Assembly (NCBI GenBank): GCA_965237525.1
Contig: CBDEFO010000007.1
Location: forward strand, 384,001 to 448,000
Reading direction: 5' to 3'
Source of the DNA: Candidatus Latescibacterota bacterium
Lineage (GTDB): Bacteria; Latescibacterota; CBDEFO01
Length of the DNA: 64,000 nucleotides
Shown here: in pieces, positions 1-64,000 of the stretch
How positions within the stretch are numbered: the first letter of the stretch is position 1
How the letters are laid out: each line of letters starts with the position of its first letter
The notes under the pieces: generated by a model
Database searches by the model: none
Seen by the model: only the letters and a program-made list of their open reading frames with translations
Told to the model about the DNA's origin: nothing
Position numbers and translations under genes: made by a program

Positions 1-5
1 ATTCC

Positions 6-299
6 ATGTACGGTTTCTCCATGCTCACGGCTCATATCTCCGCGATGGTGGCTGCGTTCTTTGCCGTGGCTCTAGCCTCAGACACGCCCCCGTTTTTGAC
101 GGTGGCAGTACTCGCCTACTTCTCGAACCTATGCGCTTGCACGACGAACTACTCGACGGGGCCGGTCATCATCTACTTCGGCCTCGGCTACGTGGACCCG
201 GGCAAGTGGTTCCGGATCGGCTTCCTCATGTCACTTTTCCACCTCGTGATCTGGCTCGGCGTAGGCTTGGCATGGTGGAAGCTGATTGGGTGGTGGTAG
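6..299 (+). CDS. DASS family sodium/anion symporter, C-terminal part (5' end outside window)
   Basis: Hydrophobic helices with typical DASS C-terminus (TNYSTGPVIIYFGLGYV...W.RIG...WWKLIGWW). Confidence 0.8.
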   Translation: MYGFSMLTAHISAMVAAFFAVALASDTPPFLTVAVLAYFSNLCACTTNYSTGPVIIYFGLGYVDPGKWFRIGFLMSLFHLVIWLGVGLAWWKLIGWW

Positions 300-446
300 G
301 CGCCGACCGCCAAGAACACGATGCCCGCAAGCCCGACGAGGCGGGCTTCGCAGCAGAGCTACAGACGTGAGGTGCACAGGGTGGAGGTCACTCAACTTGC
401 GTGAACGGACCTGCGAATTGGCCACAAAGGATCCCACGATGCCGGA

Positions 447-702
447 CAAACTCTTCAATTGTGAAGTGGTTCGTTGGCGTTTGCCGTAAGACGAGGCCGG
501 GATGATTCGCGGCGAGAAAGAACTCGGTGAGCTTCCACCTGACATGATATATGTGTCGTACCCGAACGCGCATTTCTTCGGGGATGAAGTCGTGTTCTTC
601 TACGACTTCGGTCCTCAACTCGATGCCTCCACAGACCCACCCTCCTGGCCGCCCTACCGAAAGATCGTCATCCGTCCGATCTCGTGGCTGCATGAGAAGT
701 AA
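447..702 (+). pseudogene. Two orphan 3' fragments of BNR/sialidase-type genes
   Basis: 447-504 matches 43721-43778 at 54/58 nt (KLFNCEVVRWRLP*). 502-702 (YVSYPNAHFFGDEV...IRPISWLHEK*) resembles the C-terminus at 42110-42266 (HYANVDVIGDTV...RIYPLEWFYK*). Confidence 0.6.
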
Positions 703-999
703 TAACGAGAGAAGAGGTACTGCCAAGTATGTTACTCATTCGATAACAGTCACAGGACTGGACGTTTTGCGAAATTGCAATTTTTTTAGTTTTGTAGTTC
801 TCTCAAAATGTTTGGATGACAGATGACACTTAAACGCCAAATTGAACAAGCGCAGGGAGATGCCGTAGTCTTAGACAGGCTCTATAGACAAGCCGTAGCC
901 GCTGGAGAGGAGAGTACTTTTAAGGAGGCAATAGCTCAATATTTAAAAGGCTTGTGAAATAGTTATCTTGTAGGCAGCGTCTGAAACGCCAATTATGGG

Positions 1000-2375
1000 T
1001 CAAACAGTAGCATATCGTATCGTTTTGCTATGGGATAAGCAAAATAGTCTCATCAGAGTTCTCGTCAGCAAGGAATAGGAGCTGTTTGAAGAACAGGATG
1101 CACTCTCTTCGACAGATAGAGCACATGCAGATGCTTTCCCCCTTCTTATGAAGGACACAAGCCTCTTGAGATTCTGTACCGTTGCAACAAGATTTAACTG
1201 TTCATTCAGTGAGGCTAGTCCTCTGTAACGGGCTCGTCCCATACCGTGCTGTTGCTTGGCTTCAGCAAAGATATGTTCACTGCGTTTACGGAGTCTCTGG
1301 GAGAGTTTGTAGTCAGCTGTTAATGAGATAGACCGTGCATGATTTCTGGCTTTCGCCTCTCGCACTTTTCTATCCCATTCGGTCTGAATATGTGCGAAAT
1401 TTGTCTTCTTTTTTCCAAGTAGGAATGGGATCAATCTCTTCACCTGATCGCAGAGGAATGTGGGGTATGATCCCCCGGTCACATACATCGGCGATAAAAT
1501 TACCTGAACCGTAACCTTTATCGGCAGCAAGTGTCCGAACGTCTTCGGGAATGGTGTACGTCTCAAGGTCATCAACCATCTTAAGGGCACTTTCGGACTC
1601 TGCTGTCCCTGTCGCCTGTGTGCCCTGTGTCTCAAGGATTACTCTGCTTTTTGTGTCCCCGATAGATTCAATCGGGGATCAGATCACGGCCCATAAACGA
1701 GAGAAAAGCCCCTTTGCCCTTTGATTTCCTGTACAAGCGGGCGTCGGGGTCTGTAATCGAACGATGTGTTTGGTTCGTCCACTTTTCACCATGAAAGTCT
1801 TTATCCTGAGGATGCACAGACCTACCCTTTGTCTTATCACCTTCAAAACCAATTCCCTTGAGGTAGTCATCAAGAGAAACAGGAGGTTCTATCGGCTCAA
1901 TACTCTTCACTGAAGCATCAGCTTGTATCTGAGTGCCATCAACACTAAGGTGTTTACCGCTCACAAGACCGACATCTATGCAGCACTGGACTACCTGATA
2001 CATTATCCGTTCAAACAACCCACTCGATGCCCACTTGTGATTGCGAAGCTTGTTGATCGTGCTTCTATCCGGAACCGCATCCTCAAATGTCTGATGACAA
2101 AACAACCGATATGCCGCATGCATCCCCACTTCCTGACAGAGCCGATTCTCACTCAAATTATACAGATAGCCAATAAGGATAATTCGAACAACCAATTCAG
2201 GATCAATGCCAGGTGTGCCATTGTCAGGGCAATAACAATCTGATACAACGCCTAGTACAAATGAAAAATCAACTGCCTCATCAATCTGACGGAGGATATG
2301 ATCCTCGGGAACTAAATCCTCCATCTGAAAATAGTGAACAATCGGATTTGTCTGTTCCTTCTTTTGTGGGGTCAT
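1000..2375 (-). pseudogene. IS1182-family transposase pseudogene
   Basis: Split across ORFs 1668-2375, 1370-1579 and 1000-1410. Motifs LVPEDHILRQID, VDGTQIQADAS, ADKGY, RKRSEHIFAEAK. Confidence 0.9.
1658..1676. repeat. 19-bp hairpin element (cccgatagattcaatcggg)
   Basis: Absent from the homologous position in IS copies 2 and 3, where the site reads gtgtc^gatcag. Confidence 0.95.
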
Positions 2376-2485
2376 TCTTTCCTACATGTATAATATTATC
2401 AATAACATAATATAATACATTGGACCTGCTTTATCAATGCTTTTTTTATACTATTTTCTGAATCTAAGGGTTTTCACAAGGCTTC

Positions 2486-2724
2486 TAAGAGATGCAGGTA
2501 TTCGACGGATTCGGTTTCACGATCTGTGTCACACTTACGCCAGCTTGTTGATCGCCCATGGGGAAAGTCCCAAGTATATCCAGAATCAGCTTGGACACGC
2601 GTCCATCACAACGACACTGGATCGGTATGGTCATCTGATGCCGGAGGTTCATCGGGAGGCAGCAAAGCGACTGGACGACCAGTTGTTTGGCGGGTTTAGG
2701 AGATTTACAGTAGAAAAACAGTAG
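2486..2724 (+). pseudogene. Tyrosine recombinase/integrase C-terminal fragment truncated by the IS
   Basis: RFHDLCHTYASLLI...YIQNQLGHASITTTLDRYGHL (HxxR box degenerate, LGH and catalytic Tyr present). Confidence 0.85.
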
Positions 2725-2773
2725 AAAAAACGCAACGGGCTTCGACAGAGTTTTCGTAGCCCGTTGCGTTTTT
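2725..2773. terminator. Bidirectional intrinsic terminator
   Basis: aaaaaacgcaacgggc-loop-gcccgttgcgttttt between convergent genes. Confidence 0.75.
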
Positions 2774-2860
2774 ATGTCGTATTCAGAAGGACGCGAACCA
2801 TGAGCTTATTGATCAGTTGTCAAGTAATTTTTTTCCACTGTTCCCCCCGTCGCTTTCTAC

Positions 2861-3955
2861 TTATTTCACCATTCCTCTGGCCTTGACCTTCCAGGCTAAT
2901 TCGACTTTATCGTTTCTTATTCCGACTATTTCGTCCCACAGGTTGGATACTACACAGGCGTGTACGGGGATTATCTCCAATCTGTCACCGATCTTTATAT
3001 CTTTGGAAGGCTTGTCCAACCTCAGGATTCCGTGTTCTTCGTTCGACCAATCGTAGATGACTCCGTCTATTCCCTTGATTATTCCCAGTCCCTTTGCAAA
3101 GGGATGCGTGTCGCTTGTGAAGGTTTTATTTCCTCCATCTATGACGGCTCTGTCTCGTGCAGGTCTGCTGACTACTGTGGATATGACACTAAGGGCACAT
3201 CTTTCCTGGTCTACTACGTTCAACCCTACGGCTGATGCGTCGTAATAGACGTAGTTTCCGGGTCTTTCTTCAGTGACTCCTTTGATCTTGCAGGTCTCTG
3301 CCGAGGTGGGCGTGGCACCCATGCTGATTTCTTCGATGTTGAAGCCGTCACCCCGCAGTAGATCAGCGTTTGCTACCATTTCTTCGGCAGATTCTGTGCC
3401 TATCTTTATTCCCTGTTTTCTGTCATCGGTAGTATGTACATGCCCTGCGTGAGAGTATATCCCTATGATATTGATGCCGTTGAGCTTGGATACGTCTCTT
3501 GCAAACTGCAAAGTCGGCTCTCCCGGTAGAACCCCTGTGCGCTTAAAGCCTGTGTCTACCTCTATCAGTACGTCTACGGAAAGCCCTCTTGATTTTAGGT
3601 AATCTGACATCATCGAGGCGGCTTCCAGATCCTCTACGGAGGTTCTTATTTTGCATCTTCCCATTAGGGCTTCTAATCGCCGCATCTTACGTTCACCTAT
3701 AAGGGGATAGGCGACAAATATGTCTTCTATTCCCTCACAGCACATAATCTCCGCTTCGCCGAGTTTGGCGACTGTGATGCCTACAGCTCCTGCTCCTATC
3801 TGCATTCGGGCGATCTCCGGTATCTTATGGCTCTTGATGTGGGGACGGAGTTTGACCCCATAGCTCTGGACTGCATCCTGCATTTCGCAAATATTTCTGG
3901 AGAGTTTGTCCAGATCTACAACAGCTACGGGAGTTTCGAGTTGATCTTTGTGCAT
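2861..3955 (-). CDS. PLP-dependent fold-type III enzyme (D-threonine aldolase / D-serine dehydratase DSD1 family)
   Basis: TP..VVDLD, LRPHIKSHK, EVDTGFKRTGV, GATPT, RPGNY, EEHG, IIPVHAC. Confidence 0.9.
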   Translation of the reverse strand: MHKDQLETPVAVVDLDKLSRNICEMQDAVQSYGVKLRPHIKSHKIPEIARMQIGAGAVGITVAKLGEAEIMCCEGIEDIFVAYPLIGERKMRRLEALMGRCKIRTSVEDLEAASMMSDYLKSRGLSVDVLIEVDTGFKRTGVLPGEPTLQFARDVSKLNGINIIGIYSHAGHVHTTDDRKQGIKIGTESAEEMVANADLLRGDGFNIEEISMGATPTSAETCKIKGVTEERPGNYVYYDASAVGLNVVDQERCALSVISTVVSRPARDRAVIDGGNKTFTSDTHPFAKGLGIIKGIDGVIYDWSNEEHGILRLDKPSKDIKIGDRLEIIPVHACVVSNLWDEIVGIRNDKVELAWKVKARGMVK

Positions 3956-4143
3956 GTCCTACGCTCCTGTGGATAACTATTATGGGCTTGACTTGTGGAT
4001 TTGTCGGCCTTATATTTCTTGGGTTGGCAATGGAATAAGATAAGCATTTGTCTTTCAAATATCCAGTTAAATTTGTGCATTTTGCACCGAACATAGTCAA
4101 AATATGCAGACAGCCAACAGTATACAGGGATGGGAGGCGGTGC

Positions 4144-4169
4144 CCTGTCTACTGACCACTGTCTACTGA
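4144..4169. repeat. Short heptamer-type tandem repeat (cagtaga-like on minus strand)
   Basis: ctgtctactgaccactgtctactg; related cagtag/gtagacag units flank the hairpin loci near 8880, 22970 and 26945. Confidence 0.45.
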
Positions 4170-4185
4170 AATGTGAGGAGGGACA

Positions 4186-4704
4186 GTGGAAATACTTAAA
4201 ATTTTTTATTCCTTCGCCAAGGTCGGGATCTTTGGATATGGCGGAGGACCTTCGATGTTACCTCTGATCCAGGAGGAGGTTGTGGATGTGAACAGGTGGA
4301 TGACCGTCGAGGAGTTTACAGACGCTCTTGCTATGGGAAATTCGCTTCCGGGACCGATAGCTACCAAGATGGCTGCCTATGTGGGATTTAAGATCTCTGG
4401 CATCCTGGGGGCTATATCGGGGATAATAGGCGTAATATTCCCTTCGGCCGTGGCTATGTTGGTTCTGGCCACAATATTTTTTGAGATAAAGGATTCTCCC
4501 AAGACCAAGTCGGTCCTCGAGGCGGTAAGGCCGGTGATCGTGGCGCTTATGTTTATGATAGTTTACGAGATATTCCCCAAGTCTGTGATTTCGTGGCACA
4601 CGGCAGCAATAGCTCTTGCTGCATTTGTGTTAGTGGTCTTTTTTAACGTTCACCCTGCGCTGACAATTTTAGGGGCGGCGATCATAGGTTTCATATTCTA
4701 CTAA
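4186..4704 (+). CDS. Short-chain chromate transporter (ChrA family)
   Basis: GYGGGPSMLPLI...SLPGPIA motifs; hydrophobic. Confidence 0.9.
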   Translation: MEILKIFYSFAKVGIFGYGGGPSMLPLIQEEVVDVNRWMTVEEFTDALAMGNSLPGPIATKMAAYVGFKISGILGAISGIIGVIFPSAVAMLVLATIFFEIKDSPKTKSVLEAVRPVIVALMFMIVYEIFPKSVISWHTAAIALAAFVLVVFFNVHPALTILGAAIIGFIFY

Positions 4705-4723
4705 TCGATCAAAAAAGGGAGAG

Positions 4724-5420
4724 ATGCCCTGAAGACAGATAGAAAAACAGTGCTGATTGCTGCTGCTGCGGGAAATATCGGATCCAATATAGCTAAAGCT
4801 CTCAGTCCTTATCATGTTCTGACCTTGATATATTGTAAGGTTGGACAAGGGATTATTTAAGCGGACGTGCGCCGGTACAATAAATGCTTGACGGAGCACT
4901 TTGAATCTATAGATGTGCTGCTCAATTTTGCCTCCAATCCGTGTGCATCAATATCGTGGAGGGAGGCAGGAGTTAATTTCAGTTTGCCTGCCAACGCGCT
5001 AAATTCATGCGTCTACGGTGGTGTAAAGCGAATCGGAATGGCAAGCTCCAATCATACCTTAAGCGGATACGAACATGCTGAACAGCCACCGGAGACTTAC
5101 ACTCCTGAAACAGAACCGAACCTTGGAAATCCCTATGGGCTGTAAAGTATATAGAGGAGAAGCTATCTTTAAGTTTTCATCAGGCGTACGCGTTGGAGGT
5201 GGTTATGTTCAAGATAGGTTGGGTCAGAACGGATGAAAATCCTCCTCTCTACGCACTGGCCGGGGCTATGTGTTGTGGCTGAGCAATGACGCCGCCGCAC
5301 AGCTTTCCCGAAAAGTTGTGGAGGCCCAGAATATCACCTATCACGTTTTGAGCGCCACTCGATGACGTGCGACGGGCTTTGGGATATGAATCGGCAGATG
5401 GCGCGATGAAAACAAGGTAA
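4724..5420 (+). pseudogene. NAD-dependent epimerase/dehydratase (uronate dehydrogenase-like) remnant
   Basis: Broken frames give VLIAAAAGNIGS (Rossmann-like), ASSNH, GNPYGL*K, LWLS and a ALGYE C-terminus. Confidence 0.6.
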
Positions 5421-5427
5421 AGAGGAT

Positions 5428-6777
5428 ATGAACTACAAGGAGGCGTACGATTATGTCTACAGCTTCATAGACTACGAGAGGGTAAGAGACAGTAGATACG
5501 ACCGCCGCTCTTACAATATAGAGAGGACTTCGGCTCTGCTTGAACTCTTGGGGAATCCGCACAGGGATTTTGACGCTGTGCACATCGCTGGCACGAAGGG
5601 AAAGGGGTCAACCGCTGCGATGGTGGCGTCTATCTTGAGGTCAGCGGGGCTTTCCGTAGGTCTCTTTACGTCTCCTCATCTTCTCGATTTCAGAGAGCGG
5701 ATAAATGTCGGTGGGAAGATGATCTCTAGAGAAGATATATGTCGAGAGGTCGAGCGTATTGAGCCTTGTGTGCGAAAGATAACGAGAAAGCCTGAGTTTA
5801 AGGACCTGACTTTCTGGGAGGTGTTGACGTCTCTATCTTTTGACTATTTTTCTCAAAAGAAGGTAAATTTTGCTGTGGTCGAAGTGGGAATGGGCGGGAG
5901 GTTGGACGCCACGAATGTTCTTTCTCCCGCCCTTTCGGCTATTACTCCTATCGGCTTGGATCATATGGATAAGTTGGGGGATACGGTGGAGAGGATAGCG
6001 TCGGAGAAAGCGGGGATTATCAAGGAGAACGGAGTCGTAATAAGCGGGGTTCAGCCCCCGAAAGCCGCAGAGGTCATCTGCTCTTTCTGTGAGCGTAAAG
6101 GGGCCAGGTTGGTGGAATTGGGCGTGGATGTCATATTCAAAAGGGAGTCCTTCTGCATGTCAAGTCAGGTTTTTTCTCTGAGGACTCCGACAAGAAGGTA
6201 CGAGGATCTCAGGATCCCTTTGATAGGACGGCATCAGGTGGAGAACGCCGCTATGGCGGCGGCGATTGTCGACCTCTTATCTCTTTCGGAAGATATTCCG
6301 CCCGAACAGAGAGGTGCCCTATCTGAAGGGGCAATTAGAGATGGATTGTCTTCTGTAGTATTGCCGGGGCGCCTTCAGATAGTCTCCCAAAAGCCGACCC
6401 TTGTTTTAGATGGGGCGCATAATCCGGATAAGGCTAAAGCTCTCAGAGAGGCCGTGGAGGAGTTTTTTAGATACAACAGGTTGATATTAGTATTCGGAGC
6501 AAATCTGGACAAGGACATACCGGCATTCTGGAGAGAGATCGGGGATATGTGTGATATAGTAGTGCTGACGAAGGTGGATTTCCCGAAGGCGGTGGAGCCT
6601 GAGTTTATAGCTGAGGGGATAGAAAAGCCTAAAAGCAAGGTGATAATAACTCAGAATGTGGCTGAGGCTATAGACAAAGCGCGCTCGGAGGCTGCCCCGG
6701 ATGATCTTATATTGGTAACGGGCTCTTTCTATGTTGTAGGAGATGCTATGAAGCACTTAGGGATAGAGGCTTCATAG
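5428..6777 (+). CDS. folC: Folylpolyglutamate synthase / dihydrofolate synthase
   Basis: HIAGTKGKGST, FTSPHL, EVGMGGRLDATN, DGAHN, TGSFY. Confidence 0.95.
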   Translation: MNYKEAYDYVYSFIDYERVRDSRYDRRSYNIERTSALLELLGNPHRDFDAVHIAGTKGKGSTAAMVASILRSAGLSVGLFTSPHLLDFRERINVGGKMISREDICREVERIEPCVRKITRKPEFKDLTFWEVLTSLSFDYFSQKKVNFAVVEVGMGGRLDATNVLSPALSAITPIGLDHMDKLGDTVERIASEKAGIIKENGVVISGVQPPKAAEVICSFCERKGARLVELGVDVIFKRESFCMSSQVFSLRTPTRRYEDLRIPLIGRHQVENAAMAAAIVDLLSLSEDIPPEQRGALSEGAIRDGLSSVVLPGRLQIVSQKPTLVLDGAHNPDKAKALREAVEEFFRYNRLILVFGANLDKDIPAFWREIGDMCDIVVLTKVDFPKAVEPEFIAEGIEKPKSKVIITQNVAEAIDKARSEAAPDDLILVTGSFYVVGDAMKHLGIEAS

Positions 6778-6786
6778 GAGCATAAT

Positions 6787-7533
6787 CTATTCGTTAATGC
6801 AAAAGAGCGAGTTTTTGGCTGGTATATCACTCTTGATGCCCGAGTAGTGATAAACCCTGGTGATCTCTTTCCCATTTTCAATTATGGGTGTCGGCCCTTC
6901 GATGACAAAGTCGGAAAAGTGGGGAGTGTTGAACGCTACAAATGCCAGACTCAACGCCTCGATGTTCCGATCGTACCTGTTTGTCAGATCAGGAAACAAA
7001 ACAGGGCCAGTATCGACCTGATAGATGCTTTTTCCCTCATTGGCGTTCAGAGTCTTGACGGGATATTCGATGATCGCTCGCATCTTGGTGTTATCGTTCC
7101 ATATCTCAGTCCTTCCGACGACCGGAAGACCCTTCAGCGCTGTCTGTACGACCTTTGCATTATCATCGAGGACCTGTACCGAACTTGCTTTCTTGATGAC
7201 AAATCTGTGTCCTCCCCAGACATCTTTTGCCTTGCGGTATTCGATGTAGTTTGCCCTGCGGGGTTCGATGTAGTCCGGATTGCAGAGGGCGTGTCTTCTG
7301 AAGAAGACGATGTCCTCTTGACTGAAGACAGGCAGGAAATCGTAGTTGGGATCCTGGAAGAGATCTTTTTCTGCAAAGGTGTGTTCGCTCTTGCACGATG
7401 CACACTGGTAGTAACCGTCTTGGGTCCCATTCTCCTCATCTATGATCTTACAGTAGGACTCGACCCAAAACTGGGGTGCATTTTCTGGTCCTGTCGTACA
7501 GACAAACGATTTCCCAAAGTCAATGCAGTCCAT
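6787..7533 (-). CDS. Hypothetical protein with CxSCKSEH motif
   Basis: 248-aa ORF with RBS (aaggag), co-oriented downstream of the aminotransferase. Confidence 0.7.
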   Translation of the reverse strand: MDCIDFGKSFVCTTGPENAPQFWVESYCKIIDEENGTQDGYYQCASCKSEHTFAEKDLFQDPNYDFLPVFSQEDIVFFRRHALCNPDYIEPRRANYIEYRKAKDVWGGHRFVIKKASSVQVLDDNAKVVQTALKGLPVVGRTEIWNDNTKMRAIIEYPVKTLNANEGKSIYQVDTGPVLFPDLTNRYDRNIEALSLAFVAFNTPHFSDFVIEGPTPIIENGKEITRVYHYSGIKSDIPAKNSLFCINE

Positions 7534-7594
7534 TATTTTCTCCTTGCTATAACTTCAATCGTCTTCACGGAATTACTGTAATAATCTGACGCCG

Positions 7595-8830
7595 CTACAG
7601 CAGTTCATCCACATTTTCCACCACCTTCTCTACGGCTCTGATTATATCTTTCATATCTTCCTCTGTTCCCAAAAGAACGCTGTGTTTAAGCCAGCCCACT
7701 GTCTCCTTGCAGATTCTCTCGCAGTTGGGAAGATAGACTTTTGTGTAGTCTATTTCCACTGCGTAGTAGAGACGCGATACGGGACGGTATTTGGGTCCTT
7801 CTCCCATATTCTGGAAGAATGGATTCTTGTAGAGAGGTATGTCATAACCCGTTCCGAAGGGTACTCCTTCAGCGTTGACGCCTTCTATGAAGCGTTCCCT
7901 TGGGAGTCCCTCGAATTTATCCTGGTCATATCTGAGCAGGTAGAGGTGATTTGAGCTCCTGCCGACTCGAGGGTCTCTCTTTGCCGGGGTAATTCCGTCT
8001 ATTTGTGAGAATCCTTCCGTGAGTATGGCTGCGTTTTTCTCTCTGAGGTGGCTGTGTTGCTCGAATCTTTCGAGTTGCGCGAGGAGAATGGCACCCTGAA
8101 TTTCAGTCATTCTGTAGTTTGTGCCAAGGATGTAGTGTTCGTACCAGGGCTTGTTCTTACCCCTGCCGCAGTTGATGAAGGATCGAGCCTGATCTGCAAT
8201 TTCCTCGTTATTGGTGAGGAGTATGCCGCCTTCTCCTGCGGTTATGTTCTTGCTCATCTGGAAGCTGAAACAGCCCACATCTCCGATAGCTCCGACCTTT
8301 GTTCCGTTCCATATGCTTCCCCAGGCTTGAGCGGCATCCTCTATTACGCCGAGATTGTGTTTTTTGGCGATCTCCTTGATCTCATCCATATTGGCGGGGA
8401 GTCCGGCAAAGTGGACGGGGAGGATGGCTTTGGTCCTTTCGGTTATGGCGTCTTCTAGCTTTTGGGGGTCTATATTCCATGTGTCAAGTTCGATGTCCAC
8501 AAAGATGGGGACGGCGTTCATCTTTAACACTGAACTTGCGGTAGCCATAAATGTGTAGGGCGGGACTATGACTTCGTCTCCCGCGCCGATTCCCAAAGAT
8601 AGGATGGCAGTCTCTAAGGCCGTTGTGCCACTCGTGGTGGTGATGCCAAATGTTGCATCGTGGTAAGCTGCGTACTTCTCCTCGAACTCGTGAACTTTCT
8701 CTCCGTACCACCATTTTCCGCTACTGAGTACCTCGTTTACGAGTTCTTTTTCTCTTTCGCCGTGCACTGGCCAGCCTGCAAAAGGTTTCACGCGGACTTT
8801 CTCTCCTCCGTTGATGGCTAACTTGGGCAT
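7595..8830 (-). CDS. DegT/DnrJ/EryC1/StrS family aminotransferase
   Basis: SGTTAL, VPPYTF.AT, EDAAQAWG, FSFQMSKNITAGEGG, GTNYRM. Confidence 0.95.
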   Translation of the reverse strand: MPKLAINGGEKVRVKPFAGWPVHGEREKELVNEVLSSGKWWYGEKVHEFEEKYAAYHDATFGITTTSGTTALETAILSLGIGAGDEVIVPPYTFMATASSVLKMNAVPIFVDIELDTWNIDPQKLEDAITERTKAILPVHFAGLPANMDEIKEIAKKHNLGVIEDAAQAWGSIWNGTKVGAIGDVGCFSFQMSKNITAGEGGILLTNNEEIADQARSFINCGRGKNKPWYEHYILGTNYRMTEIQGAILLAQLERFEQHSHLREKNAAILTEGFSQIDGITPAKRDPRVGRSSNHLYLLRYDQDKFEGLPRERFIEGVNAEGVPFGTGYDIPLYKNPFFQNMGEGPKYRPVSRLYYAVEIDYTKVYLPNCERICKETVGWLKHSVLLGTEEDMKDIIRAVEKVVENVDELL

Positions 8831-8882
8831 CCTTTCCCTTCCTTTTTTCTGACAGGGCTGAGAGGAGTCGCCCTGTCTATCC

Positions 8883-8901
8883 CCTGATTAAGTCTATCGG
8901 G
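8883..8901. repeat. 19-bp hairpin element (variant)
   Basis: cctgattaagtctatcggg; reverse complement cccgatagacttaatcagg. Confidence 0.8.
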
Positions 8902-8919
8902 AGCTACTGCTTACTTGTT

Positions 8920-9552
8920 TTATAGGCGGATTATCCTGCAAAGCGTTGCAGTTTGTGCGCCGCAGAGGCAGAAGTCTCTGTCTTTTATGGCCGGTCCGTA
9001 TGGTTCGGGGTCTGATTCATTAAGTTGTACTTCATCCACATCTCTCCGATTCGAACGTCGGATTCGTATATGGTTCTACGGTTTGTCCCAACGCACCAGA
9101 GGAAATCGGATTCCCAAGTTATACCGTGAGGTCTGCTTCCGGGCGCGGGGAATGAGTGGAGGACCGACAGGTCTTCCGGGTCGAGTTGATAGGTCGTGGC
9201 AGAGGGCGGATTTGAGACCCAGAGCTTCCCCTCTTTCCATTGATGCGGTGTGATCCCCTGCTCGTGGGCTCGGCAGAGGGAAAGGATCTGATTGTGGAAC
9301 CGTTATAAGGTGAGACTTTGAGTATCCTCCGGTCGAGGGTGGAGGAAATCCACCGGCGCCGCCCGAAAAAGTTATGCCGCCGGGTCGGTAGGATTCGGTC
9401 TGAAGGTTCAGAACTAAGGAACTGCCCTCGTCGCTTACCCTTTGGACTCGATCTGTGCCCTGGTCGATTCTCCAGAGGCCCTCATCCTTCGCTAGATGTC
9501 CGCCAGGATGTGAGTTAGGGGATTTGAAGGGTGTTTCCACTTTTATAGGCAT
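8920..9552 (-). pseudogene. Frameshifted beta-propeller protein (Vgb/glutaminyl cyclase-like repeats)
   Basis: Repeats recoverable across frames: FKSPNSHPGG..EGLWRID, WISST, KLWVSNPPS, FPAPGSRPHGITW..LWC. Confidence 0.55.
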
Positions 9553-9589
9553 AGCAAAAATCTCCAATGATAAGAGGAGGCAAATGAGA

Positions 9590-10957
9590 TCATATCTCTC
9601 CCACAAATCTTCCGGGACTCAATATTCCCTTGGAGTCAAACTTGGTCTTAATGAGTTTCATAAGGTGCAGGTCTTCTCCCATTTTCCCCCATACGTCTAT
9701 CTTTTCCTTTATCTGTGTAGGAGCCGATTCTACTACTAAACTCCCTCCTGAATCGGAAGTCCTTCTCCTGAGCTCTTCTATGGCCTCAATGACCACATCA
9801 GTTTCTGCGCTTAATTCCGAAAGATAGATGTAGAGTACGCCAGACCCCGCATGGCTAATCGCCGGAATATCTGTGTCGTATCTTTCGGATATATCTTCAG
9901 AGGCCCTTAATATATCGCCCACGTGTGAAGGCAAAACAGACGCCTTGCAGATTATGGGTATTTCTGCTTCTGCTTTCCTCCCGAAATTTCTCACGCTGTC
10001 CCACAGCTTTTCATGTTCACCACCTTCGATGCATTCTATATGGAGCGGATCCTTGGTCTCTATTATCTTTCTGATGTCCGACAATTGTCTTTGCACAGCC
10101 TCTTTTAGCCCTTCAACTGAGGCCACGAGGTTGAACCTCGACTCCGTGCGGAAGTTGTCCTTCTGTATGGATATATCCGCCTGCTCTGACACGCCGGAAG
10201 ATGCTGCGGAATTTAGAAGTTCTATAGCGCTGGGAATTAGTTGTGATGATAGGATTTCGGAGGCGGATTTCAGCGCAGGCTCGATAGATGAAAAGCGGGC
10301 AATAAGCGATCCTTCTGACTCCGGCAAGGGATAGAGCTTGAAGTTCAACTCGACTATAATTCCTAACGTTCCCAGAGAGTTTATATAAAGCTTGTTAAGA
10401 TCGTAGCCAGTTACGTTCTTGACGACCCTGCTCCCTGAATTTACTATGTCTCCATTGGCCCTTACTACTTTTGTCCCTATCACTAAATCCCGTGCTGTTC
10501 CGTACAAAAGCCTCTTGGGCCCGCTCGAATTGGACGCTATGATGCCTCCTATTGTGGCTTTGGAGCAATAAGGAGGGTCTAGGGGTATGCACTGTCCCTT
10601 CTCTTTCAACTGAGCTTGCAAATCATCCATCACGATCCCAGCCTGAACCGATGCGACGAGGTCTGCCACTTCGTGAAATATGATCCTGTTCAGGCGCAAT
10701 GTCGAAAGTACTATGTCTATTCTCTGGGGAGGAGCACCCAGGCGCATCTTTGTTCCGCCGCCTCTCGGGAGGATAGACATGTCCTCACAGGATGCGATTT
10801 TCATAATGTCTGATATTTGTTCTACCATTTCGGGAAAGATGGTTATTTGGGGAGACATACCGTCCACTGCGTAAAGTTCCAATTTGGATGGAGGAGCGAC
10901 GTTGGAAGAGCCGACTATATCCTCCATTTTCCTTGTCAATCGGTCGTGGTCAGGCAT
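9590..10957 (-). CDS. glcE: FAD-binding oxidoreductase, glycolate oxidase GlcE-like subunit
   Basis: PRGGGTK, ATIGG, SGPKRLLYGTARD, VVKNVTGYDL, KFD..ILSPGRF; near glcF. Confidence 0.8.
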   Translation of the reverse strand: MPDHDRLTRKMEDIVGSSNVAPPSKLELYAVDGMSPQITIFPEMVEQISDIMKIASCEDMSILPRGGGTKMRLGAPPQRIDIVLSTLRLNRIIFHEVADLVASVQAGIVMDDLQAQLKEKGQCIPLDPPYCSKATIGGIIASNSSGPKRLLYGTARDLVIGTKVVRANGDIVNSGSRVVKNVTGYDLNKLYINSLGTLGIIVELNFKLYPLPESEGSLIARFSSIEPALKSASEILSSQLIPSAIELLNSAASSGVSEQADISIQKDNFRTESRFNLVASVEGLKEAVQRQLSDIRKIIETKDPLHIECIEGGEHEKLWDSVRNFGRKAEAEIPIICKASVLPSHVGDILRASEDISERYDTDIPAISHAGSGVLYIYLSELSAETDVVIEAIEELRRRTSDSGGSLVVESAPTQIKEKIDVWGKMGEDLHLMKLIKTKFDSKGILSPGRFVGEI

Positions 10958-11022
10958 AGCGCGAAGTTCTATTTTCCATGGTTGTTAGATCGCTCAAGTT
11001 AGAGTTCGTTTCCAGTTTTATC

Positions 11023-12444
11023 CTACTCCACTTCTAACCCTAGTTCTACCCTTAATTTGTTGAAATCAAATTCGAACTGCCGGTCTGGCATCCTGAGCTG
11101 TGTGTTTTCCCAGTCGTTGATGAGATCAGCTACTTTCTCCCTGCCTTTAGGAGTCTTTACTGCTTCCTTCGGAGTCTTGTCTTGTAAGGCAGGGATTCTT
11201 TGATCTGTCCAGTTCATATACTCCTGCTCCAGGAATTCCACTAGCTGTTGCCTGGCATCCTCTGATAGCGTATCCAAGTCGAGAGCGCTTGATTCTCCTG
11301 ATGCTTCTGGCAATGCATCAGGAAGCTCATCGGAATCATATGGATTGTGTGTTGTATCTTTATGCTTAATTAAATCTCCAAGGTTCTTCACCAATCGGTT
11401 TCTCAAGTATTTATCACGAGGTTTGCTGTTGCAGTCAGTAAGTATATGGTCTAAGCCAACCTTAATGTTTCCTTTGGTTACAGTCTGCATCATAGCCTTC
11501 TTCTTATTCTCAATAGTCCACGCAAATTCCGACTCATCTTCCTTGTCACCGTCGTACTCGAAATTTCTCATTGATTTCAGTTTCACTATTATGTCTTCCC
11601 TGTTAGTAGGCTTAAAGGTATATCTAGATGTTGTGAAGACTAACTTGTCCCCATCTGTATTTCTGATTTCTGGAAGAGTAGGGTTAAGAATTTCTTCAAC
11701 ACAATTGTGATAGCGCGCTAGAAAGTCGATGTCATATTCCAGCAGATCAACAGCAGCAAAAGAACGATGTTTTCTAATTCTGTTGATGAATCCTGTTATA
11801 TACTCTCTGAACCTCGATGGTGTCAGCGAATAAGGTCCTGTTGCACTCAAAGTATATTCTCCATCCAAGCCAACTACCTGTCCAAGTATAATGTCCCACT
11901 TCTTGAGAGTCTTGGAACCAGAAACTTCACGGACAAAACGCTCACGCTCCACAGCAAGATCCTTAAGCAGTATCCCTTTCTCTGGCTCAACTGCTTCTAT
12001 CTGCCAAAAGCTTAGAGGTTCTTTTTGTGCACTTTCCAAATACCTCTTTGTGAAGGAATCTACCTTCCATCCTATCCTCTTGAGAAACTGGGCTACGGTC
12101 GTGTGTTCGCACGGAAATTGAAGATCAGGATTATATCGTGCCTCATCACCAGGATACCAGTGGTACATAAACCAAGGAGTGAACAACTGAAGGTAGGGGC
12201 TGTTAGAAATATCCTCTTTTGGTTCCATTTCCGTTATCCAGAAGTCGTCCCAGGCTTCAAAGATAGCTTCTTCACCATAAATCTTTTTGGCGTAGCCAAG
12301 AAGGAGGTCTGGAACTTGGTCAGCAGTCTTTCGGAGAAGATGATGGGTGAGGACTATAGTTGATGTCTTTTCCTTGAGCATACAGCATTTCTTGTATTTC
12401 TTTCCGCTGCCGCAGGGACAGGGATCGTTGCGGCGGGGGGGCAT
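11023..12444 (-). CDS. SEC-C metal-binding motif protein with C-terminal W...IPAL..KTPKEA domain
   Basis: N-terminal RNDPCPCGSGKKYKKCC; C-terminal motif resembles the MbcA/ParS-like C-terminal domain. Confidence 0.8.
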   Translation of the reverse strand: MPPRRNDPCPCGSGKKYKKCCMLKEKTSTIVLTHHLLRKTADQVPDLLLGYAKKIYGEEAIFEAWDDFWITEMEPKEDISNSPYLQLFTPWFMYHWYPGDEARYNPDLQFPCEHTTVAQFLKRIGWKVDSFTKRYLESAQKEPLSFWQIEAVEPEKGILLKDLAVERERFVREVSGSKTLKKWDIILGQVVGLDGEYTLSATGPYSLTPSRFREYITGFINRIRKHRSFAAVDLLEYDIDFLARYHNCVEEILNPTLPEIRNTDGDKLVFTTSRYTFKPTNREDIIVKLKSMRNFEYDGDKEDESEFAWTIENKKKAMMQTVTKGNIKVGLDHILTDCNSKPRDKYLRNRLVKNLGDLIKHKDTTHNPYDSDELPDALPEASGESSALDLDTLSEDARQQLVEFLEQEYMNWTDQRIPALQDKTPKEAVKTPKGREKVADLINDWENTQLRMPDRQFEFDFNKLRVELGLEVE

Positions 12445-12462
12445 GGCGGGTCTCCTGAAAGG

Positions 12463-13776
12463 TCAAGTGTTACTATTGCTGTAGGCTCTATCCAGAAGCT
12501 CTACCGGATGAACGACCTCTACGTCCAGATTAGCGCTCTTAAGACCGTACTTAATCTGAATCATGCAGCCTGGGTTTCCGGTGGCCACTGTCTCGGCTCC
12601 CGATGCGGCTATGTTAGCTATTTTTCTTTCCAAAATCTCCATCGAGACATCTGCATTTGAGATATTGTAGATGCCTGCGCTGCCGCAGCACCAATCGGCT
12701 TCCTTGAGTCTGACCAACTCAAGACCGGGAATTGACTTCAAAAGCTCCTTGGGCTGATCTGATACCCTCTGTCCGTGAAGCAGGTGGCACGGCTCGTCAT
12801 AGGCTACTCTGGATTTGATCTCTCCTTCGGGCGGCCGGAAGGATATTTCGCACAGAAACTCCGATATGTCCTTTACCTGACGACTAAACTCTTCAGCTCT
12901 CTCAGCATAAACATGATCGTTCTTCAGAAGTTCGCCGTACTCTTTCATAGTCGCTCCACAGCCTGCGGCGTTGACTACAATCGCTTCCAGGTCCAATTTT
13001 TCAAAGACATCGATATTATGCGTTGCTAACTGTTTGGCTTTCTCTCTTTCGCCGTTGTGAGCGTGCAGAGCGCCGCAGCAGGTCTGATCTTTTGGAGTTA
13101 GCACCTCGCATCCGTTTTCGGCAAGGACCCTTACACAGGCTCTGTTTACTTCGCCAAATACGATGCCCATCATGCATCCTGATAGGAAGCCCACTCTACA
13201 TTTCTTTTCACTTACGGCTCCTGTGATCTCTTCTAATGGACGTTGCATCCTGAGTGTTGAGACATCTGGAGTTAGGCTCTCAAGCACCTCCAGATTCCCT
13301 GGGAGTATCCTCAGCAGTCCTGAAGTCCTCACTAAAGCCTGCATTCCCGAAATCTTATACAATCTCAACGCGAATCCCAAAAGGGACATCATCTTTTTTG
13401 AGGGAAGCAGTTTGTGAAATCCTATATATCTTACTGTGCGGCTTATCAGACCTCTTTGTCTCCTCTGCTCAAGCTGATCCCTCGCACTTTCCATAACTCT
13501 TCCAAAGTGCACACCTGAGGGACAGGCTGTCTCGCACGCTCTGCATTCCAGACACAGATAGATATGTTCGTCTAGTCTTTCGGTAATGGGGAGTTTGTCC
13601 TCGGCCATGCCTTTTATCAGATATAACCTCCCTCTCGGAGAGTCCATCTCATTTCCCAGGATTCTATACGTGGGGCAGTCGGAAAGGCACAGCCCGCAGT
13701 GAACGCACTCTAATATATCGTCGTAGGACAGCTCGCCCCTTGTGTCGAATTTGTACTCTGTTGATTTATCTCGCAT
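12463..13776 (-). CDS. glcF: Glycolate oxidase iron-sulfur subunit (two 4Fe-4S sites + CCG domains)
   Basis: CVHCGLCLSDCPTY, DSPRGR, CLECRACETACPSGV, CCGA, CCGSAGIYN, NPGC. Confidence 0.9.
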   Translation of the reverse strand: MRDKSTEYKFDTRGELSYDDILECVHCGLCLSDCPTYRILGNEMDSPRGRLYLIKGMAEDKLPITERLDEHIYLCLECRACETACPSGVHFGRVMESARDQLEQRRQRGLISRTVRYIGFHKLLPSKKMMSLLGFALRLYKISGMQALVRTSGLLRILPGNLEVLESLTPDVSTLRMQRPLEEITGAVSEKKCRVGFLSGCMMGIVFGEVNRACVRVLAENGCEVLTPKDQTCCGALHAHNGEREKAKQLATHNIDVFEKLDLEAIVVNAAGCGATMKEYGELLKNDHVYAERAEEFSRQVKDISEFLCEISFRPPEGEIKSRVAYDEPCHLLHGQRVSDQPKELLKSIPGLELVRLKEADWCCGSAGIYNISNADVSMEILERKIANIAASGAETVATGNPGCMIQIKYGLKSANLDVEVVHPVELLDRAYSNSNT

Positions 13777-13800
13777 AAGTTTTTGTGATTTCCCTCGAAT

Positions 13801-13825
13801 GTGGGGTGAGGTAACCTCGCCCTAC
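13801..13825. repeat. GTAG-type REP-like palindrome
   Basis: Reverse complement gtagggcgaggttacctcaccccac; related hairpin at 27043-27066. Confidence 0.6.
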
Positions 13826-13904
13826 CTCCTTGCAATTAAGTATGGGGTCAAAATAATCTGGACAAGATTATAGAGTTCCAAAATAGTAATAACTATTCAG
13901 AGAG

Positions 13905-14078
13905 AGGCAATCTATGTGAGATTGCTTCCCCCCGATAGATTCAATCGGGGGTTGCTCGCAATGACACTGGGATTTGGTCGTCATGACATTGCTTGGCTTC
14001 GTCCTTTGGTCATTGCTAGGGGCAAGGCCCCGAGTTCCGATCCCCAATTGATGCTGTTGGGGATTCAATCGGGGACTC
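13905..14078. repeat. Cluster of palindromic repeats: gagattgcttc...ctcgcaatgac element with a 19-bp hairpin at 13931-13949, plus nested hairpins at 14036-14073
   Basis: Direct reading of the sequence. Confidence 0.75.
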
Positions 14079-14288
14079 AAGAGAGGTCCTTGTCTACTTA
14101 TATCCGATAAGTTTTGTCAAGCTATATAATATATCACATCCTGTCTTGTAATCCAAGAGTTTTATGGATTCCAAGTAAAATGGCCCAGTCAATTTTGACT
14201 GAGCCATTAAAGCCGGTGTCATGTGCGAATACTCACATGCTACAGGAGAGTGTATGCAAACGCTCAACTGGCCGCTTCCACGAGGTCT

Positions 14289-16189
14289 TCAGTCTCCTTT
14301 GCTCTGGGCTGCGGAGTAGGACCTGTAAGCGATCAGCCCTTCTATAACGAGCCATATGGCTAAGGCTAATATTACTGATCCTAAGGCAGTTGGAATCCAC
14401 TGTTCAGCTCTGCCTGTCTTGATTATGTTCAGGGCCATCGCATATACTGTCACGATCAGCATAAAGACCATTGGCAGGACAGTGGAAAGTTGGGGTTTCC
14501 TGGATTTGAAAAGATAGACGCTTACCGTAAGGAGACCTAAGCCCGCAAGTAGCTGATTCGTTGTCCCAAAGAGCAGTAGAAGCACTATCCCCGCAGGCTG
14601 CCAGACGGTCTGTCCTGCTGCGCTTACCGTCGGAATCTTTAAAAGGCCGAAGAAACCTATGACTATGACGGCCAGAAAAGTGGCCACGTAGCGATTAGTT
14701 ATCGGGGCTATTTTCACGCTTTCGCCTATGGATTCGATATTGTAGCGCAAAAGACGAGTCGCAGAATCTAATGTTGTCATCGCAAATGCGACTACCATCA
14801 CCGAGATAAAGACGCCGGCAACTTCAACGCTTACACCGAGTTGTGAGACAAAGACCGCCGCGCCCTCGATGAAGGCATTGAGCTTCACTCCGATGCCTCC
14901 CTCGTTTATTGCCTTCCATGTTCCGTAGACATCCGTGAAGAGCTTGCCTCGTGCGCTGAATGTCGCTGCACATGCCATGATGACCAGAGTCGCCAGAAGT
15001 CCCTCAGCCAGCATAGCTCCGTAGCTGACAGCACGGGCGTCTCTTTCGTTCTGGAGCTGGCGGGCTGTTGTGCCCGATGCGACCAGGTTGTGGAACCCGG
15101 AGATGGCTCCGCAGGCCACTGTGATGAAGAGGAAGGGGAACCATGGCACAGCGGATTCATCAGAGGCTGCGTTGGGATTTATGGCGGGAGCCTCGATCTG
15201 TGGATTCATGATTACCAGACCCACGATAACTGCCGCCATGCCTAAATAGAGCTTATAGGAATTGAGGTAATCCCGCGGCTGAAGGAGCAGCCAGACGGGC
15301 AAAACTGAGGCCACAAAGGCGTAGGCCCAGAAGAACTACTATCCAGAAGGTGCGGGTGTCGGCAGCAGCGGCGTTCACGTCGACTGCAAAGGAGTCCTGT
15401 CCCTTCTGCTTGAAGTAGGCTGCAGCCTGACCCGGAAGGTTGGCGTTTCCCACTCCCATCTTGGCCGCTTTTAGTTTTGTATCTGCCAATTCGCCCGATG
15501 CAACAGCGGCATCCAGAGCGGTTCTAGCCTCAGGCTCCAGAAACCACTTATAGACAGGGATGGGATTATATACGCCGACGCCGATGAAGATGAACATAAG
15601 GGCCAAGCCCACTAGGGTCGCCGGTCCCCAAGCTGGTACGGTATTTATAGACCGCAGTGCCTATAAGAGAAGCGATAATCATCAACGAAAAGACGGGGAT
15701 AATGGCTTCAGGGTGGAGAAACGTGAATATGACAGCGATTACGAAGACAAAGAGTCCCATTGCCAAGGTGAGCAAAAAGAAGATGATCCATAAGAATAGC
15801 ATGCGGGCTCTTTCGCCTATTATCTCCCGTGTCAGATCGCCTATGGATCTGCCCTGGTGTCTGAGGGAGATGGCTAAAGCAGCAAAGTCGTGCACACCTC
15901 CCAGAAAGATAGTGCCCAAGACCACCCACAAAAGGGCCGGCAACCATCCCCAATAGACGGCCACTGCAGGACCGATGATTGGGCCAAGTCCGGCGATGGA
16001 TGCAAAGTGGTGACCGAAGAGGACGACGCGCTTTGTAGGGACGAAGTCCACTCCGTCGTTCAGTTCATTTGCGGGGGTCTTATCGCTGTCACCCAGGCCT
16101 AATATCTTGTCCCGTAGAAATGTCCCGTAGAATCTATAGGCCAACAGAAAAGCGCCTATAGATAGTACAACCGCAAATAAGGAGTTCAT
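14289..16189 (-). pseudogene. cstA: Carbon starvation protein A (peptide/pyruvate transporter), two frameshifts (about 15630 and 15325)
   Basis: DGVDFVPT..VLFGHHFASIAGLGPIIGP, SVLPVWLLLQPRDY, ACGAISGFH, TTLDSATRL across three frames; frameshifts may be sequencing errors. Confidence 0.85.
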
Positions 16190-16222
16190 ATTGATCTCTC
16201 AATTATTCAGTTGAACTTCGGT

Positions 16223-16813
16223 CTATGACAATACGCCCCTGATCTCATAAGACACTCTCTTAAACTCCTCATCAGACAGAACGGGTAAAGCGCCTTCCGT
16301 TGAAAGTTCCATCTCCAGATCTATCCACGATTTGCAGCCTCCGTATTCCTCAAGGTCCGGTATCTCGTAAGGTTGAGGAAGCCGAAAGACCCTCAGGAGC
16401 AAGAGCTGAAGATGGACATCTTTTCTCCAGTGGAATCTCTCTTCCATGTACTCGTCTGACCAGATGTGGTAGTCGGAAAGGGCGCAGACTGTGTCCAAAT
16501 TAAGGACATCTACCACATCTTGAACCACGGCGTAACTACTTATAGTCACGCTGCCACCTACAGCACTTTTAATTGTCTTTTCCAGATCGGGAACAAATAG
16601 GGGCTTGATCAGGCCTTGGTCTTGATGCTCATACGTAGGGTAGAGGAAAAACTCCCAGTTTTCCAGGGTAAATTCGTCCCTATCCTCTGCGATGCCGCCT
16701 TTCCTGAGCAGTATAGATTGACGGCCTTGGTGCATCGCTTTCACAGCCGTAGCCCATTCCTTTAGGACTTTTCTATTCTTAGGCTTCAGTTTATCCACTA
16801 ATGGTACCTCCAA
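16223..16813 (-). CDS. DUF1802 family protein
   Basis: LKEWA, ILLRKGGI.E, FFLYPTYEHQ, YGGCKSWI. Confidence 0.9.
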   Translation of the reverse strand: MEVPLVDKLKPKNRKVLKEWATAVKAMHQGRQSILLRKGGIAEDRDEFTLENWEFFLYPTYEHQDQGLIKPLFVPDLEKTIKSAVGGSVTISSYAVVQDVVDVLNLDTVCALSDYHIWSDEYMEERFHWRKDVHLQLLLLRVFRLPQPYEIPDLEEYGGCKSWIDLEMELSTEGALPVLSDEEFKRVSYEIRGVLS

Positions 16814-16844
16814 TATATGAATGGAGCATAACCCAGTTTTTAAA

Positions 16845-17387
16845 TTACTCGCTGTAGCGCCATTCGGTGTCGCTTACTCCCGCTCTTTTGTTGGCTAATC
16901 TAGATAGGACGAATAGTAGATCAGAGAGCCTGTTGAGGTAAATTATTGTATTTGCGTCCACATCCTCGTCTTTGGATAGGGCTACGGCTCTCCTTTCGGC
17001 TCTGCGGCATATCCCTCTGGAAATATGCAGAAACGCCGCGGCAGATGATCCGCCGGGAAGGATAAAGTTACTCAAAGGATCGAGCTCTCCTTCGCACTTA
17101 TCTATGATATTCTCTATCTGGTTTACTCTTTGGGAGGAAATTGATGGCGCCTTTTCCTTCGAGACAGCCGATGCTAATTGAGCGCCCAGGATATGGAGGT
17201 CATTCTGAATCCCTTCCAAAATGGGGTCTATCTCCTTATCTTGGTTGAACGACCTTACTACGCCTAGAGACGAATTAAGTTCATCCACAGTTCCGTAAGC
17301 CTCGACTCTGAGCGAACTTTTTAAGATTCTTCCGCCTCGAAGCAGGCCTGTGTATCCGTCATCCCCCGATTTAGTGTATATTTTCAT
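16845..17387 (-). CDS. ATP:cob(I)alamin adenosyltransferase, PduO type
   Basis: MKIYTKSGDDG, AYGTVDELNS, FILPGG, CRRAER, YLNRLSD. Confidence 0.95.
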   Translation of the reverse strand: MKIYTKSGDDGYTGLLRGGRILKSSLRVEAYGTVDELNSSLGVVRSFNQDKEIDPILEGIQNDLHILGAQLASAVSKEKAPSISSQRVNQIENIIDKCEGELDPLSNFILPGGSSAAAFLHISRGICRRAERRAVALSKDEDVDANTIIYLNRLSDLLFVLSRLANKRAGVSDTEWRYSE

Positions 17388-17482
17388 AATGTGCGATCTG
17401 TTTGCAGATAACAAGTCGACAGATCGAGTATTTCAGGATTTAAGACAGTAGATGATCCGAAGAATGACTTCTCAAAACTGTC

Positions 17483-17501
17483 CCCAATAGAATCAATTGG
17501 G
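17483..17501. repeat. 19-bp hairpin element (A-T stem variant)
   Basis: cccaatagaatcaattggg in ctgtc^gatcaa. Confidence 0.9.
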
Positions 17502-17655
17502 GATCAACATCCCATCTATATCATCGGGATGCCACCAAGGGATACCTTTCTTCCACTTTTTCTGTGCATCAAAAAGCTGGGACGGACAGACTTCACATAG
17601 AATGGGAACTACTTCTGGAAAGGTGTTCTCACAAGTATCAGCACTAACACCAGTC

Positions 17656-17674
17656 CCCGATAGGTTCAATCGGG
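17656..17674. repeat. 19-bp hairpin element
   Basis: cccgataggttcaatcggg in cagtc^ggctc. Confidence 0.9.
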
Positions 17675-17799
17675 GGCTCCTGCCACCGAAAGAGAGACAT
17701 TATGGCGCAAATAGATTAATGACAGCAACAGCTCCTGATATGGCGCACGCCGTCGCTTGCGTCCTCCACCTGTGGCACGTTTGCGATTAGGTTGCAACG

Positions 17800-17975
17800 C
17801 AAAAGACTGTGGCAAAGCAAAAGACTGCTAACGACGTTCCACTAACACAGGCAACACTGATGCCAAAAGCTCAGATAAAGCCTCGAAACCTTATCAAGGT
17901 TAGGAAGATTTATCAGGGTAAGTTCCTTACGTAAGCTATTAAAAAAGACGAACCGATTACCTTCTGGAACATTTC
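17800..17975 (+). pseudogene. Possible SAF-domain remnant (NeuB-type C-terminus)
   Basis: GKFLT*AIKKDEPITFWNI resembles the end of the SAF domain; heavily decayed. Confidence 0.3.
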
Positions 17976-18047
17976 AACAAAAGATTCTACGCAAGAAACT
18001 TGCCAAAGTCCAGTATTATTTCTTGGACTTTCTAATGAGGCCTACTT

Positions 18048-18896
18048 TTAGAACGGACGATCTCCATTGATCGTCACTCTGTGCATGCAACGTCGATATC
18101 CGTGGTAGTCGTTGATCGCATAATGCTGCGTACAGCGATTGTCCCAAAAGGCGATCGCATTTTGCGTCCAACGGTAGCGGCAGGTGAATTCCGGTTTGGC
18201 GGTATGCTGGTAGAGAAACTCCAGCAACGGCTGGCTTTCCTGCCGGGTCATGCCCTTAATACGCGATGTGAAAAAGGGGTTGACATAGAGTAACTTCCGG
18301 TCCGTCTCCGGGTGGGTTCGCAGGACGGGGTGCTCGACCGAGGGCAGCTCTTCCCGGGCTGCTTCCACGTCGGTTTCGCTGACCTTGGTCCTTCCGTGGC
18401 GTGCCGACTCCTTGAAGACTTTAGTGTAGTCATGTATAGCCCACAGCCCGTCGAGCAGATTTTTCATCCCTTCCGAGAGAGCTTCATACACAAGGTACAT
18501 GTTGGCAAAGAGAGTATCGCCACCATAGGGGGCTATGATCTGAGCATGCAATATCGAGCCAAGCGGTGGTTTTTCAAGAAAAGACATGTCCGAATGCCAA
18601 CCGTTGCCAACGTTGGTCATCTTATCTTCCTGCTTATCGATGACGATGATTTCCGGATGTTCTTCCAGATTGGGCAGGAACGGGTGTACGCTCAGTTCAC
18701 CGAACCTGTGTCCGAATACCTTGAGCGCGTCCGGTGTGATTTTCTGACCCGGGAAGAATACAACCAGATGCTCCAGATGCGCCCTGTGGATTTCGTCAAA
18801 GGTTTCGTTGTTGAGCGGCTTTGACAGATCAACACCAGTGATCTCTGCCCCCAGCGCGCTAGTGATTGGATTGACGTTGATATGCTTATATTTCAT
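18048..18896 (-). CDS. TauD/TfdA family alpha-ketoglutarate-dependent dioxygenase
   Basis: LGAEITGVDL, WHSDMSF, GGDTLFANM, HPVLRTHPET, WDNRCTQH; RBS and ATG at 18896. Confidence 0.92.
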   Translation of the reverse strand: MKYKHINVNPITSALGAEITGVDLSKPLNNETFDEIHRAHLEHLVVFFPGQKITPDALKVFGHRFGELSVHPFLPNLEEHPEIIVIDKQEDKMTNVGNGWHSDMSFLEKPPLGSILHAQIIAPYGGDTLFANMYLVYEALSEGMKNLLDGLWAIHDYTKVFKESARHGRTKVSETDVEAAREELPSVEHPVLRTHPETDRKLLYVNPFFTSRIKGMTRQESQPLLEFLYQHTAKPEFTCRYRWTQNAIAFWDNRCTQHYAINDYHGYRRCMHRVTINGDRPF

Positions 18897-18959
18897 CCCC
18901 TCATTTTCACCTCCTTGTTCGACTGATTGAAAGTTCCTGATAACGGGTGTCCAGGGATG

Positions 18960-19384
18960 GCTCCGTCTTTGGATAGGGCTACGGCTCTCCTTTCGGCTCT
19001 GCGGCATATCCCTCTGGAAAGATGAAGAAACGCCGCGGCAGATGATCCGCCGGGGAGGATAAAGTTCCTCAAGGGATCGAGCTCTCCTTCGCACTTGTCT
19101 ATGATATTCTCTATCTGGTCTACTCTTTTCAATGAGATTGATGGAATGTCGTCCTGCAGGACAGCCGACGCCAGTTGAGCGCCCAGGATATGGAGGTCGT
19201 TCTGGATCTCTTCCAATATAGAATCTATATCTTTGTCCTTGTTAAACGATCTTACTATACCTATGGAGGCGTTGAGTTCATCCACAGTTCCGTAAGCCTC
19301 GACTCTCTGTGAACTTTTTGAGATTCTTCCGCCTCGAAGCAGGCCTGTGTGCCCGTCATCCCCCGATTTCGTGTATATTTTCAT
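18960..19384 (-). pseudogene. Second PduO copy, 3'-truncated
   Basis: Colinear with 16968-17430 but diverges after AVALSKD and lacks YLNRLSD. Confidence 0.85.
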
Positions 19385-19509
19385 ATTGTAATATCTGTTT
19401 GCAGATAACAAGTCAACAGATCGAGTATTCAGATCTGTGATTCAAAACAATCTACTCAAATTTAACCTTATCCACTTTTGAAGTCACGGATGCCGGTTGA
19501 AAGGGGACT

Positions 19510-19917
19510 TTATTTTTCACGAAGTTCGATCAACACTCCGTCTGATGATTCGGGATGTATGAAGGCGACCTTCTTCCCTTCTGACCCTTCTCTTGGAGCA
19601 GGTTCTATAAAGTTCATTCCCTCGCGTCTGCAAGATTCGATAGATTCGTCTATATCTTCTACGGAGAAGCAGATGTGATGAACGCCACCTTTTTTATCTC
19701 TCAGAAATTTGGAGATGGGCCCCTCTCCAGACAGAGGTTCTAGAAGCTCTATCCGGCACCCTTTGCAGTCTATAAAGGAGACCTTTACGTTTTCGCTCTC
19801 GATTGTTTCCTGACCAGCTATCTCAAATCCCAACGACTTAGAGTAAACTCTTAAAGCCATATCAATGTCCTGGACTGCTATGGCTATGTGATCTATGCTG
19901 TTAGCGTCGAACTTCAC
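19510..19917 (-). CDS. mce: Methylmalonyl-CoA epimerase (VOC family)
   Basis: IDHIAIAV, IELLEP, GVHHICF, FIHP..DGVLIEL; start codon uncertain. Confidence 0.88.
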   Translation of the reverse strand: MKFDANSIDHIAIAVQDIDMALRVYSKSLGFEIAGQETIESENVKVSFIDCKGCRIELLEPLSGEGPISKFLRDKKGGVHHICFSVEDIDESIESCRREGMNFIEPAPREGSEGKKVAFIHPESSDGVLIELREK

Positions 19918-20127
19918 TTTGCAAATATCATCCTTTCCATCTAACCCAATAGTTGCAGTTCCCTCCAACAAGGTTGTACAACAATATATCAAAGATTTGC
20001 GGCTCTGTCAACAGAAAACCATAGGATGACCTTTCAAAACTTCTTGACAAAGGTACTATATATGCCTTTATTATTTAGGGAAAGATGGGACAATGCTAAG
20101 TACAGTGTAGTTGCTATAATCTTTAGG

Positions 20128-20526
20128 ATGAATAGAATGCTTGAGGTCGGATTGAAAGGTGAAATGAGGATGACAGTTTCACCTGAGCATTCGGCGAAAC
20201 TTGTGCATCCTAAAAGGCCGGATGTTTTGGGCACGATGCCGCTCATAGGCTTAATTGAAAGGACGGCGGCAAAGGTGGTGGACGCTTACTTGGAGCCAGG
20301 TTTGATCACTGTCGGAACGGCCGTGAACGTCACACATAGTGCTCCCGTACCGATGTGGATGGAAGTGGCGTGTCGTGTGAGGATAGTTGAAATTGATGGT
20401 CGGAAGATAGTCTTCGATGTGGAGATTTTGGATGAGGAGGGGATTATGTCGTATCCGTCTCTCTTAAAGTTGTTTTCGGTCGATAGAGAAGGATTTGGGG
20501 AGTGTGGTAGATATGATGGAATTTAA
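20128..20526 (+). pseudogene. FlK-like hotdog thioesterase with aberrant C-terminus
   Basis: VLGT..LI..IE.TA, TVGTAVNVTHSAP; the expected terminal G.H.R strand is missing after DEEGI. Confidence 0.6.
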
Positions 20527-20651
20527 GAGGAGCAAGAAGACGGATATATTGGTCGGAGGGTTCGTGATCGTAGCTATCGGCCTTTTGGTCTTTACGATAG
20601 TGCTCAAACAGGGGTTGACATTAGGGCATTATCCGCTCTTTGTGGAGTTTA

Positions 20652-22172
20652 GAAGCCTTGTGAAAAACCCTTAGATTCAGAAAGTAGTATAGAACAAGCA
20701 TTGATAAAGCAGCTCCGATGTATTATATTATGTTATTGATAATATTATACATGGAGGAAACAATGACCCCACAAGAGCAGGAACAGACAAATCCGATGTT
20801 TCACTATTTTCAGATGGAGGATTTAGTTCCCGAGGATCATATCCTTCGTCAGATTGATGAGGCAGTTGATTTTTCATTTGTACGAGACGTTGTATCAGAT
20901 TGTTATTGCCCTGACAATGGCAGACCCGGTATTGATCCTGAATTAGTTGTTCGAATGATCCTTATTGGCTATCTGTATAATTTGAGTGAGAATCGGCTCT
21001 GTCAGGAAGTGGGGATGCATGCGGCATATCGGTTGTTTTGTCATCAGACATTTGAGGATGCGGTTCCGGATAGGAGCACGATCAACAAGCTTCGCAATCA
21101 CAAGTGGGCATCCAGTGGGTTGTTTGAACGGATAATGCGTCAGGTAGTCCAGTGTTGCATAGATGTCGGTCTTGTGAGCGGTAAACACCTTAGTGTCGAC
21201 GGCACTCAGATACAAGCTGATGCTTCAGTGAAAAGTATTGAGCCGATAGAACCCCCTTTTTCTCTTGATGATTATCTCAAGGGAATCGGTTTTGAAGGTG
21301 ATAAGACAAAGGGTAGGTCCGGGCATCCTCAGGATAAAGACTTTCATGGTGAAAAGTGGACGAACCAAACACACCGTTCGACTACAGACCCCGACGCGCG
21401 CTTATACAGCAAATCGAAGGGCAAAGGGGCTTTTCTCTCGTTTATGGGCCATGATCTGATCGACACAAAAAGCAGAGTAATCCTTGAGACTCAGGGCACG
21501 CAGGCGACAGGGACAGCAGAGCCCGAAAGTGCCCTTAAGATGGTAGATGACCTTGAAACATACACCATGCCCAAAGACATTCAGACACTTAGTGCCGATA
21601 CCGGTTACGGTTCTGGTAATTTTATCGCTGATGTACTTGACCGGGGAATCATACCCCATATTCCTCTGCGAGCCGATGAGAGGATTGAACCGATTCCTAC
21701 ATGGAAAAACAAGACAAATTCAGCACATATTCAGGCCGAACGGGATAGAAAAGTGCGAGAGGCGAAAGCCAGAAATCATGCACGGTCTATCTCATTAACA
21801 GCTGACTACAAACTCTCCCGGAGACTCCGTAAACGCAGTGAACATATCTTTGCTGAAGCCAGGCAACAATACGGTATGGGACGAGCCCGTTACAGAGGAC
21901 CAGCCTCACTGAATGAACAGTTGAATCTTGTTGCAACAGTACAGAATCTCAAGAGGCTTGTATCTTTCATAAGAAGGGGGAAAGCGTCTATGTGTGCCCT
22001 GTCTGTCAAAGACAGTGCATCCTGTTCTTCAAACAGCTCCTGTTCCTTGCTGACCAGAACTCTGATAAGACTATTTTGCTTATTCCACAGCAAAACGATA
22101 CGATATGCTACTCTTTGACCCATAATCGGCGCTTCAGACGCTGCCTGGGACATAACTATTTCACAAGGCTTT
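20652..22172 (+). mobile_element. IS1182-family-like insertion sequence, copy 2 (1521 bp)
   Basis: Inverted repeats aagccttgtgaaa/tttcacaaggctt; TA duplicated within a TTAA target. Confidence 0.92.
20763..22118 (+). CDS. IS1182-family DDE transposase (intact)
   Basis: GRPGIDP, VPDRST, VDGTQIQADAS, STTDPDARL, ADTGY, RSEHIFAE; RBS ggagg. Confidence 0.9.
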   Translation: MTPQEQEQTNPMFHYFQMEDLVPEDHILRQIDEAVDFSFVRDVVSDCYCPDNGRPGIDPELVVRMILIGYLYNLSENRLCQEVGMHAAYRLFCHQTFEDAVPDRSTINKLRNHKWASSGLFERIMRQVVQCCIDVGLVSGKHLSVDGTQIQADASVKSIEPIEPPFSLDDYLKGIGFEGDKTKGRSGHPQDKDFHGEKWTNQTHRSTTDPDARLYSKSKGKGAFLSFMGHDLIDTKSRVILETQGTQATGTAEPESALKMVDDLETYTMPKDIQTLSADTGYGSGNFIADVLDRGIIPHIPLRADERIEPIPTWKNKTNSAHIQAERDRKVREAKARNHARSISLTADYKLSRRLRKRSEHIFAEARQQYGMGRARYRGPASLNEQLNLVATVQNLKRLVSFIRRGKASMCALSVKDSASCSSNSSCSLLTRTLIRLFCLFHSKTIRYATL

Positions 22173-22976
22173 TAAGTCGATAGGAAATATAGGAGTGGGC
22201 GCGAAGGTGAAGTTGAGAGGCTTTGAGGTGGGAAAGGTCAAGCAAGTTGAGTTTTATCCTGAACCGCAAAAAGAGGGTGTCTTTTTTGTGGTAGAGTTGG
22301 CTATCAAGAACGAATATCCTGTTATTGAGGGAACAGTGGGAGAGGTTAAGGGAGGGGGGATTGTGGGCGATAGTTTTATAAATTTAGACGTTTCGAGTCA
22401 GGGGCACCTGCCGTTTAAGGCCGGTGCTACTGTGAAGGGTAAGGAAGCTCTAGATACCGGGACACTTATGGCCAAGGCAGTCACTATGCTGGAGAGGATG
22501 ACTGAAATGTCAGAGAGGATAAGGGACGCAGAAATTGGGGGTAGATTCAAGAAGTTTGTGGAGGTAGTTCACAAGATTTCAACAGATGTGGAGGGTTTGA
22601 GCAAGGACGCCCAGTCTATGCTCACAAGGAGCGAGTCCCTAATTGCGACCGTGGAGCCGGGCCTTAAGAAGTCTATAGATAAGTTGAATGAAGACCTGGA
22701 TTACTCGAAGGAGACGTTGACGAGTCTGAACGAAATATTAGGTGACAACAGTGAGAACATAAAGGATGCGCTGGAGGCTCTCCAGAGGAGTTTGAATCAG
22801 ATGGAGAAGTTGATGTCCAATCTGGACAATCTAACTGTAGAAAATAGAGCGCAAATAGATTCGACGCTCAAAAACATGGAGGATATTTCGGCGTCTTTCA
22901 AGGATGTGGCGAGGCATCCGTGGAAGATCATATTCGGGGGTGTGAAGGGAGGACAAGGGGACAGTCGTCAGTAGCT

Positions 22977-23014
22977 CCCGATTGAACCCCCAATTGAATC
23001 TATTGGGGGGCGGG
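22977..23014. repeat. Nested pair of 19-bp hairpin elements
   Basis: cccgattgaacc[cccaattgaatctattggg]gggcggg. Confidence 0.85.
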
Positions 23015-23077
23015 GGTAGACAGGCAAAGGCAGTAGGGGAGAACCTGTGTGTTTGCCCAGATGAAAGGAGACAAACG

Positions 23078-23815
23078 TTGTTCAAATCCAGAGTTCCGGT
23101 CTTTGATGGAAATGTGGCTTTGGGGAGGAGGCACGATGCGAGGGTGAGCGTGGACACCCCGGAGGGTCTTCTGATGGTTATGGAAAGACTTGGAATAGAT
23201 AAGGCATTAGTTTACAATCCCTATGGGGTTACATACGATAGCGTTAAGGGGAATAGAGAGATTCTGAAAACCGTTGAGGGGTTTTCAGAGCTTGTGCCTC
23301 AGTTTGTAGCCAATTTCCCAGCTGAGTCATTTGAGGATTTTAAGGAAGGTGTTAAGGATAAAGGGATAAAGAGTCTGAGGGCATACCCAAAGACACACAC
23401 GTATCCATTCGTGTCGTGGATGGTGGGGGATTGGATGGAGTGGATAGAGGATGAGGGGATAGCCTTATGGCTCCCAATTGATGAGGTGGACATCAAGGAC
23501 CTCTATGAGATGGCAAGGGCGCATCCGGCGATAAACATAGTGCTGGTGGGGGTGCATTACACCCACCAAATTGTGATTTTTGGAATGATGGAGCACTTAC
23601 CGAATCTCTACGTGGAACTTTCACGGTATTACGTTATGGAACCTGTCGAAAGATTTGTGAGCAGATTCGGTTCCCAAAGGTTGATATTCGGCTCGGGCTC
23701 CCCTGACATGGACGGAGGGGCGTATCTTTATTATCTGAACAACTGCGGGCTATCTGACAACGTTTTGAGGGCTATCTGCCGGGATAATCTGGAGGTTCTT
23801 CTAAATGGCGATTGA
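23078..23815 (+). CDS. Amidohydrolase_2 family protein with degenerate metal site
   Basis: FDGNV in place of DxHxH; LIFGSGSP in place of FGSDxP; TTG start after aaggag. Confidence 0.75.
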   Translation: MFKSRVPVFDGNVALGRRHDARVSVDTPEGLLMVMERLGIDKALVYNPYGVTYDSVKGNREILKTVEGFSELVPQFVANFPAESFEDFKEGVKDKGIKSLRAYPKTHTYPFVSWMVGDWMEWIEDEGIALWLPIDEVDIKDLYEMARAHPAINIVLVGVHYTHQIVIFGMMEHLPNLYVELSRYYVMEPVERFVSRFGSQRLIFGSGSPDMDGGAYLYYLNNCGLSDNVLRAICRDNLEVLLNGD

Positions 23816-24563
23816 CGGAGCTAAGGTCATAGATTTTCACTGTCACATAGGCACCTGGCAGCGCTTGTGTATGTACGACGATCTGGAGGATATGATAAGG
23901 GTTATGGATTCTGCCGGGGTAGATATGGCGTGTCTCTTTAACAACTTCCGGGGGAATGCTAGTTTCGGGAACGATGAAGTAGCCAAAGCTGTGGAGCGCT
24001 ATCCGGACAGGTTCATAGGGTTTGCTTTCGTGACTCCGCACTACCCTGAGGAGGTGGAAAACGAGCTACTTAGGGTGATCGATAGACTCAAAATGAGGGC
24101 GATAAAGATATATCCTCCGTATTTTGGGAGGTCTGTGGAGGATCCCGCATGGGAAGGGATATTCAAGTTTGCAAATGAAAGGGGTTTAACGATTATATCG
24201 CACACAGATGTTACTGGCGGTCCCAGTAATCCGTCTTTCTTCGTGCCGTTAGCCCAGAAATATAAGAATGTAAAGTGGGTGTTGGGACATGCGGGCGTGA
24301 CTCCCCCAGGGAGAATTGAGGCCATAGAGGCGGCGAGAAAGTGTTCAAATATCTATCTTGAGATATGTTCGTCTTACAGCACTTTCGGGTCTGTGGAATT
24401 CCTCGTAAACGGAGCGGGGGAGGATAGAGTGTTGTTTGGGTCTGACATGCCTCTTATGGATCCGAGGATACATTTAGGGAGGGTTATGACCGCTGATATA
24501 TCTGAGAAGTCAAGACACAAGGTGTTAGGAGAGAATTCCTTAAGGCTTCTAGGTCTTAGCTGA
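23805..24563 (+). CDS. Amidohydrolase_2 family protein, copy 1
   Basis: IDFHCH, IKIYP, LGHAG, VLFGSDMP. Confidence 0.9.
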   Translation: MAIDGAKVIDFHCHIGTWQRLCMYDDLEDMIRVMDSAGVDMACLFNNFRGNASFGNDEVAKAVERYPDRFIGFAFVTPHYPEEVENELLRVIDRLKMRAIKIYPPYFGRSVEDPAWEGIFKFANERGLTIISHTDVTGGPSNPSFFVPLAQKYKNVKWVLGHAGVTPPGRIEAIEAARKCSNIYLEICSSYSTFGSVEFLVNGAGEDRVLFGSDMPLMDPRIHLGRVMTADISEKSRHKVLGENSLRLLGLS

Positions 24564-24834
24564 GGATCTATTACAAATGCAAATAAAGTTTCTCCACACT
24601 TTGTGATTTTTGGAATGATGGAGCACTTACCGAATCTCTACGTGGAGCTTTCACGGTATTACGTTATGGAACCTGTCGAAAGATTTGTGAGCAGTTTCGG
24701 TTCCCAAAGGTTAATATTCGGGTCGGGCTTCCCTGAGATGGATGGAGGGGCGTATCTTTATTATCTGAACAACTGCGGGCTATCTGATAACGTTTTGAGG
24801 GCTATCTGCCGGGATAATCTGGAGGTTCTTCTAA

Positions 24835-25593
24835 ATGGCGATTGATGGAGCTAAGGTCGTAGATTTTCACTGTCACATAGGCACCTGCCAGCGCTTGCGT
24901 ATGTACGACGATCTGGAGGATTTGATAAGGGTTATGGATTCTGCCGGGGTAGATATGGCCTGTCTCTTTAACATCCACCGGGGGAATGCTAGCTTCGGCA
25001 ACGATGAAGTAGCCAAAGCTGTGGAGCGCTATCCGGACAGGTTCATAGGGTTTGCTTTCGTGACTCCGCACTACCCTGAGGAGGTGGAAAACGAGCTACT
25101 TAGGGTGATCGATAGACTCAAAATGAGGGCGATAAAGATATATCCTCCGTATTTTGGGAGGTCTGTGGAGGATCCCGCATGGGAAGGGATATTCAAGTTT
25201 GCAAATGAAAGGGGTTTAACGATTATATCGCACACAGATGTTACTGGCGGTCCCAGTAATCCGTCTTTCTTCGTGCCGTTAGCCCAGAAATATAAGAATG
25301 TAAAGTGGGTGTTGGGACATGCGGGCGTGACTCCCCCAGGGAGAATTGAGGCCATAGAGGCGGCGAGAAAGTGTTCAAATATCTATCTTGAGATATGTTC
25401 GTCTTACAGCACTTTCGGGTCTGTGGAATTCCTCGTAAACGGAGCGGGGGAGGATAGAGTGTTGTTTGGGTCTGACATGCCTCTTATGGATCCGAGGATA
25501 CATTTAGGGAGGGTTATGACCGCTGATATATCTGAGGAGGCAAGACACAAGGTTTTGGGAGAAAATGCCTTAAGGCTTCTGGATCTTGGCTGA
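24835..25593 (+). CDS. Amidohydrolase_2 family protein, copy 2
   Basis: Near-identical to 23805-24563. Confidence 0.9.
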   Translation: MAIDGAKVVDFHCHIGTCQRLRMYDDLEDLIRVMDSAGVDMACLFNIHRGNASFGNDEVAKAVERYPDRFIGFAFVTPHYPEEVENELLRVIDRLKMRAIKIYPPYFGRSVEDPAWEGIFKFANERGLTIISHTDVTGGPSNPSFFVPLAQKYKNVKWVLGHAGVTPPGRIEAIEAARKCSNIYLEICSSYSTFGSVEFLVNGAGEDRVLFGSDMPLMDPRIHLGRVMTADISEEARHKVLGENALRLLDLG

Positions 25594-25606
25594 GGATCTA
25601 TTACAA

Positions 25607-26965
25607 ATGCAAATAAAATTTCTCCACACTGCCGATATTCACATCGGCGTAGAAAATCACGGGCTGATAGATCCTTCTACGGGTCTCCATACCAGGACGC
25701 AGGACTTTGAAAAGTGCTTGGATTTTGTGTATGAGAAGGGCATGGAGGAGGAGATCGATCTGGTGGCCTTTTCGGGAGACGCTTATAAGAACTGCCATCC
25801 CAGTCCGACTCATCAAAGGATCTTTGCTTCGTTTGTTAAGAAGTTCAGCGGTGCGGGCGTTCCTTTTGTGATGGTCGTGGGGAATCATGATATTCCTGGA
25901 GCCTTTGGGAGGGCGACTTCTATTGATATTTTTGGGACTTTGGGGATTTCAAAGGTGTCTGTGGCGACCAGTCCAAGGATCTTTAATATCGAGACAAAGT
26001 CCGGGCCTATTCAGGTCGCGTGTCTGCCTTGGCCCACTCAGAGCCGTCTTATGACAAAGGACGAATATAGTGGGCTGTCTTCTTTTGAGATTACCAGGGA
26101 GATTGAGAGCATATGCGCGGACATTGTTGAGAAATTTGCTGATGAATTGGACAAGCGAATTCCATCTGTGCTCCTAGCTCACGTGACTGCGGCTGACGCG
26201 GAATATTCGAAATCTGAAAGGACTGCGGTGATAGGAAGAGATCCTACGCTCTTGACAAGTGTTCTGACAAATAGTCAGTTCGATTACGTGGCTTTGGGGC
26301 ACATACACAAATTCCAGGATTTGAATCCAAGGGGAAGGCCCCACGTTGTGTATCCGGGGAGCGTCGAGCGCGTGGACTTCGGCGAGGAGAAGGAGGAAAA
26401 GGGATTCTGTCTGGTGACTATAAAAGATAAGAGCCAAAGGCCTGGCGTCAGAACTAAATCGGAGGATGAGAATCTTTCTCTTTTTTCGGCGGTTTCCCGT
26501 GAGAAGAAAGATAACGGACCTTTGGAAAGGGAGGTGAGATATGAGTTTATAGAGACTCCCGCAAGACCCTTTGTGACCATCATATCTGATGTGAAAAAGG
26601 GGGAAGACCCGACTCAGGTTATCTTAAGAGAGATAAAAAAGCACGACCTTAAGGATGCTGTTGTGAGGGTTCTTTACACTGTGTACGAGGACGTCATAGG
26701 TTCTGTGGATTATAGGGCGATAGATAAGGCTTTAAGGGACACTGGCGCTTTCTACGTTGCAGGGATCATTCCGAAAGTTGACATCCCTGAGAGGATCAGG
26801 AGGTCTGAGGTGTCCGAGGAGTTAGGCGTCCAGGAAGCTCTGGATAAGTACATTGACAACACTCCTGAGTTTGAACCTTTTCGTAAGGAATTAAAAAAGT
26901 ACGCCGCCCAGTTAGAGGCTGAGCTTGAAAGACAGGGTGAAAATGTAGACAGCAGCTCCCGATAG
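25607..26965 (+). CDS. sbcD: Exonuclease SbcCD subunit D
   Basis: HTADIHIG, SGDAY, GNHD, ALGHIH, YPGS..RVDFGE; upstream of sbcC. Confidence 0.93.
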   Translation: MQIKFLHTADIHIGVENHGLIDPSTGLHTRTQDFEKCLDFVYEKGMEEEIDLVAFSGDAYKNCHPSPTHQRIFASFVKKFSGAGVPFVMVVGNHDIPGAFGRATSIDIFGTLGISKVSVATSPRIFNIETKSGPIQVACLPWPTQSRLMTKDEYSGLSSFEITREIESICADIVEKFADELDKRIPSVLLAHVTAADAEYSKSERTAVIGRDPTLLTSVLTNSQFDYVALGHIHKFQDLNPRGRPHVVYPGSVERVDFGEEKEEKGFCLVTIKDKSQRPGVRTKSEDENLSLFSAVSREKKDNGPLEREVRYEFIETPARPFVTIISDVKKGEDPTQVILREIKKHDLKDAVVRVLYTVYEDVIGSVDYRAIDKALRDTGAFYVAGIIPKVDIPERIRRSEVSEELGVQEALDKYIDNTPEFEPFRKELKKYAAQLEAELERQGENVDSSSR

Positions 26966-27002
26966 TCCCCGATAGGTTCACTCGGGGATAGGTTCAATCG
27001 GG
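26958..27002. repeat. Nested pair of 19-bp hairpin elements overlapping the sbcD stop
   Basis: cccgatagtc[cccgataggttcactcggg]gataggttcaatcggg. Confidence 0.85.
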
Positions 27003-27196
27003 GGTAGACAGGAGCACCTTCTCCCTCCGTATACTGCGTAGTGCAGGGGTTGGGTTACCCAGCCCTCGGGGCGACCACTTCGTGCTTGTTGCCTCCACTC
27101 TCCTGCAAGGCAGGAAGTGCGCTGACCCCTTCAAATGTGCTATTTTTTGCTTTGTTAATCTTACCGACTGCTACTCTAAAGGGATAGTATATCACC

Positions 27197-30100
27197 ATGA
27201 TTCCTGTTAAGTTGTCATTGAGAAATTTCCTGAGTTACGGGGAAGATGTGCGCCCTTTAGATTTTTCAGGGTTTCATGTTGCGTGCCTTTCTGGGGAGAA
27301 CGGTCACGGAAAGTCAGCGCTTTTAGATGCTATGACCTGGTCTCTCTGGGGCCAAGCCAGAAAATCCAGAAGTAGGGGCGCAAACGAAGGCTTATTGAAG
27401 ATCGGTGCGTCTGAGATGAGGGTGGAATTTGAGTTCGATCTTGAGGAGCAGAGATTCAGAGTGATAAGATCCTTCAGGAGGGGAAAAGGGAGCGGGCGTC
27501 CGAGTTTGGAGTTTCAGGTCTATGATAACGATAAGGGCAAATACAGGGTCCTTTCCGATGTGTCGTCCATGAGAAGGACACAGGAGGAGATAGATGATGC
27601 TCTAAAGATGGATTACGATACGTTCATAAACTCTGCGTTTATACTTCAAGGACGGGCTGATGAGTTTACGAGGAAGACCCCGACAGAGAGGAAACAGATT
27701 CTGGCAGACATTCTAGGTCTCTCCAAGTACGATCTTCTCTGGGAGCTGTCGAGGTCTCACTATAATAAGTTGGATAATGAGATAGAAGGTTATTGTAGGG
27801 AGTCTCAAAGGATCGATGAGGAGCTTTCGCACAAGGATCTTTATAAAGAACAAATTGACGGGCTGACAGTCAGACTGTCGGAGCTGTCCAGAGGTATTGA
27901 GTCTCTGGAGAAGGTGTTTTCAGAACTTCGGGAAAAAAAGGGGGATCTAGAAAGGAAGCGAGAACAGGTAGAGGATTTGGAATCTGAACTTGACAGAATC
28001 CAGGACGAGATTGATGACATAAAGGGACAGATAGATTCATCCAGCGATCAGATCAGTGAATATGAGAAGATAATATGCAAAGAAGATGAGATTAAGAGTG
28101 ATATCTCCACGTACAATAGATTGATGGATCAGGAAAGAGAGTTTACCCAAAGACTTGGTAGGCTGAGAGATCTGGAATCTCGGAAAGCGGATGTCGATAG
28201 GAAGGTCGAAGAGGCAAAACATGAGGTTGAAAAGTGCAGGAATCTGTGGGAGGAGAGGCTCGGTTCAGCGGAAAACGTTTTAGATGAGGCAAAGGAGATT
28301 TTGAAGAGGGAAAAGGAGATTGCGAATGGGTATAAAGAGTTGATGAAGTCCAGGCGAGAAAATGAGAAGATGGAGGGTCTGAGAAGGAGTCAAGATGAGC
28401 TGCTAAAGGCGGAGCTGGAGATTCAAAGGAAAATCGAGAAGCTTAAGTCCGGGCTCGAGGTGGAGCTCGGGACCTTAAGGAATCAGATTACGGAATTGGA
28501 TAGTAAAGCAGATGCCCAAGAGCATCTCAAAGGGAGGTTGGAAAAGATCAGGCAGGAATTGGAACGCTTAGAGGTTTTAGAAAGTGAAAGTGAGAATATA
28601 AGGGATAAGGGCAGCGAATTGAACGTCAAGATAGATGGAGACATAAAGGGGGTCCAGGATTTGGAGAAGGAGATAGCGGAGGAGAACGATAAACTGGATC
28701 TGATCAAGGAGAGCCAAGATAGTTCCTGTCCGCTGTGTGAAAGCCATATAGATGAGGAAAAAAGGGAGAATATCGTAAGGAAGATGGAGGAGAAGATTGA
28801 AAAGGTGAAGGCGGAGATTGCGGTCATACAGGGGGAGTTAGAGGAGGATGAGAAAGAAAGATCGGAACTTAGGAGAAAGTATAGGGAGGCAAAGGAGGTC
28901 TTAGAGTCTCTGCCTTCGATCAGAAGCGGAGCGGCTCAGGCTGAGGCTTTGTTCAACGAAGCAGTCGAGGCTGAGGGTAAGATAGCAGAGCTTAAAGAAG
29001 ATGAGGAAGCGGTGCGAAGGAGGCTGGATGAGAGGGATTTTGCCCCAGAGGAGAGGGAGGATCTGGAGAAGGTGAAAAGACAGATCGAGAAGTTAGGTTA
29101 CAATACCCAAAAGCACGAGGAGATCGGGGAGACTCTGCAAAAGTTGAAGGGTTATGAGGCAGAAAAGGCGCGTCTGGATTCGACTTTAGAACGATACAAC
29201 GCTGCAAAGGAGGCGATACCTGGGATAAAGGAGGAGATAAGGACTGCCAAGCTATATCTAGATGAAAAAAAGTACGCCGAAAAGGAGCAGAAGGAAGTTG
29301 AGAGGGTTTTGGACGAGATCCAAAAGGTCGAATACGACAAGCGTGAGCACGAAAAGATAAGACTAGAGTTGGATAGCCTAAGCCAGGCCCCCGTACAGGC
29401 TGAGAGGCTTAGGGATGCGCGGGATAAGATAGATGCGGTAAAAGAGGTACTGAAGATATTGGAGAAGAGATTTGAAGATAGGATGAAAAGACAGGATGAG
29501 ACCAAAGGGAATGTCAAAGGATTGAAAGTGGAGATAGCGGGTACAGTAGATGTGGAGCAGAAGATCTCAGGGATTGAAAAGACGCTTCGGGATTCCAGAG
29601 TAAATAGGGAGAAGCTCCTTGGAGAACAGGGCAGCGCTCAGGCGAGGTACGATAAGTGTCTTGAACTTGAGGAGGAGAAAAAGGAGGTTACTGAGTCTTT
29701 AAGGAAGGCACAAGAGGAGAGGGATATTTACGATAAGCTTAGAAGGGCCTTCGGAAAGGATGGGATTCAGGCTCTCATAATTGAGAACGCTATCCCTGAA
29801 ATTGAAGATGAGGCGAACGATATACTGTCAAGACTGACAGATAATAAGACGCATATCTCGATCGAGTCTCAAAGGGGTCTAAAATCAGGAGGATTAAGGG
29901 AGACATTGGATATCAAGATCAGCGATGAGCTGGGGGAAAGGGATTACGAGCTTTACAGCGGGGGAGAGGCGTTCAGGACAAACTTCGCGCTGAGGATAGC
30001 CCTGTCAAAACTTCTGGCCCGGAGGGCGGGAACAAAGCTACGGACTTTAGTGATAGATGAGGGTTTCGGGACGCAGGATTCGGAGGGATTAGGACATCTG

Positions 30101-30244
30101 GTTGGAGCCATAGATAAGATAAGTAAGGATTTCGACAAGATACTTGTGGTTACGCATTTAGAGGAGTTGAAACGGGCTTTTCCCGTCAGGATTGAAGTGA
30201 GAAAAAATGCTCGATCTGGATCGGAATTCGAGATCGTTACTTGA
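27197..30244 (+). CDS. sbcC: Exonuclease SbcCD subunit C (SMC/Rad50-like ATPase)
   Basis: Walker A GENGHGKS, coiled coils, CPLC zinc hook, YSGGE, IDEGFG. Confidence 0.95.
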   Translation: MIPVKLSLRNFLSYGEDVRPLDFSGFHVACLSGENGHGKSALLDAMTWSLWGQARKSRSRGANEGLLKIGASEMRVEFEFDLEEQRFRVIRSFRRGKGSGRPSLEFQVYDNDKGKYRVLSDVSSMRRTQEEIDDALKMDYDTFINSAFILQGRADEFTRKTPTERKQILADILGLSKYDLLWELSRSHYNKLDNEIEGYCRESQRIDEELSHKDLYKEQIDGLTVRLSELSRGIESLEKVFSELREKKGDLERKREQVEDLESELDRIQDEIDDIKGQIDSSSDQISEYEKIICKEDEIKSDISTYNRLMDQEREFTQRLGRLRDLESRKADVDRKVEEAKHEVEKCRNLWEERLGSAENVLDEAKEILKREKEIANGYKELMKSRRENEKMEGLRRSQDELLKAELEIQRKIEKLKSGLEVELGTLRNQITELDSKADAQEHLKGRLEKIRQELERLEVLESESENIRDKGSELNVKIDGDIKGVQDLEKEIAEENDKLDLIKESQDSSCPLCESHIDEEKRENIVRKMEEKIEKVKAEIAVIQGELEEDEKERSELRRKYREAKEVLESLPSIRSGAAQAEALFNEAVEAEGKIAELKEDEEAVRRRLDERDFAPEEREDLEKVKRQIEKLGYNTQKHEEIGETLQKLKGYEAEKARLDSTLERYNAAKEAIPGIKEEIRTAKLYLDEKKYAEKEQKEVERVLDEIQKVEYDKREHEKIRLELDSLSQAPVQAERLRDARDKIDAVKEVLKILEKRFEDRMKRQDETKGNVKGLKVEIAGTVDVEQKISGIEKTLRDSRVNREKLLGEQGSAQARYDKCLELEEEKKEVTESLRKAQEERDIYDKLRRAFGKDGIQALIIENAIPEIEDEANDILSRLTDNKTHISIESQRGLKSGGLRETLDIKISDELGERDYELYSGGEAFRTNFALRIALSKLLARRAGTKLRTLVIDEGFGTQDSEGLGHLVGAIDKISKDFDKILVVTHLEELKRAFPVRIEVRKNARSGSEFEIVT

Positions 30245-30246
30245 TG

Positions 30247-30284
30247 CCCAATCCCCGATAGACTTAATCGGGCATTCCATTGGG
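30247..30284. repeat. Nested pair of 19-bp hairpin elements
   Basis: cccaatc[cccgatagacttaatcggg]cattccattggg. Confidence 0.8.
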
Positions 30285-30308
30285 GGGAAGCAAGGAGGAA
30301 AAGCGATC

Positions 30309-31016
30309 ATGGCTGCTCTTTCAAGATGGATGATTCTGGTGCATCTTGTTTGTCTGGCAGTCTCTTGCTATGCACAGGATGAGCGGCACGGCCGCTTTGT
30401 CGGGGAGGATGGCAACAAGTCCCCGATTGAATCTATCGGGGATCATATGAAAAGGGACGCCGGGATGGTACAGATCGAGAATTTCAAGATAGACAGGTAC
30501 GAGTATCCGAATATCGTGGGGGAATATCCGCTTTATAATGTGAGTTGGTACGAAGCTCAGGCTAAGTGTAAATCTAAAGGGAAACGCCTATGTTCTGAAG
30601 CAGAATGGGAAAGAGCTTGCACCGGGATGAATAATCACGTGTATCCTTATGGGAACAGTTTCGATGAAGACAAGTGCAATACGCCCCATCAAGTGGATGG
30701 AAACTGGGGACGCGACAGGGGTATTGCAAAGATAGGAAAGTGGAAAGAATGTGTCAGCGACTATGGTGTCTATGATATGAGCGGGAATGTGTGGGAGTGG
30801 GTCGATGGGGTCTACTCTTCAAGGGAGGGATGGCGTGTGGTCAAGGGGGGATCGTGGTTTCAAAACGTGAACTTCGCGACGTGTTCTGCCAGATACGGAA
30901 GATATCTGACTCCAGATTACAGGCTGGATCTGATAGGCTTTAGATGTTGTCAGTCCCCGATTGAACCTATCGGGGATCAGTCTGTAGCGGTAGAAACAGA
31001 TGGGGACCAGAATTAA
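30309..31016 (+). CDS. Secreted FGE-sulfatase (SUMF1/EgtB/PvdO family) domain protein carrying two 19-bp hairpin insertions
   Basis: Signal peptide; IDRYEYP, KRLCSEAEWERAC, YDMSGNVWEW, GGSW, GFRCC; insertions at 30422-30440 and 30956-30974. Confidence 0.85.
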   Translation: MAALSRWMILVHLVCLAVSCYAQDERHGRFVGEDGNKSPIESIGDHMKRDAGMVQIENFKIDRYEYPNIVGEYPLYNVSWYEAQAKCKSKGKRLCSEAEWERACTGMNNHVYPYGNSFDEDKCNTPHQVDGNWGRDRGIAKIGKWKECVSDYGVYDMSGNVWEWVDGVYSSREGWRVVKGGSWFQNVNFATCSARYGRYLTPDYRLDLIGFRCCQSPIEPIGDQSVAVETDGDQN

Positions 31017-31413
31017 AGATTTGCAAGAACCTGCCGATAACGTACGTAATCGCAGGTTCTCCTCCTTTATTAAGGCTTAAGGGGGCGGGATGCCGCTTAC
31101 AGGCGGAGCGATTGTTTCCTGCATCGTCTTCCAGTGCGCGGAGGTCCAGGCAGAAGCGTGATCCGCTTCTGTACGATGGTCCCAAATTCTGAAGTAAGTT
31201 GAGGCTGTTCTCATTGTGAGATCAGCCTTTTCTTATATTGCGACAACTATCTATAATATATCTCACTTAAAATAAAGCACTTATAGGAAGTCAGCTTTCA
31301 GCTAATCGCCCTCCTCTTTCTCCTTGGAGTTCCTCTGGTGACCCCCAAGATTCAGTTTGTCAATGGAATCCCTCAGGTGATCTGGAGCAAGATGGGCTTA
31401 GCGTAGTATCATC

Positions 31414-31599
31414 TCAATCTGGTTTGTGTCCTATGAGCTTTTGGACTGTGGCAAGGTCAACACCAGAAATCACAAGCCATGAGGCGAAGCTGTGCCTCAG
31501 ATTGTGAAACTTAGTGTTAGTCATGCCTGCCCTTTCTAGAGCGCCTGCAAAGTCGTTCCTCACCTCTTGGCAGCAGCTAACTTTCTTGCTGTAGAACAC
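31414..31599 (-). pseudogene. Tyrosine recombinase/integrase C-terminal fragment
   Basis: FHNLRHSFASWLVISGVDLATVQKLIGH. Confidence 0.8.
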
Positions 31600-31849
31600 A
31601 TAGGGCTAGAAATATGTCGTGGATGTCTGCGTAAGGTTTCCCCTAAAATCTGCTTCACGGGTTTAGTGCGGTTGTCGCAGTTTCCAGTGCGAAGACTTTT
31701 TCTATTTTTGACTACTTTTACTCCCTGTTAAGAGTCTACATCCTCCCAAATTGAGTTTAAGGATCTCACCCTTTCTAAGGCCCCTATAAAGAGCATCAAC
31801 TATAACGGGATACAGATGTCGTGCGTTCTCAATGTCCGCCACGGGCGTT

Positions 31850-33415
31850 TCACTCCTGTCTCCAGATGCTCTTCATCTGCCACGCTTCCAGAGAGCGCAA
31901 GGCCGCATCGCGACCCTGAGCACGAATGGATACGCCCACGCTGTCCTTACGCTCGGGGTATACCCGGAGGGCGAGACATTGTCTGCCGTTGGCGAAGACT
32001 TCAACCACACTCCTGTCTATAAAGATCCGTAGCTTGAGGGGCTCGCCGGCTTCGAGTTCGAACGGTGCCACCTCAGGTGGACGCGCGAGCACGTCCGGCA
32101 ATAGTGAAGAGCGGGACGTGTCGATTACAAGGGCGTCCTGCTGGATTGCCTGTTCCTCTCTGTTCACCGTCAAGTGGCCGTGCCTGTAGAATCTGATGGC
32201 TGTATACTCATCACTGTCTGGTGAGCGCAGGACATTGACGCAGACCTCCCGAGCGCCATTCGGATCGATTTCGGCAGCGAGCTCCATGGCGTTTCCTTCT
32301 ATGCCCTCGAGCACGATCTCCCGGTTTGCGGGCAAGGAGGTCTCACCGACGTGTTTGCGGTCGAATCGGAGCGATTCGACCGCAGGGATGGGTTTCATGC
32401 CCAGCGTGTTGTCCTCGCGCAGGGTCAGCAGGCGCACGAGAGACATGATGTGGTCCCAGCCCTGGGTAGGTTTGCCGTTGTTGATGTTATAGATGACGTA
32501 CACACCTCCGGTGCCATCAGGCGTGGCCGATGGGGCATGGGCGCCGCCGGGCTCCATCGGTCCAAAATTGAACCGGCCGTGCGCGAAGGGTTTGAATCTG
32601 TGATGTACCTCGTCGTAATCGCCGAGCAGATACTGTGAGCCGCGCAGGTGACTGGCGAACAATAGGATGTACCTATCGCCGATCGGCCAGAAGTACGGTA
32701 CAGCGCCGTCCTCACCAGGCGCGGTGAAGATATCGCCCTCGACAAAGGGTCCGAGGTATGTCCAGCGGTTTAGATCCTGCGAAAAAAACAGATGCTGCAC
32801 CATCCGGCAGTCGTTCAAGACCATCCCGTCCCAGTGTGTGCCTGACAGCGAGTAGTACCCGTCCTTTTCTTTCCAGATGCAGGGGTCGTAAACACGGTAG
32901 GGCCGTCCCTTCTCGTCCGCCTGTATCAGGGGGATAACGGGGTTGCCGGGGATTTTCTCCCAGTTCAGGAGCAGGGGATCGTCTGACACCGCGACCATGT
33001 TGCCCGCCCGCGTGCCGTGGTACATGGCGATGACACGGTCTTTCTCCACGAGAGTGCTGCCGCTGAAACAGCTTCTTTCTATGCCCGGATAGATGGCCAG
33101 GGGCAAGTCTTTCCAGTGCACCAGGTCATCGCTTACCGAGTGGCCCCAGTGCTGGCGCGGGTCTTCCGGAGGGTAGGCCTGGTAAAAGAGGTGATACCGC
33201 CCCTGCCAGTAACACAACCCGTTCGGATCGTTCAGATTGCCCTCGGGATTGACGTAATGATAGATCGGCCGGTAGGGGTCGGAGGACAGTCGTTTGCGCG
33301 ACTCAGCGAATCGCATCATCAGTTCATCAGTTTTCAGTTGTTTCACCTGCTCATCTTGTGCGGTTGCGTAGATGCGCTGCGGGACTTTTGAGGCAAAATC
33401 CATCTGTGTACTCAT
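31850..33415 (-). CDS. Glycoside hydrolase family 32 protein
   Basis: LNDPNG, YHLFYQ, HWGH, FSGS, YDP, C-terminal IFIDRSVVEVFAN. Confidence 0.92.
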   Translation of the reverse strand: MSTQMDFASKVPQRIYATAQDEQVKQLKTDELMMRFAESRKRLSSDPYRPIYHYVNPEGNLNDPNGLCYWQGRYHLFYQAYPPEDPRQHWGHSVSDDLVHWKDLPLAIYPGIERSCFSGSTLVEKDRVIAMYHGTRAGNMVAVSDDPLLLNWEKIPGNPVIPLIQADEKGRPYRVYDPCIWKEKDGYYSLSGTHWDGMVLNDCRMVQHLFFSQDLNRWTYLGPFVEGDIFTAPGEDGAVPYFWPIGDRYILLFASHLRGSQYLLGDYDEVHHRFKPFAHGRFNFGPMEPGGAHAPSATPDGTGGVYVIYNINNGKPTQGWDHIMSLVRLLTLREDNTLGMKPIPAVESLRFDRKHVGETSLPANREIVLEGIEGNAMELAAEIDPNGAREVCVNVLRSPDSDEYTAIRFYRHGHLTVNREEQAIQQDALVIDTSRSSLLPDVLARPPEVAPFELEAGEPLKLRIFIDRSVVEVFANGRQCLALRVYPERKDSVGVSIRAQGRDAALRSLEAWQMKSIWRQE

Positions 33416-34739
33416 GTAATCATCCTTTTCGTCTGATATGAAAATTAGCCGTTCTCATCGGCAGAGGTGAAGCCGCACTTCATAGTAAACTAAAGACCGC
33501 GAGACGAGCGACACCCCTCTGCAGTACACCTTCAGCGACGTCCATAACGCCGACCTACCTGTGGTCGATGTCCAAAGGCACCACCTTGTGCACTACCGAC
33601 TTGAAGCGGGGTGTGTCGACCGTGACAAGGTGGACGAGAAGCTCATTCAGTGACTCCGTAAAGAAGGGACAGATACGCCGAACTGAGTGAGTGCCCGGTA
33701 CGGCCTCCGACGATATCGTATTGTGATACACCTTCCCGTCGAAGATATGATAACACCAGCCCTCCCTGAAAATACGACGGGACTCCAAAGGGATCGCGTT
33801 GCCCGTTGAACTGCACATGTAGCTCATCCTCGTCCTAAAGTTGTCGAAGCCCAGGCGGAAGAGGTGCCGTTGCAAAAGTTCCTGATGATGTATATGGCCG
33901 AGAGTGCAGTAGCGGACGCCCATAATTTCGAGCACATAACATCCACCGCCAGCTTGTGATGACGACTGGCTGGTACCGGGGGGCTCTTCCAGTATAGAAG
34001 CATTTATTGTGTTGTCTGCTGGACCAGGCTAGTCGGGAACCGCCTTCGTTCGATCAGGCGGAACCGGACGCTCTTTGTGGCTCAATTGGCCATTTGTCGG
34101 CGACAGCCATCAGACTGTAGTGCCCCCCTGAAAAGCGACACCAATTAAGTAACCTGGGGTAGCAGATAGAATGGTTTTCTCCACTCTTGTGGGGTCTTAT
34201 GCACCCATCATGAAGTCTGTTGAGAGGATTCCAAAGCTGTTAGCCAGATACACTCTTGCTTAAGCGTCCTGAAAAAGGGATCTACAACACTGTTCTAATT
34301 GTCCCCACTTGTGCTGTTTTGGGTCCCTGCTATTCGACTGTCAGCACCTGCTACTACCCCCAACAGATGATCCAGCTTTTCACAATCTTCGCATCCCTGC
34401 ATTCCATCAGGAGGTCTTTGATAGTCATATTTTTCTCTCACTTTTCGCAGTAATGGGAGGATAACGCTTTCTGGATCCAGTTTGAGTTCCTATACATTGC
34501 CGGAGATCGGCATATAAAACCTATTCTCTGACAAAAGATTATCGATTCCCTCTGCTGTTAGGTCGGTCTGAGGCTCGTAGTATAACAGACCAATCCTGGA
34601 TTTCGCTAAATGTGTACCAACTGACAGACGTACGATCTGAGTTATGACATCTTCTGTCACAGTCTCTACAATTTTGCGTATTCGTCAGTGTCGATCAATG
34701 CAGGAAGAAATATATAAAGGTGCAGATCAATTCGGTGGT

Positions 34740-34830
34740 AAGATACAAAAGAAGATTGGAGATGTCAATGAAATTGTGCAGCGGATCGCTCAGACAAACA
34801 ACAACTGCCAGTAGCTCTGGTTTAGAGCTC
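34740..34830 (-). promoter_or_regulatory. Repeated sigma70-like promoter module, copy A
   Basis: TTGACA-17 bp-TATCTT preceded by GATCCGCTGCACAATT. Confidence 0.65.
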
Positions 34831-34943
34831 ATTTTTCAGTGCGTACAACTTTTAGATCGCTTCCATAAACTGCGTGGGAATAGTTACGGCTGACCCGGCG
34901 CAGCTTGCTACCCGCCGTAGCGACTTCGACCTATGAAGCGATG

Positions 34944-35819
34944 TCAGCCGTACTGCTCGTGCAAACTTCGGAAGTCGCGATAGAACAGCTCGGCCGCACG
35001 TCTCAGGTCCTTCTGAAGTGATGTGTCAAAGTAGGTAAAGGCTTCGAATTCTACGCTGAGACATCCCTCGTAGCCGATGCTCTTGATCGCGTCGAAAAAG
35101 TCGGGCCAGTCCACGCAGCCCTCGCCAAGGAAGGGGAAGACGAAGGTGTCCCCAAGACTCTTGCCGGGGACGCCAGCAACGTCCTTTACGTGGCAGTGAA
35201 AGATCCGATCCGCAAGCTGATGGATGGTCCAGGAGACCGTGTTGCCATGCAGGGCCATGTGGGAAGGGTCGTAGTTCACGCCAAAGCAATCCGAGTCGTA
35301 ACGCCTCATCAGCTCGGCAAGGGTGTAATAGTCGCGGCAGATCATGCCGTAGACGGCCTCTACAGCTATCTTGACGCCAGCTTGCTCGGCGACCCGAATA
35401 ACGCGGTCATATGCATTACAGACCATTCCCCAGGCCTCGCCCTCGCTAATCTCCTGATGGAGTGTTGGTGAGCCGATCCTCATGAACGGCGCCGGGCCGG
35501 TGAAGCAGTTAACGACGCCGATCCCCAGATCGCCGGCTGCGCGCAGGCAATCCACGGTAAGCTGGATTTCTCTGTCCCGCACAGCGGAGTCAAAGTGGAC
35601 GAATTCACGCTGTACGACCCACTCCGAGATCGTCAGGCCACCGGCCTCGGTCACGCGCACAAGGGCTTGCATCTGTGCTATGGTCATAGTCTGCGGGTTC
35701 AGGTGACGCATGGAGTATCCGATGCACTGGTAGCCAATCTCTGACAGCATGGCCACGACTTGCTCGTCGGTCATCGAGCCCTGATCCAGATTCAGAAAGA
35801 AGCCTATCTCGTTGTTCAT
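34944..35819 (-). CDS. Sugar phosphate isomerase/epimerase (xylose isomerase-like TIM barrel)
   Basis: IAVE, VNYDPSH, HCHVKD, LGEG.VDW, GYEG.LSVE. Confidence 0.88.
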   Translation of the reverse strand: MNNEIGFFLNLDQGSMTDEQVVAMLSEIGYQCIGYSMRHLNPQTMTIAQMQALVRVTEAGGLTISEWVVQREFVHFDSAVRDREIQLTVDCLRAAGDLGIGVVNCFTGPAPFMRIGSPTLHQEISEGEAWGMVCNAYDRVIRVAEQAGVKIAVEAVYGMICRDYYTLAELMRRYDSDCFGVNYDPSHMALHGNTVSWTIHQLADRIFHCHVKDVAGVPGKSLGDTFVFPFLGEGCVDWPDFFDAIKSIGYEGCLSVEFEAFTYFDTSLQKDLRRAAELFYRDFRSLHEQYG

Positions 35820-36247
35820 GACGTACCTTTCTTAAAGTCCAAAGCCGCTTTTCTTAAAGCCCGAAGCCGCTTTGAAATATGCTGGCTGAGGTTCGAGTTC
35901 GAGTACGAAGCACCGGTCTCGTTCCAGTTAGAGCTCTTGTCTCGGCGCCACGTGCTTGCAGATACTTTCGTCGCTTTGCGGATAGGTTGCCCTGCACCAA
36001 TCCATCGCCATCCTTCATCACCTCCGCAGTCTGGATGTTATGGTTGGCAGGGGTATTGTTGACTTTATGCGCTTCTGCGAGCTACATACGGTATCATCAT
36101 ATCTCAAACTTCCTATCTCTCACAGACGTCCTTGCGGGTTCTTCAGATGAACTATGTATTATAGTCCATCGTATTATAGTGCATCTAGGGCCGCGTGTAG
36201 CTTCTGTTCGGGCAGAAAGATAAAAAGGTGTTGGTCTATTTGCTGGG

Positions 36248-36296
36248 AAGATACGAAATCAGGTGGTGGATGTCAATGCAATTGTGCAGCGGATCT
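36248..36296 (-). promoter_or_regulatory. Repeated sigma70-like promoter module, copy B
   Basis: TTGACA-17 bp-TATCTT with the same upstream motif. Confidence 0.65.
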
Positions 36297-36472
36297 TGTG
36301 ACCGACACACCAGCGAGTTCTGATCACAGTACTGAAAACCGACCCGTGAGCCAGTTCCACTGCAACGCTTTGTTAGGTCGCTCTCCGATGCTCGTCAGCG
36401 ATACCAAAAGCAAAATACACGATCATTATGATTGATAAATGGGGATGCTGAGCTGCACTGTTCTTGCTCGGC

Positions 36473-37369
36473 TCAATTGTCCGTCCAATACTTATCCACA
36501 TACTGCTGGATGCGTTCGCGCATGAAGCGCGAGGATTCGACCGCCCGGTCTGGCAGATAGGCAAACGCTTGGCTGGTCATGATCCCGTCGAAGCCGACTT
36601 CGGCCAGTGTTTGGAAGAAGAGATCCCAGTCGATCTCTCCTTCGCCAATGTCGAGATGTTGATGAACCCGAGCTGTAGAACCCGCAGGGTTGACCACATA
36701 GCGCCAGCCAGCTTTGTGGTTGAAGGTATCGGCCACGTGGACGTGGGCCAACACGGGCGCGGCGTGACGGATCATCGCGGCCATGTCATCGCCCAGATGA
36801 AAAGTATGCGGCGCACAGTAGAGATACTTCACCATTGGCGAGCCGATTGCCCGGATAATGTCCACCGCCAGGTTGTTGTCCTCAATAAAATCGTCCGGAT
36901 GTGCCTCCAGGTGCAGGGGAAGGCCCTTGCTCTCAAAGATGGGAACGAGTTCGTCCATTGACTTCCAGAACGCAGTTTCGCACTCCTCTGCCATCTCAGG
37001 TCCCACTCGAAAATTGGACCTTTGCGGCGACGGCCCTCTGTCGAATATGGAGTTCACTGTCTGGCATCCCACCTCGACGGCGATGTCTATGGCCCGTTTC
37101 CAGTAGCGCACGGCTGCTTCGCGCTCGTCTTCGAACGGGCTTGCCCAGCGATACGCCACCAGGGCCGAGACCAAGTCGACGCCGCACTCTCGCAGCCCCT
37201 CCTTGAATGAGCGAATGCGATCGTCGTTTGCCCGTGGCGGGTTGTATTCCGGAAAAAACTCATCACGTGAGCAGAGCTCAAGGTTCTCAAAGTCCATCTC
37301 AGCCGTTAAATGAGGGAGCCTTTCAAAGGGGACATCAGCGTGGCAGAAGGGATCCAATGCAATCTTCAT
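36473..37369 (-). CDS. IolH-like sugar phosphate isomerase/epimerase
   Basis: MKIALDP, YRWASP.EDEREAAVRYW, EAHPDDF, YLYCAPHTF, RVHQHLDIG. Confidence 0.85.
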   Translation of the reverse strand: MKIALDPFCHADVPFERLPHLTAEMDFENLELCSRDEFFPEYNPPRANDDRIRSFKEGLRECGVDLVSALVAYRWASPFEDEREAAVRYWKRAIDIAVEVGCQTVNSIFDRGPSPQRSNFRVGPEMAEECETAFWKSMDELVPIFESKGLPLHLEAHPDDFIEDNNLAVDIIRAIGSPMVKYLYCAPHTFHLGDDMAAMIRHAAPVLAHVHVADTFNHKAGWRYVVNPAGSTARVHQHLDIGEGEIDWDLFFQTLAEVGFDGIMTSQAFAYLPDRAVESSRFMRERIQQYVDKYWTDN

Positions 37370-37412
37370 TTGTTCATTCCTTTGCGAAGGGGTTAAAATC
37401 GACAGGTACTTA

Positions 37413-38933
37413 AAAGCCTTGTGAAATAGTTATGTCCCAGGCAGCGTCTGAAGCGCCGATTATGGGTCAAAGAGTAGCATATCGTATCGTTTTGCTGTGG
37501 AATAAGCAAAATAGTCTTATCAGAGTTCTGGTCAGCAAGGAACAGGAGCTGTTTGAAGAACAGGATGCACTGTCTTTGACAGACAGGGCACACATAGACG
37601 CTTTCCCCCTTCTTATGAAAGATACAAGCCTCTTGAGATTCTGTACTGTTGCAACAAGATTCAACTGTTCATTCAGTGAGGCTGGTCCTCTATAACGGGC
37701 TCGTCCCATACCGTGTTGTTGCCTGGCTTCAGCAAAGATATGTTCACTGCGTTTACGGAGTCTCCGGGAGAGTTTGTAGTCAGCTGTTAATGAGATAGAC
37801 CGTGCATGATTTCTGGCTTTCGCCTCTCGCACTTTTCTATCCCGTTCGGCCTGAATATGTGCTGAATTTGTCTTGTTTTTCCATGTAGGAATCGGTTCAA
37901 TCTTCTCATCGGCTCGCAGAGGAATATGGGGTATGATTCCCCGGTCAAGTACATCAGCGATAAAATTACCAGAACCGTAACCGGTATCGGCACTAAGTGT
38001 CTGAATGTCTTTGGGCATGGTGTATGTTTCAAGGTCATCTACCATCTTAAGGGCACTTTCGGGCTCTGCTGTCCCTGTCGCCTGCGTGCCCTGAGTCTCA
38101 AGGATTACTCTGCTTTTTGTGTCGATCAGATCATGGCCCATAAACGAGAGAAAAGCCCCTTTGCCCTTCGATTTGCTGTATAAGCGCGCGTCAGGGTCTG
38201 TAGTCGAACGGTGTGTTTGGTTCGTCCACTTTTCACCATGAAAGTCTTTATCCTGAGGATGCCCGGACCTACCCTTTGTCTTATCACCTTCAAAACCGAT
38301 TCCCTTGAGATAATCATCAAGAGAAACAGGGGGTTCTATCGGCTCAATACTTTTCACTGAAGCATCAGCTTGTATCTGAGTGCCGTCGACACTAAGGTGT
38401 TTACCGCTCACAAGACCGACATCTATGCAACACTGGACTACCTGACGCATTATCCGTTCAAACAACCCACTGGATGCCCACTTGTGATTGCGAAGCTTGT
38501 TGATCGTGCTCCTATCCGGAACCGCATCATCAAATGTCTGATGACAAAACAACCGATATGCCGCATGCATCCCCACTTCCTGACAGAGCCGATTCTCACT
38601 CAAATTATACAGATAGCCAATAAGGATCATTCGAACAACTAATTCAGGATCAATACCGGGTCTGCCATTGTCAGGGCAATAACAATCTGATACAACGTCT
38701 CGTACAAATGAAAAATCAACTGCCTCATCAATCTGACGAAGGATATGATCCTCGGGAACTAAATCCTCCATCTGAAAATAGTGAAACATCGGATTTGTCT
38801 GTTCCTGCTTTTGTGGGGTCATTGTTTCCTCCATGTATAATATTATCAATAACATAATATAATACATCGGAGCTGCTTTATCAATGCTTGTTCTATACTA
38901 CTTTCTGAATCTAAGGGTTTTTCACAAGGCTTT
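37413..38933 (-). mobile_element. IS1182-family-like insertion sequence, copy 3 (1521 bp; intact transposase 37467-38822)
   Basis: Near-identical to copy 2; TTAA at both ends. Confidence 0.92.
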
Positions 38934-38976
38934 TAATGAACTACTAATGAACTACTATATGTGGGTACAGGGAAAT

Positions 38977-39309
38977 TCATTCGATGCCGATTTGCTGCAG
39001 GAAAACGCGGGTGCGTTTGGCGATGGGCAATGGTCTGTCGAATGGCCACCGCATTCATGTCCTACTTGACGCTGGCAAGGTTGTTGTAGTCGAATTCATA
39101 CAGCACGTTCCGGAAGGCTAAGAAGTTGACTGTGCCCTTCGGCGGCTCACAGAACATGTCCATAGCTCCATTCGTAGCTGGCATTCGTAGCTGGCGGGGC
39201 TACCTCATCCAGGAGCCGCTGGCATGGTATCAGCTTTGGATCGCTTGGAAACCGCATGCCCCAGGAGTCCGCTGGACCTCCGATTGTGACATCCCCTGTC
39301 ACAGTGCAT
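38977..39309 (-). pseudogene. iolE: myo-inosose-2 dehydratase (IolE-like) remnant with large internal deletion
   Basis: N-terminus GPADSWGMRFPSDPKLIPCQRLLDEVA joined to C-terminus MFCEPPKGTVNF..F...RPLPIAKRTR. Confidence 0.65.
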
Positions 39310-39410
39310 ATGTAATTTCCATTTGGCCATCTATCAGCAACCCTATGGGCACTTGCAGCTTATATTTGCGAGGAAGGATCCGACGGTAGGGTATTGCTTA
39401 ATCAGCAGTG

Positions 39411-39500
39411 AAGATACGAAATAAGATTGTGGATGTCAATGGAAATTGTGCAGTGGATCGCTCTGGCTAACAACGACTGCCGGCAAACCTGGATTAGATC
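39411..39500 (-). promoter_or_regulatory. Repeated sigma70-like promoter module, copy C
   Basis: TTGACA-17 bp-TATCTT; about 90 bp similar to copy A. Confidence 0.65.
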
Positions 39501-39760
39501 CCCGCAATGTTGGAAGGCTCTGACATTCCCGTAATGTTCGAAGGCTATGACATTAACGAAGTGTCCTCCTTGCGGCATCGCATGGTGTTCCACGAGTCAA
39601 GTTCGGTTCAAACCCTTCGTCGTCCCCTCGTTTCAGTTCTTGTTCAGCCTCATGTGATCACTCATTTCTGAAAGCTTGCTCGATCTGCATACGTCGCTTT
39701 GCACCTACTCGACCGATACCTCTGAGACAACTGAATAGCCCGTTGTTATGCATTTTTGGC

Positions 39761-39794
39761 TTGACTTCTGGATGCTCCGATATTATTTTGGGGG
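39761..39794 (+). promoter_or_regulatory. Sigma70-like promoter, repeated at 61027-61060
   Basis: TTGACT-17 bp-TATTTT followed by GGGG in both places. Confidence 0.55.
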
Positions 39795-39989
39795 ATGCGG
39801 ATACGACAGCCGTTGCATGAGACTAGACTTCGGCAGGATGTGGTGAAAGTTTGGGTATTCGAGCAGGTGATCCCGCATCCTGTGGTGAAGTTCTAGGTAG
39901 TTTTCGGGTTTCACGCAGCAACTGGCCGCCTTATAATCTGGAAGCACGGCGCCCCAGGAATCAGAGCGGTCGGGAATCTTTATCGTTCA

Positions 39990-40654
39990 AGCCGACGGCG
40001 CGAAAGAGTATCGTTGGCCCGCGGATTGCCGTCTATGCAGCTACGGCGACGCCGGTGGATCGGCGCGAAGGTCTGCCTGTGCGTTGGCTTCCGGAAAGCT
40101 ACGAGATGCTCCGGGGTTTTGCGGCGGGCAATCTTGCCGCTGGGGCAGACGGCATTAACACGTTTAACTATTTCCTTGCCCGCCATCATCGTCCCGTGAC
40201 GGCCGAGGAGTTCTACGGTGGTCTGCGGGAGATGCGTTCGCTAGAGCAGGCCCGCAACAAGCCACGAATCCACGTAATCACCGCTGGCTTCTCGTTGCCA
40301 GAATGCGACATGCCCGAGCAGGTGCCCGTGCTCATCCGCGCCTGGAGAGAACGAAAATTTGAGATGCTGCTGGCTGCGGAAAGCCAAGGTGCTGAAGTGA
40401 CCGTGCTGGTGTACTTTGAGGGCGAAAACGGTCCCGACGATATGTGGCTCAGGATTGGCCTTCATTCCGGCAGAGAAGCCGTGGAAATTCGAGAAGGTCC
40501 CGAGGGAGATAAAGAGGATAAGTCCAGCCGCAAGAGCAAGATCGCGGTATTCAACGTACCGCCCGGCGACATCAAGGATGGAAGAAACGAACTGATCGTA
40601 CGCACGGGGAAAGTCAGCACCACGATACTGGGCATCGATGTGGATGTGCGCTGA
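39990..40654 (+). pseudogene. 3' half of a GH10-like (GHL10-type) protein
   Basis: EMLRG.A..LAAGADGINTFNYF...IKDGRNEL parallels the C-half of 61286-62758. Confidence 0.55.
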
Positions 40655-40734
40655 TGTTGTCGGTTACTCTTGGATGATCGGGGGAGTTATAAGTATACGT
40701 ATAAGTAAAAGCTGATAAATAGCTTGGGGGTCTG

Positions 40735-41100
40735 GTTCCACTACGCCAACGTGGACGTGATCGGGGACAAGGTGTTCATAAGCTACACTCGTGGTACGCC
40801 TGTAAAGGGAGTTACGGAGGAGAACCTGAAGAAACAGGAAACCGTAATGCGCATCTATCCGCTGGAATGGTTCTACAAGTAGTTTGAAGTGATTGGTGCC
40901 TGCGTGTGACAAATACCGATATGCGCAGAGATGAGTATAGAAGTAAACCGAGGTCAATTCCCTGGTGGGAAGCAAATACAATCTCAGACCGGGCAGACTC
41001 CCACTTGGTATAATGCAGGTTCCTTCGGGCCTTTAACTACAGGAGTTATAAGATGAAACGCATTGCAGTTTTGAGTGTTGTCAGTCTGATTGTAGCGGTT
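40735..41100 (+). repeat. Duplicate of 42117-42490 (sialidase 3' end + intergenic leader + signal-peptide start)
   Basis: Colinear high similarity visible by eye. Confidence 0.85.
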
Positions 41101-42266
41101 TGCCTCGGGAGGCAATGTGGCAAACGCCGGTCAGGGAGCTTGTCTTCCGCAAGCCCGTCCCGGAGGGCGTCGTGGAGATAAAAGGTTTCAACGTCCCTCT
41201 CGGCGGCATAGTTGAGCTGAAGGACGGCTCGCTAATACTTTCTCAGGGCGGCGGATTTCGCATCTCGACCGATGGCGGCTTGACCTGGGGCGAAGCTCTG
41301 CCGCCGAAGGCGAAGATGAAGAATATTGTGGGTCTTTTCCGACTCAAGTCCGGCGCGTTGGCAATTTATGGACACAATATATCCATAAACGATAAAGACT
41401 GGCTCTTCTCTTTGTCGACCGATGAGGGTAAGACCTGGAGCGAGCCAACGGCGATCTGCCCGCTGTCATTTTCATTGATGAATCACAGCATGGTTCAGCT
41501 CAGCAGCGGTCGATTGCTGCTCACCTTCCAGCAAGGCTGGGCCGGAGCGCACCCGGACCTGGATTATCATGAAAAGTCGGCGTACGGCCTCTGGCGGGGC
41601 AAGCGCATTCAGATAGAGGGTCACGGCCACATCCCCCGAGTTTGGGATGTCAGTCGTTTTTCGTTCTCGATAACGAGGGTAAGAACTGGAATAAAGATGT
41701 TGCTGGCAGATTGATGGGGTGGTTTGACGCCGAGGGCGTACCCAATGGCCGCGACGGGCAGACGAGCTGTTTTGAGCCCACTGTCGCGGAGACTAAAGAC
41801 GGAGGGGAAAACTGGTATGCAGTGACGCCCAGCCAGCTTGGCCAGTTCAGCGTCACCTGCCGTTCTGGCTCGTATCCCCCAGACCGGAGACCTTCTGGTA
41901 GTCTGGAACCAGGTTTCGCGTGATGAGATTCGACTGGGCCATCGGCGAGGTCGGTTATCAGTCGCCATTTCCAGGGACGGTGGACACAGCTGGGAGCACT
42001 TCAAGACTCTTGAACTAAGCGACGGTCTCAGAGACATTTCCCACCTACCTGGCGAGTACCCAATCCAGATGGTGCGAGCTCGTGACTGGGTCGGCCCATT
42101 ACCGGACGGGTGGGCCTGGTTCCACTACGCCAACGTGGACGTCATCGGGGACACAGTGTTCATAAGCTACACTCGCGGTACGCCCGTAAAGGGAGTTGCG
42201 GAGCAGAACCTGAAGAAACAGGAAACCGTAATGCGCATCTATCCGCTGGAATGGTTCTATAAGTAG
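41053..42266 (+). pseudogene. BNR/Asp-box sialidase-family pseudogene
   Basis: STDGGLTW, STDEGKTW, SRDGGHSW; frameshifts near 41100, 41640 and 41835 and an apparent deletion at ETKDGGENW. Confidence 0.8.
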
Positions 42267-42437
42267 CTTGAAGTGATTGGCGCTTGCGTGTCGCAACGAG
42301 CAATATGCGCACAGATGAGTATAGAAGTAAACCGGGGTCAATTCCCTGTTGGGAAACCAGTACAGTCTCAGGCCTGGCAGAGACTCACTTGGCATAAAGC
42401 AGGTTCTTTTGGCCCTTTAGCTAACAGGAGTTATAAG

Positions 42438-43763
42438 ATGAAACGCATTGGAATTGTGAGTGTTGTCAGTCTGATTGCCGCGTTTGCCTGGGGAACGATT
42501 TTGGCAAACGCCGAGGAAACGAGCGAAAGGGGTAAAGCAGAGATGAAGAACTTGCAACAGGATTCCCCAAAACAAGAAAGTGAAAGACCTCTGCAGTCCC
42601 AAGAGGAGTTCATTGCCATTCGAAACCCGCGCCAGCTAAAAGTGGCAGAGATACCAGCGGAACGGGTTCCGATAGGCCAAAAGCTTGAATACAAGCCCAA
42701 CATCGCACACCTGGGTGGAGATGAGTTGCTGCTATTGTGCTACCTGAACGATGTAGCAGCAGGGCTACCCACCTACCTGTATCGTTCGCACGACGGCGGT
42801 CGTACCTGGGAAGGAGGGCGCGACGAGACCAGTCTGCCAGACGGGGGCGAGCCGTATCTGTCGCGCATGCGAGACGGCACGCTGTTGGTCACAGGTGGAC
42901 CATGGGGGTACCGCTCGGAGGACGATGGATACACCTGGTCCCAATACCAGCTGCCTCCGGAATTTGCCACCAGGGTCAGGGGGAACAACTCGCGAAATAT
43001 ACTGGAGTTGGAGGACGGTTCGTTACTGCAGATTGTCGATATACCTGAAGACGATCCCATTCTTCGCCATTCTCAATACGGGAATGGATACGTCGCCCGG
43101 AGCTACGATGGGGGTCGGACCTGGCCGGACTGCTACCCGATAGAAGTAGAAGGGGTGGCGGAAGGCTATCCCCGGTCCATCTTTGGAGAGGTAGTGCTCT
43201 GGCAGGCGCGTTCCGGGAAGATTTACGGTATAGCCAGGCTTGATCATCAGTTCTATCCCCTTCCCGGGCGGGTGTTCACCCCCCAGGAGCTCGGAAACGT
43301 GGCCGTAACCCTGCGGCACTACGGGCAGCCCCCGGTGCAGGATCTTGCCGATACCACCTTCGACCAGTTCGGACGAATGAAAGCTTGGTATTCTACCGAC
43401 GAAGGCCACACGTGGCAGCCCGGTGCGGACCTGGGCGACCACGGCCAGATGTTTCATTCCATTCTGCGGTTGAGGGATGGACGGCTGCTGTTTACTTATA
43501 CGCAGCGTTCGATCGATCCTCCTCTCGGTGTGCGTGCGGTGCTCGGTCGGGAAACCGAAGATGGATTCGAATTCGATTTTGAGCACGATATCTTCATGAT
43601 TGACACCAAGACTCCCATCGATCGCAGCTCGGGCGGAGGTTTTGGCAACACCGTCCAGCTGGACGACGGCACACTGGTGACTAGCTATTCCTATTGGCGG
43701 CCTGACGAAGGAGAATCGGGCAAACTCTTCAATTGTGAAGTGGTTCGCTGGCGTTTACCGTAA
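42438..43763 (+). CDS. Secreted BNR/Asp-box (sialidase-family) protein
   Basis: Signal peptide; SHDGGRTW, SEDDGYTW, SYDGGRTW, STDEGHTW. Confidence 0.88.
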   Translation: MKRIGIVSVVSLIAAFAWGTILANAEETSERGKAEMKNLQQDSPKQESERPLQSQEEFIAIRNPRQLKVAEIPAERVPIGQKLEYKPNIAHLGGDELLLLCYLNDVAAGLPTYLYRSHDGGRTWEGGRDETSLPDGGEPYLSRMRDGTLLVTGGPWGYRSEDDGYTWSQYQLPPEFATRVRGNNSRNILELEDGSLLQIVDIPEDDPILRHSQYGNGYVARSYDGGRTWPDCYPIEVEGVAEGYPRSIFGEVVLWQARSGKIYGIARLDHQFYPLPGRVFTPQELGNVAVTLRHYGQPPVQDLADTTFDQFGRMKAWYSTDEGHTWQPGADLGDHGQMFHSILRLRDGRLLFTYTQRSIDPPLGVRAVLGRETEDGFEFDFEHDIFMIDTKTPIDRSSGGGFGNTVQLDDGTLVTSYSYWRPDEGESGKLFNCEVVRWRLP

Positions 43764-44282
43764 GAGGAGTCCGGGATGCTGCACAAGGGCCAGTTCTGCC
43801 GGTGGGTTTTTATCCCGCCATTACCTGGGGGGATCATCCATTGCCAGACCGCGGTTACGTCAAAGCATCCGCTGTCCTCGCGGAGAGCACAGGAGCCAGA
43901 TTAGTGCGATGTCCCTAAAGTGCACGCAGGTCTGAGGAGCACCTTGCCTTGACCGTACCTCCGACTGGTAACGTCAGAAGAAGTTCAAATCAGCACAGGC
44001 GGCGCCCGGCAGCGCAGTGGATCGAGGACGGGCTGGCGCTTCAGTACATGCCGAAGAGCGGCTCGATCGGACGCCCGCTGCTCCGGGGGGGGTACGCCGC
44101 ACCCATGCATACTAACGACTGAGGCACCCTGACCGGCGGTTCTGGGGCGAGGATCTGTGGGAGGGATGGGTGAGCGTGGCTAGGTGAATTTTCTGGCAGA
44201 GCTGAGACCGATCTCAGTCCAGGCAGACTCTCACCTGGCAAAAGGCAGGTTTTTCTTGGGCTTTGACTACAGGACATATAAG

Positions 44283-45005
44283 ATGGAATGCATTGCAGTT
44301 GTGAGTGTTTTCAGTCTAATTGTTGCTTTTGCCTGGGGAAGCAGTTTGGCAGACGCCAAGACTCCCGAAGCTGTGGACCTGGCCCGGCTTAACGACTGGG
44401 ACATCGTCGTAGCTGAGGACGCTATCCCCAGTGAGATATACGCGGCTGAGGAATTTCAGAAATGTTTTGGCCGAGCCAGTCGCGTGAAGCTCCCGATCGT
44501 GCGCAAAGTGGATGGGCTTGACAGGCACGTAATTATCGGTCCCAGCCAGGCCATGCGCGCGAGTAACCTTGGCTTCGATGTTCACGACTTCGGTTACGAA
44601 GACCTCCGCATCGTGATCCGCGGCGGTAGCATAGCCATTGTAGGTATCCGGCCTCGCGGCAGGCTTTACGGCGTCTATACGTTTCTGGAAGACTACCTGG
44701 ACGTACGGTTCCTCAGAGATGAACATACACACGTAACTGCTGTCGGCCAGCAGCAAACGATTGGCCCGGTAGACCGTGTCTATCGCGCACCTTTTGCGAA
44801 TTTACGCCCGACCGGGTACAATGCACCTTATCATTACGTGTTTTTTGGGGTCCGTACTCGCAACAATGGCTTCCATGACCAACCGAGGTTTGGTGGCACT
44901 TCGCCATTCGGGAATACCAATCACAGCTTCTATCGGTAAGTGCCTTACCAGGAATACAGCAGAGATCATCCGGAGCACTTTGGTCTCTGGGATTGGAAAC
45001 GCCGG
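44283..45005 (+). pseudogene. 5' fragment of a DUF4838 paralog
   Basis: Homologous to the array genes; TAA at 44937 replaces CAA; homology stops at about 45005. Confidence 0.85.
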
Positions 45006-45107
45006 GAGGGGCGTTACACTGGCGGTTTGAAGGCCGCGGCAAGGGTCATATGTGACCGCTTCGACAGCGGTTTGTCCGCTAAATTTCGGTTATGTAAAGG
45101 AGCTCAG

Positions 45108-46997
45108 ATGGAACAGTTATCCGCACTAATGGTGTTTGCAGCTGTGCTATTGACGGCGATTTTATTGCCGGCTGGAGGCCTTAGGGCTGAAGCTTCGGTG
45201 GAGTTCTATGTTTCACCGACCGGTCATGACAACAATCCCGGCACCAAGCAGAAGCCATTCGCCGGCCTCACTAGAGCTCGGAATGCAGTCAGAGAAAGGA
45301 CTAAGACAGAGCAGACAGCCAACATTGTTGTGTTCCTTCGAGGTGGCACTTATGAAATGAAAGAGCCGCTGATTCTGGGACCGGTAGATTCGGGGACTGA
45401 CAAATTCTCGATCACCTATGCGGCCTATCCTGGTGAGAAACCGATTATCAGCGGGGGAAGAAGAATCACTGGCTGGAAACAGGGGCCCGGCAAGATATGG
45501 GTGGTCGAACTGCCGCAAGTCAAGACGCAGAAATGGTACTTCCGTCAACTTTTCGTTGATGGCAAGCGAGCCACTCGAGCCCGGACTCCCAACGCCGACA
45601 ACAAGGACCAGTATCTGCAGGTGAAGGACGCGGAGCTGAAAGACGATATCTGGAAGGTCATCTTGGCCCCTGACCAGGTCAGAGACTGGTCAAACATGGC
45701 AGATGTCGAGATCGTCGTTCTTGGACTATGGGATATTATGCGCAAGCAACTGGCGAGTGTTGATGAGGCGAAGGGCGAAGTAATTCTGGCCCCGCCTCAC
45801 GTTCCAACACACCACCACGATCCGAGATCGGGCAGTTGGTGCTTCTTCGAAAATGCCATCGAGATGCTCGATCAACCCGGGGAATGGTACCTGGACCGCT
45901 CCAGCGGCGTCCTTTCATATTGGCCACTGGACGGTCAGGATATGTCGAAGGTTGAGGTAGTAGCGCCGGTCCTCGCGCAACTTCTTGAAATTGCGGGCAC
46001 ATCGGATCAATTGGTGCAAAACGTGCATTTCAAAGGTCTGACTTTCAGGCATGCCCGGTGGCCGCTGCCCCCATGGGGATTTGCAGGCAGGCAGGCCGGT
46101 ACGATGTACGGAGGCACAGGATTCATCGGCGAGGCGATTTTGTGGAAATTCGTAGAGTCATGCAGCATGACCGACTCCGAGATCGCCCACGTGGGCGGGT
46201 GCGGGATAAGTCTGCGCAAAGGATGTGTCAAAAACCTCGTTGAGGGAAACCATATTTATGATATCGGTTCCAACGGTATCAATGTCGGAGAGGACTTATC
46301 AATAATTTACGATGAAAATTATACGCCACCTGATTCGGACACGCCTCGCGACAATCGCATCACAAACAACTATATCCACGGATGTGGCGCAGATTTCTAC
46401 GGCGGGATAGGGATATACATTGCCTTCACTGACGGAACGGTCGCTGCGCACAATCTCCTTCACGACCTTCCCTACACAGGTATCAGTGTGGGTATGATGT
46501 GGGGTGGCCAACCTACCGTATGTCGTAACAATGTCATTGAGTACAACCACATCTACGACGTCATGAAAAGGATGGGTGATGGGGCTGGCATATACACGCT
46601 GGGCTTTCAACCTGGCACGGTCGTTCGCAACAACCTGATCCATGATGTCAGGCGCAACCCATTTGCCCGGGGTGCTCCCTACGCTGGGCTGTACGTTGAC
46701 AGTCGTTCCTCCCAGATCCTTGTCGAGGCCAACACGGTCTACGGACTGGCACAGCCCAAATGGCCCTGCACGCCTGTTTTGATTGGCCATTATTCGAGGG
46801 ACATTGTCTTTCGCCACAATGTCTTTGTTGTTTCAGAGGCCGAAGTCAAACCGTTTGCTTACTACAACTCGAAAGAAGAAGATTTCAAGTTCGAGAACAA
46901 TACGACGATTACGCAGGCCGAATGGAAAGCACCACCGGATTTGGAAACTCGGACGGGGCTTCAACCTCCTTATCGCAAGGCGCTTCTGGGACAATAG
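45108..46997 (+). CDS. Secreted right-handed parallel beta-helix protein (GH141-like)
   Basis: FYVSPTGHD.NPGT..PF, LRGGTY, AYPGEKP.ISGG, LDQPGEWY, repeated N.IH strands. Confidence 0.85.
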   Translation: MEQLSALMVFAAVLLTAILLPAGGLRAEASVEFYVSPTGHDNNPGTKQKPFAGLTRARNAVRERTKTEQTANIVVFLRGGTYEMKEPLILGPVDSGTDKFSITYAAYPGEKPIISGGRRITGWKQGPGKIWVVELPQVKTQKWYFRQLFVDGKRATRARTPNADNKDQYLQVKDAELKDDIWKVILAPDQVRDWSNMADVEIVVLGLWDIMRKQLASVDEAKGEVILAPPHVPTHHHDPRSGSWCFFENAIEMLDQPGEWYLDRSSGVLSYWPLDGQDMSKVEVVAPVLAQLLEIAGTSDQLVQNVHFKGLTFRHARWPLPPWGFAGRQAGTMYGGTGFIGEAILWKFVESCSMTDSEIAHVGGCGISLRKGCVKNLVEGNHIYDIGSNGINVGEDLSIIYDENYTPPDSDTPRDNRITNNYIHGCGADFYGGIGIYIAFTDGTVAAHNLLHDLPYTGISVGMMWGGQPTVCRNNVIEYNHIYDVMKRMGDGAGIYTLGFQPGTVVRNNLIHDVRRNPFARGAPYAGLYVDSRSSQILVEANTVYGLAQPKWPCTPVLIGHYSRDIVFRHNVFVVSEAEVKPFAYYNSKEEDFKFENNTTITQAEWKAPPDLETRTGLQPPYRKALLGQ

Positions 46998-47367
46998 CAA
47001 GGGTTCCACCGCCTATGATTGTGAGCACGACTGGTAACTCTTGAGGGCAGAATTAGCGAACAAATCGGGCACTGCCGCGGGTTCCAGATGGGCGATACAT
47101 CTCTAATCGTGTCTCCAGAGCTCGTCTCCCGCCGTCACAATGCGCGTCGGACAACGTGATGGTCACAGAAGCATCAGTCCCGGACGGTCTGGCTGATTAC
47201 TGGTACGATGCAGGCCGCAAGATGCGCAGCCATTTTGTAGAAGTTCAACTAACGCGGCTGATTCTTTTCGCTGTATAGGCGTGATCACTGGCGTATGAGC
47301 AAAGCGCGCTGGTACCGGGTCTGCCGCTTCGTCTCTGATGAGACGCTTATATGAGAGGAGGTTCACG

Positions 47368-49125
47368 ATGTCTTCACACGATCTGCCCTGGCGGGTGATG
47401 ACTTTGTGGCAGCAGATTGACGGAGATGTACTGTTTACCGACGAACCGACAGTTCTTCAGTCGCGGGAGATGCTGAATCCTACTGCGGATTCGGAGCTGG
47501 GCAGGTTCGTGGATTTTATCGCATCGATTGGTATCAACGCGCTGGACCTTCGCTATTACACGGATGAACAGCGTCCTGCGCTGGCGTCGTTTGCTGGATA
47601 TTTGAAGGCCAGGGGCATCCGGCTGTTGATCTGCCGACAGTGGACGGAGTTGGAGACGGGTGAGCTGATCTGGCTGCCTCTCCGTAATCGAGACCTTAAG
47701 CGCACCTCCCCTCTCTTGTGTCCCTTCAATGAGCAGGTCCGGCGATATTGGCAGGAGGCGGTCGGCGCAGACTTCCGGGAGATTCCCGATCTGGGAGGTT
47801 ATTCATTCGGCATTACGACTGAATACTACATGTCGAACGGTGCGCCCTGGATGTGTGACTGTTCCAGGTGTGGGTCTCTGAGCCGCCGGGAGCGTCTGAT
47901 CGAGGCTCTGCGATTTCTAGGGGGACTGCTTGCTGGTCACGGCGGTCTGCTGCTCTGGAACAACCACCAGGACGACCCCTGGGGCCAGCGCGTTGAAATC
48001 GAACTCTTTTCTGACCTGACGGGTCGGCTGCCTGAGAACGTTGTGGTAATGTTCTCTGATCTTTACTGGGACCAGGAACCAGGATGGCCGGCGAATCCAA
48101 TGTATGATCATTTGCGGGTTCCGTCCTCTGGTTGTGCGCCTTATGTGCCGCGCATCCAGTTGCCCGGGCAGTACCGGGGTATGAATCTCTTTCCTTGCTC
48201 GATGGTAGAAGCATGGGCGCGTACGTTTCGGGAGATCAGCCGTTTGCGGCTGTCCGGGTATTGGGTACAGGCGTTCATCAACCGTACTGAGTGGGATCAT
48301 CCCTGGAACATGGCGCACTGGTATGCCCTGGACCGATATGCGAGCGATCCGGAGACGGAGCCTGGGGCCATCATGTTTGACTGGGCTGCGCAGACGTATG
48401 GTGCGGATGCAGCGCCCGCTGTCGTGGAGATTCTTCGTCTCAGCCAGAAGGCGAGCATCAACATGTTCATGTGTCAGGGCCTGATGACCAGTGGGCAGAG
48501 CCAGCTTGCATCTCTGGTCTACCTTGATTCACATCTTTGCGGGCCGTATCGGGAAGCGCCGCGCATACCGGGCCAGATCGGTCTGGACTTTCCGTTGGAC
48601 ATGTACCCCGATCAACGCGCCGCCGAGATCAGAGCCCTCCCTGGCACTCGTCTGCTGTTCGTCCGCGAGCCGATCACGCCGGAAGTAAAGGCCCGAGCAC
48701 TGGCCGAGAAGGATGAGGCAATTGAACTGATCGATCGGATGATCGGCCTCTGGCAGAGCGTGAACGGGACGGTGGATGCGGAGGTGCACAAGGCCATGGC
48801 GGTTCGCCTGAATGGCAATCGCGTGGATGCCATGGTTTTCAGGGTGGTACTGGATCTCTACTTTGACTGGAAGCTGGGTTCTTTAAGTGATGCTCGGATC
48901 GACGAGGTGGTCGGTGGTTTTGCGGGGTTGAAGGGACAGGTGGTGCCCGATCCTGCAGGTCTGCCTCCCACGCATCGGCGGAGTTCGGAGGACGATCTGA
49001 CGCGCAACCTCTTCAGTTTCGCCGAAGAACTGCGCCTTGAAATGCACAAGCCATGGATCGAACAGCATTTCAAGGCCAACCCGCTGGGCGGTGGCATCTT
49101 GCCTGAGGAGGTGAAGTCCGGTTAG
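47368..49125 (+). CDS. Hypothetical protein, possibly glycoside hydrolase-like TIM barrel
   Basis: Long ORF with RBS aggagg; YW......FREIPDLGGY and CDCSRC; family uncertain. Confidence 0.65.
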   Translation: MSSHDLPWRVMTLWQQIDGDVLFTDEPTVLQSREMLNPTADSELGRFVDFIASIGINALDLRYYTDEQRPALASFAGYLKARGIRLLICRQWTELETGELIWLPLRNRDLKRTSPLLCPFNEQVRRYWQEAVGADFREIPDLGGYSFGITTEYYMSNGAPWMCDCSRCGSLSRRERLIEALRFLGGLLAGHGGLLLWNNHQDDPWGQRVEIELFSDLTGRLPENVVVMFSDLYWDQEPGWPANPMYDHLRVPSSGCAPYVPRIQLPGQYRGMNLFPCSMVEAWARTFREISRLRLSGYWVQAFINRTEWDHPWNMAHWYALDRYASDPETEPGAIMFDWAAQTYGADAAPAVVEILRLSQKASINMFMCQGLMTSGQSQLASLVYLDSHLCGPYREAPRIPGQIGLDFPLDMYPDQRAAEIRALPGTRLLFVREPITPEVKARALAEKDEAIELIDRMIGLWQSVNGTVDAEVHKAMAVRLNGNRVDAMVFRVVLDLYFDWKLGSLSDARIDEVVGGFAGLKGQVVPDPAGLPPTHRRSSEDDLTRNLFSFAEELRLEMHKPWIEQHFKANPLGGGILPEEVKSG

Positions 49126-49254
49126 CGCCGTAGTGCGGCACGCAGAGTCAAGATACTGGGCTGTAAGGCTTTGCAGGAAATAGCTAAGACCTTAGGCCGG
49201 GCGCGAGCCACTGTTGACATTGCTAAGTGGCTGCCGCTAAGTTAGATTATGGGA

Positions 49255-49485
49255 ACCGGAGAAGACAGAAGCCGCTGTCCGAGGAAGTCAGGCAGTTCGT
49301 TCTGCGTATGGCGTGAAGAGCAACCCAGTTAGTGATATGATCGCCTTCAAGGGGCGCTGGGCAATCTGAGTCACGATATATCGCATACGACGATGTGCAA
49401 ATTCTCAAGGCCTATGGCATCGAGCCAGAGCCCGATCGATAGCGGCAGACTACGTCGAAAACGTTTCTGAAAGCGCATCGGGAGG
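49255..49485 (+). mobile_element. Decayed integrase-core (IS481/IS3-like) transposase fragment
   Basis: EEVRQFVLRMA..NP..YDRLQGALGNLSHDISHTT..ILKAYGIEPEPDR*RQTT.KTFLKAH with stops and frameshifts. Confidence 0.65.
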
Positions 49486-49618
49486 TCACGGCAGAGAATG
49501 TGTATTATGTGGGATGAGCTGAGAATTTGGTGTTTTGCCGTCCGGGGCGTTCCCCGGTCAGGCAAAGCATCATCGCCCGCAAAGGGTCTGAACGGTTACG
49601 AAGATTGGAGGAATCCAC

Positions 49619-51352
49619 GTGCAACGGAATTGTCTTTACGTAATAGGGATCATGTTTTACATCGCGACGACTGTTCCTGATACCGGTTATGCGGTACAGC
49701 CTGCAGTAGGAGAAGAGACTGAGATTCTGAACATCACCGTCGGCGAAGCGACCAAGATCAGCGATCTGGTTTACCAGAATACCGCGAGTCTGTCTGTCTC
49801 CCGGACGGGGGTTGTAGCTGTCTTCTATGCGAAGCCGAATCATAACCCGAGGTTTTACCGGGTTTCGACCGATGGGGGTCAGACCTGGAGCAAGGAGAGA
49901 TGGATGGTCCCGGGATGGCTGGCGGGGCTGAAAGTGTAGGACTCCGCGATGGCGGTGTGTTCAAGCCTCAAGGCGGCACAGTTTCTATTGAAGGAGAAAG
50001 GGACTGGTATGACATGACTGTTTTTCGGTTCACCGACGATTTTATGAGTTGGGAAACCGAAACAGACAAGATGTATGTACCCAATCACATCACCGCTCTC
50101 AGCCATGTATACACTCCTAATCCCGCTAAAGGCAAGATCCTCCAAATGTCCGACGGGGCACTGTTGATGCCGATGGGTGGCCGGTTTAGCGGCGACGTGG
50201 ACGTCCTTCGGGCTTACTTGGTCCGTTCGATCGATGAAGGCAGGACGTGGCTATATTACGTGACTATCAACTATACCCCCCAAGATCCCAACCCAGAACT
50301 GCCGGGTCAGTACGCTGGTTTTGACGAACAGAGCTTCGTGCTCTTGCCGAATGGTCAGATGTTGGCCATTCTGCGTACGCAGTACTCACATCTTGCGGGC
50401 GAATACAGACCGTTGTACGTCTGCTGGTCGAACGATCTTGGCAGGACGTGGGGCAAAGCGACGCCGACCAAGCCGCAGCTGATGAATATCTGGCCTACGC
50501 TGCAACTTCTGGACAATGGTGTGGTAGCCTGTCAGTACGGCCGACCGGGCTTCCATGTAGCCTTCAGTCTGGATAACGGTCATACCTGGCAGGACCGCAT
50601 TACGTTCTCAGATCTACCAGAGCCCTTTATTACCGGTCAGTTCGATATGATCAAGACTGGACCGAACCGGCTGGTGGCGGTCGGCAGCGACGCTGGGGGC
50701 ATAAAGGTCTGGCCGATTACGGTCGAGCGTCTGAAGGTGTCACCGGCCCATGCAGCTTTAGAGGGCCGCGTGCTGGACCAGCAGGGCAGGCCGATTGCCG
50801 GCGCGACTGTCGAGCGCAGTCCCAACCGTTACTATCTCGACTCCTGGCTTGAGCACCCCACCGAATTGGATCCCTGGAAAAAGACCCCTCTGACAATCGA
50901 TTCTCCGGTATTGGGATACAGATCGATTCGTAAGGAGGATTGCTATCCGACGGTGCAGACGGACGCCCAGGGACAGTTCCGGTTCGAGTCGGTCAAGTTA
51001 GGTGAATATGTCTTGACGGTTGAGGCTGACGGTTATGCCCCACAGCATCGGCATATTAAGGTATCGCCGGAGTCCAAGCCACAGGACTTCCGTTTGAAGC
51101 ATGGTCGAAAGATTCGCAGCCGGGTTGTGGATGACACAGATCAGCCGGTTAGCGGTGCTTGTGTGGTACTGAACAGGTGGCACGTCCATACCGATCTTGC
51201 TGGGTTCTTCCACTGGTCGGTGGAGTCCCCGCTGCCAGAGCAGGTGGCGATCATGGTTTACAAGCGTTACAGCGGTCAGTATGAGACACTCCAAGCAACG
51301 GTGTCGTTCTCGCCAGCTTGAGCGCCAGCCGATAGCCTTGAAGAACAGATAA
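49619..51352 (+). pseudogene. BNR/sialidase-type domain fused to carboxypeptidase-regulatory-like repeats; frameshifts near 49900 and 51310
   Basis: STDGGQTW, SIDEGRTW, SNDLGRTW, SLDNGHTW; LEGRVLDQQGRPIAGATV, TDAQGQFRF, VEADGYAP. Confidence 0.75.
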
Positions 51353-51412
51353 TTGAACGGTGACGAGTAGCGTCAAGAGCCAGGCTGGAAGAGGACTCGA
51401 TCTGTGTCTAAC

Positions 51413-51602
51413 GGGCAGCCATCGAGCCGATTTGGAGACTCAATAAGGACGCCGCAATCCATCCAGCGCTGGCCGAGGAGATACGACCGCTTGTCGAAGA
51501 GTTCTTCCGGCTGTGCGACGACTGTGGGATCGGAGGATGTTTCGCAGGAGCTTGCGAGTGCACCGAAGGTATCTTGGAAACCTCGATCCTGCAGGCAAGT
51601 AG
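51413..51602 (+). pseudogene. Orphan 3' end of a DUF4838 paralog
   Basis: Matches 53404-53595. Confidence 0.85.
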
Positions 51603-51771
51603 GTGGAAAGGCTGAATTGGGATGCATTTCTTCTAACAGACCACTTTAGAAGGAGTTAAGCGATGAAACGGATCGCAGTTGTGAGTGTTATCAGTCTAAT
51701 TGTCCCATTTGTCTGGGGAGGCATTCTGGCAAACGCGTTATGTTGGGTCTTTAACAAGGAGGAGTTTTACG

Positions 51772-53595
51772 ATGAAACTGACCACAGTTGTGAGCGCTGT
51801 CATTGTGGTAGCTATATTTACCTGCGGAAGTATTCCTGCTATGGACAACGCTGATGAGGGCTTAGACCTGGCCCGCCTAAGCGGCTGGGACATCGTTGTG
51901 GCTGACGATGCTATTGCCAGTGAGATATACGCGGCTGAGGAGTTTCAGGAGTTCTTCAGCCAGGCGAGTGGTGTGAAACTCCCTATCGTCCACAAAATCG
52001 AACGTTGGGACAAGCATGTGTTCGTCGGTCCTGGCAAGCTGATGCAAGCCAGTCCTGTGGGATTCGGCGTTGAGAATTTGGGACCTGAAGATTTGCAGAT
52101 CGTTGTACGTGACGACAACATCGCCATAGCCGGAGGACGGCCGCGCGGCACGCTTTATGGGGTTTACACCTTCCTGGAAGATTACCTTGGCGTACGCTTT
52201 CTCACACACGATCATACCCACGTGCCGCCGGTTGGTGAGCAGAGAGTGATCGGCCCGGTGGACCGTGTCTATCGCCCACCTTTTGCGAATTTACGGCTGA
52301 CCGGGTACAAAACATCTTATCATTACCCGATTTTTGGGGTGCGTACTCGCAACAATGGCTACCATGATCAACCGAGATTCGGTGGAACTTCGCCGTTCGG
52401 GAATACCAATCACAGCTTCTATCGGCAAGTGCCTTACCAGAAGTACGGCAAGGATCATCCGGAGTACTTTGGTCTCTGGGATTGGACACGCCGGAACCAT
52501 TTCACGCATACTCATCTATGCCTGACCAATGCGGAGCTGTTACCTATCGTTACCGATGCGGTCTTGAAGGAAATCGAACGCGCCACGAGCATTGGGCGCA
52601 AGAACTTTTCCGTCTCTCAGAACGACACTATCTGGCAGTACTGCCAGTGTGAAGAGTGTACGGCCGTTGACAAGCGCGAAGAATCACACATGGGCGCCCT
52701 GCTGGACTTTGTGAACAAGGTAGCCGACGAGGTGGCCAAGACTCATCCGGACGTCTTTATCGGGACGCTCTCCTATGGTTTTTCGCGCAAGCCGCCCAAA
52801 ACTATCAGGCCGCGAGACAATGTGCAGATAAACCTCTGCAGCATCGAGACCTGCCAGCTTCACCCCTTGGCTGATCCCAGCTGCCCCAGAAATATCGCAT
52901 ACATGCAGGACCTCCGCGGTTGGAGCAAGATTTGCAGGCACCTCTACGCCTGGACGTATAACCGCCATTTTCACGACTTCCTTCTGCCGTATCCAAACCT
53001 GTTTACGATCAAACCGAACATAAATACTCTTGTGATTGCCGGAGTTGAAGGGGTGTTCATGCAATGCAGCTTTGACTTGGTGGCGGAACTGTCGGACCTC
53101 CGCAATTACCTGATGAACCGTCTGTTGTGGAACCCCGATCTCGACGACAGGGCGGTCATCAACGAGTTCCTCGATTTGCACTATGGTAAAGCAGCCCCAC
53201 CAATCCGCCGCTTTATCGACATGACACATAAGCACTACAAAGATGCAGCTACTCACCACACTTCGTTGATCCGCGACCACTGGGATTTGCCGGTCGATGA
53301 ATCCGTTGCCAAAGCCGGGCTTGGTATGTTCTCTGAAGCAATGAAATTGGCTGAGAACGATGAAGTCAAAGAACGAGTGGAAAAGGCTTCCATCTGCGGC
53401 TATCGGGCAGCCATCGAGCCGATTTGGAGACTCAATAAGGACGCCGCAATCGATCCAGCGCTGGCCGAACAGATGCAACCGCTTGTCGAAGAGTTCTTCC
53501 GGCTGTGCGACGACTATGGGATCGGCGGACATGTCGCAGGAGCTCGCGAGCGCATCGAAGGCATCTTGGGTACCAGTGACCCTGCCGGCAAGTAA
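51772..53595 (+). CDS. DUF4838 domain protein, array gene 1
   Basis: Signal peptide; RGTLYGVY.FLEDYLGVRF, NHSF, CLTN, SQND, CxCxxC, RLLWNP. Confidence 0.88.
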   Translation: MKLTTVVSAVIVVAIFTCGSIPAMDNADEGLDLARLSGWDIVVADDAIASEIYAAEEFQEFFSQASGVKLPIVHKIERWDKHVFVGPGKLMQASPVGFGVENLGPEDLQIVVRDDNIAIAGGRPRGTLYGVYTFLEDYLGVRFLTHDHTHVPPVGEQRVIGPVDRVYRPPFANLRLTGYKTSYHYPIFGVRTRNNGYHDQPRFGGTSPFGNTNHSFYRQVPYQKYGKDHPEYFGLWDWTRRNHFTHTHLCLTNAELLPIVTDAVLKEIERATSIGRKNFSVSQNDTIWQYCQCEECTAVDKREESHMGALLDFVNKVADEVAKTHPDVFIGTLSYGFSRKPPKTIRPRDNVQINLCSIETCQLHPLADPSCPRNIAYMQDLRGWSKICRHLYAWTYNRHFHDFLLPYPNLFTIKPNINTLVIAGVEGVFMQCSFDLVAELSDLRNYLMNRLLWNPDLDDRAVINEFLDLHYGKAAPPIRRFIDMTHKHYKDAATHHTSLIRDHWDLPVDESVAKAGLGMFSEAMKLAENDEVKERVEKASICGYRAAIEPIWRLNKDAAIDPALAEQMQPLVEEFFRLCDDYGIGGHVAGARERIEGILGTSDPAGK

Positions 53596-53703
53596 GTGCG
53601 CAGGCCGGGCACTTGTGTGTTGCCAGCCTGGTTCCCCTATTTGCCTGCGGAAGTATTCTGGCAAACGCGTTCTGTTGGGTCTTTAACAACGAGGAGTTAT
53701 ACG

Positions 53704-55524
53704 ATGAAACTAACAACAGTTGTGAGCGCTGTCATAGTGGTAGCTATATTTGCCTGTGGAAGGATTGTTACTATGGACAAAACTGCTAAGGGCTTAGACC
53801 TAGCGCAGCTAAATGGGTGGGACATCGTTGTGGCTGACGATGCTATCGCCAGTGAGGTATACGCGGGTGAAGAGTTTCAGGAGTTCTTCCGTCAGGCGAG
53901 TGGTGTGAAACTCCCTATCGTGCACAAGATTGAACGTTGGGATAAACACGTGTTCGTCGGGCCTGGCAAGGTGCTGCAAGCCAGCCCTGTGGGATTCAGT
54001 GTCGATGATCTCGGCCCGGAGGATCTGCATATTGTGGTGAAAGGTGATAACATCGCCATAGCTGGTGGTCGTCCACGTGGCACGCTCTACGGTGTTTATG
54101 GTTTTCTTGAAGATTATTTAGGCGTGCGCTTTTTCACGCACGATCATACCCACGTGCCGCCGGTTGGCCAGCAGCGAGTGATCGGCCCGGTGGACCGCGT
54201 CTATCGCCCACCTTTCGTGAATTACCGTAATGCCGCGTACAGAGCGCCTCATCAGTATCCCTTTCTTGCGGTCCGTACTCGTAACAACGCCGTAGATCAT
54301 GATGAGCCGCGGTTTGGTGGCATTTCGCCGTTCGGAAATACCAACCACAGTTTTTACCGACAGGTTTCCGTGGAGAAGTATGGGAAGGACCACCCTGAAT
54401 ATTACGCGCTGATCGACGGTAAGCGGCAAGCTCATTGGATGAGCCAGCTTTGTATGACCAATCAGGAGGTGTTGAAAATCGTGATTCAGGCGGTACGGGA
54501 TGAGCTCAAAAACAGACCGGGGACCAGGAATATCTCGGTCAGCCAGAACGACGGGGGCACCGACTACTGTCGATGCGAGAAATGTGCCGCCATCGATGAG
54601 CGTGAAGGATCGCACATGGGAGCTCTGCTGACCTTTGTGAACAAGGTAGCCGACGAGGTGGCCAAGACACATCCAGACGTTTTTATCGGGACGCTGGCTT
54701 ACAATTATTCTCGCAAGCCTCCCAAGAATATCAGGCCACGTGACAATGTGCAAATCAACCTTTCCAGCTCTGGGGCCTGTCAGCTCCACCCCTTCGCTGA
54801 TGCCAATTGCCCTAAGAATGTCGCTTATATGCAGGACCTCCGCGGCTGGCGCAGGATTTGCAAGAACCTCTATGCCTGGACATATAACATCTACTTCCGC
54901 GCGCCTCCCTTGCCGTACCCAAACCTGTACACGATCATGCCTAACATAAACAGTCTTTTGGACGCTGGCGTTGAAGGGGTCTTCATGCAGTCTCACGCGG
55001 GACGATGGCCCGACACAGAGATGGCGAAGCTGCCCCATTATATGATGAGCCGCTTGCTGTGGAATCCGAAGCTCAACGACAGGGAATTGATCGATGAGTT
55101 TCTCAATCTACACTATGGTAAGGCAGTCCCACCGATCCGTAGGTTCATCAACATGATACATAAGCACTACAGAGACGCAGGGACTCACAACGATCCGCTC
55201 GCCTACCATCACTGGGAGTTGCCGGTTGATGAAGGCGTTGCCAAAGCTAGTCTGAAGTTGTTCGCCGAGGCTATGGATCTAGCTGAGACCGATGAGGTCA
55301 AAGCTCGAGTAGAAAACGCTTCCATCTGCGCTTATGCGGCAGCCATTGACCCGATTTGGAGATTCAAGAAGGATGCTGAAGTCGATCCGGCTGTTGCTGA
55401 ACAGATGCGACCGCTTGTCAAAGAGTTCTTCCGGCTATGCGAGAAATATGGGCTTGGCGGGTATGACGCACATCGTCAGCACCTCGGAATCATCCTGGGG
55501 AACCTCGATCCTGCAGGCAAGTAG
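53704..55524 (+). CDS. DUF4838 domain protein, array gene 2
   Basis: Same motifs as gene 1. Confidence 0.88.
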   Translation: MKLTTVVSAVIVVAIFACGRIVTMDKTAKGLDLAQLNGWDIVVADDAIASEVYAGEEFQEFFRQASGVKLPIVHKIERWDKHVFVGPGKVLQASPVGFSVDDLGPEDLHIVVKGDNIAIAGGRPRGTLYGVYGFLEDYLGVRFFTHDHTHVPPVGQQRVIGPVDRVYRPPFVNYRNAAYRAPHQYPFLAVRTRNNAVDHDEPRFGGISPFGNTNHSFYRQVSVEKYGKDHPEYYALIDGKRQAHWMSQLCMTNQEVLKIVIQAVRDELKNRPGTRNISVSQNDGGTDYCRCEKCAAIDEREGSHMGALLTFVNKVADEVAKTHPDVFIGTLAYNYSRKPPKNIRPRDNVQINLSSSGACQLHPFADANCPKNVAYMQDLRGWRRICKNLYAWTYNIYFRAPPLPYPNLYTIMPNINSLLDAGVEGVFMQSHAGRWPDTEMAKLPHYMMSRLLWNPKLNDRELIDEFLNLHYGKAVPPIRRFINMIHKHYRDAGTHNDPLAYHHWELPVDEGVAKASLKLFAEAMDLAETDEVKARVENASICAYAAAIDPIWRFKKDAEVDPAVAEQMRPLVKEFFRLCEKYGLGGYDAHRQHLGIILGNLDPAGK

Positions 55525-55584
55525 GTGCAAAGGCTGAATTGGGATGCATTTCTTCTAACGGACCAGCACAAAATGAGATATAAC

Positions 55585-57405
55585 ATGGAATGCATTGCAC
55601 TTCTGAGTGTTATCAGTCTGATTGTGGCTCTTGCCTTGGGAGGCACTGTGGCAGACGCCAAGACTCCCGAGGGTTTAGACCTGGCCCGCCTGATCGGCTG
55701 GGACATCGTTGTGGCTGACGATGCTATCACCAGTGAGAGATATGCGGCTGAGGAATTTCAGACATTCTTCAAACAGGCTAGTGGCCTGAAACTTCCGATC
55801 GTGGACAAAATCGATTCCTCGAGCAAGCACGTGTTCATCGGGCCTGGCAAGCTGATGCAAGCCAGTTCTGTGGGATTCAGTGTTGATGATCTCGGCCCGG
55901 AGGATCTGCGTATTGTTGTGAAAGGTGGCAACATTGCCACAGCCGGAGGACGACCGCGCGGCACGCTTTATGGCGTCTACACGTTCCTGGAAGATTACTT
56001 GGGCGTACGGTTCCTTACACACGATCATACCCACGTCCCGCCGGTTGGCCAGCAGCGAGTGATCGGCCCGCTGGACCGTGTCTATCGCCCGTCTTTCGTG
56101 AATTACCGTTATGCCGTATACAAAGCACCTCTTAAGTATCCTTTTTTTGCGGTTCGCACTCGCAACAATGCCATACATCATGATGAGCCGCGGTTTGGGG
56201 GGAATTCGCCATTCGGAAATACCAACCACAGTTTTTACCGACAGGTTTCCGTGGAGAAGTATGGGAAAGACCACCCTGAATATTACGCGCTGATTGACGG
56301 TAAGCGGCAAGTTAAATGGCAGAGCCAGCTTTGTCTGACCAATCAGGAGGTGTTGAAAATCGTGATCCAGGCGGTACGGGATGAGCTTAAAAATAGACCG
56401 GAGGCCAGGAATATCTCGGTCAGCCAGAACGACGGGTTCAGCGACTACTGTCGATGCGAGAAATGTGCCGCCATCGATGAGCGTGAAGGATCGCACATGG
56501 GGTCCCTGCTGACCTTTGTGAACAAGGTAGCCGACGAGGTGGCCAAGACCCATCCGCAGGTTTTTATAGGGACGCTGGCTTACACTTATTCTCGCAAGCC
56601 GCCCAAAACTATGAGGCCACGTGACAATGTACAGATCAACCTTTCCAGCTGTGGGGCCTGTCAACTGCACGCCTTCGCTGATGCCAGTTGCCCTAAGAAT
56701 GTCGCCTTCATACAGGACCTCCGCGGCTGGCGCAGGATTTGCAAGAACCTCTATGCCTGGACATATAACATCTACTTCCGTGCGCCTCCCTTGCCGTACC
56801 CAAACCTGTACACGATCATGCCTAACATAAACAGTCTTTTGGACGCTGGCGTTGAAGGGGTCTTCATGCAGTCTCACGCGGGACGATGGCCCGACACAGA
56901 GATGGCGGAGCTGCCCCATTATATGATGAGCCGTTTGCTGTGGAACCCGAAGCTCAACGATAGGGAATTGATTGATGAGTTTCTCAATCTGCACTATGGT
57001 AAGGCTGCCCCACCGATCCGTAGGTTCATCAACATGATACACAAGCATTACAGGGACGCAGGGACTCACAACGATCCGCTCGTCTACCATCGGTGGGAGT
57101 TGCCGGTTGATGAAGGCGTCGCTAAAGCTAGTCTGAAGTTGTTCGCCGAGGCCATGGATCTAGCGGAGAATAATGAGGTCAAAGCACGAGTGGAAAAGGT
57201 TTCCATCTGCGCCTATGCGGCAGCCATTGACCCAATTTGGAGACTCAAGAAGGATGCTGAAGTCGATCCGGCTGTTGCTGAACAGATGCGACCGCTTGTC
57301 GAAGAGTTCTTCCGTCTATGCGAGAAGTATGGGCTTGGCGGGTATGACGCACATCGTCAGCGCCTCAGAATCATCTTGGGGAACCTCGATCCTGCAAGCA
57401 AGTAG
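55585..57405 (+). CDS. DUF4838 domain protein, array gene 3
   Basis: Same motifs; near-identical to gene 2 over the 3' two-thirds. Confidence 0.88.
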   Translation: MECIALLSVISLIVALALGGTVADAKTPEGLDLARLIGWDIVVADDAITSERYAAEEFQTFFKQASGLKLPIVDKIDSSSKHVFIGPGKLMQASSVGFSVDDLGPEDLRIVVKGGNIATAGGRPRGTLYGVYTFLEDYLGVRFLTHDHTHVPPVGQQRVIGPLDRVYRPSFVNYRYAVYKAPLKYPFFAVRTRNNAIHHDEPRFGGNSPFGNTNHSFYRQVSVEKYGKDHPEYYALIDGKRQVKWQSQLCLTNQEVLKIVIQAVRDELKNRPEARNISVSQNDGFSDYCRCEKCAAIDEREGSHMGSLLTFVNKVADEVAKTHPQVFIGTLAYTYSRKPPKTMRPRDNVQINLSSCGACQLHAFADASCPKNVAFIQDLRGWRRICKNLYAWTYNIYFRAPPLPYPNLYTIMPNINSLLDAGVEGVFMQSHAGRWPDTEMAELPHYMMSRLLWNPKLNDRELIDEFLNLHYGKAAPPIRRFINMIHKHYRDAGTHNDPLVYHRWELPVDEGVAKASLKLFAEAMDLAENNEVKARVEKVSICAYAAAIDPIWRLKKDAEVDPAVAEQMRPLVEEFFRLCEKYGLGGYDAHRQRLRIILGNLDPASK

Positions 57406-57574
57406 GTGCAAAGGCTGAATTGGGATGTATTTCTTCTAACGGACCAGAGTAGAAGGAGTTATAACATGGAATGCATTGCACTTGTGAGTGTTATCAGCTT
57501 GGTTCCCCCATTTGCCTGCGGACGTATTTTGGCAAACGCGTTCTGTTGGGTCTTTAACAACGAGGAGTTATACG

Positions 57575-59419
57575 ATGAAACTGACCACAGTTGTGAGCGC
57601 TGTCATTGTGGTAGCTATATTTGCGTGTGGAGGCATTGCTGCGATGCACAACACTGCTGAGGGCTTAGACCTGGCCCGCCTAAGCGGCTGGGACATCGTT
57701 GTGGCTGACGATGCTATCGCCAGTGAGATATACGCGGCTGAGGAATTCCAGGAGTTTTTCCGTCAGGCCAGCGATATAAAGCTTCCTATCGTCCACAAAA
57801 TTGAACGTTGGGACAAGCATGTGTTCATCGGACCTGGGGAGGTGATGCAAGCCAGCCCAGTCGGATTCAGCGTTGAGGATTTGGGACCTGAGGATCTACA
57901 CATCGTTGTACGTGATAACAACATCGCCATAGCCGGAGGACGACCGCGCGGCACGCTTTATGGCGTCTACGCGTTCCTGGAGGATTACCTGGGCGTGCGC
58001 TTCCTCACACACGATCATACCCACGTGCCGTCTGTCGGTGAACGGCCAGTGATCGTCCCGGTGGACCGTGTCTATCGCCCGCCTTTCGCAAATTACCGTA
58101 ATGCCGTTTACAAAGCATCACTTCAATACCCGGTTTTTGCAGTTCGCACTAGGAACAATGCCGCTCATGCTGCGCCAAAATTTGGTGGAGTTTCGGCGTT
58201 CATCAATATCAATCACAGCCTCTACCGACAGGTCACCATCAACAAATACGGCAAAGAACATCCGGAGTACTTTGGTCTCTGGGACGGCACACGCCGCAAT
58301 GATGCCCCGCACACTCATCTTTGTTTGACCAATGCGGACCTGATTCCCATAGTTACCAGTGCGGTTTTGGAGGAAATCGGATTTCCCAGTTGCGTTGGGC
58401 GAAAAAACTTTTCAGTCTCTCAAAACGACACGGTCTGGCAATACTGCCAGTGTGAAGAGTGCGCTGCGATTGACGGACCGGAAGAATCCCACATGGGGGC
58501 GTTGCTGAAGTTCGTCAACGCTGTGGCCGATCAGGTTGCAAAGACCCATCCAGATGTCGAGATCGGTACGCTGGCCTATGGCTTCTCACGCAAGCCGCCG
58601 AAGACCATCAAGTGCCGGCCCAATGTGGACGTCAACCTGACCACTCATGGTCGATGTCATGTACATTTAATTACGGAACGCAATTGCCCACCGAATGTCC
58701 AGTTCCTGCAGGAATTGGAAGGATGGAGCAGAATCTGCAAAAACCTATATTTCTGGGATTACCACTTTGGCGCGGGCCACTCTCTTCTGCCCTATCCTGA
58801 TTTGTTTTTCATGAAACCGAACATCAACACTCTGGTAGCCCACGGAGTCAAAGGCGTCTTTATGCAGTCCGATTATCAGGCTGCTACAACAGAACTGGTT
58901 GATCTAAGGCAACATCTGATGACGCGGCTATTGTGGAACCCTGATCTCAACGATAGGGAAATAATTGATGAGTTCGTCAGTCTGCACTACTCAGAGGCAG
59001 CCCCGCCGATCCGCCGTTTCATAGATCTGGTGCACAACCATTACAGAGACATCAAAATACACCATACAAAATGGAAGCCGCATGGCTTACCCGTCGATGA
59101 AGCCGTTGCGGCCACTGGCGTGAACTTGTTCGTCGAGGCGCTGAAACTGGCCAAGAGCGATTCGATCAAAGCGCGTGTGGAAAAAGCCTCGATCTGCGCC
59201 TATCGGGCGGCCGTTGACCCGATTTTCAAACTCGATGAGGATGCGGAAGTCGATCCGGCTGTCGCCGAGCGGATGCGACCCCTCGTGAAGGAATTCTTCC
59301 GATTGTGTAAGACGTACGGTATCGGTCCGGACGTCAAGGGTTTAGCTTACGGTTTCTCGGACACGATCTGTCAGCGTCTTGAAGGCATTCTGGGGAACCT
59401 CGATCCTGCTGGTAAGTAG
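57575..59419 (+). CDS. DUF4838 domain protein, array gene 4
   Basis: Same motifs. Confidence 0.88.
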   Translation: MKLTTVVSAVIVVAIFACGGIAAMHNTAEGLDLARLSGWDIVVADDAIASEIYAAEEFQEFFRQASDIKLPIVHKIERWDKHVFIGPGEVMQASPVGFSVEDLGPEDLHIVVRDNNIAIAGGRPRGTLYGVYAFLEDYLGVRFLTHDHTHVPSVGERPVIVPVDRVYRPPFANYRNAVYKASLQYPVFAVRTRNNAAHAAPKFGGVSAFININHSLYRQVTINKYGKEHPEYFGLWDGTRRNDAPHTHLCLTNADLIPIVTSAVLEEIGFPSCVGRKNFSVSQNDTVWQYCQCEECAAIDGPEESHMGALLKFVNAVADQVAKTHPDVEIGTLAYGFSRKPPKTIKCRPNVDVNLTTHGRCHVHLITERNCPPNVQFLQELEGWSRICKNLYFWDYHFGAGHSLLPYPDLFFMKPNINTLVAHGVKGVFMQSDYQAATTELVDLRQHLMTRLLWNPDLNDREIIDEFVSLHYSEAAPPIRRFIDLVHNHYRDIKIHHTKWKPHGLPVDEAVAATGVNLFVEALKLAKSDSIKARVEKASICAYRAAVDPIFKLDEDAEVDPAVAERMRPLVKEFFRLCKTYGIGPDVKGLAYGFSDTICQRLEGILGNLDPAGK

Positions 59420-59479
59420 CTGCAAAGACTGGCTTAGGATGGCACTCTTCTAACGGACCAGAGTAGAAGGAGTTATACA

Positions 59480-59680
59480 ATGACACGGGACAGTTGTTAG
59501 CGCTGTCATTGTGGTAGCTTTATTTGCCCGCGGAACTATTCCAGGGATAGCCAACAAGGCTGAGGGCGTAGCCTTGGCCAGACTAAACAGCTGCGACATT
59601 GTCGCAGCTGAGAACGCACCCCGGTGAGCAATACGCGGCTGGGGAGTTTCAGGAGTACTTCCGTCAGGTCAGTGGTGCGA
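59480..59680 (+). pseudogene. Decayed 5' end of a further DUF4838 paralog
   Basis: RBS plus degenerate signal peptide, EG..LARLN..DIV and EFQEYFRQVSG. Confidence 0.75.
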
Positions 59681-59807
59681 AGATTATACAAGAATAGTGG
59701 CCTTTCTGTTTGTCAAGGACACCTATTTGTCAAGGACACCTATTCGGGGAATGCATGCGTGAACTAAAGATGTTGATCACAGCGGTACTTTGAAAAAGGG
59801 GTATACT

Positions 59808-60743
59808 ATGATGACATCGCATCAATGCAGAGGTGCGTATGGCCTGTCGAGAAAGGAAATTGTGCGAGGCTTGCGCGAAACGGGCCTGAAATCCGGCGAC
59901 GTAGTGCTGGTTCATTCTGCAATGCGGACGTTCGGGCCCATCGAAGGGGGCGCCGAGACGGTGGTCTCTGCGCTGCTTGAAGTGCTCGGCCAGAGAGGGA
60001 CATTGATCGTTCCTACTTTTACCCTTGTCCACGAAGCCGAAGAGAACCCTGTAATTGACCCCAGCAAAGATCCCTCCGAAATGGGAGTAATTACCGAAAC
60101 TGTTCGCTTACGGCCGGATGCCCTTAGAAGCACCGCTTTTCGACACAGTTTTGCCGCTGTAGGGCACAGAACCCAAGTATTTACTGACGTCGATCCTGCC
60201 CTATCTCCCTTTGACCTCCGCTCCTCTTTCGGTGTCATGCTCGCCCTAAATACCCAGATTCTTATATGTGGCATGACCTATGACGCTTCAACCAGCCACC
60301 ACTTTGCAGAATTTCTTTGTGATGTACCCTACAGGCATACGATACGTCTGAATGTAAATGTCAAACTTCCAGACGGCTCGGTTGTGAGACAGGAAATGAT
60401 AGACTATCAGCCCAAACCGGGCGAGGACGGTATATATTATGAGCGGGAGCCAGATTTTGGTCGCCTCGGCAGAATGCTCGAAGAACGAGGATTAGTCGGC
60501 ATGGCGGGTATCGGAAACTCGGCCGTACGCAGATTTGGGATGCGGGATCTGATTGATTTAGCACAGATTGAGGCGGCGGAGGATTACAACATCTTCCGTA
60601 TGCCAGAGGGACAGACAGATGACTTTACCCAGCTGACCTTTGGTACGGTGGTCTTCAGTCCAGCAATGCTAGATGGAGCAGGCCGGAGCGATAGATACCG
60701 GTGGTGTGTTATGGACGAATCAAAGCTGGTGATGCCGGGTTGA
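59808..60743 (+). CDS. AAC(3)-family N-acetyltransferase homolog (YokD-like)
   Basis: GL..GDVVLVHSA, GTLIVPTFT, MGVITE, HSFAAVG, T.HHFAE. Confidence 0.85.
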   Translation: MMTSHQCRGAYGLSRKEIVRGLRETGLKSGDVVLVHSAMRTFGPIEGGAETVVSALLEVLGQRGTLIVPTFTLVHEAEENPVIDPSKDPSEMGVITETVRLRPDALRSTAFRHSFAAVGHRTQVFTDVDPALSPFDLRSSFGVMLALNTQILICGMTYDASTSHHFAEFLCDVPYRHTIRLNVNVKLPDGSVVRQEMIDYQPKPGEDGIYYEREPDFGRLGRMLEERGLVGMAGIGNSAVRRFGMRDLIDLAQIEAAEDYNIFRMPEGQTDDFTQLTFGTVVFSPAMLDGAGRSDRYRWCVMDESKLVMPG

Positions 60744-61285
60744 TTAAGAGCAAGTATTGCAGACCGCGTGTTGTGGGCACCGGGGCTGCAACTGAGACGG
60801 TATTCTCCTCGTTGGAACAGGACTTGTGCATAGGCAGTCTCTTTCAAAGCGACCAGGAGATCCAGAGTTGAGATATTGGATGTCAATGGGAATTGCGGTT
60901 ACCAAGGTAATTCAGTGCTCAGTCTACGGGTGAGCCAGTCCTGATGTATCTTGATGGGCTGTTGTGCTTCTACTCGACGGATGCCTTTGAGAAGACTGAA
61001 CAGCACTGGTGGAATGGACTCTTATCTTGACTTCTCGACGCTGGGATATTATTTTGGGGGCTACCGTGACGATTTCTATAACGATGAGAGGCTCAGGAGA
61101 TTTATGGTTTATACAGAAGAAATGAGTCTACTTATTAGGCAAGTTTAAGGGGACTGTATAAAGGGGACTGTATAATCGTAATTGTGCTTCAAAGAAAGTG
61201 ACGTTTCACGTTAACACAGGAGTGATGAATCGGCACAGGAGAAACAGCGGGTCATGTGTCGATTGATGCGAAAGGGGAAGCCAGG

Positions 61286-62758
61286 ATGAATGATGTCAAT
61301 GCTGCGCGTGGGAGGGTGATCTACAACCTGGACTGCAGTGAGTTCTTCGTGGGGACGTTTGGCCCCATTGTCCCTGAGACGATCGATAAGTTCGTGGACA
61401 CTCACGCCGCTCTTGGAGTCACGGACCTCTTTGTCAACGTGAACGCAAAGCGCACTAACTACCGGAGCGATGTGTGGGAATCATATTGGGACGGCTACGA
61501 CCCGAATCTTGGTGACGACCAGCCGTTTTTCTCAGGGCTCGATCCGAATCGGAGGTTCGAGACGGGGCTCTTCAAGAACGTGCTGGCGCTTCACGAGCAG
61601 GGATGCGACTACCCGAAGAGAATGATCGAACGTGCGCGACGAAACCAAGTAAAGGCGTGGATCTCGCTGCGAATGAATGACGACCACAATCCCCACCTGC
61701 CGGACCACCCGGCCCACAGCACAATCTGGAAGTCGCATCTGGAATGGCGCCTTGCATATGGCCTGGACTACGAACAGCCCGAGGTGCGTGAGCACTACAT
61801 GAAGCTCGTCAGGGAGGTGTGCTCCCGCTACGACCTGGACGGTCTGGAACTGGATTTTCTGCGCTTCTGGCTGTACTTTCGCGCCGGACGCGAGCACGAA
61901 GGCGCGAAGCTGATGACAGCTTTTGTGGAGCAGGTGCGGCAGGCAACAGAAGGGGCTGCGAAGCGATTGGGGCATCCCGTCAAACTCGCCGTGCGCGTAC
62001 CGACAACTCCATGGATCGCGCGCAGGCACGGACTCGATGCGATCTCGTGGGCCAAGGCCGGACTGGTTGACCTGATTATCGCCTCGCCGTTCTATCCCTC
62101 TATTGACAGTGATGTGCCGATCGAGACGTGGAAAGGATTGCTTGTCGGTACGAATGTGGATGTCGCCGTAGGTTTAGAGAGCGGGATGCATCCGGGGACT
62201 GCGAATCGTACCGTAACGCACGAGGAGCTGCGCGGAGTGATGTTAAGCGGGCTGCACCGCGGGGTGGATGCGGTATACTTCTTCAATCTCTTTACGGGAC
62301 CGTACCAGCGCTGGCCGCGTGCGGACCATGACCGGCTACTGAGGGACGCCGGGTCCTATGCCGCGCTTTGCGACGGGCCGCGGCGGCATCCATTAACGAT
62401 GACAAGGCCCTGGGCGGAGGGTGAGCCGGGCGAAGACAGGTCGCTCCCTTACACTGGCACACACGGTGTCTTCCGCCTTCACATCGGACCGAAGCCACTC
62501 TCACAACAGAACGCCCGGATTGAGCTGGTGGTGCTGGAAGACGATCAGCCGCAGGACGTACGTCTTAACGGCATCCCTTGTCCATGGTCAAGCCTTGTCG
62601 AAGCGGAACACGTCAAAGCGTCAGGATGGAAAGAGCCTGAGCCGCGCCGACATGCGTACGACGTGCCCCTGACAGCCCTGAGCGACGGCTACAACCTGAT
62701 CGAAGTGAACTCCGAGGAAGATATCCAGATCACGTGGGTAGAGATCTCGGTGCGATAG
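61286..62758 (+). CDS. GH10-like (GHL10-type) TIM-barrel protein
   Basis: IYNLD, WISLRMND.H, LDY..PEVR, YDLDGLELDFLR, GVDAVYFFN. Confidence 0.7.
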   Translation: MNDVNAARGRVIYNLDCSEFFVGTFGPIVPETIDKFVDTHAALGVTDLFVNVNAKRTNYRSDVWESYWDGYDPNLGDDQPFFSGLDPNRRFETGLFKNVLALHEQGCDYPKRMIERARRNQVKAWISLRMNDDHNPHLPDHPAHSTIWKSHLEWRLAYGLDYEQPEVREHYMKLVREVCSRYDLDGLELDFLRFWLYFRAGREHEGAKLMTAFVEQVRQATEGAAKRLGHPVKLAVRVPTTPWIARRHGLDAISWAKAGLVDLIIASPFYPSIDSDVPIETWKGLLVGTNVDVAVGLESGMHPGTANRTVTHEELRGVMLSGLHRGVDAVYFFNLFTGPYQRWPRADHDRLLRDAGSYAALCDGPRRHPLTMTRPWAEGEPGEDRSLPYTGTHGVFRLHIGPKPLSQQNARIELVVLEDDQPQDVRLNGIPCPWSSLVEAEHVKASGWKEPEPRRHAYDVPLTALSDGYNLIEVNSEEDIQITWVEISVR

Positions 62759-62889
62759 GTTTGATGTATACGCGCTGGTTACGAGGCGGCAAGGCGATCA
62801 TGTTCCTTACCTCCGTGCAGAAATCTCTCACTGAGGCGGGAGTCCCGCAGCGGCTCAACCCTAACATTGGGTGCACAGAGGATGAGGAA

Positions 62890-63972
62890 ATGAGCAGCAG
62901 CGTTGCGCTCAGGTTGGGAATCGTCGGTTGCGGCGTCATTTCGCACATGCACGGTCGTGCGGCAAGCGCAATCCCGGAACGAATCCGGATAGTCAGCTGT
63001 TGTGATATCAGACAGGAAACCGCGGAAGCCTGGGCGAAGCAGTACGGCTGCGACGGCTATTACACCGACTATGTCGAGATGATCCAGAGGGAAGATATGG
63101 ACGGCATCCTGTTGGCGACCTGGCCCAATCAGCACCGGGAACAGATCGAGAGGTGCCTGCGGTGTGGGGTTCGGAGTATCCTTTGCGAAAAAGCTCTCAC
63201 ACTCACCGGCCGCGAGGCAATCGAGATTCGCGACCTGGTACGCGAACACAATGCCTTCGTCACGGAAGGCTTCATGTATCTTCACCATCCCGCCGTAGTT
63301 GCCATGGAGAGGCTCGTGGCGTCTGGCGAACTCGGGGCTGTGGACAGTGTCCGGGCCGACTTCAGCGACTTGGATGCCGAAACGGCACCGGCTGACGACA
63401 CGACACGCAACTGGCGGCATCGGAAAGAGTGCGGGGGAGGAGTCCCCTATGACTTCGCGTGCTACTGCGTGAACGCCTGTGGCCGTTTCGCCGGTGATAT
63501 TCCGACTCGCGTCTACTGCCGGGGGGACGTGAGCCCTCACTACGACACAATCAACCGTATGCACGGGCTCATCGAATATGGCAACGGGTGCGTCGGTGTG
63601 GTGGAGAGCAGCAAGAAAGCGGACCACAGCCAGCGACTGGAGATCGTCTGCACGCACGGCCGGCTCGTACTCCCGATCAGTTGGACTATTCCGGGCGAGA
63701 TTGAGATCGTGGACCAGCGCAGCTTGGGCTGGGCCGACTACCGTCACACGGAACATTTCGTCAAGCAGGCCAATGCCTATCAGCATCAGTTGGAGAACTT
63801 CGCCGCAGTGATCCGCTGCGAGGCGGAACCGGTGCTGTCCCTCGATCAGTCTGTGCTCAACACATTCACTATGGAGGCCCTGGTGATGAGTCTGCTGGAG
63901 AAGCGGGTGGTTGATCTGGACCTGCCGGGCGACGTTGTCGACGCTTGTAGGAGCAAAGGAGGAGAACCATGA
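62890..63972 (+). CDS. Gfo/Idh/MocA family oxidoreductase
   Basis: LGIVGCGVI, LCEKAL, EGFMYLHHP, GGG..YD..CY. Confidence 0.92.
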   Translation: MSSSVALRLGIVGCGVISHMHGRAASAIPERIRIVSCCDIRQETAEAWAKQYGCDGYYTDYVEMIQREDMDGILLATWPNQHREQIERCLRCGVRSILCEKALTLTGREAIEIRDLVREHNAFVTEGFMYLHHPAVVAMERLVASGELGAVDSVRADFSDLDAETAPADDTTRNWRHRKECGGGVPYDFACYCVNACGRFAGDIPTRVYCRGDVSPHYDTINRMHGLIEYGNGCVGVVESSKKADHSQRLEIVCTHGRLVLPISWTIPGEIEIVDQRSLGWADYRHTEHFVKQANAYQHQLENFAAVIRCEAEPVLSLDQSVLNTFTMEALVMSLLEKRVVDLDLPGDVVDACRSKGGEP

Positions 63973-64000
63973 GACTGGGAGGCTACTTCTCGGCACAGGC

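Follow-up and report, generated by a model that had tools for sequence, protein, structure and literature searches.

It has long been asked how REP-like and SDR-like repeats of 20-30 nt spread. Small dispersed repeats (SDRs; Elhai et al. 2008, Genome Res 18:1484) are reportedly hairpin-shaped and said to insert into tandem repeats, and for those of cyanobacteria an RNA route is said to have been suggested. The SDR5 type of the Nostocaceae, as far as the available accounts go, is a dispersed, gene-less and possibly mobile repeat of about 20 nt, whose insertion point lies exactly between HIP1 bases 3 and 4 (PMC4390886, PMC2884548). GTAG-type REPs and REPINs, which occur with RAYT proteins, are described as short, non-autonomous palindromes with hundreds of copies for which a single-stranded DNA route has been proposed (PMC3116915, PMC8266576). 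Related in shape are the NTS or SRM repeats (Chenal et al. 2025, PMC11893778) and the CGTC-tagged REPs (Di Nocera et al. 2013, PMC3733652). According to the available parts of these reports, SsnA cleaves single-stranded DNA only, adjacent to such hairpins; cleavage requires the foot of the repeat and falls upstream of the motif, and joining of DNA was not demonstrated (PMC11893778). CGTC repeats apparently have no dedicated transposase (PMC3733652), and those parts of the two reports do not describe mobility of SRM cores.

The hairpin analysed here was found in a stretch of 64 kb, referred to as the window, and at 430 distinct sites of the corresponding genome. It has features ascribed to SDRs in being a dispersed hairpin of about 20-27 nt with compensatory changes and with filled and empty alleles. 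With SDR5 it shares length, dispersal, lack of genes and possible mobility; unlike SDR5 with its fixed HIP1 site, as described, it enters diverse 4-mers, of which 2-5 nt are replaced or to which 4 nt are added, can be nested in copies of itself and is found with an identical sequence in distant lineages. The original prediction, which named SDRs as the closest precedent, holds for behaviour but not for a fixed target, nor for sequence: judged by sequence, the closest relatives are the Ssn-type (CGTC/NTS) repeats and not the cyanobacterial SDRs, which were compared by description only. Like the GTAG REPs, the unit is a short, non-autonomous palindrome with hundreds of copies. In contrast to them it has no GTAG foot, as had been predicted (GTAG lies within 2 nt of only 30/430 sites), and shows no evident tie to the RAYT gene of the genome, which has a REP family of its own. 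What moves is one hairpin, while PMC3116915 treats REP singlets as immobile remnants; inverted doublets of the REPIN type are not the moving unit, since single units differ between orthologs. The constant target duplication of DDE-dependent MITEs was not seen either, duplications occurring at 18/290 sites only while target bases are usually lost. With the NTS/SRM repeats the unit shares the CCCG..CGGG stem, and its core differs by 1-3 nt from an ssn-flanking subfamily. Unlike these repeats and the CGTC-tagged REPs, as far as they are described in PMC11893778 and PMC3733652, it has neither the GTCAT foot nor the ATCC(A)G end, measures 23 instead of about 28 nt, does not border any ssn gene and enters SRMs instead of forming SRM doublets. 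Literature searches of open-access texts listed no published description of the element. In its behaviour it is most likely an SDR- or REP-like, non-autonomous single-stranded hairpin moved in trans.

Results

The original prediction described a 19-nt hairpin with a 6-bp stem and a 7-nt loop at 11 loci of the window, in both orientations, in genes, between genes and in repeats. The loci were confirmed. Eight exact matches to CCCRAT-N7-ATYGGG, against 0.03 expected from 100 shuffles, start at positions 1658, 13931, 17483, 17656, 22989, 30254, 30422 and 30956, and three matches with one mismatch at 8883, 14043 and 26968; the units lie in both orientations in an IS, a gene, intergenic stretches and other repeats. 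The 7-nt loop was also correct, while the length had to be revised. Because orthologs show that the outer two bases, often unlike the empty allele, travel with the unit, a hairpin of 23 nt with an 8-bp stem and the ends TC..GA or CC..GG replaces the 19-nt view, and a clean 19-nt insertion at YC^GR was rejected. The unit measures 23 nt, or 27 nt with a tail, and 19 nt is the commonest net gain. Its outer two base pairs covary: positions -2/+2 are paired in 334/430 sites compared to 194 expected (T-A 186, C-G 145). At stem pair 4/16, 30 of the 430 sites have A-T and 5 have T-A, compared to 21 with a one-sided A.C or G.T. For the unit 1656..1678, folding gave the 8-bp stem and 7-nt loop at -7.5 kcal/mol (z -3.2). 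An Rfam scan of the window matched no family.

The enrichment expected for the whole genome was borne out by 341 exact copies, compared to about two expected (1.9 from the half-sites) and to none in one 5th-order Markov simulation of the genome; near copies number 505. Half-site spacing peaks at a loop length of 7, and no other length between 0 and 20 gives more than 42 matches. Many loop and stem variants recur. An adapter or assembly artefact was rejected, as separately assembled contigs of public runs span units and 267 copies were counted in a second genome. A contig of run X1, which may be the source sample, covers 25507-31500 with 0 differences, and contigs of run X2 span 17280-18035 and 25524-31500; run X9 and low-share runs were left out of the evidence.

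The clearest insertion in the window is the unit 1656..1678 (plus strand, TC-core-GA, core 1658-1676), which frameshifts an IS1182/IS5-like transposase gene. The host IS copy (943..2489, minus strand, extent from BLAST; DUF772 and DDE domains by Pfam) is split into ORFs 1668-2375 and 1000-1635. Two intact copies of this IS with the empty site, identified by IS comparison at 20649..22175 (plus) and 37407..38936 (minus), provide control alleles; the intact copy scored 263.6 bits with NF033551 (cut-off 270) and 152.3 bits with NF033581 (cut-off 140). Compared to other IS copies the unit is an exact +19, and its exact empty site is present in 134/135 copies of this IS. Further single units are a worn one with one mismatch in a TAGACAG-type heptamer context (8881..8903, minus) and a CC..GG unit (13929..13951, plus) within a GTCATTGCGAG..GAAGCAATCTC (SRM-like) repeat at 13918-13965, both also present in a relative with 96% identity (G001). 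A unit with a compensatory A-T stem pair (17481..17503, plus), of which the relative has a variant, is followed 173 nt downstream by another (17654..17676, plus); the alignment with the relative breaks between the two.

Four loci had been listed with two units each. These are not tandem pairs; each proved to be an intact unit nested in a split older one. At 14036..14075 (no strand assigned) the inner unit (14041-14063) has minus orientation, and the pair is absent both from the relative, whose sequence is shorter here by 45 nt, and from a run X4 contig. At 22977..23015 (minus) the inner unit (22987-23009) replaces 4 nt of the outer one where the relative has a single unit. The units at 26958..27003 (plus, inner 26966-26988) are nested or partly duplicated, the relative and run X4 being 10 nt shorter. 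The pair at 30247..30284 (plus, inner 30252-30274), also found in the relative, lies near the start of an ORF (30207..31016, plus) that encodes 269 aa with an FGE-sulfatase domain (PF03781) and carries three units. The second of these (30420..30442, minus) adds net 15 nt and keeps the reading frame; it is empty in the relative and in run X6, and filled in run X4 from the same sample. The third (30954..30976, minus), also in the relative, lies close to the 3' end of the ORF and is read in its frame.

Comparison with the relative (2.08 Mb aligned, 4.2% mismatch) extends this picture. In the 2.8 of its 4.5 Mb that were used, plus small extra loci, 74 orthologous sites lack any trace of the unit; at 4% divergence and without an outgroup, differences in the flanks may partly have arisen by later mutation, and part of the "empty" sites may reflect loss. 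Together with the 134 empty IS copies, these sites support the predicted mobility, though not a clean insertion, as target bases are replaced. The unit explains 22/26 of the 19-nt, 32/41 of the 20-nt and 13/16 of the 27-nt length differences between the two genomes. Among the 74 sites, the net gain was +18 to +21 in 34, +26 to +28 in 15 and +23 in none; the +18, +21 and +27 classes are partly selected for frame (12/25 events in long ORFs, compared to 0/21 for +19/+20). The +18 to +21 class corresponds to the replacement of about 4 target bases (2-5 nt), the +26 to +28 class to a 4-nt duplication or a CAGG/CAAG tail. The replaced 4-mers are diverse and often unlike the unit ends (ACAG, CTAC, TCTA, GCTA, ACGC). 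Direct repeats of 4 nt flank 18/290 non-nested sites (shuffle mean 2.6, maximum 8). Five same-strand unit pairs are spaced by exactly 27 nt, and only 15 pairs of neighbours lie less than 70 nt apart.

The unit has a weak, symmetric target preference and no fixed target. Empty +19 sites carry C at -1 in 11/14 and G at +1 in 8/14 cases, as in the unit ends. Of the 430 sites, 264 are inside the unit's own kind or other repeats and 166 in unique sequence; nested and SRM sites reuse one position. General targeting of hairpin loops was unsupported (19/50 empty sites, compared to 16.5 with a range of 12-27 in shifted controls). Orientation revealed no bias relative to transcription (129:119 and 45:43) or to GC skew as a measure of the replication strand (199:189 and 115:97). 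A lagging-strand single-stranded route might have given a bias relative to GC skew; none was seen.

Among 168 genomes of the phylum, the expansion is limited to one genus. The core recurs letter for letter and patchily in genomes and metagenomes labelled as Deltaproteobacteria. Neither viral contigs nor plasmids were found to contain the exact element, and its neighbours in 73 contexts from other lineages included no recurring gene except TPR proteins and spurious ORFs on a shared repeat.

The genome holds a single ssn-type GIY-YIG gene (C4:479839-480159) in an SRM-ssn-SRM cassette, as well as 184 GTCATTGCGAG repeats. An ssn-type gene of another genome (G075, locus L385), 72.5% identical to it, has SRM repeats on both sides; the core of the upstream SRM differs by 3 nt from the main unit variant and by 1 nt from another variant of the genome under study. 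At one metagenome locus (L336) the element core is joined to a full foot. In the class of genome G041, this SRM subfamily occurs in 7/12 element-positive and 3/84 element-negative genomes, kin among them not being independent. Footless 27-nt forms that combine an SRM-like core with a CAGG/CAAG tail were found in the same class and on a viral contig. In the genome under study the tail was seen at 13/32 sites of the SRM-like variant compared to 20/398 others, a figure inflated by a cluster of paralogous sites. The published degenerate SRM pattern (GTC foot, C after the palindrome) matched 0/430 sites with one mismatch and 4/430 with two; of the controls, none matched with 0 mismatches, both flanks of the ssn gene and one L385 flank matched with one, and the other L385 flank with two. 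No elements lie within 10 kb of the ssn gene, no GIY-YIG motif was found in 150 loci of other lineages (L205-L354), and this gene was not found in the relative, which still has element copies of its own. Small GIY-YIG genes are present in 5/12 element-positive genomes (seven with fragments) and about 30/84 negative ones, and therefore do not co-occur with the element.

Discussion

That the unit is mobile can hardly be doubted. It probably represents a mobile element without genes, one of the smallest known, which an enzyme acting from elsewhere would move, and the prediction of a non-autonomous element with no linked candidate gene in the window stands. A common origin with the Ssn-type repeats is supported by the near-identity to ssn-flanking cores and may be regarded as probable. 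The unit likely descends from the core of such a repeat; the descent could also have gone the other way, the unit taking the place of SRM cores.

The account we prefer is that an Ssn-derived 23-nt hairpin is moved in trans in single-stranded form, with the Ssn nuclease as the most plausible enzyme; as a whole, we give it a probability of about 0.45. Ordinary genomic copies would serve as the source of copying, and the unit would travel as a single-stranded hairpin, an intermediate that we somewhat favour. Its release would require a hairpin-specific enzyme acting in trans on single-stranded DNA, most plausibly an Ssn-type GIY-YIG nuclease, although it is doubtful that Ssn is indeed this enzyme. 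Host repair would then join the hairpin into the target, whereby about 4 target bases are displaced or 4 extra bases brought in. Speculatively, the ends of the folded hairpin are about 4-5 stacked bases apart, so that it might span a gap of 4 nt (+19) or be joined at a nick with a 4-nt tail (+27). The specific route, in which cores of Ssn repeats are freed as 23/27-nt oligonucleotides by an Ssn-type nuclease or a relative of it and spliced in elsewhere, in exchange for four bases or with a four-base tail, a transposition without transposase, is put forward very tentatively. If true, the Ssn family would for the first time have a part in mobility, and one mechanism would underlie the many tiny hairpin insertions without a foot in uncultured bacteria; phages and cassettes would take the hairpins from phylum to phylum. 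The unit length of 23 nt, the division of the junctions into two classes and the connection with Ssn repeats emerged from the present analysis. Since the unit accounts for most 19-, 20- and 27-nt differences between the two close genomes, interrupts or lengthens genes and is found in distant lineages, it contributes genuinely to small-scale genome variation, which goes unrecorded by annotation. With many filled/empty pairs, a junction rule of about -4 or +4 and never 0, and named candidate enzymes, the question of how such repeats spread becomes testable in vitro.

An HUH tyrosine transposase of the RAYT or IS200/IS605 type might instead cut and rejoin single strands and so exchange the hairpin into targets by strand transfer, a route that has been suggested for REPs. 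HUH enzymes cleave and join single-stranded DNA, as the available text of PMC8266576 states, which a hydrolytic nuclease alone cannot do. The genome encodes a RAYT-like protein of 176 aa (C8:1476118-1476645; 63.5 bits with NF047646, below the cut-off of 80), whose gene is flanked on both sides by GTAG-type REPs, the downstream one containing an element, and Y1 genes were found in G041, G043 and G045. However, neither the Pfam family nor a protein query detected a RAYT in the relative, the GTAG foot is rare at the sites, and GTAG-type REPs hold only 12/430 of them. On inspection, the junctions moreover vary by 1-2 nt and do not lie at the C|T and C|A sites reported for HUH enzymes in that text. 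We consider this course unlikely. It is also improbable that no dedicated enzyme is involved and that single-stranded hairpins are patched in at forks via microhomologies of 1-3 nt (SPDIR-like), with the help of gene conversion. Imprecise junctions that replace target bases, the match of empty +19 sites with the unit ends, the predominance of repeats among the hosts and the lack of a candidate enzyme common to both genomes would fit such patching. By contrast, SPDIR is described, in the part of the literature available, as rare and highly variable in size, while here two tight size classes without +23 were found, and the restriction to one genus, the 166 sites in unique sequence and the missing replication-strand bias are at odds with it.

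A reverse transcriptase (RT) copying the unit from an RNA template at nicks staggered by 4 nt either way would yield a 4-nt loss or duplication, and the presence of -4 and +4 classes without a 0 class resembles target-primed reverse transcription. The relative has two RT matches. On the other hand, PF00078 gave no match in the genome under study (96.6% complete), and RT matches occur in only 5/14 element-positive genomes. The missing orientation bias relative to transcription, the lack of an Rfam family in the window and the recurring loop and stem variants, which argue against one master template, add to this, and we consider this explanation quite improbable. Overall, no RT, RAYT, IS110 or GIY-YIG gene was found to be linked to the element. 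Searches of the genome found neither RT nor Cas1; Ssn, RAYT and IS110 genes occur once each in it, and none of these three was found in the relative. A Pfam scan had wrongly suggested that there is no RAYT, which a motif search then found; therefore, other negative results for families may miss divergent members too. Cas1 was also missing from the relative, and four-helix-bundle genes from the genome under study. IS91 Y2 had no match in five genomes, where the positive control was equally silent. Listed ORFs with units on both sides looked, on inspection, like ordinary metabolic and IS genes, the IS inventory being incomplete. IS110 was absent from four other genomes searched. About 170 nt upstream of its single copy lies a worn element, which is taken as chance at the given element density.

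Copies and mobility of the unit

The hairpin unit is real and mobile. In the window, the core pattern CCCRAT-N7-ATYGGG was matched exactly at eight sites (0.03 expected) and with one mismatch at three more, which together recover the 11 loci of the original prediction. The four loci listed there as double do contain two units each, not as side-by-side copies but as an intact unit nested within a split older one. In the source genome (G000; 4.58 Mb, eight contigs), 341 sites match exactly, loop length 7 standing out as a sharp spike, while about two were expected from half-site counts, and the supposed genome-wide enrichment was thus confirmed. Allowing up to two mismatches to the most frequent form gave 505 sites; since larger repeats carry some of the copies along (37, 10 and 9 copies), these amount to 430 distinct contexts. 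An origin from adapters was ruled out since units are spanned by contigs of separate public sequencing runs.

Filled and empty sites were found both within the genome and between genomes, as had been anticipated for a mobile element. The unit at window position 1658 sits within a multicopy IS1182/IS5-like element, of which 135 copies longer than 1.2 kb were compared; 134 revealed the exact empty site and one the unit. The comparison with G001, a 96%-identical relative of the same genus, covered 2.8 of its 4.5 Mb. A call was obtained for 264 of 587 G000 sites (up to three mismatches), including 39 ambiguous or unanchored ones and 103 shared at equal length, and for 232 of 312 G001 sites, 22 of which were set aside and 100 shared. 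Summed over both directions, the unit was missing without trace from 74 orthologs, a few of which are copies of one MITE or segments that have been duplicated. In an indel census run independently on the two genomes (2.08 Mb, 4.2% mismatch, 1,933 events), the unit accounted for 22 of 26 differences of 19 nt, 32 of 41 of 20 nt and 13 of 16 of 27 nt, but for none of the five of 23 nt. At window position 30422, a filled and an empty contig (runs X4 and X6) stem from one and the same sample. The IS example, together with the unrelated bases found where sites are empty, leads us to infer, in a comparison without outgroup, that the unit was gained rather than lost at polymorphic sites.

The IS1182/IS5-like element itself (window 943-2489, 20649-22175 and 37407-38936) is present in at least 135 near-full copies, approximately 4% of G000. 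Among the 28-nt indels between G000 and G001, one segment (start TATCCGTTGATCCC) differs at three sites and is probably a tandem unit of a multicopy element.

The 430 sites are located in unique DNA (166), in the unit's own kind (142), in GTCATTGCGAG-type repeats (68), in TAGACAG heptamers (42) and in GTAG REPs (12). The reading frame is open for 80 codons to either side of only 39 of them, and at polymorphic sites in long ORFs the length changes that persist are all multiples of three. The unit's orientation is not biased with respect to genes or GC skew. A MITE-like repeat of ~240 bp with AACCCGAATAATTCA-type ends and an inner SRM-like doublet (contig C2:17900-18130 and 36 similar sites) carries a unit at one site in 37 copies and a second unit in nine; due to these shared sites, the units are passengers. 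Ten copies of an IS3-like element (C1:85236 and nine similar sites) have a unit within the transposase region, which goes back to a single insertion. Between the same-strand units at window positions 17483 and 17656, ~160 bp (17505-17664) could not be aligned to G001, a gap that recombination between these two copies might explain.

Anatomy and junctions

While a length of 19 bp had been proposed, pairing of positions outside the 19-nt core extends the unit to 23 nt. Positions -1/+1 are C/G, the bases at -2 and +2 are complementary in 334 of 430 sites (194 expected), and the predicted fold comprises an 8-bp stem and a 7-nt loop. Stem pair 4/16 is A-T at 30 sites and T-A at five, with one-sided A.C or G.T at 21. 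Judged from these switches and one-sided changes in the sequences, variant copies likely serve as donors, and a paired stem is likely required.

Net gains fall into two classes, +18 to +21 (34 of 74) and +26 to +28 (15 of 74), whereas a gain of +23 did not occur in any of the 74 cases. In the former class, the unit replaces two to five, mostly four, target bases, which do not have to agree with the ends of the unit. In the latter, it brings four extra bases. These are either a duplication, detected at 18 of the 290 sites that are not nested (mean of shuffles 2.6), or a CAGG/CAAG tail. A spacing of exactly 27 nt was seen in five head-to-tail pairs of units. Empty targets showed a weak symmetric preference (first base outward pyrimidine in 29/38, third purine in 29/38), drawn from 19 events including three copies of one MITE. 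General targeting of hairpin loops was not found (19 of 50 empty sites versus 16.5). At one site, C3:425573, the loop orientation is opposite in G000 and G001, which suggests an inversion between the arms or a replacement.

Similarity to Ssn-associated repeats

According to PMC11893778, Ssn are small GIY-YIG proteins which cut single-stranded DNA a few bases upstream of NTS/SRM hairpin repeats. One SRM-ssn-SRM cassette exists in G000. Another genome, G075, possesses an ssn-type homolog (72.5% identical to that of G000; assigned, as all Ssn here, from protein size, a PF01541 match in Pfam and the repeats alongside) with SRMs on both flanks, and the core of the upstream SRM differs by 3 nt from the main element and by 1 nt from a G000 variant. 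At the metagenomic locus L336, the element core is joined to the full SRM foot (GTCAT). Within the class of genome G041, the SRM subfamily occurs in 7 of 12 element-positive versus 3 of 84 element-negative genomes, and footless forms with an SRM-like core and the CAGG/CAAG tail are present. In G000, the tail accompanies 13 of 32 sites of the SRM-like variant versus 20 of 398 others, the sites being partly paralogous. We read these similarities as common descent of element and SRM. Descent probably ran from SRM, the reverse direction being the alternative.

A shorter sibling family, CCCCG-N7-CGGGG, has 29 sites in G000 (e.g. C3:85040, C6:2553 and C8:1722779) in the same kinds of context as the unit; its inner sequence is ATTAAAT in 17 of 29, and in some ACTGGAT or ACTTGAT. 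SRM repeats at L219:1430-1460 and L379, the latter upstream of a GIY-YIG gene, contain other 19-23-nt hairpins with the CCCCG..CGGGG ends of this family but different loops, one with a CAAG tail.

Enzyme and mechanism

The original prediction spoke of an unidentified enzyme, and indeed none of the candidates searched for (ssn, RAYT, IS110, RT, Cas1 and small GIY-YIG) could be linked to the unit. The single ssn-type, RAYT-like (missed by Pfam, detected by motif) and IS110 genes of G000 were not found in G001, Cas1 was found in neither, and small GIY-YIG genes showed no co-occurrence with it (5-7 of 12 element-positive versus ~30 of 84 element-negative genomes). Since genomes that are 4% apart vary in such cassettes, their present-day absence is weak evidence either way.

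Our preferred reading, with a probability of 0.45, is that the unit would move in trans as a single-stranded hairpin, for which an Ssn-type nuclease is the foremost candidate enzyme; we rank this reading ahead of the HUH, microhomology and RT routes. What counts against Ssn is that the unit does not have the foot needed for cleavage and that DNA cutting, but not joining, has been demonstrated. Strand transfer by an HUH enzyme is unlikely: the unit is devoid of the GTAG foot of RAYT substrates, and its junctions fall elsewhere than C|T or C|A, the positions given in PMC8266576. Patching by microhomology, which would need no enzyme, is about as unlikely. An RT-based route seems quite improbable, RT having been found in 5 of 14 element-positive genomes and not in G000.

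Related systems and distribution

The unit behaves like the small dispersed repeats (SDRs) of cyanobacteria, on which PMC4390886 and PMC2884548 give background. It differs from SDR5 in having no fixed insertion site and from SRM (PMC3733652, PMC11893778) and GTAG REPs (PMC3116915) in having no foot and from REPINs (PMC3116915) in not forming their doublets. No description of the element turned up among the papers listed by literature searches; the repeat variants catalogued in the supplements to PMC11893778 and PMC3733652 might contain the footed relative. We place the unit among the small palindromic mobile repeats, where its junction rule is unusual and its link to Ssn repeats testable.

The phylum was represented by 168 genomes, of which G000 (310) and G001 (261) alone are rich in the element; the remaining ones have 0-4 matches each to a looser pattern. 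The identical core was detected in four Deltaproteobacteria-titled genomes, G041-G044 (21, 5, 6 and 3 copies), and in the Thermodesulfobacteriota-titled G045 (8 copies). Of the 96 genomes examined in the class of G041, 12 have it; an Anaerolineales genome contains two copies, and about 120 stretches of metagenome sequence were also positive, with the GTDB-wide scan covering 19 of 64 parts. The metagenome stretches and G041-G045 loci represent 73 distinct contexts with 36-68% GC. A search of viral contigs and plasmids did not find the exact element; viral contigs carry footed and tailed relatives. On GC-rich metagenome contigs, units lie upstream of an rpsB-like gene or between nusG- and rplK-like genes (L296:2502, L298:294; names given by inspection), at leader-hairpin positions.

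Other features of the window

The CstA gene (14289-16189) is split into two ORFs. Runs X2 and X4 show single-base differences at 14306, 15324 and 15626, so the breaks could be peculiar to the strain or stem from the assembly. Amidohydrolase paralogs lie in tandem, and a segment upstream of them is duplicated (23673 and 24703; 23805-25593). The region 51700-59419 contains BNR-repeat and glycoside hydrolase genes followed by four tandem DUF4838 genes.

Follow-up and report, generated by a model that had tools for sequence, protein, structure and literature searches.

A dispersed 23-nt hairpin in a Latescibacterota genome that appears to replace bases of its target

A 23-nt hairpin, YC-CCCGATAGATTCAATCGGG-GR, is dispersed as a mobile unit through the genome that contains the window, the whole 64-kb stretch of DNA analysed here. 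From comparisons of filled and empty alleles in this genome (G000) and a congeneric, ~95% identical genome (G001), we are highly confident that the unit is 23 nt long and that replacement of target bases is its usual junction. A sequence-only reading of the window had described a single site, in which a transposase gene carries 19 extra bases, as a clean insertion of a 19-bp element. The 19 extra bases are present, but other filled/empty pairs show a 23-nt unit, and a lone "clean, no-duplication" junction can thus mislead on both element length and insertion rule.

The hairpin and its copies

G000 carries 569 copies at ≤3 mismatches, 131 of them exact. At the same tolerance the window alone has 13, where 100 shuffles gave a mean of 0.01. 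When folded, the 23-mer at 1656..1678 forms an 8-bp stem and a 7-nt loop (−7.5 kcal/mol, z −3.2). Compensatory changes occur in the stem, where a G-C pair is replaced by A-T in 23 copies and by T-A in 9, and an A.A mismatch is preserved in 535/569 copies. Position −1 is C in 94% and position +1 is G in 93% of copies (n=569). The outermost bases fall mainly into matched classes, with TC..GA ends in 251 of the 569, CC..GG in 154 and mixed ends in 63. Positions −2/+2 can pair in 79% of copies versus 47% after shuffling, while ±3 pair in 24% versus 33%, so pairing ends there. Matched ends were also found at metagenome loci, in 56 of 57 distinct contexts.

A rough ORF call places 393 copies between genes, 95 near ORF ends and 79 well inside ORFs. 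There was no orientation bias relative to neighbouring genes (141 vs 140) and no clear link between element orientation and GC skew. A neighbour lies within 200 nt of 101 of the 569 copies, and copies that lie close together usually share an orientation.

Within the window, filled/empty comparison and folding identified the plus-strand copy at 1656..1678, which has TC..GA ends and accounts for a net gain of 19 bases at 1658-1676. Further plus-strand copies lie at 13929..13951 (exact core, CC..GG ends), 17481..17503 (TC..GA ends, with a compensatory A-T for G-C change in the stem) and 17654..17676 (1 mismatch), and a diverged core with 3 mismatches lies at 8883..8901 on the minus strand. Two copies are nested: that at 22987..23009 (minus strand) was read from the sequence as lying inside a second copy, and that at 26966..26988 (plus strand; C7 410968) lies in another copy, is flanked by repeated TAG and has a net gain of 26. 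The remaining three overlap ORF 30207-31016, which encodes an FGE-sulfatase domain; they lie near its start (30254..30272, plus strand), in its interior (30420..30442, minus strand, exact core) and near its end (30954..30976, minus strand). This ORF stays open despite its overlap with the three hairpin copies.

Other repeats were noted in the same DNA. Window positions 23571-25593 hold two 252-aa ORFs in a ~1030-bp direct duplication (96% identical), and positions ~41000-59600 hold a tandem family of ~1.9-kb paralogous genes with a common leader and a signal-peptide-like start. Two families of 17-nt palindromes occur in G000, CCCCGATTAAATCGGGG (17 copies) and CCCCCTTAATAAGGGGG (10 copies), the former sharing the element's arms. 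CTAG is strongly avoided across G000 (observed/expected 0.27).

Junctions of filled and empty sites

The 19 extra bases first noticed lie in IS copy 1 (943..2488, minus strand), an old, diverged IS1182/IS5-like copy whose transposase, running from ~2375 to 1000, is broken twice. They occupy window positions 1658-1676, between C1657 and G1677 and about one base from where the sequence-only reading had placed them, and zero bases are lost or duplicated at the junction. The interrupted gene encodes a DDE transposase of the IS1182/IS5-like type, with matches to PF05598, PF01609 and PF13751; it scores above the cut-off of NF033581 and just below that of NF033551. As had been proposed, the insertion frameshifts the transposase, and a second lesion, +1 base near 1410-1414, causes another frameshift. 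No Rfam match was found at 1500-1850. At the corresponding site IS copies 2 (20649..22177, plus strand) and 3 (37408..38936, minus strand) read GTGTC^GATCAGATC inside intact 466-aa ORFs (20718-22118 and 37467-38867). Their empty junctions are 21462|21461 (minus strand) and 38123|38124, and their empty targets are the TCGA at 21460-21463 and 38122-38125.

Copies 2 and 3 had been taken as the empty state of copy 1. They are indeed empty, but they do not represent its direct pre-insertion state, as they belong to a young expansion of ~134 copies whose members match copy 2 at 99-100% identity. Copy 1 shares only 93% identity with copies 2 and 3, and where it differs from copy 2 it does so mainly at third codon positions (53 vs 19 and 21). 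That the empty state is ancestral is nevertheless upheld, because a tree built from 9 IS copies has empty sites both in the sister clade (copies 2 and 3 and the G001 copies) and in an 88%-identical outgroup IS subfamily of G001. Alignment of the genomic IS copies, a check that the sequence-only reading had proposed, found 135 empty paralogous sites; the element is carried by 2 of 142 IS matches, at different positions. The G001 orthologous locus is without the IS, and G001 therefore provides no empty allele of copy 1 itself. The IS1182/IS5-like element has undergone a recent burst, with ~134 near-identical copies in G000 and a handful of matches in 2.0 Mb of G001.

A 371-nt contig from run X1 covers positions 1347-1717, insertion included, with 0 differences and 0 gaps. 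Its depth is 10.5, comparable to the unique flanks (11.4-11.6), whereas the multicopy empty form reaches ~1030. An assembly slip is made less likely by this filled, single-copy contig, although X1, which may be the source sample, does not count as independent support. Copy 1 adjoins a 95-aa phage-integrase fragment (window 2437-2724), and between the flanks that both genomes share at this locus G001 has unrelated DNA.

To delineate the junction more generally, G000 was compared with 2.8 of G001's 4.54 Mb. Orthologous flanks were available for 557 copies, of which the two genomes share 326; another 74 were empty in one genome, and 157 were unclear and excluded. The 74 empty sites reduced to 64 distinct filled/empty pairs. 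Net gain in these pairs was 18 (7 pairs), 19 (13), 20 (11), 21 (4), 22-23 (none), 24-26 (5), 27 (14) or other (10). Grouped more broadly, gains of 18-21 were seen in 35 pairs, 22-23 in none and 24-30 in 21, with 8 outside this range. Five of the 35 were dropped (for nesting in a 17-mer, diverged flanks, a degenerate core or a duplicate repeat), leaving 30 replacement pairs. Gains occurred in both lineages, 9 of these 30 in that of G001.

If the element simply inserted between C and G, the flanking bases should match between filled and empty alleles. In the 30 pairs, filled and empty alleles differed in 18 at position −2 and in 18 at +2, against a background of 4.9% further out. Mismatches were fewer at −1 and +1 (11 and 15) and at −3 and +3 (8 and 7), and fell to 3 each at ±4. 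For the net +19 set, which comprises 12 pairs after omission of one ambiguous pair, the central four bases were unchanged in 2, the window site included, where 82% would be expected (p 2e-6). A generous reading that also admits one pair with a later mutation and one with CCGG in paralogues gives 4 of 12 clean (p ~3e-4, by hand). At 15 of the 16 differing positions in these pairs, it is the filled allele that carries the element consensus. The replacement covers 2-5 target bases, with a mode of 4. Replaced words include ACGA, GCGA, TCGT, CCGA, CTGA, ACAG, GCAG and ACGC, and the targets thus loosely follow R-N-C-G-A-Y. Two junctions from another phylum, judged by eye, replace 9 and 14 nt.

The clean C^G junction thus holds at the window site and fails as a general rule, since other pairs replace bases. 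At the window site the junction seems clean because the target, TCGA, has the same letters as the hairpin's incoming TC and GA ends, and this site alone cannot tell 19, 21 or 23 incoming bases apart.

Nested copies provide a second view of the junction, as their ancestral state is known from the outer copy, which fixes it. In 24 of 36 distinct nested cases the identical 4 bp of the outer copy, TAGA/TCTA, are deleted, with the two orientations contributing 14 and 10 cases. The remainder show changes of −6 (2), −5 (4), −1 (2), 0 (1), +2 (1) and +3 (2). Nested composites probably spread as units, and the independent −4 events are probably fewer, about five inner-variant/orientation classes by eye.

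A minority of copies carry short flanking repeats. Of 433 non-redundant copies, 20 are directly flanked by exact 4-nt repeats, as compared to 3.3 ± 1.7 in shuffled controls (maximum 10 in 1000); exact repeats of 5 nt flank none of the 433 and those of 3 nt flank 32. Part of the 3-nt excess is a feature of the target, which includes period-7 repeats, and for three of the copies concerned the empty allele gives a net gain of 19. The repeated 4-mer is single in the empty allele of two pairs (TTCA, TTGA), as are a 3-mer in two and a 2-mer in one. Among the net +27 pairs an exact 4-nt repeat was found in 3 of 14, one of them a tandem-array unit; the others are without a repeat, are array changes or could reflect deletion of a hairpin. 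Hairpins stimulate deletion, which could yield some of the +27 pairs. Outgroup protein alignments were compatible with the +27 polarity in one gene and uninformative in another. Two tandem arrays with a 27-nt unit (the 23-mer plus 4 nt) were observed in G000, at C8:740139-750956 and C8:1729778-1729805, and the two genomes, G000 and G001, have different numbers of units in them.

Net gain is divisible by 3 at 13 of 17 sites in long ORFs and at 14 of 39 elsewhere (p 0.008), and three of the four long-ORF sites at which it is not lie in IS sequences, the window site among them. In-frame gains of +18, +21 and +27 add peptides to genes such as those for LptD and an M28 peptidase.

A predicted enzyme and alternative explanations

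We tentatively favour, at a little less than an even chance, a predicted trans-acting nuclease or strand-transfer enzyme that joins the hairpin into a 4-nt staggered break, so that the hairpin is gained singly and usually replaces ~4 bases. The folded hairpin would be the substrate bound by the protein, and the target would be cut on both strands ~4 nt apart. Trimming of the overhangs would give the common −4 junction, ragged from −2 to −5, and their fill-in the rarer duplication of +3/+4. At 1656-1678 in the window, a 23-for-4 swap at TCGA would appear as a clean +19, and in working genes selection would retain only the in-frame outcomes. Loss and duplication are of equal length, which points to one staggered-break intermediate with two fates, trimming or fill-in. 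That either orientation gives the same outcome is consistent with a symmetric substrate and with cuts set by the target. The boundaries are sharp and copies in different phyla agree letter for letter, both of which suggest recognition of the hairpin by a protein.

Whether the hairpin represents a distinct minimal class of mobile DNA, moved by an unrecognised enzyme that makes a 4-nt staggered cut and deletes or duplicates the same four bases, is a more doubtful proposition. If it does, this class would consist of a 23-nt hairpin, identical across phyla, that adds 6-9 new amino acids to proteins. The means by which repeats the size of REPs and SDRs spread have long been in question, and clean before/after sites are rare; the 30 replacement pairs, a 23-nt substrate, a preferred target and a fixed internal 4-bp hotspot make a testable system.

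A search for the moving enzyme found no candidate family common to the two high-copy genomes, G000 and G001. In G001, a single contig with 98% completeness, there was no match to PF01797, NF047646, NF033573, PF02371, PF04480 or a small GIY-YIG protein. Since 9 of the 30 replacement gains occurred in the G001 lineage, the absence of these families counts against the explanation that we favour; the mover enzyme may since have been lost. PF01797 was found in neither of the two genomes, a reverse transcriptase only in G001, and IS110 and a small GIY-YIG gene only in G000. NF047646 (RAYT-like) was present in G000, G041, G042 and G044 (4 of 5 genomes tested) and not in G001; DUF559 was present in G000, G042 and G044; NF033573 gave nothing above cut-off and nothing in G000 or G001; and four-helix PF05635 was not in G000. 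No multi-copy gene family flanked by the element was conspicuous.

The alternative that survives best, which we nonetheless consider unlikely, is that an HUH enzyme (RAYT/TnpA-REP) or an Ssn-type GIY-YIG nuclease acts in trans and ligates the hairpin into one strand between nearby cuts, with the +3/+4 class arising from later slippage deletions or by chance. According to the part of PMC8266576 covered here, TnpA-REP cuts several sites near a REP and joins strands. G000 has candidates for both enzymes. Its RAYT-like gene (C8:1476118-1476648; L217:1441-1971) scores below the family cut-off and is flanked by GTAGGGGCG-type REPs, the downstream one of which contains a hairpin copy, and its ssnA-like gene (C4:479839-480159) lies between classical NTS-type hairpins. 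RAYT-like matches in 4/5 genomes tested point the same way, as do the tagged NTS-like hairpins of L104 and L154, from two other phyla, whose stem is a close variant of the core. Against this, the RAYT-like and ssnA-like genes each have their own, different cognate hairpins, and no GTAG, GTGG, CGTC or TGTC tag is conserved beside the element, each occurring in ≤32/569 copies per strand. G001 is without both genes: its locus orthologous to that of the RAYT-like gene lacks it, the ssnA-like query had no match in G001 or G041-G044, and PF01541 matches in G001, G041, G042 and G044 were to UvrC-sized frames only. A hairpin copy lies nearby in just 1 of 10 RAYT loci, no RAYT or Ssn homologue was found in 132 outside loci, and the identical 4 bp are lost in either orientation. 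The G000 RAYT-like gene has NHIH, WQ and YIMKNP motifs and an internal REP-like sequence, as in the available account of RAYT subclass 2.4.

Enzyme-free template switching, in which a nascent strand uses 1-3 nt of homology at C and G and returns off register, is less probable again. It would explain why the high-copy genomes share no enzyme, and it fits empty targets that have C at −1 in 11 of 12 pairs and G at +1 in 10 of 12, ends that are ragged by one base (8/30 differ at −3 and 7/30 at +3) and the frequent targeting of hairpins, heptamer runs and older copies. It accounts poorly for boundaries sharp enough that mismatch falls to 3/30 at ±4, and letter-identical copies in distant phyla suggest a constraint imposed by protein. 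Flank matching does not favour it either: the match at the window site is 10 nt versus a median of 9 at random target-like sites, and the higher mean over the 30 events (14.3 vs 9.2) appears due to sites in shared repeats.

We regard as improbable a clean 19-nt insertion at C^G whose flanks changed later by mutation or by palindrome-perfecting repair. Such an insertion fits the window site and at least one other (ACGT), and most targets contain the C and G; yet the central bases are altered in 10 of 12 net +19 pairs, and net gains of +18, +20, +21, +26 and +27 are left unexplained. In 3 pairs, moreover, the −2 and +2 letters occur on neither side of the target, which arm-to-arm copying cannot give, and pairing stops before ±3. 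Least probable of all is that a DDE transposase resident in the genome moves the hairpin as an ultra-short MITE and duplicates 4 bp, with the −4 class arising secondarily: exact 4-bp flanking repeats are in excess and the genome has many active IS families, but the excess amounts to only ~17/433 copies, most copies show no fixed-length duplication (4-nt 20/433, 3-nt 32/433), most paired junctions lose bases, and the element's ends are unlike those of the interrupted IS, the one IS compared. The earlier argument against a DDE mechanism is borne out insofar as a standard DDE junction does not describe the element.

Related repeats and distribution

The closest known elements are the cyanobacterial SDRs, of which SDR1-8 of the Nostocaceae were described by Elhai et al. 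in 2008 (doi 10.1101/gr.074336.107), and the REP/NTS hairpins. The element resembles the SDRs by description, in that it is very short, dispersed and apparently mobile without a known enzyme. SDRs are reportedly 21-27 nt long, self-nesting and inserted into heptamer runs; the unit seen here, within the 21-27-nt range, is gained singly and nests in itself and in other repeats. In the portions of the SDR literature covered, SDR5 insertions lie exactly between bases 3 and 4 of HIP1, GCGATCGC (PMC4390886), and none were found outside the Nostocaceae (PMC5861425); the account given here also draws on part of PMC2884548. HIP1 contains CGAT, as do many hairpin targets here. The element differs in having no fixed octamer target (the preference being the loose RNCGAY), in mostly replacing bases, and in occurring in Latescibacterota, 'Deltaproteobacteria' and Thermodesulfobacteriota records. 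It may be said to work much as the Nostocaceae SDRs seem to, by analogy and with no claim of identity.

REPs and REPINs, as described in the parts of PMC3116915, PMC8266576 and PMC6006769 covered, are likewise high-copy hairpins with a conserved stem mismatch that are mostly intergenic and sometimes in-frame in genes; the comparison with known systems also drew on passages of PMC10969869. Unlike REPs, the element has no tag (GTAG in 20 and 18 and GTGG in 18 and 11 of 569 copies per strand, with 8.5-10.4 expected) and no cognate RAYT, and it inserts into REPs. Doublets are the proposed REPIN unit, whereas the element occurs mostly as singlets (101/569 with a neighbour within 200 nt). The dRS3-like, CGTC-tagged NTS/SRM hairpins share a CCC-rich stem with it; in the parts of PMC11893778 and PMC3733652 covered, Ssn needs the tag for cutting and is shown to cut rather than insert. 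Within 8 nt of the 23-mer, TGTC was found in 13 and 32 and CGTC in 2 and 4 of the 569 copies. The core is present in just 1 of 12 tagged hairpins of G000, whose ssnA-like gene has another hairpin, and G001 is without such a gene. The element may be a tag-less offshoot of the NTS-like hairpin class. The literature surveyed, which consisted of main texts from largely non-subscription papers, contained no description of this repeat or of paired −4/+4 junctions; supplementary REP and SRM sequence tables may list the repeat.

Outside G000 the element is abundant in G001, with 318 copies at ≤1 mismatch, and none of 39 other genomes of the phylum had any match at that threshold. When a looser 23-nt pattern was used, 10 of the phylum's 149 other genomes had matches, never more than 3 each. 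No viral contig matched the core exactly. The identical core was found in 'Deltaproteobacteria', Thermodesulfobacteriota and one Nanoarchaeia record (12 of 59 loci) and in 120 metagenome loci. Outside records had 54, 18, 8, 11 and 1 matches at ≤2 mismatches, some of them counted on both strands. The 23-mer was also observed within runs of heptamers, of the GTAGACA type in G000 and of the TTTCTAA or TTTCAAA type in unrelated bacteria (L108, L235, L237, L263 and L316).
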